Assembly (NCBI GenBank): GCA_028280285.1
Contig: JANQMA010000017.1
Coordinates: forward strand, 993 to 64,992
Length of the DNA: 64,000 nucleotides
Direction: 5' to 3'
Origin: Candidatus Omnitrophota bacterium
Lineage (GTDB): Bacteria; Omnitrophota; Gorgyraeia; Zapsychrales; Zapsychraceae
The translations under genes and the position numbers were made by a program. A model generated the notes under the pieces. The model made no database searches. It was not told where the DNA came from and was given only the letters and a program-made list of their open reading frames with translations. This document shows positions 1-64,000 of the stretch, piece after piece. Positions within the stretch are counted from its first letter, which is position 1. Every line of letters begins with the position of its first letter.

Positions 1-2983
1 TGCTATTGATAATTTTTTTGGGAGAGGCATGTGGTTTGCAGTCGGGTGATTGTGGAAGAGTGCCGGAACAGCTGAGATTAATGGTTTCGCGTAAAAGCAT
101 TGAGGGATCAATTTTTATATTTTTTGATTTTGAAACGATGACATCATTGATTTTCGGGGCAGCCTGAAAATTATAATTTTTTTCAAAGTCCATCCAGCCG
201 TTGACACCGATATTGATGATATCACTAAACAGTTCGCCATCACTTGTAATAAGTCGTCCGTTGGCCAGAAAGAAGTTTGCCTGCGCGTCGGTAAAATGGG
301 CTTCTTTATAGTAAGGGATAACTTGACCTAAATAACCGTTTGTAACGGCAAGGTAGCCTTTGCCTTCGATGTCGCCGCGTCTTTTATATGGACCGAATCC
401 GTCAAAATAAAAGGTGAGCTGTCCGCTTAAATGCGGATGTTTTACAAGATTTTTGGCCTTGCGGTATTCCGCTAAATCAAGATTAGTTATTTTTCCATTG
501 AGTTTAAACGGCAGATCCGGGTGGGCTGCTTCAAAATTTGATAATAATACAATGGAACCTTTATAAAGCGAAGCAGTTAATTCCACTTGCGATTTATTGC
601 CTTTTTCCTGAGCGTATCCTAGATCAACAAAAATAAACGGCAAATCGTAAATTGAGAGTTCATCTGATTGAATGGCCGCCGTGATATTCCAGTTTTTCCA
701 ATCTTTAAGGGCTCCTGCCATAGAGGCCTTGATGCGCGCCTTGCCGCTTAACTTAAGATCTTTCATATGTTCTGCTATAGGTGTGATTTTGGCCAGATCG
801 GTTGTGTCCAATTGGATTTGACCGTCGAGGTTTATATTCGGATCGCGTAAATCTTTGGTTGATAAGCCTTTGGCCGTAAAGTGTGATTCATAAAAATGGC
901 CGGCAAGTCTTTGGATTTTAATATTATCTTTATGAAATTCCAGATCAGTAGCGGCTTTAAATATTGGGGAATCGAGTGTGCTTGTCAGTGTTGGTGTTTC
1001 GCCGTTTTGGAATGTGGCATTGAGTTGGTAGCGCTGGAAGTTATGATCTGTTGTTAAATTTTCGATCAGTAAACCCGATTTATCAAATGTAATTTTTCCA
1101 TTTAATTTTTCAAAAGGGTTTTTAAAAGAGGGAAGTGTCAGTGTGGCATATTTCGGTTCGAGTGTGACTTTTATGGTTGCATCTTTATAAGATTTCAGCC
1201 GGCCGATAAAATTCACACTTGCCTCGCCGACGCCATTGATCGATAGATTATCTATATTGTTTAAAACCGGCGCATATGGTTTTGCCATGGCCAAGGCTTG
1301 GGTCAAATTTAATTCTTTCGTCGATATATTAGCTTTTATATTTGGATTTTTAAAATCATTAAGATCACCATAAATGTTCAATCGCGTATTTTGTGTGATT
1401 AAGGACAGGTTTTTGGTGGTTAATTTATCGTTGGTGATACTTATCTCTCCATCAATATCGCTGATGCTCTCAACAATAGCGACGCCGTTTATAGAAGAAT
1501 TATTGGGCTTAATTTCTCCTTCATAGCTCAGGCTTTTGCCATAAGTAACTTGGCCATTTATCATCGGGCTTCCAGTTAATGTTAACTCCTCCGTCAGCTT
1601 GGCGGTAATATCAGATGCTTTAAGTGCGGCGGCTACACTCAAGCCGGTTCTACCATAGGAGATGTTAAGATTGTCAGAAGAAATGTCACCTGTAAGTACG
1701 GATTGTGCTTTATTCATTAATGTGGTGTTGTGCGAAACAAACTGGCTATTGGCTGTCACACCGCTTTTCTTCATTTCCAGATTAAGTTTATTCAGTGTTA
1801 GATCGCCGGTGTATTGCATCTGATCGTAGGTCATATCGCTTCGGTCGAGTTTGTAGTCGCCGGTTATGCTATAAGTATTTTTATCTTTGAGAAAAGATAA
1901 ATTCGTTGCGTATAGATTCGTTGTGATACGGTTATTTTCCGACGGGGTAAAGATAAGATTTTTAACAATGAGATTATTAGAAGAAACTTTGACAGTTTCT
2001 TTATTTACGGTGACTTCAGATAAAGTGCCTTTGATGTCTCCTGTCAGCCGGTTCATACCTTGCTCTGCATAATTAAATTTTTTTAAATCGATTAAAGCCT
2101 TGGCGGATATACCATTTGCATTTATGCGCAAATCAATACCGCTTATATTCAATGCGCTGCTTATAAATGAATCTTTGATTAGCGCAGTCAATTCATCGGT
2201 TATGAGTGAACCTTTTAGATCCAACTCTTTGTTTTTATAAACAAATGTAATGGCGGCCTCACGAATAAGTGCGTTTTCTAAAACGGGGGCCGACGTTGAT
2301 TTTAAATATTGCATATATTGATCGATCAAAATGTTTTTGATGTTGAGATTTCCTTCTACTATATGTGTTGCCAAATCATAACTTCCCGTTAGCTTAAGAG
2401 AAGAGCCTTTTTGAGATGTGAGTGTGTCTCCATCGAATGTAATTTTTTTATTGAGTGACAAAGATATTTCCAGATTCAAATCACTCAAGGTTTCGGTTAT
2501 TTCATTATAGTGATCAGTGAAAGTTATTTTCCCGTTTTTGATGATCAGTTTTTTAAGGATAACTGAATATTGTTTTTCTCCGCTTGGGCGTTTCAGGTGT
2601 TCAACCAAGTCGGAAAAGTTGAATGTCATATCTTCATGATAGACGATGGGAATAACAGGCCCGTTAATGTGTATGGTGGGGATGATAATGGTCTTAGTCT
2701 TGATCACATCGGCAAAGATAATATTGAAAGATAGATGGGGAATAACAAATTCCGGCACGTTTTCATCATCTTTTTTATGGAGAAAGATGTTATGAACGGC
2801 AAAACCTTTAAGAAGATCAAAGTCGATTTTCTCGACTGAGACCTTACGTCCGAGTTGTGTGCCGGCGGCCTCTTCAATGTAGGCTTTTACTTTAACAGGA
2901 AGGAAAATCTTGTTTACGTAAAAGTAGGCGATGGCGCCTAACATTATGATAGCCAACAAGATAAAGAAAATCCGACGCTTCAT
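1..2983 (-). CDS. AsmA-family/DUF748-like envelope assembly protein (partial; C-terminus runs off the window start)
   Basis: Minus-strand ORF from ATG at 2983-2981 (MKRRIFFILLAIIMLGAIAYFYVNKIFLPVKVKAY..., N-terminal signal-anchor), with an in-frame TGA 5 codons upstream. No complete ORF is listed in 1-1886 on either strand, consistent with one long ORF running off the edge. The product is repetitive beta-rich sequence typical of AsmA/TamB-like proteins. The family assignment is from motif-level resemblance only. Confidence 0.5.
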   Translation of the reverse strand, partial: MKRRIFFILLAIIMLGAIAYFYVNKIFLPVKVKAYIEEAAGTQLGRKVSVEKIDFDLLKGFAVHNIFLHKKDDENVPEFVIPHLSFNIIFADVIKTKTIIIPTIHINGPVIPIVYHEDMTFNFSDLVEHLKRPSGEKQYSVILKKLIIKNGKITFTDHYNEITETLSDLNLEISLSLNKKITFDGDTLTSQKGSSLKLTGSYDLATHIVEGNLNIKNILIDQYMQYLKSTSAPVLENALIREAAITFVYKNKELDLKGSLITDELTALIKDSFISSALNISGIDLRINANGISAKALIDLKKFNYAEQGMNRLTGDIKGTLSEVTVNKETVKVSSNNLIVKNLIFTPSENNRITTNLYATNLSFLKDKNTYSITGDYKLDRSDMTYDQMQYTGDLTLNKLNLEMKKSGVTANSQFVSHNTTLMNKAQSVLTGDISSDNLNISYGRTGLSVAAALKASDITAKLTEELTLTGSPMINGQVTYGKSLSYEGEIKPNNSSINGVAIVESISDIDGEISITNDKLTTKNLSLITQNTRLNIYGDLNDFKNPNIKANISTKELNLTQALAMAKPYAPVLNNIDNLSINGVGEASVNFIGRLKSYKDATIKVTLEPKYATLTLPSFKNPFEKLNGKITFDKSGLLIENLTTDHNFQRYQLNATFQNGETPTLTSTLDSPIFKAATDLEFHKDNIKIQRLAGHFYESHFTAKGLSTKDLRDPNINLDGQIQLDTTDLAKITPIAEHMKDLKLSGKARIKASMAGALKDWKNWNITAAIQSDELSIYDLPFIFVDLGYAQEKGNKSQVELTASLYKGSIVLLSNFEAAHPDLPFKLNGKITNLDLAEYRKAKNLVKHPHLSGQLTFYFDGFGPYKRRGDIEGKGYLAVTNGYLGQVIPYYKEAHFTDAQANFFLANGRLITSDGELFSDIINIGVNGWMDFEKNYNFQAAPKINDVIVSKSKNIKIDPSMLLRETINLSCSGTLPQSPDCKPHASPKKIINS

Positions 2984-3155
2984 GCCCAATAGTATATATC
3001 AACACATCTTTACGATCAATGTATAGTTTTATAACCTGTCTTCCAAAACAACCTACGAGGTTTAATAGGTAAAGCCCTATCGTAACCTCGTAGGTTTGCA
3101 AAGGGCCCTTGCAAATTTAAAGGTCCCATGATATTATTACTGCTCAAATTTCATT

Positions 3156-3232
3156 CGGGAAGTGGCGCAGCTGGCTAGCGTACGTGCTTTGGGAGCATGG
3201 GGTCGCGGGTTCGAATCCCGCCTTCCCGACCA
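3156..3232 (+). tRNA. tRNA-Pro (anticodon UGG)
   Basis: 77-nt cloverleaf read directly from sequence. Acceptor stem CGGGAAG/CTTCCCG, D-arm GCGC-AGCTGGCTA-GCGT, anticodon arm CGTGC-TTTGGGA-GCATG (positions 34-36 = TGG), T-arm GCGGG-TTCGAAT-CCCGC, discriminator A, encoded CCA. Confidence 0.9.
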
Positions 3233-3240
3233 TTTACCCC

Positions 3241-3283
3241 CCCGGTTGCTTTGCGGATAAGCGAAGCAGCCGGGTTTTTTTAT
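3241..3283 (+). terminator. Rho-independent terminator hairpin after tRNA-Pro (first of two in tandem)
   Basis: CCCGGTTGCTTTGCGG-loop-CGAAGCAGCCGGG stem followed by TTTTTTT. Confidence 0.6.
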
Positions 3284-3300
3284 TTCCGTTATATCACTAA

Positions 3301-3334
3301 GCGGGCAGTTCATTTGGAACTGTCCGCTTTTTTT
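3301..3334 (+). terminator. Second tandem terminator hairpin
   Basis: GCGGGCAGTTC-attt-GGAACTGTCCGC followed by TTTTTTT. Confidence 0.6.
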
Positions 3335-3718
3335 ATATTGGCGCTTTAAAAAAAGATGAAAATTGTTTTGAAACGAAAAATTTTATTACTATAATAACAT
3401 CATATTTTACGTAAATAGTTGAAAATAAAGAAGATAGAAAAAAGTTAGTCAATAGTAGAAATAAGTTAGTTTTGCTAAATTTCAGTTCTTTTTAGTTGTC
3501 CTCTGCTATATAAGTATTTAAACCGTCGAGAAGCAGAATTGTCCAGAGTTTTCGGGCAAGCTATCCTCACTTTTTCCTCGACGGTTTAAGTGCGGCTTTT
3601 CGATTGATGTTTGACATTAATAGAAAAGAGCTTGCCCCCAAATCTCCGGGCAGGCAATCATCTTTGGATCAAGCCTTTAATTACGCGTGAGTCAAGAATG
3701 AGAATACAAGAGGAAAAA

Positions 3719-4462
3719 ATGGTGAAAAGAACTTTATTATTATTAATTACTTATATTTTTATTGTTTCGGCGGCTTTTGCAGCAGAAGACAATACGCAGT
3801 GGGGTTATGAAGGAGAGACCGGCCCAGAGTACTGGGCTGAGCTTGATCCGAAGTTCTCTGGCTGCAAAGGTTTTAACCAATCCCCCATTAACATCTCCAA
3901 TACAACACGCGCCTTATTATCTGATATTACATTTGATTACCATGATGTTGTTTTCAACATGCTTAATAATGGGCATACGATTCAACTGAATTATGCCGGG
4001 GGAAGCTCTATCAGTGTTGACGGGCGCATATTTGATTTACAGCAATTTCATTTTCATTCTCCCAGCGAAAATCATATTAACGGGATGAGTTATCCCATGG
4101 AAGTTCAATTAGTTCATAAAGATGCGGATGGCAACTTAGGTGTTATCGGGGTTATGTTCAAAGAAGGGGCTGAAAACCCAATGATCAAAGGTCTATGGGG
4201 GCATTTGAAAGAGGCTGTCGTGGGGCAGGATCTTGTTAAGGAAGGTATTCAAATTAATGCATATGGCATACTTCCGAGTAATAAGGAATATTATCGTTTC
4301 AACGGGTCTTTAACCACACCACCTTGCTCTGAAGGAGTGATGTGGATGGTTATGAAAGAGCCGTTAGAAATATCTTCGAGGCAGGTGAGGCAATTTGTTA
4401 ATTTAATCGGACGCAATAACCGCCCTATACAATCGGTTAATGCGCGACCGATTCTTAGATGA
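3719..4462 (+). CDS. alpha-class carbonic anhydrase with N-terminal signal peptide
   Basis: MVKRTLLLLITYIFIVSAAFAA signal peptide. Alpha-CA hallmarks QFHFHSPSE(N)H (zinc histidines), LVH, and SLTTPPCSEGV(MW). GAGGA Shine-Dalgarno 8 nt upstream of the ATG at 3719. I reject the upstream in-frame extension from 3611. Confidence 0.85.
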   Translation: MVKRTLLLLITYIFIVSAAFAAEDNTQWGYEGETGPEYWAELDPKFSGCKGFNQSPINISNTTRALLSDITFDYHDVVFNMLNNGHTIQLNYAGGSSISVDGRIFDLQQFHFHSPSENHINGMSYPMEVQLVHKDADGNLGVIGVMFKEGAENPMIKGLWGHLKEAVVGQDLVKEGIQINAYGILPSNKEYYRFNGSLTTPPCSEGVMWMVMKEPLEISSRQVRQFVNLIGRNNRPIQSVNARPILR

Positions 4463-4508
4463 ATTTAGTTATAGATTTACATGAATGAGGAAAAACCGGG
4501 AGACAAAA

Positions 4509-7046
4509 ATGAAATTCTTTAAATTATCAGTGAGCGTCTTTGTTGCAGCGCTATTGTGTTTGGTTTGTTCAAATTTAGCCATGGCCGACAACGGTCAAGT
4601 TGCCCGGATTATCGGAAACGGAATGGGCTATAAACAGTTAAACGCACCTACAACCTTTACGGAAAATAATGAACGTGTTGCAAATAAAGTTCGTGAGGTC
4701 CATGTAAACCACGCGCCAATACAAAGTTCTCCTGAGATTATTCAACTCAGTGCACTGGATAGCGGTCGCACACAACACAATGCGAGTGTGCCATCAAATA
4801 CAGCTTCCTATTCTTCCCGACGTGCTTCTTCCCAAAAACGCGATATTCCCGGAACGCCTGTTTCTTTAATTGATTTGCATCGTTTAAAAGAACTTGATCA
4901 AAAACGCACATATCAAGTCAATGACGAGCCTTTTGTAAAAATCGGACGACCAAGTGCCGGTTTAGTGGGGTCGTTTAAAATAGCGGCCATAGTTTTAGGC
5001 CTTTTTGTTGTGCTTGGTTTTTTTCTCTATAAATCAGGTATTGTGGATAATTGGGGTATTCGCACCAAACTTTATTTTGGTTTCGGCCTGCTTATTGTCT
5101 TGGCGATTACTTTGGGTCTGATCGATCAACGTTCTTTAAATAGTACGACGGCCCAAGCACAGATTGTTAAAGAGCTGCTTTTGGCACATTCTCTTGGGAT
5201 TAAATTAGAGTCTTATCAGAATGAATTTCTTTTAGTTGGCATAGAAGGTAGAGAAAAAGTAGAGGGCATATTAAAAAAACGCCAAGAGAGTGTAGAGGAG
5301 TTGGCCCGGTTACTTCAAAAGTTTAAAAACGAAAAAATAGAACCAAAGATCATAGAAGGGGTCGACAAGATTATCGAAAGAAATGTCCGCTACGAGGCTC
5401 TGTTTAGTGGCATTGTGGAAAAGTATCGGGCTATTCGTGTCGAAAAACAAACTTTAGATGAACAGGCAACGAACATTGAACGTAATGTTGAGCAGCTGTT
5501 GCATGAGCATGAGGCTGATTTAGAAAGCTTACGGGTATCGGGAGCTTCGGATGATGAAATTGGTCTGCAAATTAGATTGATTGAAGAGTTGACGGCAATG
5601 GAGGCGTTAATCCTCAAATTAAGTCATGATCAAGTTGAATTTATGCTCGATAAACGAACAGCCCGGATTGATGAGATGGGACAGTATTTGGGAGGAATTT
5701 ATTATTATCTGGAAGAAGCAAATTATCTTATCGGACAGTCTTCAGCGAATAGTGTAAAGAAGGCCAATGATTTAAGGATGCTTAAGGCAGTGGAAGGAGA
5801 CTTGAAACAGCTTTCTACCGGTTTGACGGATGTTATTGAAAATCAACTCATTGTTGAAGCAGATAATGTTGAATCGAGTGAGATTGTTAAAAGAATGGGC
5901 GCAACACTCGAAGCCTCTGTGCAATATATTCAAGAAAAAGCCTCTCAATTGCAAGCCGCGACCGAGAAAACATCGATGATGATGATCGGTTTTGTGCTGC
6001 TGTTGGGTGCTGCGGCTTCTTATATTGTAGCCGGTGGCATTGCAGCACCTCTGCAAAAAGCTATTGATGATCTTACTAAGGGCTCGGACCAGGTGGCTTC
6101 AGTATCTAATCAAATTTCCAATGCAAGCCAACAATTATCTGAGGGAGCGACCGAACAAGCATCGAGCTTGGAGGAAACGTCGAGCTCGCTCGATGAACTA
6201 TCTTCGATGACGAAAAGCAATGCGGATAGTGCTGCGAAAGCTAATCAAATGGCTGTTGCATCTCGCAGTGAGGCTGAACAAGGTGATAAAGCTATGAAAG
6301 AAATGCAAGAAGCCATGCATGGCATCAGAGAATCATCGGATAAGATCGGAAAGATTATTAAAACGATCGAGGAAATTGCTTTTCAAACAAACTTGCTTGC
6401 GCTTAATGCCGCTGTTGAGGCCGCACGTGCCGGGGAGCACGGAAAAGGTTTTGCTGTTGTGGCTGATGAGGTTCGCAATTTGGCTCAGCGTTCCGCTGTG
6501 GCTGCGAAGGATACAGCCCAGTTGATTGAAGAGAATATTGAAAAAGCAAGAAACGGTTCAGAGATCAGTGATAAGGCAGGTAAGGCATTGACCGAAATCA
6601 TGGACAGCTCTAAAAAGGTAGCAGATGTTGTGACAGAAATAGCCACCGCCTGTAAAGAACAGGCCGAAGGGATTAGTCAGATTTCCAATGCGGTTAGTCA
6701 ATTAGATCAAGTGACGCAACGTAACGCAGCCAATGCGGAAGAAAGCGCCGCCTCATCACAAGAGCTTAATACCCAAGCAGGAACGCTTAAAGATACAGTG
6801 GGTGAATTAATTTCTTTAGTCGGTGGAGCTAATGGCAACTATCGGCAAATGTTAATTACAGATAAAAGGGCTGATGCGAATAAAGCGAGTCGTAATATTG
6901 GAAACCGTCGCGCAGCCCCAAACAAGGCGGGTGGCGTGCAGGAAACGGCCGGACATGCTCATACAACAGGAAGGCTTCCCGAGGGGCCGCAAGTAAAAAA
7001 TGCCGAAGATGTTATTCCGCTTGATGATGATTTTAAAGATTTTTAA
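4509..7046 (+). CDS. methyl-accepting chemotaxis protein (MCP) with two TM segments and a periplasmic sensor region
   Basis: [18 protein letters not shown] signal/TM, second TM ([17 protein letters not shown]), and the highly conserved MCP signalling-domain core [46 protein letters not shown] Shine-Dalgarno before the ATG at 4509; the ORF also opens at 4485. Confidence 0.9.
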
Positions 7047-7061
7047 TGCAACACATTAACT

Positions 7062-9800
7062 ATGAATATTAACGAACTCGAAGAAGCGATAAATAAATTG
7101 GCGGCAGATTTGATTCTGCTTGATTCTTTTTCTAAAGAATCGATGGATGCCTTTTCAGGAACCCTCAATATTTTAAAGACGGCTTATGAAGGGGCGCATA
7201 GTGATGTTTTTCAAAGTATCACCACAACAAGTCAACAGATTTTATCTGACATTGCCGATGAGACAGATAAGAAAACTTCTGTGATTTTGGCATGTATTGT
7301 CAGTTCACTGCAGAATCTTATTAAAGATATTAAGCAAGACGCCGATGTTTCCGGGCATGTCGATCGTTTCAAAAAGGATATCAATGCGCTTATGGGTGGC
7401 GATAATCCGGCTGAACCCCCTCAAACTAATATGGCTGAATCACAGACTAAAGCCATACCAGAATTTATTTCTAACACACAGACTTTACTCGAGGAGATCG
7501 AGGCCGATCTTTTGGATATTGAAAAAAGCGAAAATCCTCAAGATAAAGTTAACAATATATTCAGAGCGTTTCATACCCTTAAGGGTGAGTCGAATCTACT
7601 CAATTTTAAAAACCTCAATACTCTGGCACATAAAGCCGAGGATTTGCTCGAATGCATTAGATTCAATACATTGTGTGTCGATGACAATATTAACACGGTT
7701 TTATTGAAGACGGTTGATGCTGTTAAACAATTTGTTAAGGCGCTTTCCTCTGATCCTTCTTTAGCGGTCAACATAGATTTATCTGATGTGACCGCAGAAA
7801 TTGAAAATATTATCACATCAAAATTTGAGGACAATTCTGATGAAACAGAGGAAGTACAAATAATTGAAAATGAAGTACAAAAAGAAGACCAACCGGTTGA
7901 AGAAGTGTCGCTAGAGCCACAAGAGCCGCAAGAGAGTGAAGAGAAAACAGAGGAGATTGAAATAGAACCATTTACCGCTAAAGTTCCTGAGCTTGATTTA
8001 TCTGAAGGAACAGATATTCTCTCAGAATTTCTGACGGAAGCCACAGAGGATCATTTGAATAATATTGAAGACGGGATCATGACTTTAGAAAAAGATCCTC
8101 AAGATAAAGAAGCGGTTGATGCCGTCTTTAGGGCGTTTCATACCATAAAGGGTCTGGCAGGATTTTTAGAGCTCGAAGATATTCGTACGCTTGCGCATGA
8201 TTCCGAGACAATGCTTGATATGGTTCGCAAAGGCACGCTCGGGTTTGACGGCATTGTGGTTGATCTTACCTTTGAGTCGGTGGATTGTTTGAAAAAATTG
8301 TTTGAACTGCTTTCTGAACAATTGGCCAATGGCGGCGAGCTGCAAAGTCCATATTTTGATGTCGGTCGTCAAATTCAGCGACTAAGAGAAGTTATTGCAG
8401 GCAAAGTGCCTGTGTCAACAAAACCTATTGGTGAAATTTTGGTCGAGGAGGGGGATATCACATCCGACGAGTTAGAAAAGGCACTTGAAATTCAAAACAA
8501 AGAACATCCGGAGAAAAAGGTTGGCGAAATCTTACAGGATAATAATGCGGCAAGTGCCAAGGATGTTAAAAAGGCCGTGAATATTCAAAAAGGTGCGGTT
8601 GAAAATTCGATTAAAATTCGCGTGGATAAGCTTGATGCCTTGATTGATCTTGTGGGTGAATTGGTTATTAGTGAAACACAGGTGGTTCAAAATCCGGTTA
8701 TTAAACAAATAGATAATCAACGTATTGCGAAAGATTTGGCGGAAGTGGATCGCATTACACGCCGGCTGCAAGAAGTGGCGATGGGGATGCGGCTTATTCC
8801 GGTTAAGCAAACTTTTCAGAAAATGCAGCGTATTATCCGTGATCTTTCTAAAAAGTCCAACAAAGACATCGATGTGGTGTTAATCGGGGAGGATACAGAG
8901 ATCGATAAGAATATGGTCGAGCTTATTAGTGATCCGCTGGTGCATATGGTGCGTAATTCTTGTGATCATGGCATTGAGGTCGGTGATGTGAGAGAGGCGA
9001 AAGGAAAACCAAGAGCCGGTAATGTCCAGTTGGCGGCTTTCCATAAGGGTGGCAATGTTGTGATTGAAATCCGCGATGATGGAGCCGGTTTAAATAAAGA
9101 TAAGATTTTGCAAAAGGCGATTGATCGGGGATTGGTTAAGGAAGGCGAAAAGGTTCCTGATAATCGTATTTGTCATATGATTTTTGAGCCGGGCTTTTCG
9201 ACCGCTGATCAAGTGACGGACATTTCAGGACGCGGTGTAGGTATGGATGTGGTTAAGCGTAATATCGAGCAGTTAAGAGGCAAGATTGATATTACAACGG
9301 AACAAGATAAAGGATCTGTGTTTGCGATACAACTGCCCATTACGCTGGCGATTATTGAAGGGATTGTTATTTTGGTTGGCGGGGAGCGTTATATTTTGCC
9401 TATTCATTCTATATTGGAGTTTGTCCAGCCTTTGCCGAAAAACCTGATTAATATTGTCGATAAAGGAGATATTTATAAGGTGCATGAGGAAGTCTATCCT
9501 TTGGTCCGTATGGATCATTTTTTTGGGGTCTCGTCTAAGGTTAGTGATTTTGAAGAAAAGGTGATTTGTTTAGTCGAATCGGATTATGGGCGGGCTTGTT
9601 TGCTTGTTGATGAACTGCTCGGTCAACAGCAAGTGGTGATCAAAAGCCTAGGGGAGAGGTTTAAAGACGTTAGTGGGATTAGTGGTGGAGCGATTTTGGG
9701 CGACGGACAGGTGGGCCTTATTTTAGATGTCAACGGTGTTATATCCCGTGCGCGTGAAGGTTTTTCGCAGGAGGCTGAATACGCCGAGGCGTCTGTCTAA
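7062..9800 (+). CDS. cheA: chemotaxis histidine kinase CheA, apparently with two Hpt domains
   Basis: Two Hpt-like motifs (FRAFHTLKGESNLL and FRAFHTIKGLAGFLEL), a dimerisation region, an HATPase core (HGIE..., IRDDGAGL, GRGVGMDVV) and a C-terminal CheW-like domain. Confidence 0.92.
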   Translation: MNINELEEAINKLAADLILLDSFSKESMDAFSGTLNILKTAYEGAHSDVFQSITTTSQQILSDIADETDKKTSVILACIVSSLQNLIKDIKQDADVSGHVDRFKKDINALMGGDNPAEPPQTNMAESQTKAIPEFISNTQTLLEEIEADLLDIEKSENPQDKVNNIFRAFHTLKGESNLLNFKNLNTLAHKAEDLLECIRFNTLCVDDNINTVLLKTVDAVKQFVKALSSDPSLAVNIDLSDVTAEIENIITSKFEDNSDETEEVQIIENEVQKEDQPVEEVSLEPQEPQESEEKTEEIEIEPFTAKVPELDLSEGTDILSEFLTEATEDHLNNIEDGIMTLEKDPQDKEAVDAVFRAFHTIKGLAGFLELEDIRTLAHDSETMLDMVRKGTLGFDGIVVDLTFESVDCLKKLFELLSEQLANGGELQSPYFDVGRQIQRLREVIAGKVPVSTKPIGEILVEEGDITSDELEKALEIQNKEHPEKKVGEILQDNNAASAKDVKKAVNIQKGAVENSIKIRVDKLDALIDLVGELVISETQVVQNPVIKQIDNQRIAKDLAEVDRITRRLQEVAMGMRLIPVKQTFQKMQRIIRDLSKKSNKDIDVVLIGEDTEIDKNMVELISDPLVHMVRNSCDHGIEVGDVREAKGKPRAGNVQLAAFHKGGNVVIEIRDDGAGLNKDKILQKAIDRGLVKEGEKVPDNRICHMIFEPGFSTADQVTDISGRGVGMDVVKRNIEQLRGKIDITTEQDKGSVFAIQLPITLAIIEGIVILVGGERYILPIHSILEFVQPLPKNLINIVDKGDIYKVHEEVYPLVRMDHFFGVSSKVSDFEEKVICLVESDYGRACLLVDELLGQQQVVIKSLGERFKDVSGISGGAILGDGQVGLILDVNGVISRAREGFSQEAEYAEASV

Positions 9801-9824
9801 GAGTAAGTTAAGGAGAATTATGTA

Positions 9825-10328
9825 ATGCCTGATGAAAATAATGTGCAAACAAGTGCTGTGTCACAGACATCAAATCACGAAGGAAAATACCTGACCTTTG
9901 CTTTGGGCAAAGAGGATTATGGGATTGAAATACTTAAAGTGCGGGAGATTATCGGCATGATGAGTATTACCCATGTGCCGCAAGTACCTAATTATATAAA
10001 AGGGGTTATTAACCTTCGTGGCAAAGTTATTCCTATTATCAATTTGCGTGCGAAGTTCAATATGGATGAAATTGAGCACACAGCAGAAACATGTATCATT
10101 GTGGTTGATATCGATGGCATTCTCATCGGCCTTTTAATTGATAAAGTCAATGATGTGCTGAACATTAACGGTGAGAGCATTGAACCTCCACCTCAATTTG
10201 GTTCGACAATTGACACCGATTTTATTTTGGGGATCGGTAAGGTTTCGGAAAACATGAAGATTTTGCTTAATATTAACAAGGTTCTTAAGGAAGATGTCGC
10301 CGTTGCTGTTGATATAGCTAATAAGTGA
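9825..10328 (+). CDS. cheW: chemotaxis coupling protein CheW
   Basis: 167-aa single CheW-like domain (LTFALGKEDYGIEILKVREI...VINLRGKVIPIINLR) immediately after cheA. Confidence 0.9.
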   Translation: MPDENNVQTSAVSQTSNHEGKYLTFALGKEDYGIEILKVREIIGMMSITHVPQVPNYIKGVINLRGKVIPIINLRAKFNMDEIEHTAETCIIVVDIDGILIGLLIDKVNDVLNINGESIEPPPQFGSTIDTDFILGIGKVSENMKILLNINKVLKEDVAVAVDIANK

Positions 10329-10831
10329 GTAACACAAATAAAAAACTAGAATACTATAATTGCTTTATTCAACCTGGACAGGTGGTTTACAGCCAGGATC
10401 CATCATTAATTTGTGCCGTGTGTGGCAATGGTGTTGTGATTGTGTTGCATGATCGTATTAAAAAGATTGGAGGAGCAGTGCATTGTGTTTATCCTAAATT
10501 AGGACGGGGTCAAAGAGCGAGTAATTATCATGTCGATAGTGCGATTACATCTTTAGTGCAAAGCCTCAAGTCTCTTAAGGCTTCTGCAAGAAGCCTTGAG
10601 GCACAATTATTCGGTGGCGGATGTTACCGTGGGTATGAAAAAAAACGCGCGGAGAAGGTTGTCCTACGCGTCAGAAAAATTTTAAAGGGGCTTAAAATCA
10701 ACATTGTTTCGGAAGATATAGGAGGAGTCCTCGGAAGGAAGGTCGTTTTTAACACGCGCTCAGGAGAGGTTGTTGTGCATAAAACGCGAAAGGTCCGGAA
10801 AACAGATTGGATGCCTGAGTGCCTGCTTTAG
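10325..10831 (+). CDS. cheD: chemoreceptor glutamine deamidase CheD
   Basis: 168-aa CheD-family sequence (LICAVCGNGVVIVLHD...GGAVHCVYP...KVVFNTRSGEVVV). Start overlaps the cheW stop. Confidence 0.8.
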   Translation: MSNTNKKLEYYNCFIQPGQVVYSQDPSLICAVCGNGVVIVLHDRIKKIGGAVHCVYPKLGRGQRASNYHVDSAITSLVQSLKSLKASARSLEAQLFGGGCYRGYEKKRAEKVVLRVRKILKGLKINIVSEDIGGVLGRKVVFNTRSGEVVVHKTRKVRKTDWMPECLL

Positions 10832-11676
10832 AGCTAAACGATAATATATACCGGTTATTTGCAGATTTTATTTATCAGAAAAGCGGAATCGACCTGGGAG
10901 CAAATAAAAAAGGTCTGTTGAAGACGAGACTTCAAAAGCGGATCAGTGCTCTTGGGCTTAGTTCTTTTGAAGAATATTACGAGTTGGTTGTTGAGCAGAA
11001 AGATAGCGAAGAGTTAGTCGGAATGCTTGATGTGGTCTCAACGAACTATACGTTTTTCTTTAGAGAAAGGGATCATTTTGATTTTCTACTTAATGAGGGT
11101 ATTGGATGTATTGCGGAACGTAAAAATGAAACAGGCATTAAACAGCTTAGGGCATGGTGTGCGGCTTCTTCGACCGGTGAGGAAGCATATTCGATTATGA
11201 TTTGCCTTTTGGAGAAAATAAATCCAAGCCTCGGGTGGGATATTAAGATGCTGGCAACAGATATCTCGACGCAAGTGTTAGAAAAGGCAAAGAGAGGAGT
11301 TTACGGGGAAAATCAAGTTCAGAAAATGCCGAAGGCATTTGTCCATAAATATCTTGATACAGTGACTAACAAAGATAATAACCAAGCGTATCGCGTAAAA
11401 CCGATTTTGAATAATTATATTACCTATAGAAGACTTAATCTGATGAATCAGCGATTTCCTTTTAAGGGTAAATTTGATTTTATCTTCTGCCGTAATGTCA
11501 TGATTTATTTTGATCGCCCAACGCAAGAAATGCTTATTAAGAAAATGGCCTCATATTTAGAGGACGACGGGTATCTTTTTATAGGACATTCAGAGGCGCT
11601 GCCTGTTTCTTGTAAAAAGTATTTAAAGACTTTAGGGTCGGCACTTTTTCAGAAAATAAAAGGTGTTGATTTATAA
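10819..11676 (+). CDS. cheR: chemotaxis protein methyltransferase CheR
   Basis: N-terminal CheR all-alpha region plus SAM-dependent MTase motifs (ALELNDNIYRLFADFIYQKSGIDL...RAWCAASSTGEEAYSIMI...FDFIFCRNVMIYFD). Confidence 0.9.
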   Translation: MPALELNDNIYRLFADFIYQKSGIDLGANKKGLLKTRLQKRISALGLSSFEEYYELVVEQKDSEELVGMLDVVSTNYTFFFRERDHFDFLLNEGIGCIAERKNETGIKQLRAWCAASSTGEEAYSIMICLLEKINPSLGWDIKMLATDISTQVLEKAKRGVYGENQVQKMPKAFVHKYLDTVTNKDNNQAYRVKPILNNYITYRRLNLMNQRFPFKGKFDFIFCRNVMIYFDRPTQEMLIKKMASYLEDDGYLFIGHSEALPVSCKKYLKTLGSALFQKIKGVDL

Positions 11677-11696
11677 AGGGGTTAAATAAAAACACT

Positions 11697-13085
11697 ATGC
11701 GATTTTATAAAAGAATTGTTTTAGGGATGTTTTTTCTGGCGGTGCTTATGATGTATGCGTTTTATCTAGACTTTTCGATATTTCTTGAAAATAAAGAAAA
11801 TTATCAAACGACGATCGAGCAAAATAACACCGGTTGGCGTGAGATTCAAGTAATGAAGAAGGATGTGCTGGCGATAAAAACGGCCATGTATCAACTGGTA
11901 GATTGGGATGTAGCGGCTGATGCTGATTTTCGTAAAAAAGCAATTCTATCAACAATAATGGTGAAATTGCGTGATTCTCATAATCAACTACATTTGTTTT
12001 CGCTTAATGATCAAGGCCTATATGCCTCTTTAGAAAATCAAGTTTACGATCTTTTTAAGATTCGGGAAAACTCTTTTTATTACCAAAGTTTGATTGGTGG
12101 CACAAGCATACAACAAGGTGGGGAACAGATCAGTGTCTATTTACAACACCTCATGTGGGAAAATGAAAAGTGGTGGCAGGCTGCAGAGAAAAGTTTGAGC
12201 GATAACCGGGTTATAGAAACTCAGTGGCCACTCGAGCCCTTAATGACGCGCTATTTTTCCGGGGCGAAGCGGGATGAAGGGCTTATAGACTTGTTTGACC
12301 GCCTTAAAAAAAGTCGCGGTCTTATCTATCAGATGGTTGAATCGATGGAGAGAGAAGATTCCTTTACGCAGAAAGAGAATATTTTTCGCGACAATGAGTC
12401 TGTAAAACAACAGACTCACCAGGCACTTGTTGATCTGCGGGATTATTGGATGAGTCGGCAAAGCGAGTTGCAGCAAAGATGGACACTGCAATCTTCTCTG
12501 GCATTTGACTTAATTAATCAAATCGATCTATGGCTTGATGAACTGCTGGCCCAAAGAAATCAATTATTGGCTGATCAGATTATGACCAGTCAATCAGCCG
12601 ATAAAACGATCAATGAGCTTGAGCTGGGCATTACAGTATTAAATATTCTTATCATCGTCCTCATGTCTATTTTGATTATCCGGTTTTCAACGAAGTTTTT
12701 GTTTAGGTTGGATAATCTTAATGAGGGCACGCGTCAAATATGTAATGCCGCACAAGACCTTTATCAAAAGCAAATTGATGATATCCATGATATGGCGGAT
12801 GCCGTAAGCAGAAATGAACCATATATTGGTGAAAGGACCGATAGTTTAAAAAAGGACATTCGGATGACTAATAATTTGGTTGAGAATGTTGAGCTTCTCA
12901 ATGAATTGGTTTTGGATGTTAATCAAGCTGCTGGACGTAAAATGTTTTTTTTAGATCAGGACAATCATCGTGGTCCTGAGAGGCGAGGTGAGCGCGTTAA
13001 TAATAATCAACTCGAGGCATACTTTGAGAATTTAATAGGTGCTAAACAGCCACAAAAAATCCAAGCAATGCACGACGATAGGTGA
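11697..13085 (+). CDS. membrane sensor-like protein: two TM helices flanking a periplasmic domain of about 280 aa, with a short cytoplasmic tail and no recognisable output domain
   Basis: TM1 LGMFFLAVLMMYAFYL and TM2 ITVLNILIIVLMSILII read from the translation. No MCP signalling core or kinase motifs. Embedded between cheR and cheB. Confidence 0.55.
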   Translation: MRFYKRIVLGMFFLAVLMMYAFYLDFSIFLENKENYQTTIEQNNTGWREIQVMKKDVLAIKTAMYQLVDWDVAADADFRKKAILSTIMVKLRDSHNQLHLFSLNDQGLYASLENQVYDLFKIRENSFYYQSLIGGTSIQQGGEQISVYLQHLMWENEKWWQAAEKSLSDNRVIETQWPLEPLMTRYFSGAKRDEGLIDLFDRLKKSRGLIYQMVESMEREDSFTQKENIFRDNESVKQQTHQALVDLRDYWMSRQSELQQRWTLQSSLAFDLINQIDLWLDELLAQRNQLLADQIMTSQSADKTINELELGITVLNILIIVLMSILIIRFSTKFLFRLDNLNEGTRQICNAAQDLYQKQIDDIHDMADAVSRNEPYIGERTDSLKKDIRMTNNLVENVELLNELVLDVNQAAGRKMFFLDQDNHRGPERRGERVNNNQLEAYFENLIGAKQPQKIQAMHDDR

Positions 13086-13089
13086 ATAG

Positions 13090-14142
<1,053 letters not shown>

Positions 14143-14154
14143 AGGAATGTATAT

Positions 14155-14550
14155 ATGTTTCCTATTAAAAATATCATGACCAAAGATGTCGTTTCGGTTA
14201 CATCGGATACACCTATTTATGAGGCTATTGAGCAACTGGTCGTCAATAGGATCAGCGGTGTGCCGGTTGTAACGCACGATATGCGGCTGGTCGGTGTTTT
14301 AAGTGAGTGGGATGTTTTACAGTTATTAACGGAAAAGGAAGTTGGTAAAGAACGTACAGTCGAAAGCTATATGACTAAGGAAGTCATTAGTTTTGATGAA
14401 AATGAAAGCGCACTTAAAGTATGCGAATTTTTTAAAGACAGTTATAAGCGGCGTGCTCCTGTGATTAGAGATGGCAAGTTGGTTGGCGTTGTTAGTCGCC
14501 ATGATGTGATTGAATTAATTTTAAGAATACGAAGAAAGATTTCAAGATAG
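14155..14550 (+). CDS. CBS-pair domain protein
   Basis: 131 aa with two CBS motifs (IMTKDVVSV...VNRISGVPVV and MTKEVISF...RRAPVIRDGKLVGVVSRHDV). Confidence 0.75.
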   Translation: MFPIKNIMTKDVVSVTSDTPIYEAIEQLVVNRISGVPVVTHDMRLVGVLSEWDVLQLLTEKEVGKERTVESYMTKEVISFDENESALKVCEFFKDSYKRRAPVIRDGKLVGVVSRHDVIELILRIRRKISR

Positions 14551-14564
14551 AAAGGAATGGGATT

Positions 14565-14975
14565 ATGTGGAGAATTTTAGTGGTTGATGACAGTTTCACT
14601 AATCGTCAGCTTATTTTAGAAATTTTACGTGGCAAGGCAGAGTGTGATATGGCGGCCAATGGTATGGAGGCGATGACGGCGTATAAAGATTCATTAAATA
14701 ATAAACCGTACGATCTTATTTTGTTAGATGTGGCCATGCCGGAGATAAGCGGTACCGAGTTTTTAGGTCAACTAAGGGAACACGAGAAAACATCAGGCAT
14801 TGATTTAGGCGACGGCATACCGGTTATTATGGTAACGGCCTATGATAAACCTGTAATCGAGTCTTTCAATAAAGGGTGCGATGATTATATTTTAAAACCT
14901 GTGGACCCGGATGAATTACTGAGAAAAGTTGAGGATAAATTAGGCAAGGTTTCGAGCACTAATCAGGAAGAGTGA
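14565..14975 (+). CDS. CheY-like single-domain response regulator
   Basis: REC domain with the acidic pocket (VVDDS), phospho-acceptor Asp (LILLDVAMP), the T (VIMVTA) and the K (ILKP). Confidence 0.85.
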   Translation: MWRILVVDDSFTNRQLILEILRGKAECDMAANGMEAMTAYKDSLNNKPYDLILLDVAMPEISGTEFLGQLREHEKTSGIDLGDGIPVIMVTAYDKPVIESFNKGCDDYILKPVDPDELLRKVEDKLGKVSSTNQEE

Positions 14976-15907
14976 ATATGGAAGCAGAGCCGGTCGGTCC
15001 AACTGACCTTGAACGGGTTTTTCTTCTTCCGGGCGAGTATCATGTGACAGAAAAACCAAAATTTTTAGCGACACTTTTAGGATCATGTGTCGCGGTATGC
15101 CTTTATAACAAGCATAACGGGAGTGCTGCGTTGAATCATTTTGTGCGGGACAGATCATCAGCCGGTGACAATGATATAGGCCGGTTCGGAGACCTTTCGA
15201 TTAAACATATTGTCAAAGGTTTAAAAGCCTTTGATCCGGATCCTTCCCATTATGAGGCCAAAATATACGGCGGAGGTAATGTGGTTGGGCATTTGAACTT
15301 TGGTGTGAATATAGGCGCGCAAAATATTTCTGTAGCCAAAGAAGTATTGGGTGAGTTGCGTATCCCTATTGTGGAAGATGATACCGGTGGAGGACGGGGC
15401 AGAAAGATTTATTTTAACACATCTAATTTTGATGTCATGACCCGTTTTATGGGTCAGGAGAAAAGAGATTTTAGTAAGCAAGACGTCCGGGTTTTAATCG
15501 TCGATGATTCTATGCTTGTGCGTAGTGTTTTGCGTGGTGTGATTGAACAAACCCCAGGCATGAAAGTTGTTGCAGAGGCATCTGATGCTTTTGAAGCGCG
15601 CGATCTTATTATATCGACGGATCCTGATGTGATCAGTTTGGATATTGTGATGCCAAAAATCGATGGCCTTAAGTTTTTGGAAAAAATTATGGGGCATTAC
15701 CCAAAACCGGTGGTGATTGTTTCAACGATTGCCAAAAACAACTCTGATATAACGAAAAAAGCCCAGAAGCTGGGTGCTGTGGGTGTTGTCGACAAAGATG
15801 TCTTGGAGATTTATAAAGGACAGGAACGGGCCAAAAAAGAGTATATTCCCCTTTTGCGTATGGCAGCGGATCGAAAGGTTGAGAAAACAGTTAAGTATGA
15901 GCGTTAA
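14972..15907 (+). CDS. CheD-receiver fusion (N-terminal CheD domain fused to a C-terminal CheB-like REC domain)
   Basis: N-terminus HVTEKPKFLATLLGSCVAVCLYNK...IYGGGNV...GRKIYFNTSNFDV is CheD-like. C-terminus VRVLIVDDSMLVRSVL...VISLDIVMPKIDGLKFLEKIM...VVIVST is a receiver domain. Second cheD paralog in the cluster. Confidence 0.75.
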   Translation: MNMEAEPVGPTDLERVFLLPGEYHVTEKPKFLATLLGSCVAVCLYNKHNGSAALNHFVRDRSSAGDNDIGRFGDLSIKHIVKGLKAFDPDPSHYEAKIYGGGNVVGHLNFGVNIGAQNISVAKEVLGELRIPIVEDDTGGGRGRKIYFNTSNFDVMTRFMGQEKRDFSKQDVRVLIVDDSMLVRSVLRGVIEQTPGMKVVAEASDAFEARDLIISTDPDVISLDIVMPKIDGLKFLEKIMGHYPKPVVIVSTIAKNNSDITKKAQKLGAVGVVDKDVLEIYKGQERAKKEYIPLLRMAADRKVEKTVKYER

Positions 15908-16841
15908 TAAAATTCTTATTTATGAAGAAGTGGCCGATGATGTGGCCATGATCGAGTATCTTTGCAAGCAGCATGAGATGGAGCCGCATCTTGCACGTGA
16001 TTTTAGCGAGGCCGAGCATATTCTTAAAAGAGAGGATATTAGTGTTGCGGTAATTAATTACGCCCTTGAAAAGTTGACCTTAAAAAGTGATATCGCGGTT
16101 GTAGCGACAGGAGAATCAAGGCTGGAGGCCAGTATGAAGATTATTGGCTACAATCCCGTCTGTTTTATTCCTAAGCCTTTGACTTTTGCGACGATTTCAT
16201 TAGGGTTGACCAAGGCGGCCAAATCATTGTGTGAGACCAAAAGTTATCCTTCTAATGTTGTTAATGTGTTTATGATTTTAGGGGAAATGGAGGCAAAGCT
16301 TATAGCCTTAACAAAAGATGAGCATCACAATATGACTTTAAGTGAACTGGTTAAAGATCATTGTGAGGAGCATTGTCCGTTTGCATGCACCGGAAGCCAG
16401 ATGAGCCAAGACGATGAAAATGAGTATGAGGTGCTTAATTATTTTACATCCCGTGGGGCCTTATTTTGTAAACGTAAAAATATTTGTGAGCTATGGCGTT
16501 TTCATGACTGGTTGGCTGAGGATTATCCGCATCTTGTCAGTGAGCGTCCAACGGATTTGTTGCGGTGTGATTCGTTGAGTGAAGAAAAGATTGGTTTTAT
16601 GGACGGTCTGACACGGGTGATTCAAAAATATAATGACAAGATCAATTTGCTTTATGAGTTGAAGTTTGAGTATGACATGAAAAAATGTGACGCCAAAAAG
16701 GAAGGACTAGAGTTTCAAAAAGGAGATCATCTTTTTTCCAAGGCAGATGAAATTATGAATTGCACTAATTGTGCGTATTGCACAGAGCATGAATGCCCCT
16801 TGGATAAATTCTTTGAAATTTTTAAAAGGAAAGTTATTTAA
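15897..16841 (+). CDS. hypothetical protein with a degenerate REC-like N-terminus and Cys-rich C-terminal motifs
   Basis: Start reassigned to the ATG at 15897 (MSVNKILIYEE), overlapping the upstream stop. The 15774 start would overlap the upstream gene by 130 nt. Cys motifs HCEEHCPFAC and CTNCAYCTEHECP (C-x2-C-x2-C-x4-C-P, ferredoxin-like spacing but with x4). Confidence 0.5.
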   Translation: MSVNKILIYEEVADDVAMIEYLCKQHEMEPHLARDFSEAEHILKREDISVAVINYALEKLTLKSDIAVVATGESRLEASMKIIGYNPVCFIPKPLTFATISLGLTKAAKSLCETKSYPSNVVNVFMILGEMEAKLIALTKDEHHNMTLSELVKDHCEEHCPFACTGSQMSQDDENEYEVLNYFTSRGALFCKRKNICELWRFHDWLAEDYPHLVSERPTDLLRCDSLSEEKIGFMDGLTRVIQKYNDKINLLYELKFEYDMKKCDAKKEGLEFQKGDHLFSKADEIMNCTNCAYCTEHECPLDKFFEIFKRKVI

Positions 16842-16844
16842 TCA

Positions 16845-18032
16845 ATGAAAAAAATACTTATTGTCGACGACGACCCAAATACAAGAAACCTCATGAAACA
16901 AGCCCTTAAAGGTAATGAGTTTATGGAGGCCGAAAACGGCATCAAGGCGCTCGAAGTGGTGGAAGACTTCGATCCCGATCTTATATTGCTTGATCAGAGA
17001 ATGCCCGAGATGGATGGCATTATGACGCTCGATGAGCTCAATAAAAAAGGCATTGAGTTTTATTGCATTATGGTGACGGCTGAAGGGACTGTGCAGTTGG
17101 CAACCGAATCGCTTAAAAGAGGTGCGATTGATTTTATTCAAAAGCCCTTTGATATTTTTGCCTTCCAGCATGTGGTGGAAAGATCCCTGCAGTATGTAGA
17201 AGTAGAAAAAGAGCGTAAACAAGCTCAAGAGGAGTTGGTTCGTCATAAAAATCATCTCGAAGAATTGGTTAAAGAAAGAACAGCCGAGGCCGATAGGGCA
17301 AGGCTCGCTGCCGAAGATGCCAATCAGGCTAAATCGGAGTTTTTGGCGAATATGAGTCATGAGCTACGCACACCGATGCATGCGATTCTAAGTTTTGCCA
17401 AGTTTGGCGATGACCGTATCGATAAAGTAGAAAAGGAAAAACTACACACATACTTTAAAGAAATACGCGGCAGCGGGGAGAGGCTGCTGAGGCTGCTTAA
17501 TGATCTTCTCGATCTTTCTAAATTGGAGGCCGGTCAGACAACATATGAAATGAAACAAGAAAAACTCTCTATTCTTATGCAAAGAGTTATCTTGGAGCTT
17601 TCATCTGTCTGTGAAGAAAAGAAAGTTTCCGTGGTATTTCAGGAGCCGGGCTTTGATGATCAAGTTTATGCTGATGCCAGCAAAATTATTCAGGTAATGG
17701 TTAATCTATTATCCAATGCCGTTAAGTTTTCTCCGGAGGGAGAAAGCATTACGATTGATTTACAAGATGATGGGGACAACATTATATATGCCGTAATTGA
17801 TAAAGGTGTGGGTATTCCGAAAGATGAGTTAGAGCATGTGTTTGATAAGTTCGTTCAAAGTAGTAAAACAAAATCCGGAGCCGGGGGAACAGGTCTTGGG
17901 TTGGCTATTGCCAAAAAGATTGTCGTTGATCATGACGGAACGATTTGGGCTGAGGAAAATCCAGAAGGAGGTGCGATCTTTAAAATGCGTCTTCCTAAGA
18001 AAAAGCCGGAGAGTGATTTCTCAGCATCATAG
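16845..18032 (+). CDS. hybrid response regulator-histidine kinase (REC-HisKA-HATPase)
   Basis: REC (ILIVDDDPNTRN...LILLDQRMPEMDG), canonical H-box ANMSHELRTPMHAIL, N box LLSNAVKFS, G1 DKGVGI, G2 GGTGLGLAI. Confidence 0.88.
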   Translation: MKKILIVDDDPNTRNLMKQALKGNEFMEAENGIKALEVVEDFDPDLILLDQRMPEMDGIMTLDELNKKGIEFYCIMVTAEGTVQLATESLKRGAIDFIQKPFDIFAFQHVVERSLQYVEVEKERKQAQEELVRHKNHLEELVKERTAEADRARLAAEDANQAKSEFLANMSHELRTPMHAILSFAKFGDDRIDKVEKEKLHTYFKEIRGSGERLLRLLNDLLDLSKLEAGQTTYEMKQEKLSILMQRVILELSSVCEEKKVSVVFQEPGFDDQVYADASKIIQVMVNLLSNAVKFSPEGESITIDLQDDGDNIIYAVIDKGVGIPKDELEHVFDKFVQSSKTKSGAGGTGLGLAIAKKIVVDHDGTIWAEENPEGGAIFKMRLPKKKPESDFSAS

Positions 18033-18053
18033 GTAACATAAGGAGAATAAACA

Positions 18054-19136
18054 GTGCCAGATAATCATTCACGCATTCTCATTGTCGATGATGAACCGTC
18101 TAATATTGCTGTTTTAGAAAATATTTTTGAAGGAGAGTTTGTCCTTAAGTCTGTGTCTTCGGGCAAAGAAGCGCTTGAGGCGATAGAGGATTTTTATCCA
18201 GACATTGTCTTACTTGACATTATGATGCCCGGGCTTGACGGGTATGAAGTCTGCCAAAGGCTTCGTGACAGAGAAGAAACGCGCTTTACAAAAATTATAT
18301 TTGTCAGCGCCAAAGAAAAGACAGAAGACAGGCTTAAAGGTTACGGTACGGGGGCGGATGATTATATCACCAAGCCTTTTGATGCCGATGAAATAGCGGC
18401 TAAGGTGCGTATTTTTTTAAAGCTCAAATATGTCGAAGAAGTTGATGAGATCAAAAATGAATTTTTAAATATGTTTGTTAAGGAAAAAAAGACGCCTTTG
18501 CGCGAGATTTTGGGGTTTGCTTCTCTTTTAAAAAAGAGTGTCTTGCCGTCTTTTGCGGATCAGGTTTCGGTTGATGAAATCATTGAACGCGGTAATCACT
18601 TATGGGAGCTTTCTAAAAAAACAAAACTTTTGTGTGAGCTTAAACACAACAAACCATTAACGCAGCAACACCAGGAGATTAATTCCCTGATTGATATGGC
18701 TGTGGAAAATGCCAAGGCTAGATGTAAAAACAAAGATATTTCGTTTCATATACCGAATGGATTTAAACAAGAGGTTTTTCTCGATCCTTCTCTATTTGCG
18801 AAGGCTTTAGCGTATGTGATTGAGAATGCTATTGAGCATTCTCAATCCGGGGGAGAAATAACCGTTTTTTGTGAAGAGGCGGATGAACGATTTTCAGTGA
18901 AAGTTAAAGATCAAGGGCAGCGCATTGACAATAAAAATATGCGAAATATTTTTAATGAATTTGCCACGTCTAATGATAATGCTCCAGAACGTCGTGGAGG
19001 GATCAACTTAACGATTGCCAGAAGAATTGCTTGGCTTCATCAAGGGGATTTTAACATTAGCAATAATGAACATGAGGGTGTCACGTTTGAGTTTAGTTTG
19101 CCTAAAACCGTCGAAAGAGGCAGTTTAACGGATTAA
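18054..19136 (+). CDS. REC-containing histidine-kinase-like protein with degenerate H-box and G2 box (likely pseudokinase)
   Basis: REC domain intact (ILIVDDEPSNIAV...[13 protein letters not shown]). The H-box reads LNMFVKEKKTPLREILGF, where the phospho-accepting His is replaced. The ATP-lid G2 reads RRGGINLT instead of GxGxG. Start GTG at 18054 with AAGGAG Shine-Dalgarno. Confidence 0.8.
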   Translation: MPDNHSRILIVDDEPSNIAVLENIFEGEFVLKSVSSGKEALEAIEDFYPDIVLLDIMMPGLDGYEVCQRLRDREETRFTKIIFVSAKEKTEDRLKGYGTGADDYITKPFDADEIAAKVRIFLKLKYVEEVDEIKNEFLNMFVKEKKTPLREILGFASLLKKSVLPSFADQVSVDEIIERGNHLWELSKKTKLLCELKHNKPLTQQHQEINSLIDMAVENAKARCKNKDISFHIPNGFKQEVFLDPSLFAKALAYVIENAIEHSQSGGEITVFCEEADERFSVKVKDQGQRIDNKNMRNIFNEFATSNDNAPERRGGINLTIARRIAWLHQGDFNISNNEHEGVTFEFSLPKTVERGSLTD

Positions 19137-19159
19137 CGTATCTTTGGGGGAATCGACTT

Positions 19160-20248
19160 ATGGACAGCCATAATCATAGAACCAAAATTTTGGCGGTGGA
19201 TGATGAGCCGACCAACATAACGATTTTCGAAAACATCTTTGAAGATAAAAAACGCTTTGAGTTAAGAACAGCTTCTTCAGGAGAAGAGGCTTTGGGTGTG
19301 ATGCCGGTGTTCAGACCGGATGTTGTTCTTTTGGATATCATGATGCCCGGCATAGACGGTTATGAAGTTTGTCAGAAAATAAGAGATGATGAAAACCTTC
19401 GTTTTACAAAGACCATTATGGTTTCCGCGAAAGCCATGCATGAGGAGAGAATTAGAGGCTATGAGTGTGGGGCCAATGATTATGTCACCAAACCATTTGA
19501 TGAAGATGAACTTCTTATGAAAGTTGAAAGTTTCTTTCAACTGAAATTTGCTAGTGAAATTAGTCAAGTGAAAGAAAATTTGATTAAGCTTGTTTCTCAT
19601 GAGTTGCGCACCCCACTTAACGGTATTTTGGGTTTTAGTGCCTTGCTTGATAAAAGTAATACGATAGGCGAAAGCGAAAAAAGATATATCCATCAGGTGA
19701 TGGAATGCGGTAATCAGCTGCTTGAGTTTTCGCAGAAAGCCTTATTGTTGTGTGATCTAAGATCAGGCAAAGCGCTCACCAAACAGTGGTGTTCGCTTAA
19801 TGAGATTATCACAAAGATTATTGCCAAACTGAAAGTCAAAGCCTCTGAATCGAATATAACTTTTTCTTATGAGGACAAAATCGATGAAGCGGTTTTAGGT
19901 GATTCTGTTCTTATTGAGCAGGCCTTAACATTTGTTATTGAAAATGCGGTTAAATTTTCCCCGGCCAATGGGGAGGTGTCCATACTGGCACAAAGTACCG
20001 GTCATGAGTGCATCATCCATGTGCAGGATCAAGGAGAGGGGATTGATGAAAGGCGGGTCGATGAGATATTTGAGGAAATGTCGCTCGATAATATGGATAA
20101 TCACCAGGAAGGCCAAGGCCTAAGCCTTGCTATTGCACAAAGTATTATGCAGTTACATGGCGGAACATTACAGTTATCGGAAAATTCTAAAGAGGGGTGT
20201 ACGTTTACGTTTAAATTTCCACCGTCGAAAGATAGCACTGTTAAGTAG
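19160..20248 (+). CDS. hybrid response regulator-histidine kinase, paralog of 18054..19136
   Basis: Same architecture and roughly 50% identical N-terminus as the upstream gene, but with the canonical H-box [15 protein letters not shown] plus DQGEGI and GQGLSLAI. Confidence 0.85.
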
Positions 20249-20262
20249 AAATTAGGGGAAAA

Positions 20263-23118
20263 ATGAATTATTTTACGAAATATTCCGGACTTCATAAATA
20301 TGCAGGTAACAAGTACAGTATTTCGGTTATTTTGATGGTTTTAAGCGGGTTTGCCTTAACAGTCTTTGGTCTTGATATGACAAAGAAGTTTGAAAGAGAA
20401 TGGGTTAAAAAGACATTTACAAACAGGGCTCTTGAATTAAGCATGGCGATCAAAGAAGAGATTGATCTTGATTTAGAAAATCTGAACTCTATCAAAGCGT
20501 TTTACGCATCAACCGGTTATGTGAACAGGATTGAATTTAAAGAATTTACTCAACCTATTTTGGAGCGTCATCCGAGTATTCGTGCCTTGGAATGGATCCC
20601 GCGGATGACCGATGAGAACCGCGAAGAATACATCGCCAAAGCGCACGTTGACGGTCATCGCGATTTTCGCATTTTCAAAGTTACTGAGGAGGGTAATTTT
20701 ATTGAGGCCAAAGCCGGTGGAGAATACTTTCCCATCTATTATGTGGAGCCTTTTGAAGATAATAAAAAGGTTTTTGGGTTCGATGTTTCTTCAAGCCCTG
20801 TGCGCTGGAGAAGTTTGATTAAATCACTTAATACCGGCCGTATGACGGCCACCGCTCCGCTTCGCCTTTTGCAAGACGATTTCAATGAATTCGGCATTTT
20901 GGTTTTTAACCCCATTTATCAAAAGAAAACTTCGGCAAGCTTTGCGGAAGAGCGTTATAAGAATATCAAGGGCTTTGTGGTAGGGGTTTTTCATATCGCC
21001 GGTATGATTGAAGGGGTGCTGACAACGTTACAAACGCAAGGGCTTAATATTTATTTGTTTGATAGTATGGCACGAATGAAAGAACAGTTATTCTATCGTT
21101 ACGAACCGGACTTCACATCAGGTGAACAACCTGAACGTTTAGACCAATCCGCTTTGGCTATAGATGTTAAAGATTTAAGATCAGGAACATTTTACGAAGA
21201 ACATTTTCGTGTAGGCGATCACACCTGGACCATTATTTGTAAGCCATCAGAAAGTTTTATAGCTTCTTTAAAAACAAATCAGTCATGGATTCCACTGTCT
21301 ATTGCTGTGTTACTCATAGCTCTTCTCATTATATATTTTATCAGTCATACTCAAAAGTCGTCTCTGGTTGAAAACATTGTCGAGGATAGGACCAAGGAAT
21401 TGTCGGTTGTTAATGATCGCCTGGAGGAGGAGGTGGAGGAGCGCAGGGCAACGGCAGAAAATTTGGCTAGAACAATCAAGGATTTGGAGAAGGCCAAAAA
21501 AGCAGCCATGAACATTATGCGGGATTTCAGAATAGAAAAGGATAAGGCTCAGGCATTAGCGCATCAAGCCCAGGCGGCGGCTCAGGCCAAAAGCGAATTT
21601 TTAGCGAACATGTCGCATGAAATCCGCACACCGATGAATTCGATACTCGGTTTTAGTAAGCTTCTCAAGCAAACAGACCTTGATGAGGAGCAAATGGATT
21701 TTATATTGACGGTTGAATCAAGCGGGGAAGTGCTGTTGGAGTTGATCAATGATATTTTAGACTTTTCTAAAATCGAAGCCGGTAAGGTGGAGTTAGAGAA
21801 AATTGATTTTGATTTAGAGCCGCTGATTGTTGATGTTTTTAAGATGATGACATCGAAGTTCGGGGGTAAAGACATTGAAACCTATATTGATATTGCCGAT
21901 AATGTGCCTGCCCGTATTAAGGGGGATACGACACGGTTAAGACAAGTGCTTATGAATTTTTTAAGCAATGCGATTAAATTTACCTCCCAGGGAGAAATTG
22001 GAATTAAGATCAATCTTGAAGAAGAACGGGAAGATGTGTCTGCACTGCGTTTTTCTGTCAATGACACAGGGATCGGAATACCCGAGGATAAACGGGAGGA
22101 AATATTTGAGTCGTTCAGCCAGGCGGATATGTCGACCAGCCGCAAGTTTGGCGGCACTGGTCTGGGGCTTGCGATTTCCAAGGCTTTAATCACGGCTATG
22201 CAGGGAAAAGTCTGGATTGAGTCAGAGGTTGGTGTCGGTAGTAGTTTTATATTTACAGGATGTTTTGGTAAAGCAGAACCGGTTGAGACAACGGCAATTA
22301 AAAAACGCGATCTGACCGGAACAAAGATTATGATTGTCGACGATAGCGTTATGTCGCAGAAGATTTCCCAGAGACTTTGTGAGCGCTTGAAACTGGATGT
22401 TTTATCTGTGGCTGATAGCGCACCGGCGGCCTTACAGAAAATAGATGAGTTGGCCGCCGGTGACAATCTTCCTGATATTATTTTAAGCGATATCATGATG
22501 CCGCAGATGAATGGCTATGCCTTGATGAAAAAAATTAAAAGCCATACAAAGTGTGATTCTGTGAGAGTGATTGCGATGACACATAACCTTGAGCTCGGCA
22601 TTGCTAAAAAAGCTAAAGAGGAAGGCTTTGACGGGTTTTTACATAAACCTTTGGTCAAAAGTGAGCTGGAAAAAGAAATCATCACAACGTTAAGTGAAAG
22701 TCAAACAGAACTAAAGAGAACTGTTTCTTCGACCGATGAACAAGGAGCCGCGCGGGATATCAGGATTCTTGTTGTCGAAGATAATATTGCCAATCAAAAG
22801 TTGCTTAAGATTCAATTGAATAAATGGGGGTATGACAGCGACTATGTCTTTAACGGGCAAGAAGCGATTGATAAGCTTAAGGAAGATGATCAGTATGATA
22901 TTTGTCTTATGGATCTGCAAATGCCTGTGATGGGTGGCGAGGAGGCCTCGCGGATTATCCGCAAGGACGTTGATAAAGAGATTCCGATCATCGCTTTAAC
23001 GGCTAAGATTGTTGATAATGTAGAAGACGAATGCCGGGAAGCGGGCATGAATGATTATGTCAGCAAACCGATTGATGCGGATGATTTAAAGGAAAAGATT
23101 TTAAAATATACAGCGTAA
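20263..23118 (+). CDS. CHASE-domain hybrid sensor histidine kinase with two C-terminal receiver domains
   Basis: TM, periplasmic CHASE-like region ([21 protein letters not shown]...[19 protein letters not shown]...[15 protein letters not shown]), second TM, coiled coil, H-box [17 protein letters not shown], HATPase ([15 protein letters not shown]), REC1 ([11 protein letters not shown]...[12 protein letters not shown]) and REC2 ([11 protein letters not shown]...[12 protein letters not shown]). Confidence 0.88.
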
Positions 23119-23161
23119 AGCATTTACTTAAAAAATGTAAGGCAAAAGGGGAGACTGCTCT

Positions 23162-23830
23162 ATGTTACATGCACCGATACCGGAAAATGAAGTTGAACGG
23201 CTCGAATCACTCAAAAAATTAAATATTCTTGATACAGCACCGGAAGAACGTTTTGATCGCATCACGCGCTGTGCGCAAAGACTGTTTGATGTGCCTATTT
23301 CAACGATCAGTTTAGTCGACACTAATCGCGAATGGTTTAAATCATGCCAGGGGACCGACGTGACAAAAGGCGACCGGTCTATTTCTTTTTGCGGTCATGC
23401 GATGCTCGCTGATGATTTGCTGGTGATTCCCGATACACATCAGGATGAGCGTTTTAAGGATAATCCAATGGTTGTGGGAGAGCCGCACTTACGTTTTTAT
23501 GCCGGGCAGTCCTTGCGCGGGCCCGGGGCGCATCGTATAGGCACATTTTGTATTAAGGATCAGAAGCCACGGAATATGACCGATAAGGAGAAAGAAAATT
23601 TAAAAGACTTGGCTGCCTGGGTTGAATTGGAGCTTAATGCCTCTGATTTAAGTTTGGCATTGGACGAACGCAATCAAACGCTAGACAAATTAAAACACAA
23701 TAATCAGGAATTGGAAGAGATGAATGAGCTGATGATGGATCGCGAGATACGCATGGTTGAGCTAAAGACAGAAATTAACGATTTGTGCGAAAAATTAGGA
23801 GAAAAATCACGCTACGAAGTGCAAGACTAA
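23162..23830 (+). CDS. GAF-domain protein with a C-terminal coiled coil
   Basis: GAF-like N-terminus (EVERLESLKKLNILDTAPEERFDRITRCAQRLFDVPISTISLVD...FCGHAM...FYAG) and a coiled-coil tail. Confidence 0.7.
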   Translation: MLHAPIPENEVERLESLKKLNILDTAPEERFDRITRCAQRLFDVPISTISLVDTNREWFKSCQGTDVTKGDRSISFCGHAMLADDLLVIPDTHQDERFKDNPMVVGEPHLRFYAGQSLRGPGAHRIGTFCIKDQKPRNMTDKEKENLKDLAAWVELELNASDLSLALDERNQTLDKLKHNNQELEEMNELMMDREIRMVELKTEINDLCEKLGEKSRYEVQD

Positions 23831-23929
23831 ACCCGCCTGTCTTCGGTCTGGTTGTTCTGGACTTTTCTTTCCTCATCTGTTATAACGTATTAATATTTTT
23901 ACTATTATTTTAAAAATTACAAGACCACT

Positions 23930-24006
23930 GCGCCCGTAGCTCAGCTGGATAGAGCATTTGCCTTCTAAGCAAAGGGTCGCACGTTCGAATCGTGCCGGGC
24001 GCGCCA
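23930..24006 (+). tRNA. tRNA-Arg (anticodon UCU)
   Basis: Acceptor stem GCGCCCG/CGGGCGC, D-arm GCTC-AGCTGGATA-GAGC, anticodon arm TTTGC-CTTCTAA-GCAAA (positions 34-36 = TCT), T-arm GCACG-TTCGAAT-CGTGC, discriminator G, CCA. Confidence 0.9.
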
Positions 24007-24019
24007 TTCTTTTTTTCTA

Positions 24020-24976
24020 ATGAAATTTATCGGACGGATTATAACCGTTATTGCCACATTTATCCTCATCGCGTTTCTGGGCGCGATGTTTTATTTTAAT
24101 GTCTATGGTAAAGATTTTCTCACTAAATCCTTAACCGAAGCTTTTGGCCATCCGGTTGAGTTTGAAAGTATTGTTGTTAAGCCGCCGTTTGTTTTTCATC
24201 TGATTAATTTTAATATGGGTGAGAACATTAAGGCTAACAGAGTGGATATCTACCCGCGTTTCAGTTCTTTTTTTGGTAGTGCGTTTTCCATTAATCGCCT
24301 AGTCCTCAAAGAAGCAGTTATTAATTTTGTTGAGGAAAGTTTTAGCGCGCAGGATATGTTTAATCCACAGACTGTTTTAGAGCCACAAGTGTTGTTGGAT
24401 GAAGATGCGCCGAAACCTCAGCCCATTGTTCCCAGAAAAATAACAGATACCTCCGGGACATCGATTCTGTTGCAACATCTTTTTTTCGAAAACTCGACGG
24501 TGAATTACAAGGGTGCCGGGGGCCTTAGCTTTACTTTAACGAATGTTGAATTAGATGCGCAAAATATTATGCTTCCGGAGTTGGATAAGGATGTCTTTTT
24601 TAAATTAACGTCTATTTTACATGCAGAGAGAAAGCAGCTCAACAATGGACGAGTTATAGCTGAAGGGTGGCTTAATTGGAACTTGCGGAATATGCAGGCG
24701 ACACTTAAAGTTCAGGATAAAAAGCAAAAAGACGCTTTGACGGCTATTTTGAGCTCCAAAGACAATGAATTAGCGGTTAAAGGGGAGATTGTGATTAAAG
24801 ATTTTGGTATTCAGATTAAAGATGAAGAGGGGGAAGATAAATCTATTCAGAACCTTTTATCTGATGTGCTGTCAACGGTTGGGATTGATGTGGGAGCTAA
24901 ATTTAATTTTGTCACGCAAATGGATAACTTTGAAATCACCAATGTTGTTTTTTCCGGAAGCATTGTCTCGCACTAG
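24020..24976 (+). CDS. hypothetical membrane-anchored protein (N-terminal TM; possibly a small AsmA-like N-domain protein)
   Basis: 318-aa ORF with N-terminal TM IITVIATFILIAFLGAMFYF. No catalytic motifs recognised. Confidence 0.45.
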   Translation: MKFIGRIITVIATFILIAFLGAMFYFNVYGKDFLTKSLTEAFGHPVEFESIVVKPPFVFHLINFNMGENIKANRVDIYPRFSSFFGSAFSINRLVLKEAVINFVEESFSAQDMFNPQTVLEPQVLLDEDAPKPQPIVPRKITDTSGTSILLQHLFFENSTVNYKGAGGLSFTLTNVELDAQNIMLPELDKDVFFKLTSILHAERKQLNNGRVIAEGWLNWNLRNMQATLKVQDKKQKDALTAILSSKDNELAVKGEIVIKDFGIQIKDEEGEDKSIQNLLSDVLSTVGIDVGAKFNFVTQMDNFEITNVVFSGSIVSH

Positions 24977-25085
24977 GCGTCCACGGCTGTATTTTCTCCC
25001 TTGCGGGAGGATGATTTTGTGCTAAAATTATCGCTCCTTAAACATACTTTTTAATTTTTACTTTTCATTTTTCAGTTTGCTTTGT

Positions 25086-25161
25086 GGTGGCTGTGGCGCA
25101 GTGGTAGCGCATCTGATTGTGGTTCAGATGGTCGCGGGTTCGAACCCCGTCAGCCACCCCA
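25086..25161 (+). tRNA. tRNA-His (anticodon GUG) with the extra 5' G(-1)
   Basis: G(-1) + GTGGCTG acceptor stem/CAGCCAC + discriminator C + CCA. Anticodon arm TCTGA-TTGTGGT-TCAGA (positions 34-36 = GTG). T-arm GCGGG-TTCGAAC-CCCGT. Confidence 0.9.
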
Positions 25162-25172
25162 GTTGTGACACT

Positions 25173-25210
25173 CAGCGAACAGTTCTTTATTGAGCTGTTC
25201 GCTGTTTTTT
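25173..25210. terminator. Bidirectional terminator hairpin between tRNA-His (+) and the HEPN gene (-)
   Basis: AGCGAACAG...CTGTTCGCT stem followed by GTTTTTT. Confidence 0.55.
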
Positions 25211-25217
25211 ATAGGGT

Positions 25218-25451
25218 TTAACTTTGGAGTAGTTCTTCAGTTTTTTCGAGGAACGTTTGGGCTTTCGCTACTAGAGTTTCCGCACTTGATTTAGAAAATT
25301 CATTTTCATAGTCAGCATTTTCTCGAAGCGTTTTTGCCATTTGCATGGCTTCAACAAGACGGCCATCGAGCAGTTTCTCGGCAACAAAGAGCGTCTTTAA
25401 CGCAACAATGAGACAGTCTTTAAAATCTTTATCGTTTAAACTTTTTGCCAC
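25218..25451 (-). CDS. HEPN-domain protein (toxin-like partner of the adjacent nucleotidyltransferase)
   Basis: 77-aa helical protein overlapping the upstream MNT gene by 16 nt. This HEPN/MNT pair organisation matches known HEPN-MNT modules. Confidence 0.55.
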   Translation of the reverse strand: MAKSLNDKDFKDCLIVALKTLFVAEKLLDGRLVEAMQMAKTLRENADYENEFSKSSAETLVAKAQTFLEKTEELLQS

Positions 25452-25969
25452 AACGGTGTGCCTTTTTCAATTTCTTGGAAGAATACAGGTTCTTTTTTCT
25501 CCAGGCTTACATACTCTTGAGGACTTTTAAGTATTAGCTGAAGTTTGTTTTTATTTTTAAATTTATCAATAATCTCAGTCACATTTGCTTTTTGACTGCT
25601 AACCACCAGTAAATCAATATCGCTATCCTCATTGTTCGTGCCTTCAGCACAGCTCCCAAACAAAACAACTTTTTCGGCGTATGGCTGTAGCTTCTTTACA
25701 AGCGGATTAAGTAATAGTATAGTACGAAATACCTTAAATTGTCTAATGATAGCAGAGCTGTTATCTACTTGATAGAACGTCATGCGACCCTTTTTTTCAC
25801 TTTTAAGCAGATTGTTCTTTTTCAATAGATGTAGAGATTGATTGACTCCGCCAATGCTTAGACCCGTTTTTTTTGCGATTTGACTACTATAAAACGAGTC
25901 GTTTGGATGCTCACAGAGAAATTCCAGTATTTTCTGATTCATTTTTGATGAGAGTATGTCATCATTCAT
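25436..25969 (-). CDS. wHTH plus minimal nucleotidyltransferase (MNT) domain protein
   Basis: N-terminal winged-helix-like segment followed by the MNT signature LFGSCAEGTNNEDSDIDLLVV (G-S...D-x-D). Confidence 0.7.
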   Translation of the reverse strand: MNDDILSSKMNQKILEFLCEHPNDSFYSSQIAKKTGLSIGGVNQSLHLLKKNNLLKSEKKGRMTFYQVDNSSAIIRQFKVFRTILLLNPLVKKLQPYAEKVVLFGSCAEGTNNEDSDIDLLVVSSQKANVTEIIDKFKNKNKLQLILKSPQEYVSLEKKEPVFFQEIEKGTPLWQKV

Positions 25970-26198
25970 TGGTTAGCCTTTATTTTCATATATGTGAAAT
26001 TGATTTCATTAATATGAACAATAAAAATATAACGTATTTTGCGCTGAATGTCAAGCTCTGCTGCTTCGGTCAGTTTATAGTCCCCATTTAGACACCAAAC
26101 CTGTCAAATGGATTAAACAATATATTGCAGGAGTTGTAAGTGCTTGCTACTGAATAAGAAATAAGATAAAATACCCAAAATGAATTAAAAGAAAAGCC

Positions 26199-26414
26199 AT
26201 GAGAAAAGAATACGATCTGTCAAAAATGAAGTTCCGACGAAACCCTTATGCAAGCCGTTTAAAAAAGCCTGTCACTATGCGTTTAGGACAGGATGTGATC
26301 GACTATTTTAAATCTTTAGCGGCTGAGCAGGGGGTTCCTTATCAGCAGCTGATTAATATGTATTTGCGTGATTGTGTTCAGACACATCGCAAGCCCGAAT
26401 GGGTATCGCATTAG
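26199..26414 (+). CDS. BrnA-like (CopG/RHH-type) antitoxin, apparently orphan
   Basis: 71 aa. KKPVTMRLGQDVIDYFKSLAAEQGVPYQQLINMYLRD matches the BrnA/COG3514 pattern. No BrnT-like ORF is found upstream in any frame. Confidence 0.6.
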   Translation: MRKEYDLSKMKFRRNPYASRLKKPVTMRLGQDVIDYFKSLAAEQGVPYQQLINMYLRDCVQTHRKPEWVSH

Positions 26415-26416
26415 AA

Positions 26417-26941
26417 ATGATTTTATTTGAACTTTTTATTGTGTTTTTGCGTATCGGGCTTTTTGCCATCGGCGGCGCGTATTCGTTCCTGCCGCTTTTG
26501 CAAAAAGAGGTGGTTGAAAGCTACGCCTGGCTCACCAAAGAAGAGTTCCTCGAGGTTCTGGGGGTGGTTAAGATATTCCCCGGAGCAATTTCCATTAAAT
26601 TTGCGACCTACACCGGCTATAAAATGGCCGGCATTCCAGGAGCGGTGGTGGCCAATATCGCCAATTTGCTTTCTCCGGCTTTGCTTATTTTCCTGGCCAC
26701 TTTTCTCTATAATAACTATAAGAATACCCCGCAGGTCAAAGGCGCTTTTGAAATGGTTCAGGTGGCAGTGTTTGCGATGATTATTGCCGTGGCCTTTCAG
26801 TCGCTTAATGTGCATGAGCTCATCAAATGGCGCAATTTGCTTGTTATTGTGGCCGCTTTTTGCCTGTTTCTCTTTACTAAAGTCCATCCGGCCTTTATTA
26901 TTATTGGAGCCGCCCTGATCGGTAGTCTTTTTGTAAAGTAG
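26417..26941 (+). CDS. chromate transporter ChrA-family protein (short single-domain form)
   Basis: MILFELFIVFLRIGLFAIGGAYSFLPLLQKEVVESYAWLTKEEFLE matches the ChrA half-transporter N-terminal motif. Start at 26417 rather than 26372. Confidence 0.7.
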   Translation: MILFELFIVFLRIGLFAIGGAYSFLPLLQKEVVESYAWLTKEEFLEVLGVVKIFPGAISIKFATYTGYKMAGIPGAVVANIANLLSPALLIFLATFLYNNYKNTPQVKGAFEMVQVAVFAMIIAVAFQSLNVHELIKWRNLLVIVAAFCLFLFTKVHPAFIIIGAALIGSLFVK

Positions 26942-27131
26942 GGGTGGCCCCTGTTTTTTATCTTGTCTGTAAGGCGTCTTATGTTATAATGCAGACAAAA
27001 TTAAGGCCTTTTTCTCCGACGCCAGAAAGCTATACTAAGAGTATGGCTTTCTGGCGTCGGAGCCTCGTAAATGAAGAATCTATTAATGTAAGTTTGCGAG
27101 GCGTCACTGTAACCTCCAGGAGAATAGACAG

Positions 27132-27479
27132 TTGGAATTTTCCCATTATGATGAGAAGCGGGCGTATAAGCGTTTTACCAATAAGGAGCCTATACGTATT
27201 GAATTTAAGGATTGTGAGTTCTCTGCAGGTTGTCTGAGCTATGATCTCAGTGAGGGAGGCGTTAAGTTTCAACATAATGACTTTATCCCTTTGGGACAGA
27301 AAGTTCATTTAGAGGTTGGATTAAGTAATAAAGAAGTGGTTTATTGCACAGGGCGTGTGGCCTGGGTTCAAAAAATGCCCCATTCCCACCGGTATCAAAT
27401 TGGTGTTCAATTTATGGATGACAGTCTGATTTATGATGCAAGATCACGTATTCATGCCTTTTTTCAAGAGGATGAGTAA
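27132..27479 (+). CDS. PilZ-domain protein
   Basis: KRFTNKEPIRIE...(D)LSEGGVKF matches the PilZ RxxxR ... D/NxSxGG c-di-GMP-binding pattern. Confidence 0.6.
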   Translation: MEFSHYDEKRAYKRFTNKEPIRIEFKDCEFSAGCLSYDLSEGGVKFQHNDFIPLGQKVHLEVGLSNKEVVYCTGRVAWVQKMPHSHRYQIGVQFMDDSLIYDARSRIHAFFQEDE

Positions 27480-27603
27480 AAAGTAATATGGAAGTCCCTC
27501 GCAACTGAGAATTAATAGATGGTTGCTCGGGATAAATTCGCACTTATCAGTTATGTTCGCGTGTTTACGCTCCATAACTGATGTGCTCATTTAAGGAGCA
27601 AAA

Positions 27604-27798
27604 ATGGCAGACAAAAAAGATGATGATTTCGGCAAAAAATGTGCTGGAACTAAAAAACCTATTGATCGTGCGCGAAGATACTACCGTGACGGTAATTATT
27701 TTGCTAACAAAACGGCGTATATAGGCTGGCGTAATAAAGCGCGTAAAAAAGCAGCGGAAGAAGCAGCAGCAGCGCAAGAAGAGAAGCAAGAAGCTTAA
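27604..27798 (+). CDS. small basic hypothetical protein (64 aa) with a Lys/Ala/Glu-rich tail
   Basis: GGAGCA Shine-Dalgarno 7 nt upstream of the ATG. Preceded by a 10-bp-stem hairpin (27546-27582) and followed directly by the AAGTCC palindromic element. Confidence 0.45.
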   Translation: MADKKDDDFGKKCAGTKKPIDRARRYYRDGNYFANKTAYIGWRNKARKKAAEEAAAAQEEKQEA

Positions 27799-27801
27799 TT
27801 C

Positions 27802-27875
27802 GTACTTGGTACTTAGGACTTCGGACTTGGTGGAAAATATCCTAAGTACTAAGTCCCAAGTCCCAAGTCCTAGGT
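27802..27875. repeat. AAGTCC/GGACTT-family palindromic element, copy 1
   Basis: GTACTTGGTACTTAGGACTTCGGACTTGG ... CCTAAGTACTAAGTCCCAAGTCCCAAGTCCTAGG. Confidence 0.8.
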
Positions 27876-27897
27876 CCAATACAATTAATAATAAGAT

Positions 27898-28272
27898 ATG
27901 ACAAACTCCCCACAAGGTTCAGAAAGAAGAAGAGATCCCCGCCTCGAAAATAGCATTCCGCTTAAGATTGTCCAAAAAGGCATCAATATCTCGACTAATA
28001 CAGTGAATGTCAGCCGTTCCGGCGCCTATTGTACTGTTGATCAATATATCGAACCAATGACCAAGATGAAAATTGATCTTATGGTTCCTGTCCGGCAAAA
28101 CGGCAAATTTGTCAGTAAAAAGATTTCATGTGACGGCGTGGTTGTGCGTGCGGAGGAATGTGAAGATGGCAAAAGTCATAATATTGCGATCTTTTTTAAT
28201 GATATCGCGCAGAAAGATGCCGAACGTATTGCCGAATATGTGAATTCTTATCTAAAGAATGAATCGAATTGA
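27898..28272 (+). CDS. PilZ-domain protein (second paralog)
   Basis: RRRDPRLENSIPLKI ... NVSRSGAYC matches the PilZ pattern. Confidence 0.6.
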   Translation: MTNSPQGSERRRDPRLENSIPLKIVQKGINISTNTVNVSRSGAYCTVDQYIEPMTKMKIDLMVPVRQNGKFVSKKISCDGVVVRAEECEDGKSHNIAIFFNDIAQKDAERIAEYVNSYLKNESN

Positions 28273-28955
28273 GTTTATCCAGATCCACTAAAAAACCGGT
28301 TCCGGTGCTTTTTGAAAATCAGCATTTTATCGTCTTTAATAAACCCGCCAGGCTTCTTGTCATCCCGTCACCGACCGAGAAAAATAATACATTAGTTAAT
28401 ATTGTGAATCGTCAGTATGCACGTAATGATGGATCGGCCAAGCTTCATCCATGCCACCGGTTGGACAAAGACACATCCGGGGCTATTTTGTTTGCCAAGG
28501 GTAAGGCCAACCAAAAGGTGATGATGGAGGAGTTTAAAGACAGGGAAATTAAAAAAGTCTATGAGGCCTTTGTGCATGGACACCCTAAAAGAAAAAAGGC
28601 ATCGATCAGTAAGCCGATCAAGTCACTGGATCAGAAGAAATTTAAGCAAACGCGGGCCAAGCCGGCTTTAACGAATTATCAAGTGAAGAAAACCTGTGAA
28701 CACTTTAGTGTCGTCGAGGCAGAGCCTGTGACCGGACGTGCTAATCAAATACGTATTCATTTCAAAGATATCGGCCATCCGCTTGTGGGGGAGCGCAAAT
28801 ACGCCATTGCGCGGGATTATCCGGTCAAATTTAAACGTGTTGCGCTTCATGCCAGCCGTTTGGAGTTTATTGATCCACATTCGCAACAGCATGTTATTGT
28901 GGATGCTCCTCTGGCGGAAGATATGAGAGAATTTTTGGAAAAAAGTGGTCCGTGA
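28269..28955 (+). CDS. RluA-family pseudouridine synthase
   Basis: HRLDKDTSGAILFAK (catalytic Asp motif), TGRANQIRIHF and HPLVGERKYA. The last three codons and the TGA stop lie inside a GTGGTC-family palindromic element. Confidence 0.8.
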   Translation: MSLSRSTKKPVPVLFENQHFIVFNKPARLLVIPSPTEKNNTLVNIVNRQYARNDGSAKLHPCHRLDKDTSGAILFAKGKANQKVMMEEFKDREIKKVYEAFVHGHPKRKKASISKPIKSLDQKKFKQTRAKPALTNYQVKKTCEHFSVVEAEPVTGRANQIRIHFKDIGHPLVGERKYAIARDYPVKFKRVALHASRLEFIDPHSQQHVIVDAPLAEDMREFLEKSGP

Positions 28956-29012
28956 TCCGTGGTCAGTGGTCGTTTTTATGTTTGATCACAGAACACAGAC
29001 CACAGATCACTA
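28944..29012. repeat. GTGGTCYGTG-family palindromic element, copy 1 (overlaps rluA stop)
   Basis: Left arm GTGGTCCGTGATCCGTGGTCAGTGGTC, right arm GATCACAGAACACAGACCACAGATCAC. Confidence 0.85.
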
Positions 29013-29030
29013 AAATAAAGGAGGCACAAG

Positions 29031-29348
29031 GTGACAGAAGCAACTACAGAACAAGGTAAAACACTCAGTGAATTATGTGAATACTGTCATGGGATTGCAC
29101 GTGAAAAAGGTTTTTGGGATAAAGAGCGCAATGTCGGTGAGGCATTGATGCTTGTGGTTACCGAAATCGCCGAGGCCATGGAAGGTTATCGTCATGAGGA
29201 TCACGATAATTTTCGCGAGGAGATTGCCGATGCCTTTATCCGTCTTTTTGATTTCTGTGGAGGGATGGGCATTGATATCGAAGCAGAAATTATGAAAAAA
29301 TGTGCTGTTAATAAAAAACGGCCATACAAACACGGGAAAATTTGTTGA
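29031..29348 (+). CDS. MazG-like nucleotide pyrophosphohydrolase (small single-domain)
   Basis: GTG start with AAGGAGG Shine-Dalgarno. EALMLVVTEIAEAMEGYR...FREEIADAFIRLFDF is the MazG/NTP-PPase EExxE/D helix motif. Confidence 0.65.
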   Translation: MTEATTEQGKTLSELCEYCHGIAREKGFWDKERNVGEALMLVVTEIAEAMEGYRHEDHDNFREEIADAFIRLFDFCGGMGIDIEAEIMKKCAVNKKRPYKHGKIC

Positions 29349-29412
29349 TACCGAAAACAAGTGCCGGGTGCGCAGGCACCCGGTGCTTGTGACGGTTATA
29401 AGGAAATAATAG

Positions 29413-29874
29413 ATGACTATGAAAAAATTATTTTTATTATTACTCGCTTTTGTTTTAACTGGATGTTCAACCGTCAAGATTCCTGAATACATTCAGGATG
29501 AAAATCCCTACACCAAAAACTTTTTTTCTAGTTATCCTGCGACTTTAAAGGCGGTGCAAGAAGTGCTTTCTGACCTTGGCTGGGTCATTGAAGAGTTAAA
29601 AGATCCTTCCGTTTATGAAAGAAGTGAGGGCTTAGACGATCCTTTTTCTGAAAAAGTGCTTCTTATCACAGAAGTGAAGGAAAAAGCCTTTGTCGTCGGT
29701 ACACGCTACAGCCGGCTCAATGTGTATGTCTCCTCCATCGAACAAGACAAAACAGTTGTTGAGGTGCGTTTTCTCACAGTGACTGCCATGCCGTATAGCA
29801 GCATACGCAGCTATGAGCACGAGTTTAGTGCCGAGCGGATACTTAAAAAAATTGAGGAAAAATTGAGTGAATAG
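29413..29874 (+). CDS. putative lipoprotein
   Basis: Signal peptide MTMKKLFLLLLAFVLTGC with lipobox LTGC. Confidence 0.55.
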   Translation: MTMKKLFLLLLAFVLTGCSTVKIPEYIQDENPYTKNFFSSYPATLKAVQEVLSDLGWVIEELKDPSVYERSEGLDDPFSEKVLLITEVKEKAFVVGTRYSRLNVYVSSIEQDKTVVEVRFLTVTAMPYSSIRSYEHEFSAERILKKIEEKLSE

Positions 29875-29949
29875 AATTAAGGGGACACATCACTTAATTC
29901 GAAAGTAATAATTTTAAATTAATTAAGTAATGTGTCCCCTTAATTCACC

Positions 29950-31974
29950 ATGGATCAATTCAAACTAGTTTCAAAATTCAAACCTGTCACCGAACAGCTG
30001 GATGCGGTCGATAAGCTCGTTCAAAACATTAAGGGCGGCACAAAAGATCAGGTTCTCCTCGGGGTAACCGGGAGCGGTAAAACATTCACCCTCGCCAATG
30101 TGATTGAGAAGATCAACCGTCCGACGCTCGTTATAAGCCACAATAAAACCCTTGCCGCTCAACTCTATAGCGAATTTAAAGAATTCTTTCCCCATAATGC
30201 GGTTGAGTATTTCGTGAGTTATTACGACTATTATCAACCGGAAGCCTATGTTCCCCAAACCGATATTTATATCGAGAAGGATGCTTCGATCAATGACCGG
30301 CTGGACCGTCTGCGTCTTGCGTCAACCACATCGCTTATGACCAGACGTGATGTTATTATTGTGGCGAGCGTTTCTTGTATTTACAATCTTGGTTCGCCTG
30401 AAGATTATGCACAGTTTTTACTTTATTTGAATGTTGGTGATGAAATTGAGCGCGATCAGGTGCTGGAGAAGCTGGTCGACATACAGTATGAACGCAGCGA
30501 TATGGATTTTAGGCGCGGTTCTTTCCGCGTGCGTGGGGATGTGGTCGAGGTTTATCCGGCATACCGGCAGGACGGCCTTAGAATTGAATTTTTCGGGGAT
30601 GAGATTGAAAAGATCAAACAAATTCATCCGCTGACAGGTGATGTGATTGCCGAACTTGATAAAATTGCCGTGTATCCGGCGAAACATTTTATCATCGGTC
30701 ATGAGCGCATTGACGCGGCCATGGTTGAAATCGAAACAGAACTGAAAGAACAACTTAAAGTATTAAATAAAAAAGGCAAGCTCGCCGAGGCGCAAAGACT
30801 TGAGTCGCGCACGAAATACGATATGGAAATGATGAAAGAGATGGGCTATTGCAACGGGATTGAAAACTATTCACGTGTCTTATCCGGCCGCCCACCGGGG
30901 TCCAGGCCGTATTCGCTCATTGATTATTTCCCGGACGATTTTGTAACGCTGATTGATGAGTCGCATGTAACCGTTCCACAGGTTAACGGGATGTATAACG
31001 GCGACCGCGCGCGTAAAACAACGCTTGTTGATTATGGTTTCCGTCTGCCGTCGTGTTTGGATAATCGTCCGCTTAAATTTGCTGAATTTGAAAAATTAAT
31101 CAGTCAGACTATTTATGTCTCCGCTACACCCGGGCCTTATGAGCAGAAAAAAGGCAAAGGAAATCTGGTCGAGCAGATTATCCGTCCGACGGGGATTGTT
31201 GATCCGCCGATTGAAGTGCGCAAGACCGAAGGGCAAATCGATGATTTGATGAATGAAATCAAAAAGCGGGCCAAGGCCAATGAGCGTGTGCTGGTTACAA
31301 CGCTGACCAAACGAATGTCGGAAGATTTAACGGAGTATCTGCAGGATAACAGTATTAAGGTAAAATATTTGCATTCCGACATTGAAACCATTGATCGTAC
31401 GAAAATCCTGCAGGATCTGCGGCTTAAAAAATATGACTGCCTTGTCGGGGTTAACCTTTTGCGTGAAGGTTTGGATTTGCCGGAAGTCTCTCTTGTGGCG
31501 ATACTCGATGCGGATAAGCAAGGCTTTTTACGTTCGCAGACTTCACTCATTCAAACAGCCGGGCGCGCTGCGCGTAATGTCAACGGCATTGTTATTATGT
31601 ATGCCGATACGATAAGCCAAGCGATGAAAGATACGATGGCCGAGTGTGAGCGCCGGCGTAAGATCCAACTCGCGTTTAATAAAAAGCATAATGTCACACC
31701 GCAGACGATTAAGCGGGCTATCCGCCAGGGAATTGAAGTGTTGGCCGACGAGGTCGAAGAAGTGGTGCTTGATGCGGCCGGCCAGGACAAAGAAGAGTTT
31801 GCTTTTGCCAATTCAATTGCCGCACTTGAACGGGAAATGGAAAATGCGGCGCGCAATTTACAATTTGAGAAAGCCGCCAAGTTTCGTGATAGAATAAAAG
31901 CATTACAGGAAAGCCTCGGGGAGCCGTTGGCCGAGCCGAGCGTGCGTAGGCGAAGAAAGAAATCTAAAAAGTGA
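29950..31974 (+). CDS. uvrB: excinuclease ABC subunit B
   Basis: Walker [10 protein letters not shown], helicase motifs, the UvrB beta-hairpin region and a C-terminal UVR domain ([27 protein letters not shown]). The stop codon lies inside a palindromic element. Confidence 0.95.
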
Positions 31975-32030
31975 TCAGTGGTCTGTGATCACAAATATTA
32001 ACTGACCACAGAACACAGACAACAGACCAC
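31969..32030. repeat. GTGGTCYGTG-family palindromic element, copy 2 (contains the uvrB stop codon)
   Basis: GTGATCAGTGGTCTGTGATCAC ... GACCACAGAACACAGACAACAGACCAC. Confidence 0.85.
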
Positions 32031-32037
32031 AAATATT

Positions 32038-32802
32038 ATGAATATTTTAGCCATCGACATAGGCAATACCACCATTCAATCCGCGATTGTGAGCAAACGC
32101 TCGGTTAAACCGCTCACGCCTGTTAATACGAATCTTTCTGCAGCTGTGCTCAAGACAAAGCTAACCTCCGTTGCCCGTCAAGCCAAGCGGCAAGGGGGCA
32201 ATATCAAAGAAGTTATTATCTGCAGTGTTGTGCCAAAGGCATCGCAAATCGTTAAGCGCATTATGCATCAAACACTAGGTATTCAAGTCAATATTGTCGG
32301 GATCGATATGCGGGTCCCGATTAAAAACAATTACCGTCCGCAAAAAGCAGTCGGTCAAGATCGGTTGGTCGGGGCGTTTGCGGCCCAGGCTATTTACGGC
32401 ACACCGGCGATTGTCATCGATTTAGGGACGGCTATTACCTTTGATGTGATTAACAAAAAAGGCATTTATGAAGGTGGCATCATTGTGCCGGGCATTCGCC
32501 TGTCAGCCGAAAGCCTGTTTAACAAAACAGCGCTCCTTCCGAGTATAAACACCATTGAAGCCCCACGCAGCTTAATCGGACAAAGCACCAAAGAAAGTAT
32601 TCTCAGTGGTGTTTTTCATGGCTATGGCGCCATGTGCTCCGGGTTGATCGATCAGCTCAGGGCCAAAAAGTACAAAAAAGCCAAAGTCATTGTCACCGGC
32701 GGACATACCAAGCTCATGCAAAAATATATCTCGGCCAAGATCAATGTGATTGATGAACATCTGGTCTTTAAAGGGCTGTATTTGCTTTCCAAGCGCAGTT
32801 AA
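32038..32802 (+). CDS. coaX: type III pantothenate kinase
   Basis: MNILAIDIGNTTIQ... ASKHA-fold N-terminus and GGHTKLM. Confidence 0.85.
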   Translation: MNILAIDIGNTTIQSAIVSKRSVKPLTPVNTNLSAAVLKTKLTSVARQAKRQGGNIKEVIICSVVPKASQIVKRIMHQTLGIQVNIVGIDMRVPIKNNYRPQKAVGQDRLVGAFAAQAIYGTPAIVIDLGTAITFDVINKKGIYEGGIIVPGIRLSAESLFNKTALLPSINTIEAPRSLIGQSTKESILSGVFHGYGAMCSGLIDQLRAKKYKKAKVIVTGGHTKLMQKYISAKINVIDEHLVFKGLYLLSKRS

Positions 32803-32873
32803 ATCAACCACTTACATTTCAATTTCAATTCTTCTGAAAATAACTCTTGACAAAAATTGAAAATTTTCTTAAA

Positions 32874-32900
32874 TTAGCACTTCAAAAATGAGAGTGCCAG
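32874..32900 (+). promoter_or_regulatory. CIRCE-like operator (HrcA binding site) upstream of groES
   Basis: TTAGCACTT-N9-GAGTGCCAG against the consensus TTAGCACTC-N9-GAGTGCTAA. Preceded by a sigma70-like CTTGACA (32846-32852). Confidence 0.7.
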
Positions 32901-32907
32901 TTTAACT

Positions 32908-32975
32908 TTGGTACTTAGTACATGGGCCCTGGGACTTGGGTTTACCAAGTCCTAAGTCCCAAGTTCTAAGTCCAG
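32908..32975. repeat. AAGTCC/GGACTT-family palindromic element, copy 2 (in the groESL 5' UTR between CIRCE and the Shine-Dalgarno)
   Basis: GGTACTTAGTACATGGGCCCTGGGACTTGGG ... CCAAGTCCTAAGTCCCAAGTTCTAAGTCC. Confidence 0.8.
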
Positions 32976-33026
32976 TTCACCCATTACAGACCAAAATTAT
33001 TTCCAAAATAAGAAGGAGGAAGTAAA

Positions 33027-33314
33027 GTGAAAATCAAACCATTAGGAGACAGAGTATTAATCGAGCCTTTCGCGGCGGAAGAAATTACGGCGGGTGGCAT
33101 TGTTTTGCCTGATACGGCAAAAGAAAAACGTGCTGAAGGTAAAGTGATTGCTGTCGGCGCAGGGAAAACAACAGAAGACGGAAAAACAGTTCCTGTTGCA
33201 GTGAAGGTTGGCGATAAAGTGATTTACAGCCAATACGGCGGTAATGAAATTAAAGCCGATGGTAAAGATTTATTGATCGTCCGTGAAGATGATATCTACG
33301 CAGTAGTAGGTTAA
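33027..33314 (+). CDS. groES: co-chaperonin GroES
   Basis: GTG start with GGAGGA Shine-Dalgarno. [13 protein letters not shown]...GGIVLPD...GKVIAVG is a classic Cpn10. Confidence 0.95.
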
Positions 33315-33322
33315 TTATATAA

Positions 33323-34987
<1,665 letters not shown>

Positions 34988-35011
34988 TTCCTTGCGCAGG
35001 AAATAGATAAA

Positions 35012-35083
35012 TGGTGGTCTGTGTTCTGTGGTCTGTGTTCAGTTAAATGAACGACTGATCACAGATCACGGACCACAGATCAC
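35012..35083. repeat. GTGGTCYGTG-family palindromic element, copy 3 (intergenic, after groEL)
   Basis: GGTGGTCTGTGTTCTGTGGTCTGTGTTC ... GATCACAGATCACGGACCACAGATCAC. Confidence 0.85.
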
Positions 35084-35242
35084 ATAATATCACTAAAACC
35101 AGTCATTCTCGTGGCTGGTTTTATTTATATATTGACTTTTCAAAAAAATACGGTATCATATATGCTTATAATTTAGACTTAGGTTTTCTCTATATTAGAG
35201 ACTTAAGTTTATATATATCAATGGTTTAGAAAGGATTCACCC

Positions 35243-36403
35243 ATGGCCGAATGGATCGGCATTGATCGCCGGGCAAGGCGTTGTTACGGATTTGATGAAG
35301 TTTCGCTTGTCCCGGGCATGACCAGTATCAACCCGAACGAAGTTGATACCAGCTGTGAGATTGCGGGTATTAAATTCAAGGTTCCGATTCTGGCGGCGGC
35401 TATGGATGGTGTGGTCGATGTCAAATTTGCGATCGCTATGGGCAAACTTGGCGGCATCGCCGTTCTCAATCTGGACGGCGTGCAGACACGCTATGCTGAT
35501 CCCAATGAAATTTTGGGTGAAATCGTTGAGGCAACACCCGAAAAGGCCACAGAACTTCTTCAAAAGCTTTATCAACCAAAAGTCAAAACAGATTTAATCG
35601 CCAAGCGTGTCGAGGAAATTAAAAAAGCTAAGGTGCCGGCGGTTGTCAGCTGTATTCCTCAAAACGCCGAGAAGTTTTCTAAAATCGCGGCAGAGGCCGG
35701 AGCGGATTTATTTATCGTCCAGTCACAAGTATCATCCCCAACACATATCTCGACGGAATACAAGGTTGTTGATTACGGAAAATTATGCAAGGCAAGCAGT
35801 GTGCCGATTGCTATCGGTAATGCGGTTACCTATAAAATGTCACTCGAGTTGATGGAGCTTGGGGCCAGCGCGATTCTCATCGGTGTCGGGCCGGGTGCGG
35901 CGTGTACAACACGCGGTGTTTTAGGTATCGGTGTTCCGCAAATTACAGCGACGGTGGATTCGGCTGCGGCACGCGATCATTTTTATAAAAAGACAGGGAA
36001 ATACGTTCCGATTATCACCGACGGCGGTATGCGTATCGGTGGGGAGATTTGTAAAGCGTTTGCGTCGGGGGCTGACTCTGTTATGGTCGGCTCAGCGTTT
36101 GCACGGGCCGAAGAAGCGCCGGGACGCGGCTATCATTGGGGTATGGCCACATCGCATGCGAACCTGCCGCGCGGCACACGTATTTATGTGGGGACAACCG
36201 GAACAGTGGAAGAGATTTTATTTGGCCCGGCCAAGGTGGATGACGGGTCGCAGAATTTGGTTGGGGCGCTTCAGACATCCATGGGATCTTTAGGGGCAGC
36301 CAACATCAAAGCAATGCATGATGTGGAAATGATTATTGCACCATCCATACAGACCGAGGGAAAAGTTTTCCAAAAAGGTCAAGGCGTTGGGATGGGCAAG
36401 TAA
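35243..36403 (+). CDS. guaB: IMP dehydrogenase-family protein lacking the CBS subdomain
   Basis: Catalytic loop [20 protein letters not shown] with the active-site Cys. 386 aa, with no CBS pair. Immediately upstream of guaA. Confidence 0.75.
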
Positions 36404-36422
36404 AATACAAACAGGTGGTAAA

Positions 36423-38273
36423 ATGGTAAAAAAAGCGACAAAGAAAAAGGCAGTAAAAGCAAAAAAGGCTGTAAAAACCAAAGCAGCTAAACGGACAGCA
36501 GCCAAAAAGGTAGCGCCAAAGAAGACGGTTAAGACGGTAGCGAAGAAAAAAGCGGTTAAGAAGGCAGCGAAAAAGGTGGCAAAGAAGGCGCCGGCTAAAA
36601 AAACAAAACAAAAATCCGTCTCAGGTCTTAAGACACGTTTCCGTGTTAATCCTAAAAAGCGCATTGGAAAACTGCCAAAACTCAAATCCGTTAAGTCGCG
36701 TATCGGAACAACGATTAAGATTCGCAAGATCCGCAATAAAGATGTAATTATCATTCTTGATTTTGGTTCGCAATACACACAACTGATTGCCCGTCGTATT
36801 CGCGAGAATAAAGTTTATTCCAAAATCGTTCCTTATAATATTACACCGGAAGAAATACAAGAAATAAAACCAAAGGGGATTATTCTTTCCGGGGGGCCAA
36901 TTAGTGTTTATGACGAGAATGCCCCGCGTCCTAATCCGGGGATCTTTGAACTTGATTTGCCTGTACTTGGTATTTGCTACGGCATGCAGGTGATTACAGA
37001 GATGTTTAACGGTAAGGTTAAGAAAAGTGCCGAGCGGGAGTTTGGCCGCGCCGAGCTTTTTATCGACAGTAATAAAGATCTATTCCAAAATCTGCCGTCG
37101 AATTTGACATGCTGGATGAGCCATAGCGATGAGCTTAAGAAAATGCCAGACGGGTTTGTTAAGCTGGCGCATACGCTTAATGCAGATTGTGCGGCCTTTG
37201 CCAATCGCCGTAAAAAGATTTATGGTGTTCAGTTTCATCCGGAAGTTGTGCATACACAACGCGGCGAGCAAATCCTCAACAACTTTGTTTTTTCTATTTG
37301 TGGATCGCTGCCTCGCTGGACCATGGACCGTTTTATTAATGCAACGGTTAAACAGATTAAAGAAAAGGTAGGCAATAAAAAAGTCGTGCTTGGTTTAAGC
37401 GGCGGGGTGGATTCATCGGTGGCGGCTGTTCTGTTGCAAAGGGCCATTGGTAAAAAGCTGTATTGTATTTTTGTCGACAATGGATTATTGCGTAAAGGCG
37501 AGGTGGAGAAGGTCACCAAGACGTTTAAAGAGAACTTTAAAATGAATTTAACGGTGGCCAATGCCGAGAAAGGATTTTTAAAACGTCTGGCGGGCATCGA
37601 AGATCCGGAAGAAAAACGCAAAATTATCGGCGATGAATTTGTTAAAGTTTTTCTTGAAAAATCCAAGCGCGTTAAAAACGTTGGGTTTCTCGGGCAAGGT
37701 ACTTTGTATCCGGATGTGATTGAGTCGATTTCACCGACGGGCGGACCTTCGGCGGTCATCAAATCGCATCATAATGTTGGCGGTCTGCCGAAAGATTTAA
37801 AGCTCGAGTTAATCGAGCCTTTCCGTGAGTTGTTTAAAGATGAAGTACGTGCCATCGGTAAAAAAATCGATGTGCCGGAGTCCATCATTAATCGTCAACC
37901 GTTTCCAGGCCCCGGGCTTGCTGTCCGTATTCTCGGCGAGGTCACCAAAGAGCGTCTTGATATTCTGCGTGAGGCTGATCAGCGGTTCCTCGATGAGATT
38001 AAAAAGGCTGGACTTTACGATGAGATCTGGCAGGCCTTTGCCGTGCTTCTGCCGGTTAAGACAGTCGGGGTGATGGGGGATCAACGTACGTATGAAAATG
38101 TGATTGCGCTGCGCGCGGTCACATCGGTCGACGGGATGACAGCTGACTGGGCGCAGATTCCGCATGAAACACTTGCCAAAGTTTCCAACCGCATTATCAA
38201 TGAAGTGCCCGGTGTCAACCGTGTGGTCTATGATATCAGCTCCAAACCACCAGCGACGATTGAGTGGGAGTAA
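36423..38273 (+). CDS. guaA: GMP synthase (glutamine-hydrolysing) with an in-frame N-terminal Lys/Ala-rich histone-H1-like extension of about 95 aa
   Basis: GATase ([20 protein letters not shown]...CYGMQ...HPE), ATP-PPase ([10 protein letters not shown]) and the C-terminal dimerisation domain (..PATIEWE). The only upstream in-frame start is the ATG at 36423 ([15 protein letters not shown]...). There is no ATG/GTG/TTG between the KA-rich repeat and the GATase N-terminus, so the extension is translationally fused. Confidence 0.8.
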
Positions 38274-38519
38274 CTTAGTGAACAGTGAACAGAAGGGGAA
38301 TACTTCTATTCACTAGCTGTTCCCTGTTCCCTAACACATCTCTTTTCCCATCCCATTATTTTTTGCATTAATATTAATATATGTAATACTTGCAATATTA
38401 ATGAGCATTTAATTTACACGACCATAAGGAAGTGTAAATTAGAAATGCGAATTAATCCCGAGTTGCTCTCGCTAAATGTCTGCAACGAGGGATCTTACAA
38501 TCAATAAGGATTAATATTC

Positions 38520-41500
38520 GTGAAACGCACTCACTGGACATATAGATGCATTGCACTTGTCGTAAGCTGTTTATTTACAGTTACTTCGATAAATCCCGTC
38601 TATGCCCAGATGCAACCTACCCAGGCCATTGCTCCTAAACCATTGCCTTTAAATGTGTTAAGTCAACCCTATGAACCGATTTTGATCAAAGGCCTTAAGG
38701 TCAATCAGACCAATCCATTTGAGATGGAGTTTATTGTAAGTGATCCGTGGTCCGTGGTCCGTGGTCAGCGGAATACTGATCACAGACCACAGAGCACAGA
38801 CCACCTAGAGCAGGAGTCTACTCAATTAATTAAATACTTCCTTGCCGCTTTAACCACTCCCGAGCAAGACATGTGGGTCAACCTATCCCCGTATGAGAAG
38901 AATCGGATTATTCCAGAGTCATTTGGTCGGACAGAAATGGGACGGGAGCTGCTTGTACAGGACTATCTTTTAAAACAGGTTACAGCATCATTGCTTCATC
39001 CGGATGGGGAGTATGGACAAGAGTTTTGGAGTAAAATAGCAACCCAAACATCGGAGGACATACCATTAGAATTATTCAATAAGGTCTGGATCATGCCGGA
39101 TAAAGCGGTGGTGTATGAGAATGAAGGGATAGCGTATGTGGTAGAGGCGAGTCTTAAGGTTATGTTGGAGGAAGATTACCTTGCGCAGCAAAAGAGTGGT
39201 CCGTGGTCCGTGGTCAGTGATCTGTCAAAAAATACGACCACAGATCACAGAACACAGACCACACAAATCATTCGTGAAACAATCATTCCCGCTATCGAAA
39301 CCGAGGTCAACAATAGCAAGAATTTCGCCAAGCTCCGCCAGATCTATCACAGCCTCATCCTGGCGACATGGTACAAGAAAAAGATGCAAAACGCGATTTT
39401 AACCCAAGTCTATGCCGATCAAAACAAGACTAATGGTGTAAGCCACAATGATCCTAAAGCAGCTGAAAAAATCTGGCAAGAGTACACCAAGACATTTAAA
39501 GAAGGGGCGTATAACTTTATCAAAGAAGAATACGATCCACAGACTCAGCAAATCGTTCCACGGAAGTATTTCAGCGGGGGGATGGCGATGGAGGTTGTGC
39601 TATCAGAACCGGCAGCGCTTACATCACAACAACAAGAGACTATTCCCGACAACGCCTACCTCGTCCGTGTTGCGTTAAACGAATTGACTCCCGATTCTGA
39701 TAGCGCGGCAATGGTTAAGAAAAAATCAGCGGATGATTTTAAATATAATGTCAATATAAGGACCCCCAAATTACAGGATCAACTCCCAGGGTTAGCAAAA
39801 AAACGGGAACAGACAAAGAAGGCACTTATTGGTTATTTCAATCAAATGATACATCATAATCCATTTGAAATGCCGAAATTTAATGTGAATTATAATCGAA
39901 TCATGCATTTACTACGACATATGATAGGGTTTGATGCTATTGGATTCTCATTTTCTGAACAAGATCCTGATGGCTTTATTACAAAAGCTGCGGTTTCTAA
40001 TGTGCTTATCCCTTTAATTGAACAAACAAAATTTCCTTTGTCTGTTGACCGTATGACACAATTTGTATTAGAGGCAAATTTAGATAATGAACGTCAGTTT
40101 AAATATATCGAAGCGCTTAATGATTTTAAAGTTTTTGCTACTTCTTATTCGGAAGGCGCCGAAAACGCAGCGTTGACAGCGCCCGCTCCCGACCCCGCCG
40201 TGATGACGCAAGAGGAACAACTTTCTATCGATCCGGCATCACTTGCTGAGTTAGCATTGGCTATGACTGAAAAGGATGTTCAAGATATCGCTGAAGTAGC
40301 CCGGTTGATAAAACAGAACTCCGATCATTATGCAAAAATATTGCTCAAAGAATATAACCAAACCAAAGACCAATTCAAAAATCGAGAAGAAATAATAAAG
40401 ATTGACGCTGTTGTAGACGATCCGACAATCCAGAAATTAATAAAAATATTTAAACGGATAAGCCGTAAAACAGGGAAAGAAAACAGCCGTAATGTTTCGC
40501 GTAGTTTAATGGGCTTAATTTATTTCTATAAATATATAACATATTTATATAAGCCCAAATATCAAATGGATGTTATAAGTGACATATCATTAAATATACT
40601 TTTGGGGGATATAATTAGGGAAAGCAATACTAAGAGAGGCCTTAAATCTTCCACCATTCCTATAGAAGATCAAATGCGCAATGTTGTTTTAGATTTTGCC
40701 GATAATTTAGGCAATTTGGTTGGGCGGATCAATGCACTGCCAAAAGCGAACACTACAGAGTTTGCACAAGTGTGGGCCTCTATGATTAATGAGGATAATT
40801 TTACCAGGGCAGATCTTTATCAGAACATAAAATCTTTTGGCAGGGTTTTAGAAGCGCGACGCGGGCGTTTTTTAACATTCTTAAGAGCAGACCGCAGCTT
40901 AACACGTGAAGCAAAAGAAACGTTGATTCTAAAAGCGCTTGCAATGAATCAAGAAGGGAAGGATCCAAAGGCAATTGTGGATGAATTAATGCAAGTGTGG
41001 ATTCCTCAATTTAAACGCAGTGAAGCAATATATGGTGTGCTAAGGATGACCGGCTGGGAATCAGAAATTCATAGATACCAATGGGGTGAATATGCAAAAT
41101 ATGCCCCTTTTCCTGTTCGGGAAATCACCAATGTCTACCGGGATATTGTTGGTATGCATTTAGATCCTCATATTTCCTCACATGATTGGACAGAGTATGT
41201 CGGACGTCCGGCACTCTCCTGGTTTGTTCAGTGGAAAAAAATAGAAGCCATGACTCAATTGAGTTTTATACCACTTGAAGATCCGGATGGTAATTTGATT
41301 TACAATGATTTGCAGGTTAATGGGGTTATCCCCGAGGAAATTTTAAAACTTGTTTATAAGGACGTTCATCCGCTGGCAACTATTTCCGGTACAGAAGATA
41401 AAAAGTGGAGGACGGAACGATGGCAGTTATATAAGGGCCATTACTATCCACCACTCGAAAGTGAATGGATAGAGTTTGTCAAAATGCTGCTCTATTCCTC

Positions 41501-44500
41501 CCAAAATCGCTTGAAGAGTAGACGAGGCAATCATGATGCTGTCATTGTAAAGCACGCTTATAATTTAAAAATAGGCAACCTTCGTTATGATCTGTATCAG
41601 TCAAATAATTTATGGAGGCTGCAGTATCCGTATGGAGATATATCTGATCTTCCATTTTCTGATTATGGGAAGAGCCTGCAGACAGCACAAGTTCTACATG
41701 GCTTGATGATGCATCATCTTGTTGTTAAGTATGGTCTCATTAATAATGCTCCGGCTGAACATCATGATTTTATTATGCGTTTATCTGATATGTGGCAAAG
41801 TTTTGAAAACGATCTTGAGGAAACTCTTCAAAACCGGGGTTATACGCGAGAGAATTTGCGTTTGCATGTTTTGTCGAATGCTCATGGAGTCGATGGTATT
41901 AAATATCTTAGGGAATTGTTTATTAATCGTATATTTCGATTACGTGAAAAGAAAGTTACTGAGGAAATACGTAATCTTGTCGAGTCGACCCTCACTGAAG
42001 TGGATGATGTTTTAACGGAAGAATATGAAAAGAGAAAGGACGTCGAAAACGCGGCATTGATTAAACAGCGTCCAGCGTTGAGCGTAGAGCGTATAGCGGA
42101 TAGTGATATTAATCTAACCGCTAAACGCCATCCGCTAGACACTAAAACCGACCCCGCCGCGATGGTGAAACAAAATTTGGCGAACATTGACCAAAATATT
42201 TATGAGGATATTGTAGACCATCTTCTATGGCATAAGCCAAATGTGATTGTAAAAGATCATTATCGCGATATTTTAGCGCGGTTTATTCACGATAATAGAA
42301 AAAAAGAAAAAAAATTCTGGTCTCGTGAGGGTAAAAAAATATTTTCCAAAGAGCAGGTGCGCACTTTATTGGAATCTTGGCCCGGAAATAATATGCAATA
42401 TAAAGCACATGTTAATTCTTCGGGGAATAGAGAAATATCAATCATATTGCATCAAAAAATTAAACCGACTTTTACTATTGATCTTACATTTAAGAGAGAC
42501 GGACAGGTTAAGCTAGGTAAACAGTTTAAATCGCATCAAAACTATATAGTGGATAGATTAGAAGAGAGTTATGGGATCGACCGTATTGAAGCCCGTGTGA
42601 TTGCACAAATAGCACGTCGTTATTGGTTTAAAAGTGTTTTTATCCCTATGCTGCGCGAGATGGAAATTGACCATCTGCATGGTAAAAAAATAGATGAAAA
42701 ATCAACATTTTTCGCAGAGATGGGTTTTAAAGACGGTGTTTTATCTGTCGACCCCGCCGCGATGGCGGAGCAGGAGCAAGAGTCCAAAAAAGATCAATCC
42801 GCTCCGGTGTCTTTCAATGTTGGCGATGAATTGAGGAGGATTTATCATAATACAACACGTCCTAAAATTTTCAAAGTAGAAAAATGGCCTGGGCAGGCTA
42901 TACAACTACGAATGGAAGAGGATCCTCTTCCACGAGATAAACCGCCTAATTCTATTACTGATGAGGATTTGACATATCGCATATACGCATCGGTCACACA
43001 TGGGAAATCCGCGTTCTACTATCCTGTAGCGATGCGTTCGGGTATTTTTTACAAAAATGATATTGTTGATTTAACAAAAGGCTGGCAAATTACTTATAAT
43101 TACCCGGCCGTCTATAAGCTTATTCAAAACTACCGAGATAAGAATGGATATGCAAGTTATTTGGAGGCGATTGATCATCTATTAGAAAACGATGAAGAAA
43201 CCCGTAAATATGAGAAACATTTAATTAACCAAATCATTTCTTTGTTTCCGATTTTGCAAATTTTTTATGGGTTTTCATCAGATGAGCAAGTGGATGAGTA
43301 TTTTAACCAGGCCCCTCAACAATTAGAAAATAAAGGTATTGCCTCGGCTTTACTTGAATATTTAGGAAGTTATTTACCGGTTGGAACAAAAGTCAAAATT
43401 ATCGGAGCGAATCGGCCGACCGTAGAAGCTCTTAATAAGGGAACGGTATTTGAAGATACATTGCTCGGGAAAATGTATACGCGTATCGGATTTAAAGTTT
43501 TATCTATTGAACAAAAAGACGGACAAAATCCAATTGTTGTTTTCCAGAAGACAAAAAATGTAAAACCACGCGCTAAGTGGAAAGATGTAACGAAGTTAGG
43601 AGGTCACGTTTTATCCGTAGAGAGCGGTGTCGTTTCTGATTCCGAAGGTGTCGAAAACGCTGCATTGAGCAAAGTTGTCCCTGACTCTGCCGTAATGGTC
43701 GGTTTGAAAACGGATCCAATAGAGTTATCCATGGTGGAAGAAAACTATATTAGACTTTTAATAGAAAATAATTACCAGAAACAAACTTTTCAGGTGATGA
43801 TTAACGATATTAAAGATCCTGATCGAATTCACCAGCTTATGACGGAAGTCTTAAAGCGAAAAGGGTATTATCGACCAGAGATCAATAATTTTAATGATAG
43901 AAGTAGGTTTCCTTTGGAGGTTCCAGGTGATAGAGGGCTTATTTTAACGTCTATGGGTGATGGTAATGAAGATATTTTAAGATTTACGGTTGAAAGTAAT
44001 AATGTGATTATGTGGAAGCGTCCTAAAATTGGTGGTTCAAAATTGGGTGTTGCACCGGTTGCCTATGTTTGGTGGGCAACTCATCCAGAAATTAGAAAAG
44101 AGTTGTCCGGGAAGCCAATGAAGGGGTATAAGGCAGATTATAGGCAGGGGAGGGCTCTTGAAAAAGCATGGATTTTTAAAATTGCCTTACCCGATGGAGC
44201 TAAAGATTGGAACAAATATGATTATTCAGGTTCTTTTCCTGTTTGGCAAAAAGATTTAAAACAAAACGTCGAAAACGCGGCGTTGACAGAGCCTGCTCCC
44301 GATCCCGCCGCGATGGCGAAGCAGGAATTTGAACGGACTGATTCAGCGGTAGTTGCAGATCAGGAAGGACAATATATTATCCCTGGTTTTGATATTATAA
44401 AATATTCGGTTGATTCTTATGATCAAGAAAATCGAGAAGCAAGAGAAAGTCGAGAGGCAAGATATGAATTGAATGATTGGCAAGAAGGTGTTGTATTGGC

Positions 44501-46034
44501 TCAAATTGAAAATATCATTATGCAGGCACAAGAAATTGGCGATATAGATATGGAAAATTATTTAATATATGTTTTGGAACAAGGAGTTAAAAAATTTATT
44601 AAATCTGATACGTCAGAATATATTCAGGCAGTAGGTAAAACAAAAATGGACGGTCGTGAAGTTGTTTCAATAGCCGAGGAATTACTTAATCAATCAAGAT
44701 CTGATGATGACGTGAAATTATTGGTTAAATTGGTTTTAATCCATGAATTTAATCATATTCTTGATCACAAATTAAATCGTTTATCATTAAACATTATGAA
44801 ATTAGTTGACATAAATCTTATAGAACGTTCGGCCTTGATTCGTTCAGCTGCATATTTTGATGGATTTATAAAGAAAGAAGGCGATGGATTAAATGATTTT
44901 ATTGTCATGTACCGATTTGATGGCGATAAAATTATGGCTTATACTTCAACAAATTCGGAAATATCTTCTGTGAAATCAGATTATCAAAAGCCACCTGTTA
45001 TCATGCCTGGGGAAAATCGGTATACATATTATGATCAATTAGCTAGAAAAGGAAATATTGTAACGTCTGAAGAAACTGGGTCTATATATTATTATGAGTC
45101 ATATAGAAAAGGGGGTGATGACACTACACTGGAAAAAAATGGTGTCGTTTCTGAAAAAAATGGTGTCGTTTCTGATTCCGAAGGTGTTGAAAACGCTACG
45201 TTGGCAAAGGGCGCTTCCGACAATGCCGCGATGGCGGATAATTCAGATAGTGATGAGGTTTTTATAGAACAAGATAATTATACTTTTAAATATCGACGAC
45301 CAACACAAATAGCAATGGCTTCGGTAACAGTGATGAATCCCAAAGGAGTTCATGGTGGTCCTTCACAATATATAACGGGTTTGGTTAAATCGTATCAAGA
45401 TATTTGGCCACTAACGATTAAAATGAAATTTAAGGGTGAATACATTGATACGAATGATGTGAAAAATATTATGGAATTGAAAATAAAACAAGGTGATGTA
45501 TTGGAAATAGAGATGTTTGGGAGTGAAGAAGGGGCTTTAAAGTTTGTGCAAAGTATGGCCGCAAGGGTAGCTGATTCTGAAACACGTAAAAAGTATGAAG
45601 CGAAAATCACAAGACAGCCATTAAATGAGGATGACGCAGCATTGACTAAAGGTGGTATAGACTTCGACGCCTCCAAAATGGATCTAGAGATTCGGACGGA
45701 ACAAAGCCAGATGCTCGATGCTCGCCCGCCCCGCCGCTTCGCGGCGGAAGCTGCGGGCCGGGGATGCTCGATGCTAGAGGACGAAGAGTTGCGAAAAGAG
45801 TGCCTTACTAACACCTCTAGTGGTATACAGTTTAAGTTTACTCCCCAACAGATTGAGGGGATGCGCCAGAATATTACGGGCTTTAATCCGGTGATTATTA
45901 ATATCCAGCCGATTGTGAACTTGCCGTTGTTTTTGGGGTTGAATGATATTGAGGACGCGCCGGATGAGACAGAAACGGTAGAGGCAGATGGTCAGGATCT
46001 TTTAGCAAGAATGGAGGAGTATTCATATAACTAG
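38520..46034 (+). CDS. giant secreted protein (2504 aa) of unknown function, with repeated ENAAL..PAPDPAAM modules and an HEFNH motif
   Basis: Uninterrupted 7.5-kb ORF in an AT-rich genome. Signal peptide MKRTHWTYRCIALVVSCLFTVTSINPVYA-Q. HExxH at about nt 44745 (LVLIHEFNHILDH). Contains three in-frame palindromic-element insertions and 6-7 GC-rich repeat modules. Confidence 0.8.
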   Translation: MKRTHWTYRCIALVVSCLFTVTSINPVYAQMQPTQAIAPKPLPLNVLSQPYEPILIKGLKVNQTNPFEMEFIVSDPWSVVRGQRNTDHRPQSTDHLEQESTQLIKYFLAALTTPEQDMWVNLSPYEKNRIIPESFGRTEMGRELLVQDYLLKQVTASLLHPDGEYGQEFWSKIATQTSEDIPLELFNKVWIMPDKAVVYENEGIAYVVEASLKVMLEEDYLAQQKSGPWSVVSDLSKNTTTDHRTQTTQIIRETIIPAIETEVNNSKNFAKLRQIYHSLILATWYKKKMQNAILTQVYADQNKTNGVSHNDPKAAEKIWQEYTKTFKEGAYNFIKEEYDPQTQQIVPRKYFSGGMAMEVVLSEPAALTSQQQETIPDNAYLVRVALNELTPDSDSAAMVKKKSADDFKYNVNIRTPKLQDQLPGLAKKREQTKKALIGYFNQMIHHNPFEMPKFNVNYNRIMHLLRHMIGFDAIGFSFSEQDPDGFITKAAVSNVLIPLIEQTKFPLSVDRMTQFVLEANLDNERQFKYIEALNDFKVFATSYSEGAENAALTAPAPDPAVMTQEEQLSIDPASLAELALAMTEKDVQDIAEVARLIKQNSDHYAKILLKEYNQTKDQFKNREEIIKIDAVVDDPTIQKLIKIFKRISRKTGKENSRNVSRSLMGLIYFYKYITYLYKPKYQMDVISDISLNILLGDIIRESNTKRGLKSSTIPIEDQMRNVVLDFADNLGNLVGRINALPKANTTEFAQVWASMINEDNFTRADLYQNIKSFGRVLEARRGRFLTFLRADRSLTREAKETLILKALAMNQEGKDPKAIVDELMQVWIPQFKRSEAIYGVLRMTGWESEIHRYQWGEYAKYAPFPVREITNVYRDIVGMHLDPHISSHDWTEYVGRPALSWFVQWKKIEAMTQLSFIPLEDPDGNLIYNDLQVNGVIPEEILKLVYKDVHPLATISGTEDKKWRTERWQLYKGHYYPPLESEWIEFVKMLLYSSQNRLKSRRGNHDAVIVKHAYNLKIGNLRYDLYQSNNLWRLQYPYGDISDLPFSDYGKSLQTAQVLHGLMMHHLVVKYGLINNAPAEHHDFIMRLSDMWQSFENDLEETLQNRGYTRENLRLHVLSNAHGVDGIKYLRELFINRIFRLREKKVTEEIRNLVESTLTEVDDVLTEEYEKRKDVENAALIKQRPALSVERIADSDINLTAKRHPLDTKTDPAAMVKQNLANIDQNIYEDIVDHLLWHKPNVIVKDHYRDILARFIHDNRKKEKKFWSREGKKIFSKEQVRTLLESWPGNNMQYKAHVNSSGNREISIILHQKIKPTFTIDLTFKRDGQVKLGKQFKSHQNYIVDRLEESYGIDRIEARVIAQIARRYWFKSVFIPMLREMEIDHLHGKKIDEKSTFFAEMGFKDGVLSVDPAAMAEQEQESKKDQSAPVSFNVGDELRRIYHNTTRPKIFKVEKWPGQAIQLRMEEDPLPRDKPPNSITDEDLTYRIYASVTHGKSAFYYPVAMRSGIFYKNDIVDLTKGWQITYNYPAVYKLIQNYRDKNGYASYLEAIDHLLENDEETRKYEKHLINQIISLFPILQIFYGFSSDEQVDEYFNQAPQQLENKGIASALLEYLGSYLPVGTKVKIIGANRPTVEALNKGTVFEDTLLGKMYTRIGFKVLSIEQKDGQNPIVVFQKTKNVKPRAKWKDVTKLGGHVLSVESGVVSDSEGVENAALSKVVPDSAVMVGLKTDPIELSMVEENYIRLLIENNYQKQTFQVMINDIKDPDRIHQLMTEVLKRKGYYRPEINNFNDRSRFPLEVPGDRGLILTSMGDGNEDILRFTVESNNVIMWKRPKIGGSKLGVAPVAYVWWATHPEIRKELSGKPMKGYKADYRQGRALEKAWIFKIALPDGAKDWNKYDYSGSFPVWQKDLKQNVENAALTEPAPDPAAMAKQEFERTDSAVVADQEGQYIIPGFDIIKYSVDSYDQENREARESREARYELNDWQEGVVLAQIENIIMQAQEIGDIDMENYLIYVLEQGVKKFIKSDTSEYIQAVGKTKMDGREVVSIAEELLNQSRSDDDVKLLVKLVLIHEFNHILDHKLNRLSLNIMKLVDINLIERSALIRSAAYFDGFIKKEGDGLNDFIVMYRFDGDKIMAYTSTNSEISSVKSDYQKPPVIMPGENRYTYYDQLARKGNIVTSEETGSIYYYESYRKGGDDTTLEKNGVVSEKNGVVSDSEGVENATLAKGASDNAAMADNSDSDEVFIEQDNYTFKYRRPTQIAMASVTVMNPKGVHGGPSQYITGLVKSYQDIWPLTIKMKFKGEYIDTNDVKNIMELKIKQGDVLEIEMFGSEEGALKFVQSMAARVADSETRKKYEAKITRQPLNEDDAALTKGGIDFDASKMDLEIRTEQSQMLDARPPRRFAAEAAGRGCSMLEDEELRKECLTNTSSGIQFKFTPQQIEGMRQNITGFNPVIINIQPIVNLPLFLGLNDIEDAPDETETVEADGQDLLARMEEYSYN
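38741..38804. repeat. GTGGTCYGTG-family element, copy 4, in frame inside the giant ORF
   Basis: GATCCGTGGTCCGTGGTCCGTGGTCAGCGGAATACTGATCACAGACCACAGAGCACAGACCAC, translated as DPWSVVRGQRNTDHRPQSTDH. Confidence 0.85.
39196..39263. repeat. GTGGTCYGTG-family element, copy 5, in frame inside the giant ORF
   Basis: GTGGTCCGTGGTCCGTGGTCAGTGATCTG...GACCACAGATCACAGAACACAGACCAC, translated as SGPWSVVSDLSKNTTTDHRTQTTQ. Confidence 0.85.
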
Positions 46035-46066
46035 TGATAGAGTGATAAAGTGGTAGTAGTGATAGG
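46032..46066. repeat. GTGATAGAGTGATAAAGTGGTAG-family repeat copy directly after the giant-ORF stop
   Basis: CTAGTGATAGAGTGATAAAGTGGTAGTAGTGATAGG shares the tandem unit with 54638-54678. Confidence 0.65.
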
Positions 46067-46071
46067 TTGGT

Positions 46072-46278
46072 TTATTGGCTTGCTAGGAATTGTTTGACCT
46101 GATCGTGATTGCCAGCAAAGATTGCATAACAATTTGATTTATTTCTTTCAATCACAACGCGTAACTTTCCTTCAACACCTGCTTCATGAAACGGCTTTCT
46201 TAATTGTTTATAGAAGAATCGAGGTTCAGTTTGACGTGTTTTTTCCAAATTACAATTAGATTGATAATAGATTGTCAA
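46072..46278 (-). CDS. RelE/ParE-family toxin (annotated from its TTG start; the in-frame ORF extends upstream to 46373)
   Basis: The C-terminus GKLRVVIERNKSNCYAIFAGNHDQV resembles RelE/ParE. The upstream in-frame extension encodes ...LLYFSSFKRSLKKFDPNQIKVVQRTLKA, matching RelE/ParE N-termini, but it begins immediately after the antitoxin stop without an ATG/GTG/TTG. Confidence 0.45.
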   Translation of the reverse strand: MTIYYQSNCNLEKTRQTEPRFFYKQLRKPFHEAGVEGKLRVVIERNKSNCYAIFAGNHDQVKQFLASQ

Positions 46279-46373
46279 TGCTTTTAATGTACGTTGAACA
46301 ACTTTAATTTGATTGGGGTCAAATTTCTTAAGACTGCGCTTAAATGAAGAAAAATAGAGAAGAATTAAAGGTA

Positions 46374-46652
46374 TTACGTGGTTTCTTTTCCTAATTCATC
46401 AATAAATTTTTTTGTTACTTTTTTTGCTGTATGCCGTTCTTTTTTACAGATTTCTTCCATTTTTGCATATTCGGCATCGGTGTAAATTTTCTCTACCACT
46501 TCAACAGGAATAAGTTGAATTTTGTTACCTGTAATTTTTACATCAAACATGGCGCCTTCATTCAGTTCAAGGGCGGTGACGATTTTTTTAGGGATGGTGA
46601 TTTGGTTTTTGGATGTCATTGTTATGGTCATGATCAAACCCTCCTGAGACAA
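46374..46652 (-). CDS. AbrB/MazE-fold (SpoVT/AbrB) antitoxin
   Basis: MTITMTSKNQITIPKKIVTALELNEGAMFDVKITGNKIQLIPV is the swapped-hairpin AbrB pattern. Directly upstream of the RelE-like ORF. Confidence 0.65.
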   Translation of the reverse strand: MSQEGLIMTITMTSKNQITIPKKIVTALELNEGAMFDVKITGNKIQLIPVEVVEKIYTDAEYAKMEEICKKERHTAKKVTKKFIDELGKETT

Positions 46653-46798
46653 CGGTTAAATTTAACGGTCTAGATAAAGTATACCACATTTCCATAATTC
46701 CGTAAGTAAGGAAGTAAGGAATATATGATGAGCCGGGGGAACAACTGACGCAGTTGAATAGGTCCTGTTGCTATTTTGCTCTTTATATGCTATACTTT

Positions 46799-46845
46799 AT
46801 TCAGAATAATTCAGAATTACTGAATAATACTGAATTTCAGAAAAG
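46799..46845. promoter_or_regulatory. Operator-like array of ATTCAG/CTGAAT repeats in the divergent TA promoter region
   Basis: TTCAGAATAATTCAGAATTACTGAATAATACTGAATTTCAG, directly upstream of the AAGGAGA Shine-Dalgarno of the + strand antitoxin. A TATACT -10-like hexamer lies at about 46790. Confidence 0.5.
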
Positions 46846-46856
46846 GAGATAGGCCA

Positions 46857-47135
46857 ATGATTATGATACCGCCTAAATCAGTCAAATTGTGGGGACGCGG
46901 CCAGTTGACGATTCCCAAAGAGGTGCGGGAAGCTCTCAAGCTGGATGATGAGACCCAGTTAAACGTTTTTGCCGTTGGGCAGTGCCTTGTCTTGACACCC
47001 AAGCGTCTTATGCGTAAGCAGTTAGCCAAAGATGTGGCCAAGAGTATAAAAAAACAAGATCTTAAGCTTAATGATTTGTTAAGTGATCTTAAAAAGGAAC
47101 GCCGAAAATACGTTGATGAAAAATATGGAAAATAA
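46857..47135 (+). CDS. AbrB/SpoVT-family antitoxin
   Basis: LWGRGQLTIPKEVREALKLDDETQLNVFAVGQCLVLTP is the AbrB-like swapped-hairpin fold. Overlaps the downstream PIN gene. Confidence 0.65.
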   Translation: MIMIPPKSVKLWGRGQLTIPKEVREALKLDDETQLNVFAVGQCLVLTPKRLMRKQLAKDVAKSIKKQDLKLNDLLSDLKKERRKYVDEKYGK

Positions 47136-47577
47136 TCAATGGCATGTTTTTCTGGATACCAATGTTATTATTGCCGGTCTTATTTCTTCTAGAGGAGCAT
47201 CATCCGCCATTTTGGATCTAGGCGAAGCCGAAGAAATCCGTATTGTCATTAGTCAGCACGTTTTGGTTGAGGCTGACCGTGTTTTTCTTGCCAAATTTCC
47301 TGATTTGATTGTCCGGTTCCGTGAGTTTATTAAAAACTTATCTCCTTTGTTATTAGATGATCCTAGTCCTAAAGTCGTTCATGCAGCTAGTGAAGTTATT
47401 GAATCGGGCGACGCACCAATTTTAGCAGCTGTGAAGTCTGAAAATATCGATTATTTGGTAACGCTTGATACGAAACATTTCAAGACAAAAAAAGTGCGTG
47501 CATACGTCACAACCCCGATTGTTACGCCATCAGAGTTTCTTAAAGCGTTTAGAGAGTTTTGGGAAGAAGCGGGTTAA
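47116..47577 (+). CDS. PIN-domain (VapC-like) toxin
   Basis: VFLDTNVIIAG (first acidic motif) and LVTLDTKHF (distal Asp). The start overlaps the antitoxin stop. Confidence 0.65.
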   Translation: MKNMENNQWHVFLDTNVIIAGLISSRGASSAILDLGEAEEIRIVISQHVLVEADRVFLAKFPDLIVRFREFIKNLSPLLLDDPSPKVVHAASEVIESGDAPILAAVKSENIDYLVTLDTKHFKTKKVRAYVTTPIVTPSEFLKAFREFWEEAG

Positions 47578-47624
47578 TCTAAATAGTTGCCAGCCCGCAA
47601 GGGCTTTGTTATAATCCTTCCACA

Positions 47625-50600
47625 ATGAACCAAAGCAAGTTTGTCCACCTTCATGTCCACACGCAGTACAGCCTCCTCGATGGGGCCTGCCGCATTAAAG
47701 AATTAATCAAAAAGGCCAAAGAGTATGACATGCCGGCACTCGCCATCACCGATCATGGCAATATGTTCGGCGCGGTTGAGTTTTATAGGGCATGCCAAAG
47801 CGAAGGCATTAAACCGATCATCGGCTGTGAGGTGTATGTGGCGATGAACGGCTCACGGCTTGAGAAAACGCCGGCCAACCGGGCCACCAATCACCTGACA
47901 CTTTTTGTCAAAGACTTTGAAGGGTATAAAAACCTGCTTAAACTCGTCTCGACGGCCTCGATCGACGGTTTTTATTATTTCCCGCGTATTGATAAAGAGC
48001 TTCTCGCTCAGCATTCCAAAGGACTGATCTGTTCTTCCGGTTGCCTTAAAGGCGAAGTGGCCTGGCATTTGCGCGATAGCAATTACAATGCGGCGCTTAA
48101 GGCGGCCGATGAGCACCTGCGTATTTTCGGCAAAGACAATTACTACATTGAGATGATGAACCACGGCATTGATGTGCAAAAAGAGGTTAATGAGGGGCTT
48201 ATGAAAATCGCCCGCGAACTTGATGTGCCGGTGATCGCGACCAATGATGTGCATTATTTAGAGAAAAAACACGCCAAGGCCCACGAAGCATTACTTTGTA
48301 TTCAAACCCAGACCACGCTTGATGATCCGCGCCGCATGCGGCTTAATGCCGATGAGTATTATTTCAAATCAGCCGAAGAAATGACAAAACTCTTTGACTG
48401 GTGTCCCGCGGCTGTTTCTAACACTGTCAAACTTGCCGATAAATGTAACTTTGATTTTGATTTCGACACCTTTCACATGCCCAACTACACGCCACCGGGC
48501 GGCAAATCGCAGAGTGAATTCTTGCGTGAATTATGTGAAGAGGGCATTAAGACACGTTACGGCCAAGAAACCGAAGAGATCCGCGAGCGCCTTGAATACG
48601 AGTTTTCGGTGATCGAGAAGATGGGATTCATCAGTTATTTTATTATCACCTGGGATTTTATTCATTATGCCAAGGAGCACGGCATTCCGGTCGGCCCGGG
48701 CCGTGGTTCGGCCGCGGGGAGTATCGTCAGTTATCTGATCGGCATCACTGACCTTGATCCGCTTAAATATGGGCTTCTGTTTGAACGTTTTCTCAATCCT
48801 GATCGCGCCGGTATGCCGGATATCGATATCGACTTTTGTTATGAGCGCCGTCCGGAAGTTATTGAATATGTGAATCAAAAATACAGTAAAGAAAATGTCG
48901 CGCAGATCATTACGTTTGGAACGCTTCAGGCGCGCGCGGCGATCCGCGATGTCGGACGCGTTATGGGCGCCAGCTACAGTGATGTCGACCGCATCGCGAA
49001 ACTCATTCCAAACGATCTCGGCATCACCATTGATGAGGCGCTTGCCAAAGAGCCGCAGCTGCCTGATCTTATGAAAAAGGACCGCCAGGTCCGCGATATT
49101 GTGGAGATGGCCCGCACATTGGAAGGGCTTAATCGTCACACCTCCATGCATGCGGCCGGCGTTGTGATTGCCGATAAAAACCTGGTCGAATACTGTCCGA
49201 TTGTCAAAACCAATGATGGGCATATGACCACCGGCTATTCCATGAAATGGGTCGCTGAAATCGGTCTTTTGAAAATGGATTTTCTCGGCCTGCGTACACT
49301 AACCGTTATTGATGATGCGATTAAGCTTGTTAAAAAACGGCATAACATCGATATTAATCCGCAGGAAATTCCTCTCGATGATAAGAAGACGTATGACATG
49401 CTTTCCCGCGCGCGCAGTTTTGGTGTGTTCCAGCTGGAAAGTGCCGGGATGCGTGAGCTTTTAAAGAAAGTTAAACCGTCTGATTTTGAAGACATCATCT
49501 CGGTTCTTGCGCTTTATCGCCCCGGGCCGATGGGAAGCGGCATGCTTGATGATTTTATTAAGCGTAAAAGCGGGCGCGTGGCCTTTGAGTATGATCATCC
49601 CAAACTCGAGCCGGTCTTAAAAGATACTTACGGCATTATTATTTACCAAGAGCAGGTTATGCAGATTCCGGTGGTCCTTGCAGGTTTTACCCTGACACAA
49701 GCCGATCACCTGCGCCGGGCGATGAGTAAAAAGATTCAAAGCGTTATGGACCGGATGCGTACGGATTTTGTGAAGGGGTGTGTGAAGCATAGCCAGATGA
49801 CCGAGGCCAAGGCGAATGATCTTTTTGATTTGATCGATTATTTCTCCGGCTATGGCTTTAACCGCAGCCATTCAGCGGCCTATGCCTTTATTACGTTTCA
49901 AACCGCGTATCTTAAAGCCAACTATCCGGTGGAATGCATGTGCGCGATTCTTAACAGTGAGCTTAACAATACCGATAAGGTCGTTGAATATGTCAAAGAG
50001 TGTGAGGTTATGGGGATTAAAGTCTTGCCACCGGATATTAATGAAAGTTTTAAACAGTTTCATGTGGTTGATGACACAACAATCCGTTTTGGACTTCTGG
50101 CGGTTAAAAATGTTGGGTCAAGCGCCATTGATTCAATTGTGGACGGTCGCAAGGACGGAACCTATACATCGATTCAGGATGTTTGCGACAGAGTTGATTT
50201 GAGGCAAGTGAACAAAAAGGTCTTTGAAAGTTTGATTAAATCCGGCGCGGCCGACTCTTTGCAAGGATTTAGATCGCAGAAGCTGGCGATTTTAGAACGC
50301 AGCTTGGAGCTTGGCGGTAAAACGCAAAAAGAAAAGGCTGCAGGCCAAGTATCTTTTTTTGATATGATGGATGATTCGGGTGGATTTGATACGGAAACCG
50401 AAAAATTGCCTGATCTCGCGGAATGGGAAGATAATCAAAAACTTTCGTTTGAAAAAGAAGTCCTCGGATTTTATGTGAGCGGCCATCCTTTGTCGCATTA
50501 TCAAGTGGAGATTAAAGAATTTACCAATCTTACGTCCAAGTCTTTGGACCAAACGCGTGATGGCGCGGATGTGCGCATTGTCGGGATGATTTCGGCGGTT

Positions 50601-51059
50601 AAATTGACTAACACGCGTAAAAACAATGAACGCATGGCGATTATCAGGGTTGAAGATTTGGATGGGGAGGTGGAAGTTGTTATTTTTCCATCTGATTATG
50701 TGCAGCTTTCGAGTCACTTAATCGTTGGCGAGGTTGTGTTTTTGACAGGTAAGGTCAATATCCGTAATGACCGGGCGAGCATTGTTGCCTCTGATCTCAA
50801 ACGTGTGCAGGATGTTTATGATTCGATCAAGGCGATTAATGTTGATCTAAGTACCATAGATGATACTCATTTAGGAAAACTTAAGGGTAAACTCACATCT
50901 CATCCGGGGCGTGTGCCTGTTTTTCTTAATGTGCATACCAATGAACACAAAAGTGTCCAAATCCTTGTCGGAGAAGACCTTCATGTCTCGCCTAATGAAA
51001 GTTTGATGAACGAAATCAAGTCTATTGTCGGTCGTGAAAACTTTTCGGTTACGTTCTAA
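47625..51059 (+). CDS. dnaE: DNA polymerase III alpha subunit
   Basis: PHP domain (FVHLHVHTQYSLLDGA), polymerase core (GFISYFIITWDFIHYAK...PGRGSAAGS), fingers and an OB-fold C-terminus. 1144 aa. Confidence 0.97.
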   Translation: MNQSKFVHLHVHTQYSLLDGACRIKELIKKAKEYDMPALAITDHGNMFGAVEFYRACQSEGIKPIIGCEVYVAMNGSRLEKTPANRATNHLTLFVKDFEGYKNLLKLVSTASIDGFYYFPRIDKELLAQHSKGLICSSGCLKGEVAWHLRDSNYNAALKAADEHLRIFGKDNYYIEMMNHGIDVQKEVNEGLMKIARELDVPVIATNDVHYLEKKHAKAHEALLCIQTQTTLDDPRRMRLNADEYYFKSAEEMTKLFDWCPAAVSNTVKLADKCNFDFDFDTFHMPNYTPPGGKSQSEFLRELCEEGIKTRYGQETEEIRERLEYEFSVIEKMGFISYFIITWDFIHYAKEHGIPVGPGRGSAAGSIVSYLIGITDLDPLKYGLLFERFLNPDRAGMPDIDIDFCYERRPEVIEYVNQKYSKENVAQIITFGTLQARAAIRDVGRVMGASYSDVDRIAKLIPNDLGITIDEALAKEPQLPDLMKKDRQVRDIVEMARTLEGLNRHTSMHAAGVVIADKNLVEYCPIVKTNDGHMTTGYSMKWVAEIGLLKMDFLGLRTLTVIDDAIKLVKKRHNIDINPQEIPLDDKKTYDMLSRARSFGVFQLESAGMRELLKKVKPSDFEDIISVLALYRPGPMGSGMLDDFIKRKSGRVAFEYDHPKLEPVLKDTYGIIIYQEQVMQIPVVLAGFTLTQADHLRRAMSKKIQSVMDRMRTDFVKGCVKHSQMTEAKANDLFDLIDYFSGYGFNRSHSAAYAFITFQTAYLKANYPVECMCAILNSELNNTDKVVEYVKECEVMGIKVLPPDINESFKQFHVVDDTTIRFGLLAVKNVGSSAIDSIVDGRKDGTYTSIQDVCDRVDLRQVNKKVFESLIKSGAADSLQGFRSQKLAILERSLELGGKTQKEKAAGQVSFFDMMDDSGGFDTETEKLPDLAEWEDNQKLSFEKEVLGFYVSGHPLSHYQVEIKEFTNLTSKSLDQTRDGADVRIVGMISAVKLTNTRKNNERMAIIRVEDLDGEVEVVIFPSDYVQLSSHLIVGEVVFLTGKVNIRNDRASIVASDLKRVQDVYDSIKAINVDLSTIDDTHLGKLKGKLTSHPGRVPVFLNVHTNEHKSVQILVGEDLHVSPNESLMNEIKSIVGRENFSVTF

Positions 51060-51087
51060 GAGAAATAAAAGTGGTTGTAATAAATTA

Positions 51088-51172
51088 GGTTAAAGGTTTT
51101 AGGTATTAGGTTTTAGTAAAACAAATGGCTAACACCCAACGCCTGAAACCTAAAACCTTCTGTCATTTAACC
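51088..51172. repeat. GGTTAAAGGTTTTAGGT-family palindromic element, copy 1 (after dnaE)
   Basis: GGTTAAAGGTTTTAGGTATTAGGTTTTAG ... CTGAAACCTAAAACCTTC ... TTAACC. Confidence 0.75.
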
Positions 51173-51302
51173 AATCCTTGCTCCCATATTTTCCCTTGAC
51201 ACCTTAAACCATTGTTGTTACGATACTTAGCATTGATCCCCGCTTTGCCCACTTACAGCTGCGCAATGAGAATCCGGCAAAGCGAGAACAGGAGGAAATA
51301 CG

Positions 51303-51575
51303 ATGACCAAAAAGGACATTGTTCTAAAAATCACGGATATGACTGGGATTAAACAAGTTGACGTAAAACGCATAGTGCAGAAGACTTTTGATGTTATCGT
51401 CGAAAGCCTTGTCAGAGACGAAAAAGTGGAATTGCGTAACTTTGGTGTGTTTAAAATCAAAGAACGTAAAGCCCGTTTCGGACGCAACCCGCGTACTGGG
51501 GAAAGCGTACCTGTGCCGCCGCGTAAAGTCGTTATCTTTAAGCCCGGTTTAGAGATGAAACAGCGTATTAAGTAA
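51303..51575 (+). CDS. HU/IHF-family DNA-binding protein
   Basis: MTKKDIV..., the beta-arm GRNPRTGESVPVPPRKVV and FKPG. 90 aa. A TTGACA -35-like hexamer at 51198. Confidence 0.85.
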   Translation: MTKKDIVLKITDMTGIKQVDVKRIVQKTFDVIVESLVRDEKVELRNFGVFKIKERKARFGRNPRTGESVPVPPRKVVIFKPGLEMKQRIK

Positions 51576-51681
51576 TTTGGCTTAAAGGCTATTACTTACG
51601 TAAATATATCTTATTTAATAGGTTATGAAAATACCCCGCCATTTCTAAGAGTGTAGAAAGGGCGGGGTATTAAGGTTTTTT

Positions 51682-52956
51682 ATGGGTAAAAGTTTTAGTT
51701 TACCAAGAGGAACCGCCGATATTCTTCCATCTGATATTACCGCTTGGCGGTATTTGGAGTCTAGCGCGCGTCAATTTTTCTCTGTTTACAATTACAAGGA
51801 AATCAGGACACCCAACTTTGAGGAAACCGAGCTGTTTGCCCGCTCCATGGGACAGAGTAGCGATGTTGTGCAAAAGCAGATTCTGTCGCTTCGGTCCCAA
51901 AAGGCTGATGCCGCTGAAGACAGCGGGTTGGCGCTCAGACCCGAAGGCACGGCGTCTGTGGTCCGTTCCTATATCCAGAATAATGTGGACCGCAAGGAGT
52001 CTTTAAGTAAATATTTCTATATCGGGCCGATGTTTCGCGGTGAACGTCCGCAAAAGGGGCGCTTGCGCCAGTTTCATCAAATGGGTGTTGAGGCGATCGG
52101 GCCTGATTCAGCCTCTCCTTATCTGGATGCCGAGGTTATTGCCCTGGCGGTTAATCTGCTTAAAGGTTTGGGTCTTAAAGGGTTTACACTTAAGATCAAT
52201 ACATTAGGCTCAAAAGAAGATAAAGAGGCCTTTTCTAAGAAATTAAGAGAAGATTTAAAGCCGCATTTGGCCAAATTGTCCGATGAGTCCAAGCAGCGTT
52301 ATGAACGTAATGTTTTTCGTATCTTAGACAGCAAATCTAAAGAAGATAAAGCAATTGTAAAGAACTTAAAGCTTGATCATTCGTATCTTTCCAAAGAAAG
52401 TTTGGATTATTACACCAAGGTCAAAGAAAATTTAACGGCGCTGGGTGTTGCGTTTGAAGAATCGGTTGATTTGGTACGCGGACTTGATTATTACACGCAT
52501 ACAGTGTTTGAAATTTGTGATTCGTCACTTGGTGCGCAGGATGCGCTTGGAGCCGGCGGGCGTTACGGGACGCTGGTTGCGCAGCTTGGCGGCAGCGATA
52601 ATGTGGAAGCGATCGGTTTTGCGCTTGGCATGGAGCGAATACTGCTTGCTTTGGGCAAAGTGGATATTAAGCAAAGTGCACTAGATACCTTTGTGATCGC
52701 CATGGATGATGCAGCGGTGTCCTATGCCTTTCATGTATTAAATAAATTGCGTGCAAGCAATATCAGTGCCGATATGCATTTTAAAGGCGGTTCGGCGAAA
52801 AGCCAGATGCGAATCGCTAATAAGTCCGGCGCACGTTTTACAGTGATTATCGGTGCACAAGAAGTTCAAAATAAAACCGTAACCTTGAAGGATATGGATT
52901 CGGGGGAGCAGGAAGAACTCGCGCTACAGGAAGCGATAAGTAAAATAAAAAGTTAA
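51682..52956 (+). CDS. hisS: histidine--tRNA ligase
   Basis: Class II motifs (RGTADILP, FRGERPQKGRLRQFHQ, GGGRYG) and a C-terminal anticodon-binding domain. Confidence 0.92.
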   Translation: MGKSFSLPRGTADILPSDITAWRYLESSARQFFSVYNYKEIRTPNFEETELFARSMGQSSDVVQKQILSLRSQKADAAEDSGLALRPEGTASVVRSYIQNNVDRKESLSKYFYIGPMFRGERPQKGRLRQFHQMGVEAIGPDSASPYLDAEVIALAVNLLKGLGLKGFTLKINTLGSKEDKEAFSKKLREDLKPHLAKLSDESKQRYERNVFRILDSKSKEDKAIVKNLKLDHSYLSKESLDYYTKVKENLTALGVAFEESVDLVRGLDYYTHTVFEICDSSLGAQDALGAGGRYGTLVAQLGGSDNVEAIGFALGMERILLALGKVDIKQSALDTFVIAMDDAAVSYAFHVLNKLRASNISADMHFKGGSAKSQMRIANKSGARFTVIIGAQEVQNKTVTLKDMDSGEQEELALQEAISKIKS

Positions 52957-53228
52957 AAGTAAAAATTAAAAAAGAAAATTTAAAATTTAAAGAAACTGAG
53001 AAATAAAAAATAAATTAAAAATTGTATTTGGTAATTGGTATTTAGTAATTGGAGGTTAATGATTTATAAATTAGTTTCATAACGAAAACATGATTTCGAA
53101 AAATTCTATTTCAATGCTTTTATTAACTAATTACCAATTACTAACGACCAAATACAATTTTAATTTTTAAATTTATTTAACTTTTAAATTTTCTTTTTTA
53201 ATTTTTATTTCTCATTTTTAAATTATTT
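52957..53228. repeat. Long (about 270 bp) AT-rich imperfect palindrome (MITE-like) filling the hisS-aspS intergenic region
   Basis: Outer arms AAAATTAAAAAAGAAAATTTAAAA / TTTTAAATTTTCTTTTTTAATTTT. Inner arms AAAATTGTATTTGGTAATTGGTATTTAGTAATTGG / CCAATTACTAACGACCAAATACAATTTT. Confidence 0.75.
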
Positions 53229-53246
53229 AGAGAGGATTCAAGTAAG

Positions 53247-54635
53247 ATGTTAAGAACACACACCTGTGGAGAACTAAGAAAAGAACACGCCGATCAAGAG
53301 GTTACTTTGTGCGGATGGGTTGACGGACGCCGTGATCATGGAAAATTGATCTTTATTGATATCCGTGACCGATATGGCAAAACACAAGTGGTGTTTGTCC
53401 CGGCTGTCAGTAAAGAAGCGCACGCGGTGGCCGAAAAGTTAGGCCCTGAATATGTGGTGAAGATCACCGGTAAGGTTGTGGCGCGTCCGGACAAGCTAGT
53501 GAATAAAGACTTATCAACAGGCGAAGTTGAACTTTGCGCCGAAGGTTTAGAAATTCTAAATGAAAGTAAAACGCCGGTTTTTGAAATCAATGATGATGTT
53601 GATGTCGGTGAAGAACACCGCTTGACCTATCGCTATTTGGATTTGCGTCGTTCGAAAGTATTACAAGCATTAGAATTGCGTCACAGACTATGCGCTGCGA
53701 TTCACACATTTCTTGATCAAGAAGGATTTTTTGAAATTGAAACACCGGTTTTAACCAAATCAACGCCGGAAGGCGCGCGCGACTTTTTGGTGCCGGCCCG
53801 TCTCAATCCGGGCAGTTTTTATGCGCTGCCGCAGTCACCACAGCTTTTTAAACAAATGCTCATGGTTTCCGGTCTTGATAAATATTATCAAATTGTAAAG
53901 TGTTTCCGCGATGAGGACCTGCGGGCCGACCGTCAGCCGGAGTTCACACAGCTTGATATGGAGATGTCCTTTGTTAATGAAGAAGATATTTTTGATGTGA
54001 CTGAACGTATGTATAAGGCAATTTTTAAAGAAGTTAAGGGGATCGATATTCCGACGCCTTTCCCGCGCATGACGCATGCTGAGGCCATGGCCAAATACAA
54101 TTCCGATAAACCGGATTTACGCAAAGACACAAACGATGTCAATGAGTTTGCCTTTGTTTGGATTACGGAGTTTCCGATGTTTTTTAAAGACGAGGATTCC
54201 GGCCGCTGGGTGAGCGAGCATCATCCGTTTACGTCTCCTTCGGTTGAGGATATCGCAGAACTGGATCGCGAGGATAAAAGCAATATTCCGTCACGCGCTT
54301 ATGATTTGGTACTTAATGGGAACGAGATTGGCAGTGGTTCGGTGCGTATTCATAAAAAAGAACTGCAGCAGAAAATATTTGATATAATAGGTCTCGATGG
54401 GGAAGAGGCCGAAAAACGTTTCGGCTTTCTCTTAAGAGCATTTGAATACGGTGCTCCGCCGCATGCGGGTGTTGCTTACGGGGTCGACAGACTCGTTGCG
54501 ATTTTATCAGGCCTTGATTCGATCCGGGATACGATTGCTTTTCCAAAGACGCAAAAGGGAAGCTGTTTGGTAACTGATGCGCCGAGTGATGTGGATGGCG
54601 GACAATTAAAAGATCTTGGGTTAAGAACGTTATAA
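53247..54635 (+). CDS. aspS: aspartate--tRNA ligase (compact 462-aa form lacking the bacterial GAD insertion)
   Basis: N-terminal OB fold (MLRTHTCGELR...GWV...GKLIFIDIRD), class II motifs (FRDEDLRADRQPEFTQLDME, GSGSVRIH, GGVAYGVDRL). Confidence 0.88.
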   Translation: MLRTHTCGELRKEHADQEVTLCGWVDGRRDHGKLIFIDIRDRYGKTQVVFVPAVSKEAHAVAEKLGPEYVVKITGKVVARPDKLVNKDLSTGEVELCAEGLEILNESKTPVFEINDDVDVGEEHRLTYRYLDLRRSKVLQALELRHRLCAAIHTFLDQEGFFEIETPVLTKSTPEGARDFLVPARLNPGSFYALPQSPQLFKQMLMVSGLDKYYQIVKCFRDEDLRADRQPEFTQLDMEMSFVNEEDIFDVTERMYKAIFKEVKGIDIPTPFPRMTHAEAMAKYNSDKPDLRKDTNDVNEFAFVWITEFPMFFKDEDSGRWVSEHHPFTSPSVEDIAELDREDKSNIPSRAYDLVLNGNEIGSGSVRIHKKELQQKIFDIIGLDGEEAEKRFGFLLRAFEYGAPPHAGVAYGVDRLVAILSGLDSIRDTIAFPKTQKGSCLVTDAPSDVDGGQLKDLGLRTL

Positions 54636-54637
54636 AA

Positions 54638-54843
54638 AGTGATAAAGTGATAAAGTGATAAAGTGGTAGAGTGATAAAAAGGTTAAAGGTTTTAGGTTAG
54701 AGGTGAAAATAAATTTTTATTTTAACCCTTCACCTTCAACCTTTAACCAACAGTATTATTTTGATCTTTATTGTTTTTAAATTTTTTACTAGCACTTTAT
54801 CACCAATTGTTACTTTACTTATGAGTATCACTCTATCACTAAT
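54638..54843. repeat. Composite nested palindrome after aspS: GTGATAAAGTG tandem-repeat arms flanking a GGTTAAAGGTTTTAGGT-family element
   Basis: 54638-54678 (GTGATAAAGTGATAAAGTGATAAAGTGGTAGAGTGATAAAA), then 54680-54748 (GGTTAAAGGTTTTAGGTTAGAGGTG ... CACCTTCAACCTTTAACC), then 54792-54843 (CACTTTATCACC ... ATCACTCTATCACT, inverted). Confidence 0.75.
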
Positions 54844-54873
54844 CATTGTTTATTATTCAATAAGGAGCTCACT

Positions 54874-55455
54874 ATGCGGAATAAATTTTTTTTACTGCTA
54901 ATATCTATTGTGTGTATAGGTGCTTTAGCGCAGGGATGTAGTTATGTGCGCGAAGATACAGAGGTGAAACATTATCTGCAAGATAAAAAGCGTGTCGATT
55001 TAGGGATGCACGGCAATGCCGGCTATCTTCAGGGGCGACCGGCTGAAGTGTCCGGTCCGACCAAAGATACACGTAAAGTATATGTGGTTGAATTCACCAA
55101 GCCTGGCCCTGATTTAGGTTTGGACGAAGACGGCACGGTCACAAAAACAACGGTTGTTGATGATGGTGTAACTCAGGAAACAGAGGTGCGCGTGGTGGAC
55201 AGCCGTCCGAAAGTTAATATTCCGACCTTTGAAGACGAAGAAACGCCTTGGGGGATGGAAGATGATGAAATGAACGAGATTGTGAACTTTACCGAATACA
55301 CCGTCGAGAAAAACGATACCTTGCAGAAAATATCCAAAAAATTCTACAACTCCTACAGTAAATGGCCGAAAATTTATGATGTCAATCGTGAGGTCATCAA
55401 AGATCCGAATTTTGTTAAACCCGGAACAGTAATTAAAATACCTGATATTCAATAA
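54874..55455 (+). CDS. LysM-domain lipoprotein
   Basis: Lipobox LAQGCS. C-terminal LysM (YTVEKNDTLQKISKKFY...WPKIYDVNR..IKDPNFVKPGTVIKIP). Confidence 0.75.
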   Translation: MRNKFFLLLISIVCIGALAQGCSYVREDTEVKHYLQDKKRVDLGMHGNAGYLQGRPAEVSGPTKDTRKVYVVEFTKPGPDLGLDEDGTVTKTTVVDDGVTQETEVRVVDSRPKVNIPTFEDEETPWGMEDDEMNEIVNFTEYTVEKNDTLQKISKKFYNSYSKWPKIYDVNREVIKDPNFVKPGTVIKIPDIQ

Positions 55456-55456
55456 G

Positions 55457-55513
55457 CAGTTGCTCGTTGCTGGTTGCTCGTTGCTAGCAACTAGCATCAA
55501 GCAACTAGCAACT
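55457..55513. repeat. GTTGCTCGTTGCT / AGCAACTAGCAAC palindromic element after the LysM gene
   Basis: GCAGTTGCTCGTTGCTGGTTGCTCGTTGCTAGCAACTAGCATCAAGCAACTAGCAACT. Confidence 0.7.
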
Positions 55514-55523
55514 ATACATAAGC

Positions 55524-56471
55524 ATGAGCACATTAATTCAATTCGAAAGTAACAAAGACCTGCAGTCTATCTTTGGTCAGTTTGATAAAAATATTAAGCT
55601 TGTTGAAAAAGAGTTTGGTGTTGCTATTGTCCGCAAAGACACAGGTATCAAGATCAGCGGGGAAAAAGCTGATGTGGCCAACGCTACAAAACTTTTTGAA
55701 TATCTTCAAGATTTAATCGCCGATGGCTCAGGTATTAAATATCGCGATGTGGTGTATGCGATTAAGTTGTTTCAGTCTAAAGAACCGATTGATGTTCAAA
55801 AGCTTGCCAAAGGAAAAATCGAAGTTCCTATTCAAGGAACGCTTGTCACACCTAAAACAAAGGGACAGATTGAATACGTTGAAGCGATTAAGACCAATGA
55901 TATTGTCTTTGGCTGCGGACCGGCAGGGACAGGAAAGACGTATTTAGCTATGGCCATGGCGGTTAATGCCTTTAAGCGCGGGCTTGTGCGGCGTATTATT
56001 CTCACGCGTCCGGCGATTGAGGCCGGCGAAAGCCTTGGGTTCTTGCCGGGAGATATGGCCGAGAAGGTTTCGCCTTATGTGCGTCCACTGTATGATGCGC
56101 TCTATGACATGATGGATGCTGCGAAAGTTGAGGAGCTTACAGAAAAGGGTATTATTGAAGTTGCCCCGCTTGCTTTTATGCGCGGACGGACGCTTAATGA
56201 TGCCTTTGTGGTCCTTGATGAGGCGCAAAACTCAACACCGTTTCAGATGAAGATGTTTTTAACACGTCTCGGGTTTGATTCTAAAACAGTTATTACCGGG
56301 GATGTGACCCAAAGTGATTTGCCTAAAGGCACACCGAACGGCCTGGAAGATGCCTGCCGTATTCTAAAAAACATGGAAGGTATTCAATTTATTGAATTGA
56401 CCGGCGAGGATGTTGTCCGCCATGAGCTTGTCCAACGCATAATTGAGGCTTATGAACATGACGACAGTTGA
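55524..56471 (+). CDS. phoH: PhoH-like ATPase (PhoH/YbeZ)
   Basis: Walker A GPAGTGKTYLA and Walker B FVVLDEAQN. Confidence 0.9.
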   Translation: MSTLIQFESNKDLQSIFGQFDKNIKLVEKEFGVAIVRKDTGIKISGEKADVANATKLFEYLQDLIADGSGIKYRDVVYAIKLFQSKEPIDVQKLAKGKIEVPIQGTLVTPKTKGQIEYVEAIKTNDIVFGCGPAGTGKTYLAMAMAVNAFKRGLVRRIILTRPAIEAGESLGFLPGDMAEKVSPYVRPLYDALYDMMDAAKVEELTEKGIIEVAPLAFMRGRTLNDAFVVLDEAQNSTPFQMKMFLTRLGFDSKTVITGDVTQSDLPKGTPNGLEDACRILKNMEGIQFIELTGEDVVRHELVQRIIEAYEHDDS

Positions 56472-57900
56472 GACCACCAAATCACATGAGCAAATAACAA
56501 GATACGTGACAGCCACCTTTTTAGGAATTTTGTTTGTTGCTTTTTGTTATTTGATGAACTACTCATTAATACTTCCGTTGTTGGTCATACTGATGGGCGC
56601 TCATTTGCGTCTTTCGCGTAATATCAATTCGCGTATGCTGCTTAATCTTGGCTTATTATTCATGGTCATTGTGGCACTCGCGTATTTCATACAATATAAA
56701 TTTCCCAACACAACATTTGTGATCCCTGTTGCCAGTATTGGTATGTTAACGATGCTTTTATTTAATAGCTATCGATTAACATTGATTATGTCATTTGTGA
56801 CGAGTGTGTTTGTCGGCAATATGCTCGATGGTGGTTTTGGCATGATGATTATGTTTTTTTCTGGCGCTATGGTCGGTGGATATGCCGTTTATGAAGCACG
56901 GACACGAGGGCAGTTATTTACAGCGGGGCTTTTTGCCAGTGCAATACAAACTATTGCTTTAATTTTGATGTACCCTGACTCACAGAAAATTCTAGCCGGG
57001 GAGTTTATGAGTGAATATCTTTATCCGACTGTTGCCAATGGTTTTCTTTCTGCGCTTTTTGTTGTTGCGACACTAAAAATATTTGAGTCAATTTGTGGCG
57101 TTTTGACGAACTTCAGCTTGCTGGAATTATCCGACTTTAATAATCCGCTTCTTAAACGTATGATTATGGAGGCGCCGGGCACCTATCATCACAGTTTGGT
57201 TGTCAGTAACCTAGCCGAGGCTGCGTCGAATGAGATCGGGGCGAATGGACTTTTGACGCGTGTAGGTGCGTACTATCATGATATCGGCAAAATGTCGAAG
57301 CCTGAATACTTCACGGAAAATCAATTGATGGGCGGCAATAAACATGATGCGATTGAACCATCGATGAGCCGATTGGTTATTATTAATCATGTGAAAGAAG
57401 GAATTGAACTTGCTAAGAAGCATAAGTTAAATCAGGCTATCATTGATTTTATTCCGCAGCATCACGGGACATCGCTTATTTTCTATTTTCATCAAAAGGC
57501 GATTGAAGGGGCCGGTGATGTGCGTGAAGTTGATGAGGAAAATTACCGTTATCCCGGACCTAAACCGCAGACACGTGAGACCGCGATCACACTTTTGGCG
57601 GATTCGGTGGAAGGGGCCACGCGCGCGCTTGATGAGCATACACCAAGCAGTATTCAAGAGACAGTGCAGAAGGTTATCAATAATAAATTTATCGACGGGC
57701 AGCTGGATGAATGTCCACTGACACTCAAGGAAATTGACCGGATTGCTAAAACATTTACCCGCATCTTAAGCGCGATGTATCACGGACGCGTTAAATATCC
57801 TGAAAAGAAAAAAGAGAATGGACATTCAAATAGAAAATCTTCAGAAAAAGATAATTCTGAAACCAATTCCGATCAAGAACCTGGTCCAAACGGTTCTTAA
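56443..57900 (+). CDS. 7TM receptor with intracellular HD hydrolase (YqfF/PgpH-like)
   Basis: Multiple TM helices followed by the HD domain (HSLVVSNLAE...YYHDIGK...QHHGT). Confidence 0.85.
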   Translation: MRLMNMTTVETTKSHEQITRYVTATFLGILFVAFCYLMNYSLILPLLVILMGAHLRLSRNINSRMLLNLGLLFMVIVALAYFIQYKFPNTTFVIPVASIGMLTMLLFNSYRLTLIMSFVTSVFVGNMLDGGFGMMIMFFSGAMVGGYAVYEARTRGQLFTAGLFASAIQTIALILMYPDSQKILAGEFMSEYLYPTVANGFLSALFVVATLKIFESICGVLTNFSLLELSDFNNPLLKRMIMEAPGTYHHSLVVSNLAEAASNEIGANGLLTRVGAYYHDIGKMSKPEYFTENQLMGGNKHDAIEPSMSRLVIINHVKEGIELAKKHKLNQAIIDFIPQHHGTSLIFYFHQKAIEGAGDVREVDEENYRYPGPKPQTRETAITLLADSVEGATRALDEHTPSSIQETVQKVINNKFIDGQLDECPLTLKEIDRIAKTFTRILSAMYHGRVKYPEKKKENGHSNRKSSEKDNSETNSDQEPGPNGS

Positions 57901-58318
57901 AGGCGAAGGGATAAAAAGCGCTGCGCTTGATCTTGCCTTCGTTACCGCACAAAAGATACGTTCGATTAATAGCAAATATTTAAATCATCATTATGTGACG
58001 GATGTTATTACGTTTGATTACGGTGGTCCGTGGTCTGTGGTCCGTGGTCGGAGTCCTAAAATTAATACACAGAAAACAGACCACAGAAAACAGACCACTT
58101 TAAATGGTGAAATTATTATTTCCACCGATGCGGTCAGGCAGAATGCGCGCAAGTTTAAAACCAGTGAGGCATATGAGCTTGCGCTTTATCTCGTGCATGG
58201 CATTTTGCATTTGTTGGGGTATGATGATAAGACAGTGAAAGATAAGGCGGTCATGCGTGAGGCGGAGGAGAGGGTAATGGGGTATTTGGGTAAAAAAATA
58301 GATAAGGTAAACGCATGA
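57818..58318 (+). CDS. ybeY: rRNA maturation endoribonuclease YbeY carrying an in-frame palindromic-element insertion of about 25 aa
   Basis: Zinc-binding HGILHLLGYDD motif. Insert GGPWSVVRGRSPKINTQKTDHRKQTTLNG lies between VITFDY and EIIISTDAV. Confidence 0.85.
   Translation: MDIQIENLQKKIILKPIPIKNLVQTVLKGEGIKSAALDLAFVTAQKIRSINSKYLNHHYVTDVITFDYGGPWSVVRGRSPKINTQKTDHRKQTTLNGEIIISTDAVRQNARKFKTSEAYELALYLVHGILHLLGYDDKTVKDKAVMREAEERVMGYLGKKIDKVNA
58023..58098. repeat. GTGGTCYGTG-family element, copy 6, in frame inside ybeY
   Basis: GGTGGTCCGTGGTCTGTGGTCCGTGGTCGGAG...CACAGAAAACAGACCACAGAAAACAGACCAC. Confidence 0.85.
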
Positions 58319-59055
58319 TCATCACCACCCAAGGCATTGTCCTTAAATCATTCGACTTTCGTGAAACGAGTAGGATTGCGACGCTTTTTTCTAAAGACTA
58401 CGGCAAGGTCAGTGGTATCCTTAAAGGTATACGGACGGATCCGCGTAAATTCGGAAGTTCTTTAGATAAATTTTCGCTCAATGATTTTGTCTATTACAAA
58501 TACAGCCGTACAGATTTGCATCTCATCAGTCAGTGTGATTTGAAGCAATTTTATTTTCCGATCCGTCAGGATTACAAGCGTAATCTGGCTGCCAATTATG
58601 CTGTCGAGCTCATTGATGTTGTGATGCCGCAGGAACAGGCTAATAGCGATATTTTTAAGCTCTTACTTAATTATCTTGAGTCACTTGAAAGTGTTGAGGA
58701 TATCGATAAGCTGGTTCATATTTTCCAAATTAAGATGTTGGTGTTGTCAGGCTTTCGCCCGCATTTAGATTCCTGTGTCAAAACAGGCCAAATGATTAAG
58801 GGCAAAGCCAAGTTTGATTTGCGTTCCGGTGGGCTGGTGAGTATGGATTATCCCTTAGAGGACGAAGATTGTGCGGTTATCTCTAAAGGGGCGGTATCAT
58901 CACTCCTTTTTATTGAACAAAATACGTGGGAAAAGAGTTTGCGTTTGGCTTTAACCCAGCAGGTTAAAAAAGAACTTAAGTATGTGCTGAATAATTTTTT
59001 GGTGTTTCATTTGGAGCGCAAGATTAAATCGGCACGTTTGTTGCAGGGAACATGA
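58315..59055 (+). CDS. recO: DNA repair protein RecO
   Basis: N-terminal OB fold (MIITTQGIVLKSFDFRETSRIATLFSKDYGKVSGILKG) and 246 aa, in the conserved position after ybeY. Confidence 0.85.
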   Translation: MIITTQGIVLKSFDFRETSRIATLFSKDYGKVSGILKGIRTDPRKFGSSLDKFSLNDFVYYKYSRTDLHLISQCDLKQFYFPIRQDYKRNLAANYAVELIDVVMPQEQANSDIFKLLLNYLESLESVEDIDKLVHIFQIKMLVLSGFRPHLDSCVKTGQMIKGKAKFDLRSGGLVSMDYPLEDEDCAVISKGAVSSLLFIEQNTWEKSLRLALTQQVKKELKYVLNNFLVFHLERKIKSARLLQGT

Positions 59056-59148
59056 TAAATTTTGGGCCGACACATTGGTCGGCCCGTACGGGATAATGAT
59101 GATAAAAATGTAGGGGCGGAGCAATGTCTCCGCCCAAAAGGGTATTGT

Positions 59149-59598
59149 ATGAAAATCATCATTCAACGCGTCAAACAGGCCCAAGTCGATGTCGACGGGA
59201 AAACCGTCGGTCAAATCGGGGGCGGGGTGCTTGTTTTTTTAGGGGTAGCGCAAAACGATACCCAAGACGATGCCGACTATCTTGTGCGTAAAGTTTCTGA
59301 GTTGCGTATGTTTGAAGATGATGAAGGTAAGATGAACTTATCGGCTCTTGATAAGAAAAGTGAATTTCTGATTATTTCCCAGTTCACCCTTTACGGTAAT
59401 TGCGATAAAGGCAGACGTCCGAGTTTTAATGACGCCGCCAAGCCTGATATTGCCATTCCATTGTATGAATATTTTGTTAAGCAATTGCGCGGATTAGATG
59501 TGAAAGTCGAAACCGGTGAGTTTCAAGCGATGATGGATGTTAAGCTTGTGAATGACGGGCCGGTTACGTTTATTATTGAGAGCAAGAGGGATAAATAA
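59149..59598 (+). CDS. dtd: D-aminoacyl-tRNA deacylase
   Basis: MKIIIQRVKQAQVDVDGKTVGQIGGGVLVFLGV...SQFTLYG and the C-terminal ...NDGPVTF. Confidence 0.88.
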   Translation: MKIIIQRVKQAQVDVDGKTVGQIGGGVLVFLGVAQNDTQDDADYLVRKVSELRMFEDDEGKMNLSALDKKSEFLIISQFTLYGNCDKGRRPSFNDAAKPDIAIPLYEYFVKQLRGLDVKVETGEFQAMMDVKLVNDGPVTFIIESKRDK

Positions 59599-59606
59599 AA
59601 TTATCA

Positions 59607-59672
59607 CGTAGGGGCGGCTCGTGAGCCGCCCTAAAATGTCGATGAATTAGGGTCGCTCACGAGCGCCCCCTA
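59607..59672. repeat. GC-rich palindromic element after dtd (GTAGGGGCGG family)
   Basis: GTAGGGGCGGCTCGTGAGCCGCCCTA ... TAGGGTCGCTCACGAGCGCCCCCTAC. Related hairpins GGGCCGACACATTGGTCGGCCC and GTAGGGGCGGAGCAATGTCTCCGCCC lie at 59064-59135. Confidence 0.7.
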
Positions 59673-59683
59673 CAGGAATATTA

Positions 59684-60457
59684 ATGGGCATTATTGACAC
59701 CCATTGTCATTTGGACCAAATTGAGAATTTAGACGATGTTCTCCAACGGGCGACAGAGGCTAACGTTGAGGCCATTGTAGCGATTGCGATGAACCTTGAA
59801 TCGTCTAAAAATATTCTCGCTTTAAAAGAGAAGATTCAAACGCCGCAAATATGCATCGGCCTTGGCATGCATCCTGCCGAGACGAATCTTGACGAGCTCG
59901 ATGAACTGAAAACATTAATCTACGATAATAAGGATAGGCTTCATGCTATTGGTGAGATCGGCCTTGATTATTGGTACAAATGGGTGCGCAACGATGAGGC
60001 AAAAAAAGAAGAGCAGCGCAGGGCCTTTCGCGCACTTCTTGAAGTGGCACGTGATTTGGACCTTCCGGTGGTGGTTCACTCTCGAGGCGCCTGGCAAGAT
60101 GCGTATGATATGGTGTGTGATGTCGGTGTTAAAAAGTGCGTGTTTCATTGGTATGACGGATCTTTATCGGTTCTTCAAAATATTATGAAAGACGGTTATT
60201 TTGTTTCCACGACCCCTAATTTGGGTTACAATGCCAATGCGCAAGCAGCCATTAGCCAGGCGAATATCAAGCAGCTTTTAATCGAAACAGATTCTCCTGT
60301 TTATTTTTTGAACCGTAAGACGGATGAAGGATTTAAGGCCGAACCCAAAGAAGTCTGGCGCACGCTTAAGGCCTATGCCAATCTTAAAAACATAAATCAA
60401 CAAGAGGCGCTGGCCATTTTTAATGCCAATGCTAGATCGTTTTTTAATATTATTTAA
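59684..60457 (+). CDS. TatD-family metal-dependent hydrolase
   Basis: IDTHCHLD, EIGLDYW and HSR match the TatD motifs. Confidence 0.88.
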   Translation: MGIIDTHCHLDQIENLDDVLQRATEANVEAIVAIAMNLESSKNILALKEKIQTPQICIGLGMHPAETNLDELDELKTLIYDNKDRLHAIGEIGLDYWYKWVRNDEAKKEEQRRAFRALLEVARDLDLPVVVHSRGAWQDAYDMVCDVGVKKCVFHWYDGSLSVLQNIMKDGYFVSTTPNLGYNANAQAAISQANIKQLLIETDSPVYFLNRKTDEGFKAEPKEVWRTLKAYANLKNINQQEALAIFNANARSFFNII

Positions 60458-60469
60458 CCGGAGTACTGC

Positions 60470-62452
60470 ATGAAAAAAATTTTATTGATTATTTTAGTGA
60501 TCACGCTTTTAGGCGGAGGCACTTATTTGTATTTACAAAAGAGCTCACCCGCAAGTGACTTTGAAAGCATTGTGCCCGATGGACCGATCGCCTACATCGA
60601 AGTAACAGATGCCGAGAAGAATTTAAACCGTTTTATGTCTTCTCAATTTTTTGAAAGCTTGGCCAACTTGGATCCCGGGGAAGTCTCGCCGGTTAGTAAT
60701 CCCCTAAAACAGTTTAGAGAGGCTTTAGAATCGGATGAATCGATCAAATCGTTTATGACGATTGTCAAACATAAGGTTGCCTTGGTGGTCTATGATATCA
60801 ACATTGATTTTGCCCAGACAATGAAGACAACGGAATTTCCTTTGGATCAGATGTTTAAGGTGCTTGAGAGTTTTTATGTGCTCATCGAACTTGATGCTGG
60901 CATGAAGGCGGCCGAAATTATTGCCAGTGCCTTGCAGGCATTTGGCGACGGGGTAAGTGTCGAAAAAAAAGAGCATAGCGGGCACACATATCAAGTTGTT
61001 ACAGCCGGAGTGGATCAGCCGAGCATTTCTTACACACGTTTGGGTAATGTCTTGGTTGTGACCCTTGCTGAAAATGCGATGAGAAAAGCGATTGATGTCA
61101 AAAACGGTGCTCAAACTTCTTTGGCGAGTGATGCCAAGTTTCAGGCAGCGCGCAAAGACACAGCGGGAGATATTTTTGGATATTACAGTTTTGATCATCT
61201 CACGCAGCTGATGGAAACTATGTTTGCATCTGTTCCGGATGATATTGTTAAAAACCAGGCACAAAAGCAATTAACTTTTTTTGAAGGTCTGAATTATGGG
61301 GTGTTTTCCTCCGATTGGGATGAGTTTATCTCAATGCATTGGATTATAGATTATGATAGCGCCAAATTACATAAAGATTATGTCGATAATTACGAGAGTT
61401 GCGTAGGAGAGCAGAATAAGACAATCAAGTTTGTTCCGCAAGATGTGTTGGGATATTATTGGGCCGGATGTATTGACTGGAGGCAAATGCTCGAAGAAGT
61501 CAAACAAGGACTCGGACAAATCCAGAATTCTGCTGCGACCGGTGCAATGGCATTTGCCGAACCGTATCTAAACATATTGGGTAGCGACATGGGCGGATTT
61601 TTAACCGACATTGAACAAGGTGTGTTTCCTATTCCGAATTTAATGCTTTTTATCGGGTTAAATGATGTTGAAGCGGTGCAAACAATGATTGCGCCCTTTT
61701 TAGAAAGTCCGTTTGCCCGTATCGAAGCACTTGACTATGAAGGGCAAAAAGTGTTCAAGGTGCAGCTGCCGGTGAATGTGATCATGCCGGGATACGCCTT
61801 TATCGACAAGCATCTTGTTATTGCCACACACGTGAGTCAGCTACAAGAATCTATTGCTTTATCTAAAGGTAAAGGCAAGTCTCTTACTGATAATGATACA
61901 TACAAAAATATTGGGCTTGGTTCGTCGAAAGATGGCAATAGCGCACAATATTTTGAATTAAGCCGTTTAATGACAAAGTTGTTGGCTTATGAAGATTTTT
62001 CTAAAAGTATGCTCCGTCAGCAAGAAGAAAAAAAGCAAGCGTTTATGGAAGGCAGTGTTAGAAGACTTGAGGATATCCAAACGCGTATTAACCGTAAGCA
62101 AGAGGAGCTTAAGAAACAAGAAGATGAAGTTACTGCCTTGGAAGACGCCCTATTTCTTGATGAAACCAAAGGCCTTGATGTATCGGTCCAAAGGCGGACA
62201 ATTGAAGACCTGCAAAGTGATATGGCAACATTGAAAACGGATATTGAAGTTGCCCGTGAGCAAGAGGCAGACACACAGGCTATTCTTGATTCTTACACAG
62301 ATACTGTTGGTCAAACCGCATCAATAGAGGCCACATTGGATCATGTGGCAGTGCCTTTGCTCAATGCATTAAAAAACATAGATGTCTTTGCCGGAAAGGC
62401 AACCACGACCAAAGACAAGACGAAAACAAAATTCATTTTAAAGGTAAAATAA
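60470..62452 (+). CDS. hypothetical membrane-anchored protein with a C-terminal coiled coil (660 aa)
   Basis: N-terminal TM ILLIILVITLLGGGTYLYL. A long heptad-like region (EEKKQAFMEGSVRRLEDIQTRINRKQEELKKQEDEV...). Confidence 0.5.
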   Translation: MKKILLIILVITLLGGGTYLYLQKSSPASDFESIVPDGPIAYIEVTDAEKNLNRFMSSQFFESLANLDPGEVSPVSNPLKQFREALESDESIKSFMTIVKHKVALVVYDINIDFAQTMKTTEFPLDQMFKVLESFYVLIELDAGMKAAEIIASALQAFGDGVSVEKKEHSGHTYQVVTAGVDQPSISYTRLGNVLVVTLAENAMRKAIDVKNGAQTSLASDAKFQAARKDTAGDIFGYYSFDHLTQLMETMFASVPDDIVKNQAQKQLTFFEGLNYGVFSSDWDEFISMHWIIDYDSAKLHKDYVDNYESCVGEQNKTIKFVPQDVLGYYWAGCIDWRQMLEEVKQGLGQIQNSAATGAMAFAEPYLNILGSDMGGFLTDIEQGVFPIPNLMLFIGLNDVEAVQTMIAPFLESPFARIEALDYEGQKVFKVQLPVNVIMPGYAFIDKHLVIATHVSQLQESIALSKGKGKSLTDNDTYKNIGLGSSKDGNSAQYFELSRLMTKLLAYEDFSKSMLRQQEEKKQAFMEGSVRRLEDIQTRINRKQEELKKQEDEVTALEDALFLDETKGLDVSVQRRTIEDLQSDMATLKTDIEVAREQEADTQAILDSYTDTVGQTASIEATLDHVAVPLLNALKNIDVFAGKATTTKDKTKTKFILKVK

Positions 62453-62841
62453 TGACGCAGTCCCGTTACGATAAGGGGTGGGAGACGCTTGGCAATATTA
62501 ATAGTGAAGCGGGCGAACGCATCCTTAATATGCTTAAAGATATCAGTCCTGATATGGCCAAGCTTGTCATTGAGTTTCCCTATGGCGATATCTGGTCGAG
62601 AAAAGGCCTTGATATTAAAACGCGGGAATTGATTACCATTGCATCGTTGACAACATTGGGATTCCCCAAAGATCAGCTTAAGGCACATACGCACAATGCC
62701 CTTAATGCGGGTTGCAGTAAAGAAGAGATCATTGAGGTGGTTATGCAGATGAGTGTTTATGCGGGATTTCCGGCGGCGCTTAATGCGATGTTTGTGGTGA
62801 AGGAGGTCCTGGAGAGCAGGGGCTTGCTTGAGAATAGCTAA
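62452..62841 (+). CDS. carboxymuconolactone decarboxylase (AhpD-like) family protein
   Basis: TRELITIASLTTLGFPKDQLKAHTHNALNAGCSKEEIIEVVMQMSVYAGFP matches the CMD-family core. The start overlaps the upstream stop by 1 nt. Confidence 0.7.
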   Translation: MTQSRYDKGWETLGNINSEAGERILNMLKDISPDMAKLVIEFPYGDIWSRKGLDIKTRELITIASLTTLGFPKDQLKAHTHNALNAGCSKEEIIEVVMQMSVYAGFPAALNAMFVVKEVLESRGLLENS

Positions 62842-62842
62842 T

Positions 62843-62913
62843 GGTGGTCTGTGTTCCGTGTTCTGTGTTCTGTATCGTTCCAAGATGACCACTGACCACA
62901 GATCACAGACCAC
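62843..62913. repeat. GTGGTCYGTG-family palindromic element, copy 7 (intergenic, after the CMD gene)
   Basis: GGTGGTCTGTGTTCCGTGTTCTGTGTTCTG ... GACCACTGACCACAGATCACAGACCAC. Confidence 0.85.
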
Positions 62914-62936
62914 TATTATCTAGTTCATACAGCGAG

Positions 62937-63269
62937 ATGGAGCAAGGGATGGAATTTTCATACGGCCAAGGGGCATACAAAGAAGGCGCCAAAGATTTTA
63001 GCGGGCAGATTATCCTTGCCGAGCACAAACTGTTTTTAAGAGACGGGCAAACAGATATTTTAGAAACCTATGTTCCGCTTGAAAAGATTGAAGTTTTATG
63101 TAAAAAGGGAAGCGCAATGACCGTTTTTGTCCGTCCGTCACTTTATTTTCAATATGAGGCTATATTTTCCGGTGAGGCTAAGCATATTAATGAATTGGTG
63201 AAGGATATTGTGAAACGTAGAGGGTTAAAGAAGAAGTTTTGGAAGAGTGAATGGGTGGAAGTTAATTAA
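62937..63269 (+). CDS. hypothetical protein (110 aa)
   Basis: ORF only; no recognisable motifs. Confidence 0.35.
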   Translation: MEQGMEFSYGQGAYKEGAKDFSGQIILAEHKLFLRDGQTDILETYVPLEKIEVLCKKGSAMTVFVRPSLYFQYEAIFSGEAKHINELVKDIVKRRGLKKKFWKSEWVEVN

Positions 63270-63293
63270 TGATCACTTTTCAGCAAGGAATTT

Positions 63294-63479
63294 ATGACCA
63301 ATAAACGTTTAATTGTTCTACTCTTATTGCTTCTGCTCACCCAGCAAGGCTGCCTGGGGGCGCTGATCAATGCACCGTTTCAAATTATCGGTAATGTGTT
63401 TAATATGATCGGACAAATATTTGGTCTTATCGGAAAGATACCTAAGCCGCCGCCCGGCGTTATCCCAGGTGTTTTTTAG
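63294..63479 (+). CDS. small putative secreted/lipo-peptide (61 aa)
   Basis: MTNKRLIVLLLLLLLTQQGC signal-like N-terminus. Weak call. Confidence 0.3.
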   Translation: MTNKRLIVLLLLLLLTQQGCLGALINAPFQIIGNVFNMIGQIFGLIGKIPKPPPGVIPGVF

Positions 63480-63493
63480 CCGGTTAATGTTTT

Positions 63494-64000
63494 ATGTTTA
63501 AAATCACCGCCAAACAATTATTAAATCAAACCGTCCATAAAATTGAAGTTGTAGCGCCGGATATTGCGCGGCGGTTTTCAGCGGGTCAGTTTGTTACGCT
63601 CAGAGTAGAGCCGTCTTCTTATTCCGTGGCGCTGTCGACTGTCTATGTGGATCCGACTAAAGGAACTCTGGCGCTTGTTTTTGACGGGGGTCATCAAGCA
63701 TTTCAAAAGCTCGCCCGTTTAAAGATTGGTGATGAGATTTTTGCCGTACATGGACCGTTAGCACAGTCTTGCCTCCCGCTTAAATTCGGCAAAGTTTTAT
63801 GTGTCAGTGAGAATAATTTTCTTACTAATAATTTATCCCTATGCCGCGGGCTTAAAACGTTTGGTAATAAAGTTATCGGTGTAGCCGGTTTTGAAACCAA
63901 GGCGGATATTATTCTTGAACCGCAGCTTAGGGCTAATTGTGATGACGTGATGATTGTCACCAATGACGGCTCCTATGATCGTAAAGGAACATTGGTCGAT
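63494..64000 (+). CDS. PyrK-like FAD/NAD(P)-binding oxidoreductase subunit (partial; 3' end off-window)
   Basis: FAD-binding beta-barrel motif (FSAGQFVTLRV) and the start of the NAD fold (KVIGVAGFETKADII). Confidence 0.5.
   Translation, partial: MFKITAKQLLNQTVHKIEVVAPDIARRFSAGQFVTLRVEPSSYSVALSTVYVDPTKGTLALVFDGGHQAFQKLARLKIGDEIFAVHGPLAQSCLPLKFGKVLCVSENNFLTNNLSLCRGLKTFGNKVIGVAGFETKADIILEPQLRANCDDVMIVTNDGSYDRKGTLVD

Follow-up and report, generated by a model that had tools for sequence, protein, structure and literature searches.

Background

Of bacterial signalling systems, chemosensory pathways are the most complex. To our knowledge, little is understood of their non-motility branches, or of adaptation through CheD, outside Bacillus and Thermotoga, and we know of no experimental work on such systems in Omnitrophota, Phycisphaerae or Nitrospinota. 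Among the closest described relatives of the locus reported here are the ancestral (stage 1-2) F7 systems, exemplified by V. cholerae cluster III, P. aeruginosa Che2 and S. oneidensis Che1 (PMC7184735, PMC9855816). F7 preferentially uses 36H receptors (PMC6943060) and its ancestral members carry CheD; their output has been proposed to be non-flagellar in some species, and the flagellar motor of species that harbor them is often run by F6 (PMC7184735). Multidomain response regulators (REC-HK) are a characteristic feature of ACF pathways (PMC3447774), such as P. aeruginosa Wsp and R. centenum Che3. Adaptation through CheD is represented by the CheC-CheD-CheY-P loop, described in B. subtilis and T. 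maritima (PMC3513319; T. maritima CheD structure, 2F9Z); for B. subtilis, the deamidase activity of CheD has been found less important than its binding (PMC3513319).

The locus analyzed here resembles the ancestral F7 systems in its 36H receptor, in the position of CheD beside CheR and CheB and in not being embedded in flagellar genes. It differs from them in the two Hpt domains and the MshEN-like module of its CheA, in encoding one dead and one receiver-fused CheD, in lacking STAS or phosphatase partner genes, in its kinase tail and in the gene order (CheD-CheR-X-CheB versus CheR-CheD-CheB). With the ACF pathways it shares a chemosensory core accompanied by multidomain response regulators, including REC-HK proteins, and a non-motility output is plausible for both. 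Unlike them it has a 36H receptor and a CheD, and it contains neither the CheA-REC and CheR-TPR fusions typical of ACF nor any enzymatic or DNA-binding output domain.

Organization of the cluster

An ORF list combined with Pfam scans of the window (the whole 64-kb stretch of DNA analyzed) delimited a chemosensory block of 16 co-directional genes on the + strand (4485-23830, ~19 kb). All 16 genes that an earlier note had assigned to one co-directional block were recovered, in the order mcp-cheA-cheW-cheD1-cheR-X-cheB-CBS-cheY-cheD-REC, followed by a Cys-rich gene, the kinases and a GAF gene. The short or overlapping junctions described in that note were measured at -13 to +43 nt between adjacent genes, and no strong terminator-like site was found inside the block. 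Its flanking elements and last gene are:

3241-3274 and 3299-3329, + strand, two strong terminator-like hairpins
3368-3395, + strand, sigma-70-like site (11/12 match), followed by the gene unit
3611-4462, + strand, secreted alpha-type carbonic anhydrase, 22-46 nt 5' of the MCP gene
23162-23830, + strand, GAF domain and coiled-coil protein, last gene of the block

The hairpins and the sigma-70-like site (3241-3395) probably constitute the upstream boundary and promoter of the unit, whose first gene may be that of the carbonic anhydrase; this gene is not kept in relatives of the cluster. On the 3' side of the GAF gene there is a weak terminator-like site and then a tRNA-Arg.

All five proteins of the core set (MCP, CheA, CheW, CheR and CheB) score far above the Pfam gathering score, with intact catalytic and phosphorylation motifs. 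The eight true receivers of the block all carry the phosphorylation residues, while one kinase and one further receiver are degenerate. No CheC gene is present in the cluster, and no output domain (DNA-binding, GGDEF, EAL, HD-GYP etc.) was found within the block. The core CheA-CheD1-CheR-(X)-CheB-(CBS/CheY)-...-CheD-REC is kept in the related clusters L005, L006, L007, L057, L092, L093 and L001. Judging by the names of its closest homologs, the block comes from an uncultivated bacterium of the PVC group, probably of the Omnitrophota. The type to which the cluster belongs is conserved but has not been studied; we regard it as an interesting variant within a familiar kind of system, not as a kind of its own.

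Receptor and protein X

Two transmembrane proteins are encoded in the first part of the block:

4485-7046, + strand, MCP, transmembrane (Pfam)
6048-6800, + strand, 36H signalling domain of the MCP (aa 522-772)
7029-7043, + strand, DFKDF, C-terminal end of the MCP
11697-13085, + strand, protein X (462 aa, two TM segments), between CheR and CheB

The MCP has a signal peptide, three hydrophobic segments and an external helical region of ~285 aa, and no HAMP domain was found in it. Its signalling domain aligns over 251 residues with E. coli Tsr 262-512 (190 bits); as this alignment is gapless, the receptor was assigned to the 36H class. Alignment to the 44H receptor TM1143 requires gaps. The methylation-site motifs read EQ, EE, DE and EE, the Gln of site 1 being a possible substrate for deamidation. 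The FKDF ending is kept in the orthologous MCPs of three related clusters (L005, L006 and L007) and is a putative tether for CheR and CheB.

Protein X has one TM segment, ~285 aa outside, a second TM segment and a cytoplasmic tail, and L092 has a homolog at the corresponding place between CheR and CheB. It had been described earlier as an MCP-like sensor without the signalling core. The likeness extends to the two-TM topology, the only trait in common, and not to the sequence: BLASTP against the MCP of the block gave E>1, and protein X was rejected as an MCP paralog. Neither Pfam nor NCBIfam yielded a match. An assignment to the MAC proteins was also ruled out, since these contain a kinase.

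CheA and CheW

The kinase and its coupling protein comprise the following features:

7062-9800, + strand, CheA (N-terminal region, P1a, P1b, MshEN-like module, P3-P4-P5)
7479-7751, + strand, CheA Hpt domain P1a (aa ~140-230), motif HTLKGE
8016-8321, + strand, CheA Hpt domain P1b (aa ~319-420), motif HTIKGL
8424-8588, + strand, MshEN-like tandem motif of CheA (aa 455-509), likely c-di-GMP-binding, PIGEILVEEGDITSDELEKALEIQ ... KVGEILQDNNAASAKDVKKAVNIQ
9825-10328, + strand, CheW (Pfam)

CheA lacks both P2 and a C-terminal REC, and it ends with a CheW-like domain. The two Hpt motifs previously noted in it are both present, each with the histidine of HTxKG; the canonical P1 of E. coli and T. maritima CheA matches P1b, not P1a.

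The usual position of P2 is taken by the MshEN-like module, which is kept in CheA orthologs. The NCBIfam model NF053729 recognizes it at 38.9 bits against a cut-off of 38 (E 5.6e-10), a margin of less than 1 bit, and comparison with the GSPII domain of PilF gives an E of 5e-8. As in the 53-residue MshEN/GSPII module of MshE, PilB and PilF (PMC5013675), there are two 24-residue repeats of the type RLGxxLLxxGLLxxxxLxxxLxxQ. The CheA module differs in its insertion between an Hpt and the dimerisation domain of CheA, in a spacer of 7 residues between the repeats versus 5 in MshEN, in Pro/Lys for the first Arg (Pro replacing the key Arg of repeat 1) and in a degenerate second repeat, from which the conserved Gly is absent. 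Compared with the relaxed form of the motif given in PMC5013675, the first repeat departs at one position and the second at two. The module is likely a c-di-GMP-binding motif, and the combination of MshEN with CheA was already on record in 2016 (PMC5013675). A connection to c-di-GMP is stronger through this motif inside CheA than through the PilZ genes described below.

CheR, CheB, CheY and the Cys-rich protein

The methylation enzymes and the small proteins that accompany them are:

10819-11676, + strand, CheR methyltransferase (only CheR_N and CheR domains)
13096-14142, + strand, CheB, REC and methylesterase domains (Pfam)
14155-14550, + strand, stand-alone CBS-pair protein
14565-14975, + strand, CheY-like single-domain receiver with an insertion
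15897-16841, + strand, Cys-rich protein (314 aa), pseudo-receiver and Cys domain

CheR and CheB are present and intact, and the closest solved relative of CheR is Salmonella CheR. A CBS-pair gene also lies 3' of CheB in L001. CheY carries an aromatic switch residue and is kept in the related clusters (139-181 bits).

The receiver half of the Cys-rich protein has EE for DD and Asn at the D57 phospho-acceptor position. Its second domain contains seven conserved Cys positions, including Cys pairs (eight in most relatives). An AlphaFold model obtained with a 16-sequence alignment reached a pLDDT of 86 (37 with a 2-sequence alignment), and Foldseek against PDB matched the receiver half of this model to CheY and PhoB (TM ~0.7); no match to the Cys domain was found in that search. 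Since the receiver fold is kept but the acidic pocket and the phospho-acceptor are lost, the protein was classed as a pseudo-receiver. The family is small and unnamed, with 30 relatives recovered by exhaustive search and 2-3 by word-indexed search, and a metagenome scan with its alignment found nothing. It is not strictly che-linked, with members 3' of CheD-REC in two genomes and in different surroundings in four others. Relatives of ~615 aa proved to be tandem duplications of the Cys-rich module, which rules them out as fusions of CheD-REC with the Cys domain.

The two CheD proteins

Two genes of the block encode proteins with a CheD fold:

10325-10831, + strand, CheD1, stand-alone CheD fold, catalytic Thr and Cys lost
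14978-15907, + strand, CheD-REC, intact N-terminal CheD fused to a CheB-type receiver

The catalytic residues of T. maritima CheD are T21, C27 and H44, a numbering consistent with the 2F9Z alignment. CheD1 reads AVCGNGVV for TLLGSCVAV, so that Ala stands for Thr and Gly for Cys, with fold and His kept; the loss of both residues is common to four genomes (including those of L006, L007 and L057). CheD1 is a probable pseudo-deamidase, for which some residual activity is possible because another Cys lies three residues upstream of the lost one. The two-CheD clusters of Spirochaetota were considered as a parallel, and a dead first CheD was ruled out there, the Cys being kept in both copies.

CheD-REC keeps TLLGSCVAV and NH, which do not vary among 20 members of its family. 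Its receiver is most similar to those of CheB, with 95 and 88 bits to 6YMZ and 1A2O and matches to NCBIfam CheB models. The fusion family comprises at least 62 loci in several phyla. Among the 52 loci with a usable upstream flank, the gene directly upstream is cheA in 28 and cheB or cheY in 3, so that ~60% directly follow one of these genes. A literature search found no published description of a CheD-receiver fusion.

The block and the CheC-CheD-CheY-P loop have in common the CheD fold, the Thr/Cys/His residues (kept in CheD-REC), a receptor Gln available as substrate and the idea of kinase output feeding back on CheD. The block differs in having no CheC and a second CheD without catalytic residues, and the feedback proposed for it is direct phosphorylation of the fused receiver. 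CheD-REC is also comparable to the CheB methylesterase as a receptor-modifying enzyme under receiver control; its catalytic domain, however, is a CheD deamidase N-terminal to the receiver, and a normal CheB is encoded as well.

Kinase tail

The block continues with four kinase genes:

16845-18032, + strand, REC-HisKA-HATPase kinase 1, H, N and G boxes intact
18054-19136, + strand, REC-pseudokinase 2, Lys for phospho-His, G1 and G2 degenerate
19160-20248, + strand, REC-HisKA-HATPase kinase 3, paralog of kinase 2 (41% identity)
20263-23118, + strand, CHASE-TM-HisKA-HATPase-REC-REC hybrid kinase (Pfam)

The earlier count of three REC-HK hybrids, one of them degenerate, holds, the degenerate one being the middle gene with its Lys and altered G boxes. 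Hybrid HK-REC(-REC) or REC-HK genes recur beside related clusters, and homologous HK-REC(-REC) cores adjoin L005, L057 and L093. Given that the REC-kinases of the block are only 20-30% identical to those of related clusters, the tail is not orthologously conserved.

Genomic neighborhood and class affiliation

Among the ORFs of at least 100 aa in the window none is flagellar or pilus-related, the others being housekeeping or of unknown function, in agreement with the earlier statement that flagellar, motor and switch genes are missing from it. Likewise, no flagellar or pilus genes were found within ~10 kb of the block and of 6-7 related clusters. Two PilZ genes reported at about 4 kb downstream of the block were located 3.3-4.1 kb from it:

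27132-27479 and 27898-28272, + strand, two PilZ-domain genes outside the block

Their link to the chemosensory block is weak, because two tRNAs, opposite-strand genes and terminators lie in between.

Scores were compared with references from E. coli/Salmonella (F7), T. maritima, B. subtilis and P. aeruginosa F6, a set that contains no ACF, Tfp or F8 members. Within this set, the CheA core scored 365 bits with E. coli CheA versus 308 with T. maritima; CheB scored 375 bits with full-length Salmonella CheB, its catalytic domain 232 with Salmonella versus 146 with T. maritima; and CheR scored 168 bits with Salmonella versus 118 with P. aeruginosa CheR1 and 115 with B. subtilis. In a plasmid database the best match of the CheA core (46.8% identity) belongs to a Vibrio cluster with 'stage-1 F7' gene order, cheY-cheA-cheW-(mcp)-cheR-cheD-cheB, which is not that of the block. 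The 36H receptor, as preferred by F7, together with these similarities of CheA, CheB and CheR, points to the F7 lineage. A Tfp system would have a ChpA-like CheA with many Hpt domains and one REC, and adjacent pil genes; here CheA has two Hpt domains and no REC, and the window has no pil genes. Of the ACF traits, multidomain response regulators are represented by the three REC-HK genes and the hybrid kinase. The suggestion in the earlier note of an ACF-type pathway is supported in part: in its favor are the REC-kinase fusions, the absence of flagellar and pilus genes nearby and the recurrence of hybrid kinases; it conflicts with the 36H receptor, the F7-like scores, the best plasmid match of CheA and the missing CheA-REC and CheR-TPR.

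Proposed signal flow and alternatives

The HAMP-less 36H receptor, the P2-less CheA with its two Hpt domains and CheW form the signalling core. In the mechanism that we propose, CheA, under ligand control, would phosphorylate CheY, CheB, the receiver of CheD-REC and the REC domains at the N-termini of the REC-kinases. Once phosphorylated, CheD-REC would be tuned in deamidase activity or receptor binding, or in both, so that feedback on CheD, which in B. subtilis needs CheC and CheY-P, would take place within one polypeptide. The dead CheD1 may act through receptor binding and not catalysis, and c-di-GMP bound to the MshEN-like module beside P3 may modulate CheA. A branched phosphorelay would consist of the second Hpt, the REC-kinases and the CHASE hybrid kinase. 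As this relay would either pass the output on to a regulator that lies beyond the window or integrate a second input, the main output would not be the flagellar switch. That the block is a single operon-like chemosensory super-cluster with this signal flow is the reading we favor, with confidence slightly above even. A broader proposal is tentative, and we regard it as possible rather than probable: that the cluster represents an undescribed lineage, distributed in the PVC group and other uncultivated bacteria, in which a phosphorylation-controlled CheD-REC, working with a receptor-binding pseudo-CheD, replaces the CheC/CheD loop of adaptation, c-di-GMP gates CheA directly by way of the MshEN module, and a redox- or metal-responsive pseudo-receiver and REC-kinases lead to a kinase cascade and not to a motor.

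The affinity of the core to F7 could also mean ordinary flagellar chemotaxis of that lineage, in which CheY binds the switch, the CheDs fine-tune adaptation and an unrelated set of two-component genes, placed downstream by chance, makes up the kinase tail. Many F7 systems steer flagella, and this account would suit the 36H receptor, the closeness of CheA, CheB and CheR to E. coli/Salmonella among the references compared, the F7 gene order around the best plasmid match of CheA, the aromatic switch residue of CheY, the CheX phosphatases of L001 and L092 and the lack of orthology among the tail kinases. We nevertheless consider it rather unlikely, given that flagellar genes are absent from the window and from the vicinity of 6-7 related clusters, that CheD-REC overlaps the Cys-rich gene and a gap of 3 nt separates the latter from kinase 1, that kinases recur beside related clusters and that F6 often runs the motor in species with an ancestral F7 (PMC7184735). 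Membership in the ACF class proper, with control of second messengers, development or type IV pili and with PilZ proteins as effectors, appears very unlikely. The REC-HK regulators are a hallmark of that class (PMC3447774), two PilZ genes do lie 3.3-4.1 kb downstream, and in L001 a PilZ gene is found between cheA and cheR. However, we found no report of 36H receptors in ACF, CheA has no C-terminal REC and CheR no TPR, the block holds no GGDEF, EAL, HD-GYP or pil genes, and tRNAs, opposite-strand genes and terminators intervene before the PilZ genes.

Phosphate might also flow in the reverse direction, with the CHASE kinase and the REC-kinases as inputs (HK to REC to P1a or a free Hpt, and on to CheY, CheD-REC and CheB), whereby adaptation would be reset by a second signal that does not come from the MCP; or the extra receivers might be phosphate sinks. 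The second Hpt of CheA, the free-standing Hpt genes found beside CheD-REC in relatives, the two receivers of a CHASE kinase that has no Hpt of its own and the homologous HK-REC(-REC) cores beside L005, L057 and L093 are consistent with such a route. This route is derived from architecture, however, and the simpler view of kinases with an N-terminal REC is that an upstream donor controls them; we consider the route quite unlikely.

Implications

CheD-REC is widespread and usually encoded right after cheA, and it would give the kinase a simple, testable feedback on receptors without CheC. With its conserved dead CheD the cluster provides a natural experiment in binding-only function of CheD, and the likely c-di-GMP pocket of CheA would tie the second messenger of the sessile-versus-motile decision directly to the kinase. 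Current concepts are not overturned by the cluster, which offers concrete constructs for testing them.

Organization and boundaries of the che block

ORF calling in the window placed 16 genes on the + strand between 4485 and 23830, with junctions ranging from -13 to +43 nt, and together with Pfam assignments it bore out the chemosensory gene list and the co-directional block previously read from the sequence.

Genes of the che block and flanking features (domain assignments from Pfam)
3156-3232, tRNA-Pro, upstream of the carbonic anhydrase and che block
3241-3395, two strong terminator-like hairpins and an 11/12 promoter-like site, 5' of the che block
3611-4462, secreted alpha-type carbonic anhydrase, 22-46 nt 5' of MCP and 3' of the terminators and near-consensus promoter-like site
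gene 1, +, MCP
gene 2, +, CheA (two Hpt stretches, H-kinase_dim, HATPase_c, CheW-like)
gene 3, +, CheW
gene 4, +, stand-alone CheD (CheD1)
gene 5, +, CheR
gene 6, +, protein X, 462 aa, no Pfam match
gene 7, +, CheB
gene 8, +, CBS pair
gene 9, +, single-domain receiver (CheY)
gene 10, +, CheD fused to a receiver (CheD-REC), 309 aa
gene 11, +, Cys-rich protein, 314 aa, no Pfam match
genes 12-14, +, three REC-kinases (REC-HK1 to REC-HK3), HisKA match missing in the middle one
gene 15, +, CHASE-HisKA-HATPase-REC-REC
gene 16, +, GAF protein
23930-24006, tRNA-Arg, downstream of the che block
25087-25161, tRNA-His, downstream of the che block

A terminator scan found no strong terminator inside the block. 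The carbonic anhydrase may belong to one transcription unit with the che genes and, if co-transcribed, might point to a role in sensing CO2/bicarbonate or pH; none was found beside the related loci. GC content across this gene and the block does not deviate from the rest of the window, and GC skew is 0.12-0.29 inside the block versus mostly about 0.02-0.17, locally up to 0.24, elsewhere.

The other genes of the window are housekeeping (among them GroEL, GuaB/A, UvrB, CoaX, DnaE, HisRS, Asp/Asn-tRNA synthetase, PhoH, YbeY and RecO) or without assignment. As had been claimed, the window holds no flagellar, motor or switch genes, and pilus genes were likewise not found. Two DUF748/AsmA-like membrane proteins are encoded, one (1-2998, - strand; at least 999 aa) crossing the left window end and the other (24020-24976) lying between tRNA-Arg and tRNA-His. 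In a 2504-aa ORF (38520-46034), Pfam matches only a weak HPr-like stretch at aa 2268-2338. Between phoH and ybeY, a gene at 56443-57900 encodes a 7TMR-HD plus HD-domain protein that presumably belongs to the PgpH-like c-di-AMP phosphodiesterases; it appears to be without relation to the che cluster.

Receptor, core enzymes and class

The cytoplasmic domain of the MCP aligns with E. coli Tsr 262-512 over 251 residues without gaps (about 190 bits), whereas insertions are required against the 44H receptor TM1143, which makes the receptor 36H. Since its last transmembrane segment (about 498-527) leads straight into the signalling domain, HAMP is absent. The methylation-site motifs are EQ, EE, DE and EE, so that one Gln would be open to deamidation. 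After a long linker the protein ends in DFKDF, of which FKDF is kept in the orthologous receptors of L005-L007; likened to NWETF, this tail may act as a CheR/CheB tether.

CheA, CheB and CheR all score higher with enterobacterial (F7) proteins than with other solved references: CheA P3-P5 reaches 365 bits with E. coli versus 308 with T. maritima; CheB 375 bits (full length) and 232 bits (catalytic domain) with Salmonella versus 146 bits for the T. maritima catalytic domain; and CheR 168 bits with Salmonella versus 118 with P. aeruginosa CheR1 and 115 with B. subtilis. The best CheA-core match in the plasmid/chromid collection (46.8% identity) belongs to a Vibrio cluster ordered cheY-cheA-cheW-cheW-mcp-cheR-cheD-cheB-mcp; such an arrangement has been described for stage-1 F7 systems (Ortega et al., PMC7184735), and 36H receptors are preferred by F7 (PMC6943060). 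These comparisons, made with a reference set devoid of ACF, Tfp and F8 proteins, lean towards an F7 placement. The "alternative cellular function" (ACF) label of the earlier note is plausible as a function, but as a class assignment it is unsupported.

A putative c-di-GMP module in CheA

Both Hpt domains of CheA retain the HTxKG histidine; P1b resembles canonical P1 structures and P1a the P1 of R. sphaeroides CheA3. P2 is absent, and in its place residues 455-509 form two 24-residue repeats that match NCBIfam NF053729 ("c-di-GMP-binding domain, MshE-related"; 38.9 bits, cut-off 38, E 5.6e-10), the T. thermophilus PilF GSPII domain (E 5e-8) and PilB N-termini. Compared with the relaxed motif given by Wang et al. 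2016 (PMC5013675), there is one mismatch in repeat 1 and two in repeat 2, and the spacer is 7 residues long rather than 5. L005, L006 and L057 retain the module in their CheA orthologs, L007 with a single repeat; unrelated CheAs from Spirochaetota, Thermodesulfobacteriota and Planctomycetota loci have it too. MshEN-CheA was among the domain combinations listed by Wang et al. (PMC5013675), and is hence a known, yet uncharacterised, architecture. Two PilZ genes do lie downstream of the block (27132-27479 and 27898-28272), but the link they offer is weaker than the putative motif within CheA itself.

Two dissimilar CheD proteins

Aligned with T. maritima CheD (2F9Z), CheD1 carries Ala and Gly at the catalytic Thr and Cys (AVCGNGVV versus TLLGSCVAV), with the His retained. 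Orthologs in L006, L007 and L057, three Omnitrophota clusters, show the same substitution, while the canonical motif is intact in CheDs of 11 other loci; the CheD1-type C-terminus, DW(M/L/T)PE, is also present in L092 and L093. Loss of the catalytic residues and its recurrence in related clusters make CheD1 a probable, conserved pseudo-enzyme.

CheD-REC keeps TLLGSCVAV and NH, invariant across 20 family members, and its receiver has the full set of phosphorylation residues. This receiver is nearest to those of CheB (95 bits to 6YMZ, 88 bits to 1A2O), with NCBIfam CheB models as top matches. The fusion is common: a homology search gave 1182 matches, the best 120 all containing both domains, and true fusions occur at 62 or more loci, the scan loci bearing labels such as Omnitrophota, Planctomycetota, Nitrospinota, Nitrospirae, Myxococcales/Polyangiaceae, Deltaproteobacteria (including Ca. 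Adiutrix), Thermodesulfobacteriota and Hydrogenedentota. Among the 52 with usable upstream flank, the gene directly 5' is cheA in 28 and cheB or cheY in 3, the other 21 being orphans. Databases name the homologs "response regulator" or "CheD/CheY-like", and no published description of the architecture was found in the literature. Clusters of Spirochaetota MAGs (L071, L074, L077) have the order CheA(MshEN-like motif)-CheY-CheW-CheD-CheR-CheD-CheB, and the catalytic Cys is present in both CheD paralogs. Such a layout may be ancestral and could have given rise to a CheD-CheB-receiver fusion.

Protein X and the Cys-rich protein

Protein X, earlier taken for an MCP-like sensor, shows no similarity to the window MCP. 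Its two transmembrane segments bound an external region of about 285 residues and are followed by a cytoplasmic tail of 130 residues; no family match was found in Pfam or NCBIfam. In L092 the CheR-X-CheB slot is filled by a 619-aa homolog (E 8e-10) that shares the topology and has a conserved C-terminal motif, and in L093 by a 775-aa PAS-PAS histidine kinase (1134-3461).

Among 1.84 billion proteins the Cys-rich family numbers only 30 representatives, and some of these are tandem duplications. The N-terminal half has a receiver fold (AF2 pLDDT 86; Foldseek TM about 0.7 to CheY and PhoB) without acidic pocket or acceptor Asp. The C-terminal half, for which no PDB match was found, has conserved pairs (Cx3C, Cx5C, (C/D)x3C, Cx4C); any metal or Fe-S site here is conjectural. 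The gene comes after CheD-REC both in the window and in L085, a locus of an Omnitrophica MAG, and in L090 a tandem form precedes a homolog of the window cluster's CheY; elsewhere it adjoins housekeeping genes, a GGDEF gene or hybrid kinases. Homologs of 34% identity (L088 10001-10951, L089 5837-6787) lie near ValS, pseudouridine synthase, NadC, UvrB and PilZ, surroundings that partly match the window's 27.9-32 kb housekeeping block; the che cluster is absent there.

Kinase tail, relatives and proposed signalling

All eight true receivers of the block are intact, as are the H, N and G boxes of REC-HK1, REC-HK3 and the CHASE kinase. In REC-HK2, a paralog of REC-HK3 (41% identity), Lys replaces His and G1 and G2 are degenerate. 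Identity between the three REC-kinases and the conserved ~400-aa REC-kinase of related clusters is no more than 20-30%, so the tail lacks orthology. As a theme, however, it recurs: Hpt, REC, REC-HK, REC-REC, second CheA and multi-PAS HK-REC(-REC) genes lie within or beside the relatives, strong homologs of the CHASE kinase HK-REC-REC core (218-458 bits) adjoin L005, L057 and L093, and in L083 an MshEN-CheA cluster has the top-scoring outside homolog of REC-HK3 (152 bits) at its flank.

The closest named homologs of the window proteins, among the matches listed, come from Candidatus Omnitrophica and Planctomycetota MAGs, which suggests a source in the PVC group, probably Omnitrophota. The conserved unit is CheA(2 Hpt, MshEN)-CheD1-CheR-(X)-CheB-(CBS)-CheY-CheD-REC, together with CheW and a 36H receptor. 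Some relatives have a second CheA that is missing from the window cluster, whose kinase tail is expanded. About 1.6 kb 5' of the CheA of one related Omnitrophota-type cluster (L007) lies a "Volactin" (PF25216) actin-like gene (2221-3669).

CheA would phosphorylate CheY, CheB, CheD-REC and the REC-kinases, and c-di-GMP may modulate it via the MshEN module. CheD-REC would provide phosphorylation-dependent, CheC-independent control of receptor deamidation or binding, CheD1 a binding-only role, and the kinases may carry or integrate the signal toward a regulator beyond the window. The che block belongs to a family of elaborate chemosensory clusters that is conserved yet unstudied, and its main points of interest are the pairing of CheD-REC with a probable pseudo-CheD, and MshEN-CheA.

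What the first reader, a model, noticed from the sequence alone, without database searches (positions are those of the whole stretch)
14972..15907. CheD-receiver domain fusion as a second CheD paralog in the same operon
The N-terminal 160 aa carry the CheD deamidase signature (GSCVAVC, the catalytic Cys region). The C-terminal 130 aa form a complete receiver domain resembling the CheB N-terminus. A phosphorylation-controlled CheD would add a feedback layer. CheD normally interacts with CheC, which is absent here. The stand-alone CheD at 10325 is also present.
Basis: seen in the sequence. Interest (0 to 1): 0.55.

Follow-up and report, generated by a model that had tools for sequence, protein, structure and literature searches.

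The report
CheD deamidase fused to a CheB-type receiver
A chemotaxis operon encodes a real, widely conserved protein that joins the receptor-modifying enzyme CheD to a phosphorylation switch taken from CheB. It appears to be what remains of a CheD-CheB fusion after the CheB enzyme part decayed and was lost, and it points to an unstudied way of tuning bacterial chemoreceptors.

Summary
It has a CheD domain (PF03975, 73 bits), then a receiver domain (PF00072, 77 bits) whose best matches are CheB N-termini.

It is not a frameshift artefact. More than 120 protein clusters and 80 species-level genomes carry the same architecture. These come from Planctomycetota, Omnitrophota, Nitrospinota, Nitrospirota, Myxococcota and others, all MAGs. 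The CheD triad (Thr32/Cys37/His54) and the receiver phospho-acceptor set (D176, D177, D222, S249, K273) are essentially invariant.

New findings:
1. The nearest relatives are about 510-aa CheD-REC-CheB_methylest proteins. The clade sister to the two-domain family has a dead esterase (Ser to Asn, His lost; 22/22), while the others keep Ser-His-Asp (33/33). CheD-REC is therefore most simply a CheD::CheB fusion that lost its esterase.
2. The operon's stand-alone "CheD" (10325-10831) belongs to a subfamily with Ala and Gly at the canonical Thr and Cys positions.
3. The residues that bind CheC in Bacillus are replaced, and no CheC or CheX lies in the window.

Most likely function, inferred: a CheA-phosphorylated regulator of receptor deamidation or binding. 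I found no paper describing it. Interest is moderate.

The parts
14978..15907 (+). cheD-REC coding sequence: 309 aa plus stop. An alternative GTG start at 14972 gives 311 aa.
   Evidence: ORF list. 100% identical to 309-aa P0001. Pfam finds CheD plus Response_reg.
15005..15457 (+). CheD (CNF1/YfiH-like cysteine hydrolase) domain, aa 10-160. Catalytic Thr32 (15071-15073), Cys37 (15086-15088), His54 (15137-15139).
   Evidence: PF03975 at 73 bits. The AF2 model matches T. maritima CheD 2f9z_C with TM 0.89 and rmsd 1.6 A. The triad is invariant in 121 and in 80 homologs. Triad identity is from PMC7022378.
15458..15484 (+). Inter-domain linker, aa 161-169.
   Evidence: Same reading frame throughout. 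The junction motif R-x-D-x-x-x-R-x-x-R-V-L-I-V-D-D-S is conserved in the family consensus.
15485..15802 (+). CheB-type receiver domain, aa 170-275. D176, D177, phospho-acceptor D222 (15641-15643), S249/T250, K273.
   Evidence: PF00072 at 77 bits. CheB model PRK00742 at 122 bits. Foldseek matches CheB REC 3t8y with TM 0.87-0.89. Residues are invariant.
15803..15904 (+). C-terminal helix and tail, aa 276-309. It corresponds to the end of the CheB receiver and the start of the CheB inter-domain linker.
   Evidence: The match to the CheB model runs to model position 138 of 357. Helix 282-298 appears in the model. L276, Y279 and G281 are nearly invariant.
10325..10831 (+). Stand-alone CheD-family gene (CheD1) with a non-canonical active-site region (A..CGNG in place of T..LGSC) and a conserved R-x-x-D-W-x-P-E tail.
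   Evidence: PF03975 at 58 bits. Alignments to T. maritima CheD and to orthologs. 26% identical to the fusion's CheD domain.
7062..9800 (+). CheA histidine kinase with two Hpt (P1) stretches. It is the presumed phosphodonor.
   Evidence: Pfam finds Hpt x2, H-kinase_dim, HATPase_c and CheW. It is the only CheA in the window.
4485..7046 (+). Methyl-accepting chemotaxis protein, the presumed substrate. Heptad-spaced modification sites include Gln-containing pairs (EQ in the match starting at aa 554, QE in the match starting at aa 756).
   Evidence: PF00015. Motif scan.
9825..10328 (+). CheW coupling protein.
   Evidence: PF01584 at 135 bits.
10819..11676 (+). CheR methyltransferase.
   Evidence: PF01739 and PF03705.
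13096..14142 (+). Canonical CheB (receiver plus methylesterase) with an intact Ser170/His196/Asp292 triad.
   Evidence: Pfam and NCBIfam, 435 bits against a cutoff of 293. Triad check.
14565..14975 (+). CheY-like single-domain response regulator. Its stop codon lies 2 nt before the cheD-REC ATG.
   Evidence: PF00072. Sequence.

Best explanation
The gene encodes a genuine two-domain response regulator. An N-terminal, catalytically competent CheD (cysteine-hydrolase chemoreceptor glutamine deamidase) is joined to a C-terminal CheB-type receiver domain.

Origin. It descends from a three-domain CheD-REC-CheB fusion, that is, CheD fused to the front of a whole CheB. In that lineage the serine methylesterase first lost its catalytic Ser and His and was then deleted. 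CheD was left under the control of CheB's phosphorylation switch.

How it works (inferred). CheA~P in the same operon (912 aa, two Hpt domains) phosphorylates Asp222, as it does for CheB. The phosphorylation state of the receiver then sets how CheD engages the chemoreceptor signalling helices, either by deamidating or demethylating Gln/Glu sites or by binding them and modulating CheA. This would give a kinase-dependent feedback branch. It would run beside the ordinary CheR/CheB methylation system and replace, within one polypeptide, the CheY~P-CheC-CheD loop of Bacillus.

Shown: the architecture, its conservation, intact active-site and phospho-acceptor residues, the CheB origin of the receiver, the esterase decay series, and the che-operon and CheA-adjacent contexts.

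Inferred: the phosphodonor, the substrate, and the sign of the regulation (activation or inhibition).
For: Architecture and fold:
- Pfam, NCBIfam and PDB matches.
- AF2 model with pLDDT 90. Its two halves match CheD 2f9z_C (TM 0.89) and CheB REC 3t8y (TM 0.87-0.89).

Purifying selection on both functions:
- Thr/Cys/His of CheD and the D, D, D, S/T, K set of the receiver are invariant in 121 close homologs.
- The same residues are kept in 79-80 of 80 species-level orthologs from at least six phyla.

Origin:
- Among the best 150 50%-identity representatives, 56 are CheD-REC-CheB_methylest and 45 are CheD-REC.
- On the CheD+REC region, the two-domain clade has NJ bootstrap 86. It groups with a three-domain clade (bootstrap 91), and the union has bootstrap 85.
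- That sister clade has Asn for the esterase Ser and no His in 22/22 representatives. The other three-domain representatives keep Ser-His-Asp in 33/33.
- CheD and receiver residues are kept in both groups.
- The window protein ends where the CheB receiver meets its linker (model position 138 of 357).

Coupling to CheA:
- Of 64 loci with enough upstream sequence, 24 have a ~700-740-aa CheA directly upstream and 16 lie in other che contexts.
- In the window the gene starts 2 nt after the cheY stop, inside MCP-CheA-CheW-CheD1-CheR-x-CheB-CBS-CheY-CheD-REC.

Substrate plausibility: the operon's MCP has Gln at two canonical heptad sites.

CheC independence: the family has Val-Val where CheC-dependent CheDs have Met-Phe (PMC3513319).
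Against: - No biochemical data exist for any member, and all carriers are uncultured MAGs.
- The model's pTM is only 0.62, and neither coordinates nor PAE were available. No receiver-CheD interface could be examined, and nothing shows that phosphorylation changes CheD activity.
- 24 of 64 loci have no che gene within 10 kb, so a receptor target is not evident from context everywhere.
- The operon already has an intact CheB that could deamidate the MCP on its own.
- The tree is a neighbour-joining tree on cluster representatives with midpoint rooting. A few two-domain representatives sit inside three-domain clades, and these may be fragments or independent losses.
Confidence: 0.6

Rival explanations
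1. Assembly or sequencing frameshift that artificially joins a cheD gene to a following cheY- or cheB-like gene.
Against: The frame is continuous. The same fusion, with the same length and a conserved junction, occurs in at least 120 protein clusters and 80 species-level genomes from independent assemblies, including closed chromosomes of about 3.4-6.2 Mb.
Confidence: 0.01
2. The receiver is not an allosteric switch for CheD. It acts as a phosphate sink or as a docking module that brings a constitutively active CheD to CheA and the receptor array, or it is tethered to the receptors by CheD. Either would shape CheY~P kinetics.
For: Phospho-acceptor residues are conserved, which a sink also requires. 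A CheA is often directly adjacent. The model's low pTM (0.62) is compatible with two domains that do not pack against each other.
Against: The receiver was inherited from CheB, where it is an allosteric regulator. The segment after the conserved Lys (L276, Y279, G281, helix 282-298) is strongly conserved although no esterase follows it. That suggests a retained intramolecular or partner interface.
Confidence: 0.2
3. The CheD domain has been re-targeted and modifies or binds something other than chemoreceptors, for example CheA or another signalling protein. The protein would then be the output regulator of a CheA pathway with a non-motility function.
For: 24 of 64 loci are CheA/CheD-REC pairs, often with no MCP, CheW, CheR or CheB within 10 kb, and 24 of 64 have no che neighbours at all. 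In the window and its closest relatives the gene sits among REC-histidine-kinase hybrids and Hpt proteins.
Against: The catalytic triad and the IGxxN region are canonical for CheD. In the window and in several relatives the gene is embedded among MCP, CheR and CheB genes. MCP genes are commonly dispersed in genomes, so their absence nearby is weak evidence.
Confidence: 0.12
4. A decaying remnant. After esterase loss the protein is on its way to pseudogenisation and has no specific function.
For: It derives from a lineage that did lose one domain.
Against: Catalytic and phospho-acceptor residues are essentially invariant across at least 200 sequences that diverge to 40% identity and span several phyla. 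This is incompatible with neutral decay.
Confidence: 0.02

Closest known systems
CheB (receiver + protein-glutamate methylesterase/glutamine deamidase; PDB 1a2o, 6ymz, 3t8y)
   Same: The receiver is of the CheB type (43-45% identity), including the segment leading into the CheB linker. It has a complete phospho-acceptor set. The predicted logic is the same: a CheA-phosphorylated domain controls a receptor-modifying enzyme in a che operon.
   Different: There is no CheB_methylest domain. The catalytic domain is a cysteine hydrolase (CheD) and lies N-terminal to the receiver, the reverse of CheB's domain order. A complete CheB is encoded separately in the operon.
CheD of Thermotoga maritima / Bacillus subtilis (PDB 2f9z chain C; PF03975)
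   Same: Same fold (TM 0.89, rmsd 1.6 A). Same Thr/Cys/His triad and the IGxxN motif (PMC7022378).
   Different: It carries a fused receiver. It lacks the Met-Phe pair conserved in CheC-dependent CheDs, having Val-Val instead. It scores far below every NCBIfam CheD equivalog cutoff (97 bits against 223). No CheC is nearby.
Uncharacterised CheD-REC-CheB_methylest fusion proteins (about 500-545 aa; annotated 'CheB' by JGI and NCBI)
   Same: The CheD and receiver parts are collinear and 31-45% identical over aa 12-275. The same catalytic and phospho-acceptor residues are kept. The sister clade already has an inactive esterase.
   Different: The window protein stops at the receiver/linker boundary and has no esterase domain at all. 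The ORF downstream is not a remnant of one.
Bacillus subtilis CheC/CheD/CheY~P adaptation loop
   Same: Conceptually both link the kinase's phospho-output to the availability or activity of CheD at the receptors (PMC3513319).
   Different: In Bacillus three proteins are needed and CheC is the intermediary. Here the phospho-sensing domain is covalently attached to CheD, and the CheC-binding residues are absent.
CheV (CheW + C-terminal receiver)
   Same: A chemotaxis-array protein with a C-terminal receiver that is phosphorylated by CheA and used for adaptation. This rests on my own knowledge and the MiST2 classification rule, PMC2808908.
   Different: The partner domain is a scaffold (CheW), not an enzyme. 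The CheV receiver is not CheB-derived.

Membership tests
CheD (PF03975, chemoreceptor glutamine deamidase) | Pfam CheD domain above the gathering score | tested here: met
   73 bits against a cutoff of 25, aa 63-158.
CheD (PF03975, chemoreceptor glutamine deamidase) | Catalytic triad equivalent to T. maritima Thr21/Cys27/His44 | tested here: met
   Thr32/Cys37/His54 align to the triad. They are invariant in the family. The triad is defined in PMC7022378.
CheD (PF03975, chemoreceptor glutamine deamidase) | CheD three-dimensional fold | tested here: met
   AF2 model against 2f9z_C: TM 0.89, rmsd 1.6 A, E 2.7e-15.
CheD (PF03975, chemoreceptor glutamine deamidase) | Full-length equivalence to a curated CheD (NCBIfam equivalog cutoff) | tested here: not met
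   The best CheD equivalog, NF010013, scores 96.6 bits against a cutoff of 223. This is domain-level membership only.
CheD (PF03975, chemoreceptor glutamine deamidase) | Deamidation of MCP glutamines | not testable with these tools
   The only evidence is that the operon's MCP has Gln at two heptad-spaced sites.
CheC-dependent CheD (Bacillus/Thermotoga type) | Met-Phe pair at the CheC interface (B. subtilis M101/F102) and a CheC partner | tested here: not met
   The aligned positions are Val102-Val103, nearly invariant in the family. The criterion is from PMC3513319. No CheC or CheX was found in the window. The rest of the genome was not seen.
Response regulator receiver (PF00072) | Pfam domain above cutoff, plus the acidic pair, the phospho-acceptor Asp, the Ser/Thr and the Lys | tested here: met
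   77 bits against a cutoff of 30. D176, D177, D222, S249/T250 and K273 are invariant.
Response regulator receiver (PF00072) | Phosphorylation by a cognate histidine kinase (CheA) | not testable with these tools
   Context only. The gene lies in the CheA operon, and CheA is directly upstream in 24 of 64 related loci.
CheB (protein-glutamate methylesterase) | CheB_methylest domain (PF01339) with a Ser-His-Asp triad | tested here: not met
   No PF01339 hit. The protein ends at CheB model position 138 of 357. It is therefore not a CheB, although the receiver is of CheB type.
CheD::CheB fusion lineage (CheD-REC-CheB_methylest) | Collinear CheD plus CheB-type receiver, grouping phylogenetically with the three-domain proteins | tested here: met
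   Single collinear matches over aa 12-275. Architectures. NJ grouping with the dead-esterase clade, bootstrap 85.
CheD::CheB fusion lineage (CheD-REC-CheB_methylest) | Presence of the third (esterase) domain | tested here: not met
   It is absent from the protein. It is also not encoded by the downstream ORF. The window protein is a derived, truncated member.

The most novel reading that the evidence does not exclude
CheD-REC is a functional replacement for CheB. After the serine esterase of an ancestral CheD::CheB fusion died, the cysteine hydrolase CheD took over as the phosphorylation-activated receptor demethylase/deamidase. An NCBIfam model name credits T. maritima CheD with both activities. 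In the Omnitrophota-like operons it would work together with a co-conserved, active-site-rewired CheD1, which would act as a non-enzymatic receptor-binding kinase modulator. One operon would then run two mechanistically different, kinase-controlled adaptation enzymes plus a CheD pseudoenzyme.
Probability: 0.25. Interest if true: 0.65.

Novelty: new variant of a known kind. Interest (0 to 1): 0.5.

Why it matters
The role of CheD outside the CheC-containing Firmicutes and Thermotoga is poorly understood. In Bacillus its binding role matters more than its enzymatic one (PMC3513319).

A CheD wired directly to a CheA-phosphorylatable switch is a natural experiment. It asks whether CheD activity or receptor binding is meant to be under kinase feedback, and it collapses the three-protein CheY~P-CheC-CheD loop into one polypeptide.

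The series found here runs from active CheD::CheB, to dead esterase, to esterase lost. It is a clean example of domain decay inside a signalling enzyme in which the regulatory domain is retained for the surviving partner.

The family spans hundreds of uncultured species in Planctomycetota, Omnitrophota, Nitrospinota and other phyla. It is currently annotated only as 'response regulator', 'CheD' or 'CheB', so pathway reconstructions miss it or mislabel it.

The result also flags a CheD subfamily without the canonical nucleophile. That subfamily should not be annotated as a deamidase without a test.

Tried and rejected
1. Frameshift or assembly artefact. Rejected on cross-assembly conservation.
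2. Downstream ORF 15897-16841 as a split-off remnant of the lost esterase. hmmsearch --max with a profile of the dead-esterase domains gave no hit at all, and Pfam gave nothing.
3. Co-conservation of that downstream ORF, or of ORF 11697-13085, with the fusion. Neither has a homolog in any of the 89 related loci held at the time.
4. Looking up the window's own contig through P0001. It is not on record, so the source organism was not identified. The closest relatives are MAGs labelled Planctomycetales or Omnitrophota.
5. Foldseek against AFDB, to find annotated UniProt entries with the same architecture. The library was unavailable.
6. Examining the receiver-CheD interface in the AF2 model. Only pLDDT, pTM and secondary structure are returned, with no coordinates or PAE.
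7. Literature. No paper in the held library contains 'CheD-REC', 'CheD-CheY' in the fusion sense, 'CheD domain' in a chemotaxis sense, 'CheD-CheB', 'CheD fusion' or 'CheD fused'. One search was swamped by unrelated 'chedr' matches. The key reviews (Wuichet & Zhulin 2010; Galperin 2006 and 2010) are not held, so prior mention cannot be excluded.
8. The apparent 3-kb ORF-free stretch at 1-3100. It is simply a long minus-strand ORF running off the window start.
9. Calling CheD1 'catalytically dead'. I softened this, because a Cys three residues upstream (Ser in one ortholog) and the His are themselves conserved.
Full report
**What is in the sequence**

The window carries a long plus-strand chemotaxis operon:
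- MCP (4485-7046)
- CheA (7062-9800)
- CheW (9825-10328)
- a CheD-family gene, here called CheD1 (10325-10831)
- CheR (10819-11676)
- an unknown 462-aa protein (11697-13085)
- CheB (13096-14142)
- a CBS-pair protein (14155-14550)
- CheY (14565-14975)
- the gene in question (14972/14978-15907)
- an unknown 314-aa ORF, then three REC-histidine-kinase hybrids, a CHASE hybrid kinase and a GAF protein

The ORF is uninterrupted. The likely start is ATG 14978, 2 nt after the cheY stop, with AGGAAGAG upstream. That gives 309 aa, identical to a database protein (P0001).

Pfam finds CheD (PF03975; 73 bits, cutoff 25) and Response_reg (PF00072; 77 bits, cutoff 30).

The receiver is clearly of the CheB type:
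- NCBIfam's CheB model matches aa 170-306 (model positions 2-138 of 357) at 122 bits. NarL and CheY models score about 58 bits.
- CheB structures 6ymz and 1a2o are the top PDB sequence hits.
- It is 43% identical to the operon's own CheB receiver and 31% identical to CheY.

An AlphaFold2 model built on a 119-sequence alignment has mean pLDDT 90. Its halves superpose on T. maritima CheD (2f9z_C; TM 0.89, rmsd 1.6 A) and on the CheB receiver (3t8y; TM 0.87-0.89). No solved structure contains both domains. The pTM of 0.62 means the relative placement of the two domains is not settled.

**Not an artefact, and not rare**

A search of 5.8 billion proteins returned at least 120 clusters with both Pfam domains. 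They are 300-330 aa long and 48-70% identical.

A scan of one genome per GTDB species found 415 stretches encoding a relative of the query. The best 80, kept as loci, are full-length or nearly so. They come from MAGs labelled Planctomycetota (Phycisphaerae, Sedimentisphaerales), Omnitrophota, Nitrospinota, Nitrospirota, Desulfarculia, Myxococcota, Bdellovibrionota and Lentisphaerales, and include closed chromosomes.

In 121 close homologs the following are invariant: Thr32, Gly35, Ser36, Cys37 and His54 of CheD, and D176, D222, S249, T250 and K273 of the receiver. D177 is 99% conserved. In the 80 species-level orthologs, which diverge to about 40% identity, all of these are kept in 79-80 of 80, except that T250 alternates with Ser.

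The T. maritima triad Cys27/His44/Thr21 is documented in PMC7022378. The alignment to 2f9z_C places the window residues on it. A frameshift or chance explanation is therefore excluded.

**Where it comes from**

An exhaustive HMMER search of 1.84 billion cluster representatives gave 93 proteins at E <= 1e-30. Many are about 500-545 aa long and match the query collinearly over aa 12-275. Pfam shows these are CheD-Response_reg-CheB_methylest, that is, CheD fused to the N-terminus of a whole CheB.

Among the best 150 representatives:
- 56 have this three-domain architecture.
- 45 are CheD-REC.
- 18 are CheD only.
- 2 are CheD-esterase without a receiver.

One representative (P0267), counted by that classification among the CheD-only group, is CheD-CheR by Pfam.

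A neighbour-joining tree of the shared CheD+REC region gives these bootstrap values from 100 replicates:
- 86 for one main clade holding the two-domain proteins, including the window's.
- 91 for its sister group, one clade of three-domain proteins.
- 85 for the union of the two, set against the remaining three-domain proteins.

The decisive detail is the esterase active site. All 33 representatives of the other three-domain clades keep GxSTGG / xH[IM]P / GMGxDG, the CheB Ser-His-Asp triad. All 22 representatives of the sister clade have Asn (once Asp) for the Ser and no His. Both groups keep the CheD triad and the receiver residues.

The simplest history is: an active CheD::CheB fusion, then esterase inactivation, then esterase deletion. 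The window protein ends exactly where the CheB receiver meets its linker. The ORF downstream is not a leftover esterase.

Caveats: the tree is NJ on representatives with midpoint rooting, and four short two-domain representatives sit inside the dead-esterase clade. These may be fragments or independent losses.

**The 'other CheD' is not canonical**

CheD1 (10325-10831) is only 26% identical to the fusion's CheD domain. Aligned to T. maritima CheD and to the fusion, it has Ala at the catalytic Thr position and Gly at the catalytic Cys position (…ICAV-CGNGVV… against …ATL-LGSCVA…). It also lacks the IGxxN motif.

This is a subfamily trait. In 19 orthologs:
- G-N-G is invariant.
- A Cys three residues upstream is kept in 18 of 19, with Ser in one.
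- The His is invariant. One further ortholog outside this alignment, in L014, shows Tyr at that position.
- A C-terminal R-x-x-D-W-x-P-E tail is conserved.

CheD1 is therefore either a pseudoenzyme that only binds receptors or an enzyme with a shifted nucleophile. The sequence cannot tell which. Either way, the fusion carries the only canonical CheD active site in the operon.

CheD1-type genes lie between CheA and CheR. They co-occur with CheD-REC in the same operon or assembly in the window, in L006, L008, L014, L015 and L085, and in the pair L092/L010.

**Context**

Of the 64 related loci with more than 2.5 kb of upstream sequence:
- 24 have a ~700-740-aa CheA directly upstream of CheD-REC.
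- 24 have no che gene within 10 kb, mostly Planctomycetota.
- 16 lie in other che clusters.

In the window's closest relatives the gene ends a super-operon: CheA1-CheD1-CheR-CheB-CheX-CheY-CheX…Hpt-REC-(REC-HK)-REC-CheA2-Hpt-CheD-REC. The window has a condensed version without CheX, CheA2 or a separate Hpt, but its single CheA has two Hpt domains.

No CheC or CheX was detected in the window. The rest of the genome is unseen.

The family has Val-Val where CheC-dependent CheDs have the Met-Phe pair (B. subtilis M101/F102). According to PMC3513319, that pair is conserved only in CheC-containing species.

The operon's MCP has heptad-spaced modification sites that include two Gln-containing pairs: [32 protein letters not shown] and ASSQELNT. 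The operon's CheB has an intact triad.

**How it most likely works**

Shown: a protein under strong purifying selection for both a CheD active site and a phosphorylatable CheB-type receiver. It is encoded in che operons or next to a CheA, and it descends from CheD::CheB.

Inferred:
- CheA~P phosphorylates D222, as it does the homologous CheB receiver.
- The receiver's state controls CheD's action on the receptor signalling helices, whether deamidation, possibly demethylation, or binding that modulates CheA.

This would give a kinase-dependent feedback branch in parallel with CheR/CheB. In Bacillus the equivalent link needs CheY~P and CheC (PMC3513319).

The receiver stayed strictly conserved after the esterase died and disappeared. 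This argues that it serves CheD, or serves signalling directly, and is not a relic.

I cannot say whether phosphorylation activates CheD, as in CheB-like relief of inhibition, or removes CheD from the receptors, as in the Bacillus logic.

The main rival is that the receiver is a phosphate sink or docking module with CheD constitutive, at about 0.2. A re-targeted CheD acting on non-receptor substrates is about 0.12.

**Comparison with what is known, and novelty**

It works like a CheB with a different catalytic domain in the opposite order. It is not a CheB, because the esterase domain is absent. It is a CheD at the level of domain, triad and fold. It fails every curated full-length CheD equivalog cutoff and lacks the CheC-interface residues.

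The architecture already sits in public databases. JGI calls it 'CheD/CheY-like', NCBI calls it 'response regulator', and the three-domain relatives are called 'CheB'. It is therefore not unseen.

I found no paper in the held library that describes a CheD-receiver or CheD-CheB fusion. The classic comparative reviews are not held, so an earlier mention cannot be excluded.

I rate it a new variant of a known kind, with moderate interest (0.5). It is a real, widespread and uncharacterised adaptation component with a clear evolutionary history and directly testable predictions. It is built from familiar parts, and all known carriers are uncultured.

Noticed in passing
window 10325-10831 (+); orthologs in L008 7572-8102, L015 7546-8088, L085 11816-12331, P0122-P0137: The stand-alone 'CheD' belongs to a small subfamily with Ala/Ser and Gly at the canonical catalytic Thr and Cys positions. 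The subfamily has an invariant G-N-G, a conserved Cys shifted three residues upstream, and a conserved R-x-x-D-W-x-P-E tail. It is either a pseudoenzyme or has a rewired active site.
   Followed up: yes
proteins P0149, P0157, P0160, P0192 and 18 other representatives; locus L090 8001-9566: One clade of CheD-REC-CheB_methylest proteins has an inactivated esterase (Ser to Asn, His lost) but intact CheD and receiver residues. In L090 such a protein is followed directly by a normal CheB.
   Followed up: yes
proteins P0267 (417 aa) and P0262 (358 aa): Other CheD fusions exist: CheD-CheR methyltransferase, and CheD-CheB_methylest without a receiver.
   Followed up: no
window 7062-9800 (+): The operon's CheA has two Hpt (P1) domains. 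Close relatives instead have a separate small Hpt protein immediately upstream of CheD-REC (L004 9534-9932, L006 9576-10004). This may mean a dedicated phosphotransfer domain serves CheD-REC.
   Followed up: partly
window 15897-16841 (+): A 314-aa ORF overlaps the stop of cheD-REC by 11 nt. It has no Pfam hit and contains Cys-rich motifs (CEEHCPFAC…, CTNCAYCTEHECP). By eye its N-terminus looks like a degenerate receiver. It is not homologous to the lost esterase and has no homolog in the 89 related loci held at the time.
   Followed up: partly
window 11697-13085 (+): A 462-aa protein lies between cheR and cheB. It has no significant Pfam match and no homolog in the related loci.
   Followed up: no
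window 7029-7043 (+), the C-terminus of the MCP: The MCP ends in …DDDFKDF. This resembles the aromatic C-terminal pentapeptide that tethers CheR and CheB in some receptors. The comparison is from memory and was not tested.
   Followed up: no
window 16845-23830 (+): Three consecutive REC-HisKA-HATPase hybrid response regulators, a CHASE-domain hybrid kinase with two receivers, and a GAF protein follow the che genes on the same strand. Similar REC-HK genes sit in the relatives' che super-operons (L004, L006, L091-L093).
   Followed up: partly
window 38520-46034 (+): A giant 2504-aa ORF whose only Pfam match is a weak PTS-HPr-like stretch at aa 2268-2338.
   Followed up: no
window 3611-4462 (+): A eukaryotic-type (alpha) carbonic anhydrase gene lies immediately upstream of the MCP that opens the che operon.
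   Followed up: no
window 27132-27479 and 27898-28272 (+): Two small single-domain PilZ (c-di-GMP-binding) proteins lie close together. A PilZ gene also sits next to CheA in relative L004 (40-423).
   Followed up: no
window 1-3100 (-): No ORF is listed here because a single minus-strand ORF of at least 999 codons runs off the start of the window. It was not identified.
   Followed up: partly

What the first reader, a model, noticed from the sequence alone, without database searches (positions are those of the whole stretch)
28944..29012. Palindromic element supplies the last codons and stop codon of rluA
The rluA ORF ends ...EKSGP* with AAAAGTGGTCCGTGA. Here GTGGTCCGTGA is the first arm unit of the element. 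The element has therefore inserted into or replaced the original 3' end of the gene, or it targets stop-codon-proximal sequence. Copy 2 likewise contains the uvrB TGA (AAAAAGTGATCAGTGG). In both cases the target reads AAAAAGTG. This looks like a target-site preference for AAAAGTG or a recombination-generated junction.
Basis: seen in the sequence. Interest (0 to 1): 0.55.

Follow-up and report, generated by a model that had tools for sequence, protein, structure and literature searches.

The report
Heptamer-repeat hairpin element ends rluA
A 66-base hairpin-forming repeat built from seven-base units sits on the very end of the rluA gene of an Omnitrophota bacterium and now supplies its last three codons and its stop signal. 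It is one of seven copies in this window, three of them read in frame inside genes, and belongs to a little-described but not unprecedented kind of repeat.

Summary
rluA (28269-28955) ends AGT GGT CCG TGA inside the first arm of a palindrome at 28945-29010, and uvrB ends on a TGA in the first unit of a second copy at 31971-32030.

The element has four tandem heptamers GTG-N-TC-N, an unrelated 10-20 nt loop, then four inverted heptamers. Exactly seven copies lie in the window, against about 0.04 expected by chance.

Four syntenic Omnitrophota relatives have no element at either junction. Their RluA ends ...LEKN*, ...LSKF*, ...RNRN* or ...RNGN*. In the two relatives whose sequence reaches the end of uvrB, uvrB overlaps coaX. 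So both copies are lineage-specific insertions, and neither protein is truncated.

The stop arises because a GTGATC unit contains TGA in one frame of three. The proposed AAAAGTG target is not supported. GTG belongs to the element, the A-run is ancestral Lys/Glu codons, and the other five copies lack it.

Three further copies are read in frame, one in YbeY and two in a 2504-aa protein, as Rickettsia palindromic elements are. The window also holds other heptamer-array palindromes, which hug upstream stop codons. GTGGTCN palindromes occur in several phyla.

How the element spreads and what it does are inferred, not shown.

The parts
28945..29010 (.). Copy 1 of the GTGNTCN heptamer palindrome. 5' arm 28945-28972 (GTGGTCC GTGATCC GTGGTCA GTGGTCG), loop 28973-28982, 3' arm 28983-29010.
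   Evidence: RNA fold -26.8 kcal/mol, z -4.5
28269..28955 (+). rluA (RluA-family pseudouridine synthase, PF00849). The last codons AGT GGT CCG and the stop TGA (28953-28955) lie in the element. The TGA comes from unit 2 being GTGATC rather than GTGGTC.
29020..29348 (+). GGAGG ribosome-binding site (29020-29024) and the MazG-like ORF (GTG 29031..29348) downstream. In relatives this gene overlaps rluA or follows it within 32 bp.
31971..32030 (.). Copy 2. Its first unit GTGATCA contains the uvrB stop TGA (31972-31974). coaX starts at 32038.
29950..31974 (+). uvrB, 674 aa, all domains including UVR complete. The tail ...RRRRKKSKK* matches the Lys-rich tail of a relative (...KKLSKKKKKT*).
35014..35083 (.). 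Copy 3, 26 nt after the groEL stop and 10 nt before a classical terminator-like hairpin with a T-run (35094-35123). The sense-strand hairpin is the most stable of the seven (-46 kcal/mol).
38740..38804 (.). Copy 4, read in frame inside the 2504-aa ORF 38520..46034 as ...SDPWSVVRGQRNTDHRPQSTDH...
39196..39262 (.). Copy 5, read in frame in the same ORF as ...SGPWSVVSDLSKNTTTDHRTQTT... The same linker in homologues holds similar or different heptamer palindromes.
58023..58098 (.). Copy 6, read in frame inside ybeY (57818..58318) as ...GGPWSVVRGRSPKINTQKTDHRKQTT..., in the variable loop between TDVxxFD and GDIIIS.
62844..62913 (.). Copy 7, starting 2 nt after the stop of a CMD-family ORF (62452..62841).

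Best explanation
The sequence at 28945-29010 is one copy of a dispersed, hairpin-forming repeat. Its arms are four tandem heptamers (GTG-N-TC-N) and their inverse, around a short loop that differs in every copy. It entered the rluA/mazG-like junction in this lineage. The simplest history is a 66-bp, frame-preserving insertion two codons before the old TAA, which is still present just after the element. In rluA's frame the element reads SGP*SVVSGRFYV*SQNTDHRSLK*. Translation now stops at the first in-frame TGA, which exists because unit 2 is the GTGATC variant (G TGA TC) and not GTGGTC (TGG = Trp, as in the read-through copies). GTGATC closes one frame in three, and GTGGTC units and the whole 3' arm are open in all frames. 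A copy landing on a gene end therefore readily donates a stop, and a copy landing in a tolerant protein loop can be read through. The resemblance AAAAAGTG at rluA and uvrB is ancestral A-rich Lys/Glu codons followed by the element's own GTG, not a target site. Shown: the anatomy, the copy number, absence in relatives, intact protein domains, in-frame copies, and closeness to stop codons. Inferred: the element spreads as a preformed non-autonomous unit. Copies are retained only where a 60-76-nt hairpin is harmless or useful, namely the first bases of 3' UTRs or intercistronic spacers and permissive protein linkers. In mRNA it acts, if at all, as a REP-like 3' hairpin and not as a terminator.
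For: Anatomy and excess over chance. Every copy is 3-4 + 4 units with an unrelated loop. Unit positions 1, 2, 5 and 6 are invariant in 56 units; position 4 is G/A/T 55/23/20%. Insertion: four syntenic relatives lack it at both junctions, and no GTGNTCN array occurs in their ~55 kb. Proteins intact: RluA alignment, UvrB domains. rluA frame through the element and the retained TAA. TGA is an ordinary stop here (11 of 46 genes). In-frame copies. The closest YbeY homologue (55% identical) lacks about 18 residues exactly there. Signs of selection on translated copies: the seventh base is C in 9 of 12 outer units of the 5' arms of the four translated copies against 2 of 30 elsewhere (p=2e-5). That gives Arg/Pro instead of Cys/Leu codons and weakens the sense-strand hairpin. 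Stop-codon proximity. Not a terminator: no U-tract follows, and copy 3 is followed by a separate classical terminator.
Against: No transposase, no target-site duplication and no conserved loop were found, so mobility as a unit is inferred only from presence/absence and the constant 4+4 architecture. The window also holds palindromes with the same architecture but other heptamers, and orthologous spacers in relatives hold unrelated hairpins. Both fit local growth of hairpins as well as they fit transposition. The relatives are distant (59-81% RluA identity), so the exact ancestral junction cannot be reconstructed. Removing 66 bp gives EKIK* and removing 67 bp gives EK*. Only 64 kb of the genome was seen.
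Confidence: 0.75

Rival explanations
1. Local origin without transposition. A short hairpin or heptamer seed at each site grew by 7-bp replication slippage, and the second arm was copied from the first by intrastrand template switching (quasi-palindrome correction). Each palindrome is then home-grown.
For: Loops differ in all seven copies. At least six other heptamer or octamer units form the same kind of palindrome in this window. Orthologous spacers in relatives carry unrelated hairpins or arrays: AGGGAAC-type in L122, period-9 in L124. The same linker of the giant-protein family holds different heptamer palindromes in different homologues.
Against: The same five conserved unit positions and the same 4+4 length recur at seven unrelated sites in 34 kb, and in other phyla. 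Relatives have no hairpin or seed at the rluA and uvrB junctions, where the genes overlap or are 15-32 bp apart.
Confidence: 0.2
2. One reading: a site-specific element that targets AAAAGTG, or stop-codon-proximal sequence as such.
For: Both gene-end copies read AAAAAGTG at the left junction. Flanks are AT-rich. Arrays of this class begin -18 to +3 nt from upstream stops in 9 of 12 intergenic cases. In other phyla an ORF stop lies within 12 nt of a boundary in 14 of 23 elements.
Against: GTG is part of the repeat unit. Five of seven copies have no A-run. The A-runs are ancestral codons present in relatives that lack the element. Three copies lie deep inside ORFs. Closeness to stops is expected from selection in a compact genome, where the downstream part of a spacer holds the ribosome-binding site or promoter.
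Confidence: 0.05
3. A selected RNA element. The hairpin is kept at gene ends because it protects the upstream mRNA from 3' exonucleases or tunes translational coupling between cistrons, as REP sequences do. Stop-codon donation is a by-product. This concerns function and is compatible with either origin.
For: Position just after or on stop codons and upstream of the next gene's ribosome-binding site. Strong folding. Copy 3 lies in the groEL 3' UTR before the real terminator and is most stable in the sense orientation. Every orthologous 3' spacer examined in relatives holds some hairpin.
Against: No consistent sense-strand advantage: five of seven copies fold better as antisense. No compensatory changes were seen; variation at unit position 4 simply breaks pairs. 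In-frame copies cannot be serving as 3' barriers.
Confidence: 0.3
4. Assembly or chance artefact.
For: Short-read contigs of the same organism break inside copy 1 (L121 starts in its loop).
Against: Both sides of that break match the window. L127 spans the ybeY copy intact. Seven copies stand against 0.04 expected. The same architecture occurs in many independent assemblies.
Confidence: 0.02

Closest known systems
Convergent heptamer-repeat pairs of Xanthomonas (GGGAATC repeats; PMC4692102)
   Same: Tandem heptamers, usually about four units. 70-75 cases per genome occur as two arrays in convergent orientation able to form stem-loops. About 90% are intergenic and much closer to the upstream ORF's end (mean 28 nt) than to the next ORF. 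This is the same architecture and the same placement as here.
   Different: The unit is G-rich (G-quadruplex-prone) rather than GTGNTCN. No stop-codon donation or in-frame coding copies were described in the section read. The phylum differs.
Cyanobacterial STRR heptanucleotide repeats (own knowledge: Mazel et al. 1990) and TAACTGA repeats of Beggiatoaceae (PMC4679880)
   Same: Dispersed arrays of tandem heptamers with several unit families per genome and a patchy distribution across phyla. (GTGGTCA)n arrays are themselves present in Moorena, Dolichospermum, Aphanizomenon and Oscillatoria, where they are miscalled as small ORFs.
   Different: Those are mainly direct arrays. In Maribeggiatoa they lie just upstream of start codons, with only one indirect repeat among 170 sets. 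Here the defining form is an inverted 4+4 pair just after stop codons.
Rickettsia palindromic elements (RPE; reviewed in PMC10969869)
   Same: Palindromic repeats inserted in frame into unrelated housekeeping genes, adding a peptide in a tolerated place. Here that applies to YbeY and a giant secreted protein.
   Different: RPEs are ~150 bp, belong to conserved sequence families that encode a conserved peptide, and are not built of heptamers. No homology was tested or is implied.
REP / BIME / REPIN elements and their RAYT transposases (PMC3733652, PMC3116915)
   Same: Short extragenic palindromes, high copy number, at 3' ends of genes. They are thought to stabilise mRNA. From memory (Liang, Rudd and Deutscher 2015), they depress translation of the upstream gene when within about 15 nt of its stop.
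   Different: REPs carry a conserved GTAG or CGTC head, have conserved sequence rather than periodic units, and are tied to a RAYT gene. None of this is seen here.
Bacterial MITEs (Correia, ERIC, BOX, RUP; PMC10969869)
   Same: Non-autonomous, hairpin-capable, able to fuse with or interrupt ORFs.
   Different: MITEs have terminal inverted repeats derived from an IS and target-site duplications. No duplication and no parent IS are seen here, and the arms are entirely tandem repeats.

Membership tests
Heptanucleotide-repeat palindromes (Xanthomonas-type convergent arrays / STRR-like) | Arms made of tandem 7-nt units | tested here: met
   TRF period 7 for both arms of all seven copies; unit parse 3-4 + 4
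Heptanucleotide-repeat palindromes (Xanthomonas-type convergent arrays / STRR-like) | Two arrays in convergent (inverted) orientation close together, able to form a stem-loop | tested here: met
Heptanucleotide-repeat palindromes (Xanthomonas-type convergent arrays / STRR-like) | Mostly intergenic and nearer the upstream ORF's 3' end than the downstream ORF | tested here: met
   Four of seven GTGNTCN copies and all other-unit palindromes; the left gap is -18 to +3 nt in 9 of 12 cases; combined p=3e-4. Three of seven copies are intragenic.
Heptanucleotide-repeat palindromes (Xanthomonas-type convergent arrays / STRR-like) | Unit identical to a described family (GGGAATC, TAACTGA, STRR1-3) | tested here: not met
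   The unit is GTG-N-TC-N. A full-text search for the doubled unit found no relevant paper.
Rickettsia palindromic elements | Palindromic repeat inserted in frame in protein-coding genes | tested here: met
   Copies 4, 5 and 6
Rickettsia palindromic elements | Member of a conserved RPE sequence family of ~150 bp encoding a conserved peptide | tested here: not met
   Length is 60-76 bp and loops are unrelated. Sequence comparison with RPEs was not run.
REP / REPIN-RAYT | Conserved GTAG or CGTC tetranucleotide at one end of a 20-40 bp palindrome | tested here: not met
   Copies begin GTGG/GTGA and end CCAC/TCAC; arms are 21-28 nt of periodic units
REP / REPIN-RAYT | Cognate RAYT (IS200/IS605-like) gene in the genome | not testable with these tools
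   Only 64 kb is available. None appeared among the 30 ORFs scanned against Pfam, and no gene recurs next to elements in 240 loci.
MITE | Target-site duplication flanking terminal inverted repeats | tested here: not met
   Flanks of the seven copies share no direct repeat at a fixed offset
Intrinsic terminator | GC-rich stem followed at once by a U-tract | tested here: not met
   Copy 1 is followed by TAAAATAAAGG. The scan calls no + strand terminator at any copy, and copy 3 is followed by a separate classical terminator.
Rfam RNA families | Match to a curated covariance model | tested here: not met
   Only three tRNAs reach gathering score in the window

The most novel reading that the evidence does not exclude
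The GTGNTCN '4+4' hairpin is not just another local repeat. It would belong to a mechanistically distinct element class that spans phyla: Omnitrophota, Acidobacteriota, Planctomycetota, Chloroflexota, Cyanobacteria. Its arms would be written in 7-nt steps by a dedicated activity, either templated repeat addition at a break or a hairpin-targeting enzyme. It would home to hairpin loops and gene 3' ends, which would explain the nested palindromes and the repeated occupation of one protein linker. It would also be repeatedly domesticated as protein linker sequence and as a source of stop codons.
Probability: 0.15. Interest if true: 0.75.

Novelty: new variant of a known kind. Interest (0 to 1): 0.42.

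Why it matters
For annotation, these elements move stop codons, add peptides to conserved proteins and mislead gene callers. The public call for this ybeY is a 93-aa fragment that starts inside the element. The same arrays are called as small hypothetical proteins in cyanobacteria and other phyla.

For biology, the window shows the whole range of outcomes for one small repeat family within 34 kb:
- in a 3' UTR;
- wedged between formerly overlapping cistrons;
- donating a stop codon;
- read through as a protein linker, with signs of codon-level selection.

This places RPE-like behaviour in the uncultivated phylum Omnitrophota. The constant 4+4 architecture in distant phyla suggests an unidentified sequence-specific constraint or machinery. 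Heptamer repeats have long been noted as over-represented in bacteria without an accepted explanation.

Tried and rejected
- The Rfam scan of the window found only tRNAs.
Neither returned the source genome. They gave a biased but useful cross-phylum sample, not a genome-wide census for a target logo.
It therefore did not measure how common in-frame copies are in real proteins.
- A search for a gene that recurs next to elements found only ABC ATPases, two-component proteins and short-chain dehydrogenases, that is, no candidate mobilising enzyme (all-against-all BLAST of ORFs within 2.5 kb in 240 loci).
- DNA for the giant-protein homologue P0245 was not on record, and the P0019 locus had no DNA. 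Whether the shared-site copies in homologues are orthologous could not be tested.
- UGA recoding was considered and rejected: 9 other genes in the window end in TGA, and long conserved ORFs are intact.
- A terminator role was considered and rejected.
- A consistent sense-strand RNA advantage was looked for and not found.
- Shared runs of unit variants between copies, such as GATCACAGAACACAGACCAC in copies 1 and 5, are too likely by chance to argue recent common descent.
Full report
**1. The observation**

The sequence at 28939-29012 reads AAAAAA GTGGTCC GTGATCC GTGGTCA GTGGTCG TTTTTATGTT TGATCAC AGAACAC AGACCAC AGATCAC TA. The ORF 28269..28955 is an RluA-family pseudouridine synthase (PF00849). 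It ends GAA AAA AGT GGT CCG TGA, so two bases of Ser, then Gly, Pro and the stop lie in the first two heptamers of the palindrome.

uvrB (29950..31974) ends AAA AAG TGA, with the TGA inside GTGATCA, the first unit of a second copy at 31971-32030.

The motif is far beyond chance. GTGNTCNGTGNTCNGTG with one mismatch allowed matches 35 times against 0.04 expected, and all matches fall in seven loci. The seven loci are:
- 28945-29010
- 31971-32030
- 35014-35083
- 38740-38804
- 39196-39262
- 58023-58098
- 62844-62913

An independent Logan assembly of the same organism confirms the element. L121 starts in the loop of copy 1 and matches the window from there on. L127 spans the ybeY copy. P0001 gives an RluA ending EKSGP.

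**2. Anatomy**

Each copy has three or four tandem heptamers, a loop of 10-20 nt, and four inverted heptamers.
- In 56 parsed units, positions 1, 2, 5 and 6 (G, T, T, C) never vary, and position 3 is G in 93%. This is partly circular, because the parser required four of the five core positions to match.
- Position 4 is G/A/T at 55/23/20%. Position 7 is T/C/A at 52/21/21%.
- The innermost unit of an arm usually ends in a purine.
- The seven loops are unrelated to one another.
- No direct repeat flanks the copies.
- As RNA the copies fold into long interrupted hairpins of -15 to -46 kcal/mol, z -2.9 to -9.3.
- Variation at position 4 is not compensated in the other arm; it simply makes mismatches or G-U pairs.

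**3. The organism and its relatives**

The best hits of RluA and YbeY are Candidatus Omnitrophota MAGs. Four syntenic loci were recovered, all with the gene order PilZ, small ORF, PilZ, rluA, mazG-like, 150-aa ORF, uvrB:

| Locus | RluA identity to window |
|---|---|
| L122/L123 | 81% |
| L124 | 67% (65% over the full alignment) |
| L125 (GCA_029261065.1) | 59% (57%) |
| L248 (GCA_040960315.1) | 55% (54%) |

coaX follows uvrB in L125 and L248. L122 and L124 end inside uvrB.

None of these loci has a GTGNTCN array anywhere.

At the rluA junction the relatives read GAAAAGAAT TAA TTACCTAGGAGG (L122) and TCTAAATTT TAA AACCGGGAGGG (L124). In L125 and L248 rluA overlaps the next gene by 20 bp. RluA ends ...FLEKN*...FLSKF*...RARNRN* and ...SARNGN*, against ...FLEKSGP* in the window.

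At the uvrB junction, L125 ends AAG AAA AAG ACA TGA with an ATGA overlap onto coaX, and L248 overlaps coaX by 14 bp. The window has 63 bp between the two genes.

Both copies are therefore insertions in the window's lineage. UvrB keeps every domain, including the UVR motif at residues 621-654 of 674. The RluA alignment runs to the family's normal end. Nothing is truncated; the change is the last residue or two plus a 2-3 residue extension.

**4. Where the stop codon comes from**

GTGATC contains TGA, and GTGGTC contains TGG at the same place. Because 7 = 2x3+1, successive units are read in successive phases. Each GTGATC unit therefore closes one frame of three. GTGGTC, GTGTTC and all 3'-arm units (AGACCAC, AGATCAC, AGAACAC) are open in every frame; this can be read directly from the sequence.

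In rluA's frame the element reads K SGP* SVVSGRFYV* SQNTDHRSLK*, and the final stop is a TAA just beyond the element. The element is 66 bp, a multiple of three. The simplest reconstruction is an in-frame insertion into GAA AAA A|TA AAA TAA (...EKIK*), with translation now ending at the TGA of unit 2.

Removing 67 bp instead gives ...EK*. With relatives this distant the two cannot be told apart.

For uvrB, removing 61 bp restores TCT AAA AAA ATA TTA TGA with the ATGA overlap seen in L125. This reconstruction is inference.

TGA is an ordinary stop in this genome (11 of 46 genes), so recoding is not an issue.

**5. The proposed target AAAAGTG**

GTG is the start of the repeat unit. The preceding A-runs are ancestral Glu/Lys codons that relatives have without any element. 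The other five copies are preceded by aaatg, tgtaa, aaaga, ttacg and taatg. The specific target hypothesis fails on the sample available.

Two softer regularities are real.
- The 10-nt flanks are 77% A+T against 58% for the window (p=3e-6).
- Arrays of this architecture begin at or just after upstream stop codons (section 7).

**6. In-frame copies**

Three copies lie inside ORFs and are read through, all in the same phase as in rluA (xGT GGT CCG TGG...).
- Two lie in the 2504-aa ORF 38520..46034: ...SDPWSVVRGQRNTDHRPQSTDH... and ...SGPWSVVSDLSKNTTTDHRTQTT...
- One lies in ybeY...GGPWSVVRGRSPKINTQKTDHRKQTT....

In YbeY the insert sits in the length-variable loop between TDVxxFD and GDIIIS. The closest homologue (P0122, 55% identical) is about 18 residues shorter exactly there.

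The giant protein belongs to a family with 7,784 representatives, detected through its first 460 residues. Both inserts fall in variable linkers of that family.
- The homologue P0243 (75% identical) has neither insert. At the second site it has a different heptamer palindrome, of TGGATGC type as back-read from SSMLDAS...SSIQHPAS.
- P0244 has yet another palindrome there.
- P0245, P0254, P0265, P0287, P0311 and P0365 carry GTGGTC-type peptides (GQWSVISDQ...TTDHRSLTT) at that same site.

I could not obtain their DNA. One old insertion and repeated insertion into a permissive or preferred site remain equally open.

Translated copies look selected. Position 7 is C in 9 of 12 outer units of their 5' arms, against 2 of 30 in all other arms (p=2e-5). 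This turns Cys/Leu codons (VVCGLWS) into Arg/Pro (VVRGPWS). It also puts C-A mismatches into the sense-strand hairpin, so these copies fold better as antisense than as sense. Copy 1 has C-type arms although only three of its codons are translated. That fits a history in which it was once read through.

**7. The wider class**

TRF shows that the window holds further palindromes of the same build but with other units:
- GGACTTN at 27802-27877 and 32931-32973
- GTGAACA/TGTTCCC at 38277-38332
- AGGTTNN at 51085-51162
- AATTGGT at 53020-53159, nested inside A/T-rich arrays at 52938-53221
- AAAGGTT at 54678-54748, nested inside octamer AAAGTGAT arrays at 54636-54850
- GTTGCTN at 55459-55514, with no loop
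- an octamer array at 46033-46065

They start -18 to +3 nt from the stop of the upstream gene in 9 of 12 intergenic cases. The upstream genes include hisS, an Asp/Asn-tRNA synthetase, a GMP synthase, dnaE (+25 nt), groEL (+26 nt) and the giant gene, whose TAG overlaps the first unit. Against uniform placement in the free spacer the combined p is 3e-4. That null is crude, because the downstream part of a spacer holds promoters and ribosome-binding sites.

Scans of reference genomes and metagenomes found (GTGGTCN)n-loop-(N'GACCAC)n palindromes in MAGs of Acidobacteriota, Planctomycetota and Gemmata and in unnamed metagenome contigs, with (GTGGTCN)n arrays alone in Chloroflexota and Verrucomicrobiota.
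- 4+4 units is the commonest form: 8 of 21 elements parsed, including five of the six with loops of 19-23 nt.
- A 100-codon open frame ends within 12 nt of a boundary in 14 of 23 elements, and overlaps the boundary in three.

Cyanobacteria carry the same heptamer as direct arrays, miscalled as small proteins.

The syntenic relatives have few heptamer arrays: 6 weak period-7 TRF rows in 55 kb against about 24 in the window's 64 kb. Their orthologous 3' spacers each still hold some hairpin, sometimes one built of arrays.

**8. Function and mechanism**

Shown:
- The element is not an intrinsic terminator. No U-tract follows it. Copy 3 sits between the groEL stop and a classical hairpin-plus-T-run at 35094-35123, and a promoter-like site follows at 35132.
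- The copies at rluA and uvrB separate cistrons that are overlapping or near-adjacent in relatives.

Inferred:
- The copies are transcribed with the upstream gene.
- As 28-bp interrupted stems they could act like REP sequences, either as barriers to 3' exonucleases or, when they start within the footprint of the terminating ribosome, as modulators of termination and of coupling to the next cistron.
- Origin as a preformed unit is favoured by the constant architecture and by clean absence in relatives. No mobilising gene, duplication or conserved loop was found, and local growth by slippage and template switching remains a serious rival.
- Conservation of five specific bases per unit without compensatory change argues for a sequence-specific constraint, such as a binding protein or concerted homogenisation. 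I could not identify it.

**9. Comparison with known systems**

- The closest described case is the convergent GGGAATC heptamer arrays of Xanthomonas. They have about four units, 70-75 inverted pairs per genome, are about 90% intergenic, and lie a mean of 28 nt from the upstream ORF (PMC4692102).
- Cyanobacterial STRRs (from memory) and the TAACTGA repeats of Beggiatoaceae (PMC4679880) share the heptamer periodicity, but not the inverted form or the placement.
- The in-frame behaviour parallels Rickettsia palindromic elements (PMC10969869). RPEs are longer and have conserved sequence.
- REP/RAYT features are absent or untestable: there is no GTAG/CGTC head (PMC3733652), and a RAYT gene cannot be looked for in 64 kb.
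- A full-text search for the doubled unit found nothing relevant.

I therefore file the element as a new variant of a known kind.

**10. Verdict**

The insertion reading is supported. The AAAAGTG target reading is rejected.

Stop-codon donation is an expected by-product of a GTGATC-containing repeat landing on a gene end, so this specific finding is a modest curiosity. The family around it deserves moderate interest: seven copies, three in frame, signs of codon-level selection, nested palindromes, and a 4+4 architecture shared across phyla.

Noticed in passing
window 27802-27877, 32931-32973, 38277-38332, 51085-51162, 55459-55514: Palindromes of the same build (tandem heptamers, loop, inverted heptamers) but with other units: GGACTTN twice, GTGAACA/TGTTCCC, AGGTTNN, and GTTGCTN with no loop. 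Most start 3 nt after the upstream stop codon.
   Followed up: partly
window 52938-53221 and 54636-54850: Nested palindromes. An AATTGGT-type heptamer palindrome lies inside long A/T-rich arrays that overlap the hisS stop. An AAAGGTT-type heptamer palindrome lies inside octamer AAAGTGAT arrays that start directly after the stop of the Asp/Asn-tRNA synthetase gene. This suggests new hairpins arise in or insert into the loops of old ones.
   Followed up: partly
window 38520-46034: A 2504-aa ORF with a signal-like N-terminus and no Pfam match in its first 460 residues. Its first 460 residues match 7,784 cluster representatives. Across homologues the ~360-aa N-terminal module and a C-terminal GGIDF...PVIxxIxP...LPLFLG module are conserved, while the middles are unrelated. 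Its stop TAG overlaps the first unit of an octamer array at 46033-46065.
   Followed up: partly
window 57818-58318 (P0121): The public gene call for this ybeY is a 93-aa fragment starting at a GTG inside the element (MVRGRSPKIN...), although the full 166-aa frame is open and its N-terminal part is conserved. The repeat misleads gene callers.
   Followed up: yes
window 29875-29945: A non-heptamer palindrome (AATTAAGGGGACACAT...ATGTGTCCCCTTAATT) lies between the 153-aa ORF and uvrB. The orthologous spacer holds an AGGGAAC-type heptamer palindrome in L122, a period-9 array palindrome in L124 and a plain terminator-like hairpin in L125.
   Followed up: partly
window 42074-42098 and 45132-45175: Inside the giant ORF there is a short heptamer array (AGCGTAG, 3.6 copies) and a perfect 21-bp tandem duplication encoding EKNGVVS twice.
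   Followed up: no
window 35094-35159: A classical terminator-like hairpin with a T-run, followed directly by a promoter-like TTGACT-16-TATCAT, lies between groEL and the IMPDH-like gene, just after element copy 3.
   Followed up: partly
window 1-27000: The first 27 kb has no heptamer palindromes at all, so the elements cluster in 27.8-63 kb. This stretch holds a carbonic anhydrase gene, a chemotaxis operon (MCP, CheA, CheW, CheD, CheR, CheB), and tRNA-Pro, tRNA-Arg and tRNA-His.
   Followed up: no
window 46857-47577: A small ORF followed by an overlapping PIN-domain ORF, which looks like a toxin-antitoxin pair, downstream of the giant gene. An AbrB/SpoVT-like small ORF may lie on the minus strand at 46374-46652.
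   Followed up: no
L043 4266-4381: A palindrome with the opposite arm order, (AGACCAC)n, loop, (GTGGTCT)n, in an uncultured bacterium. Both arm orders therefore exist in nature.
   Followed up: no
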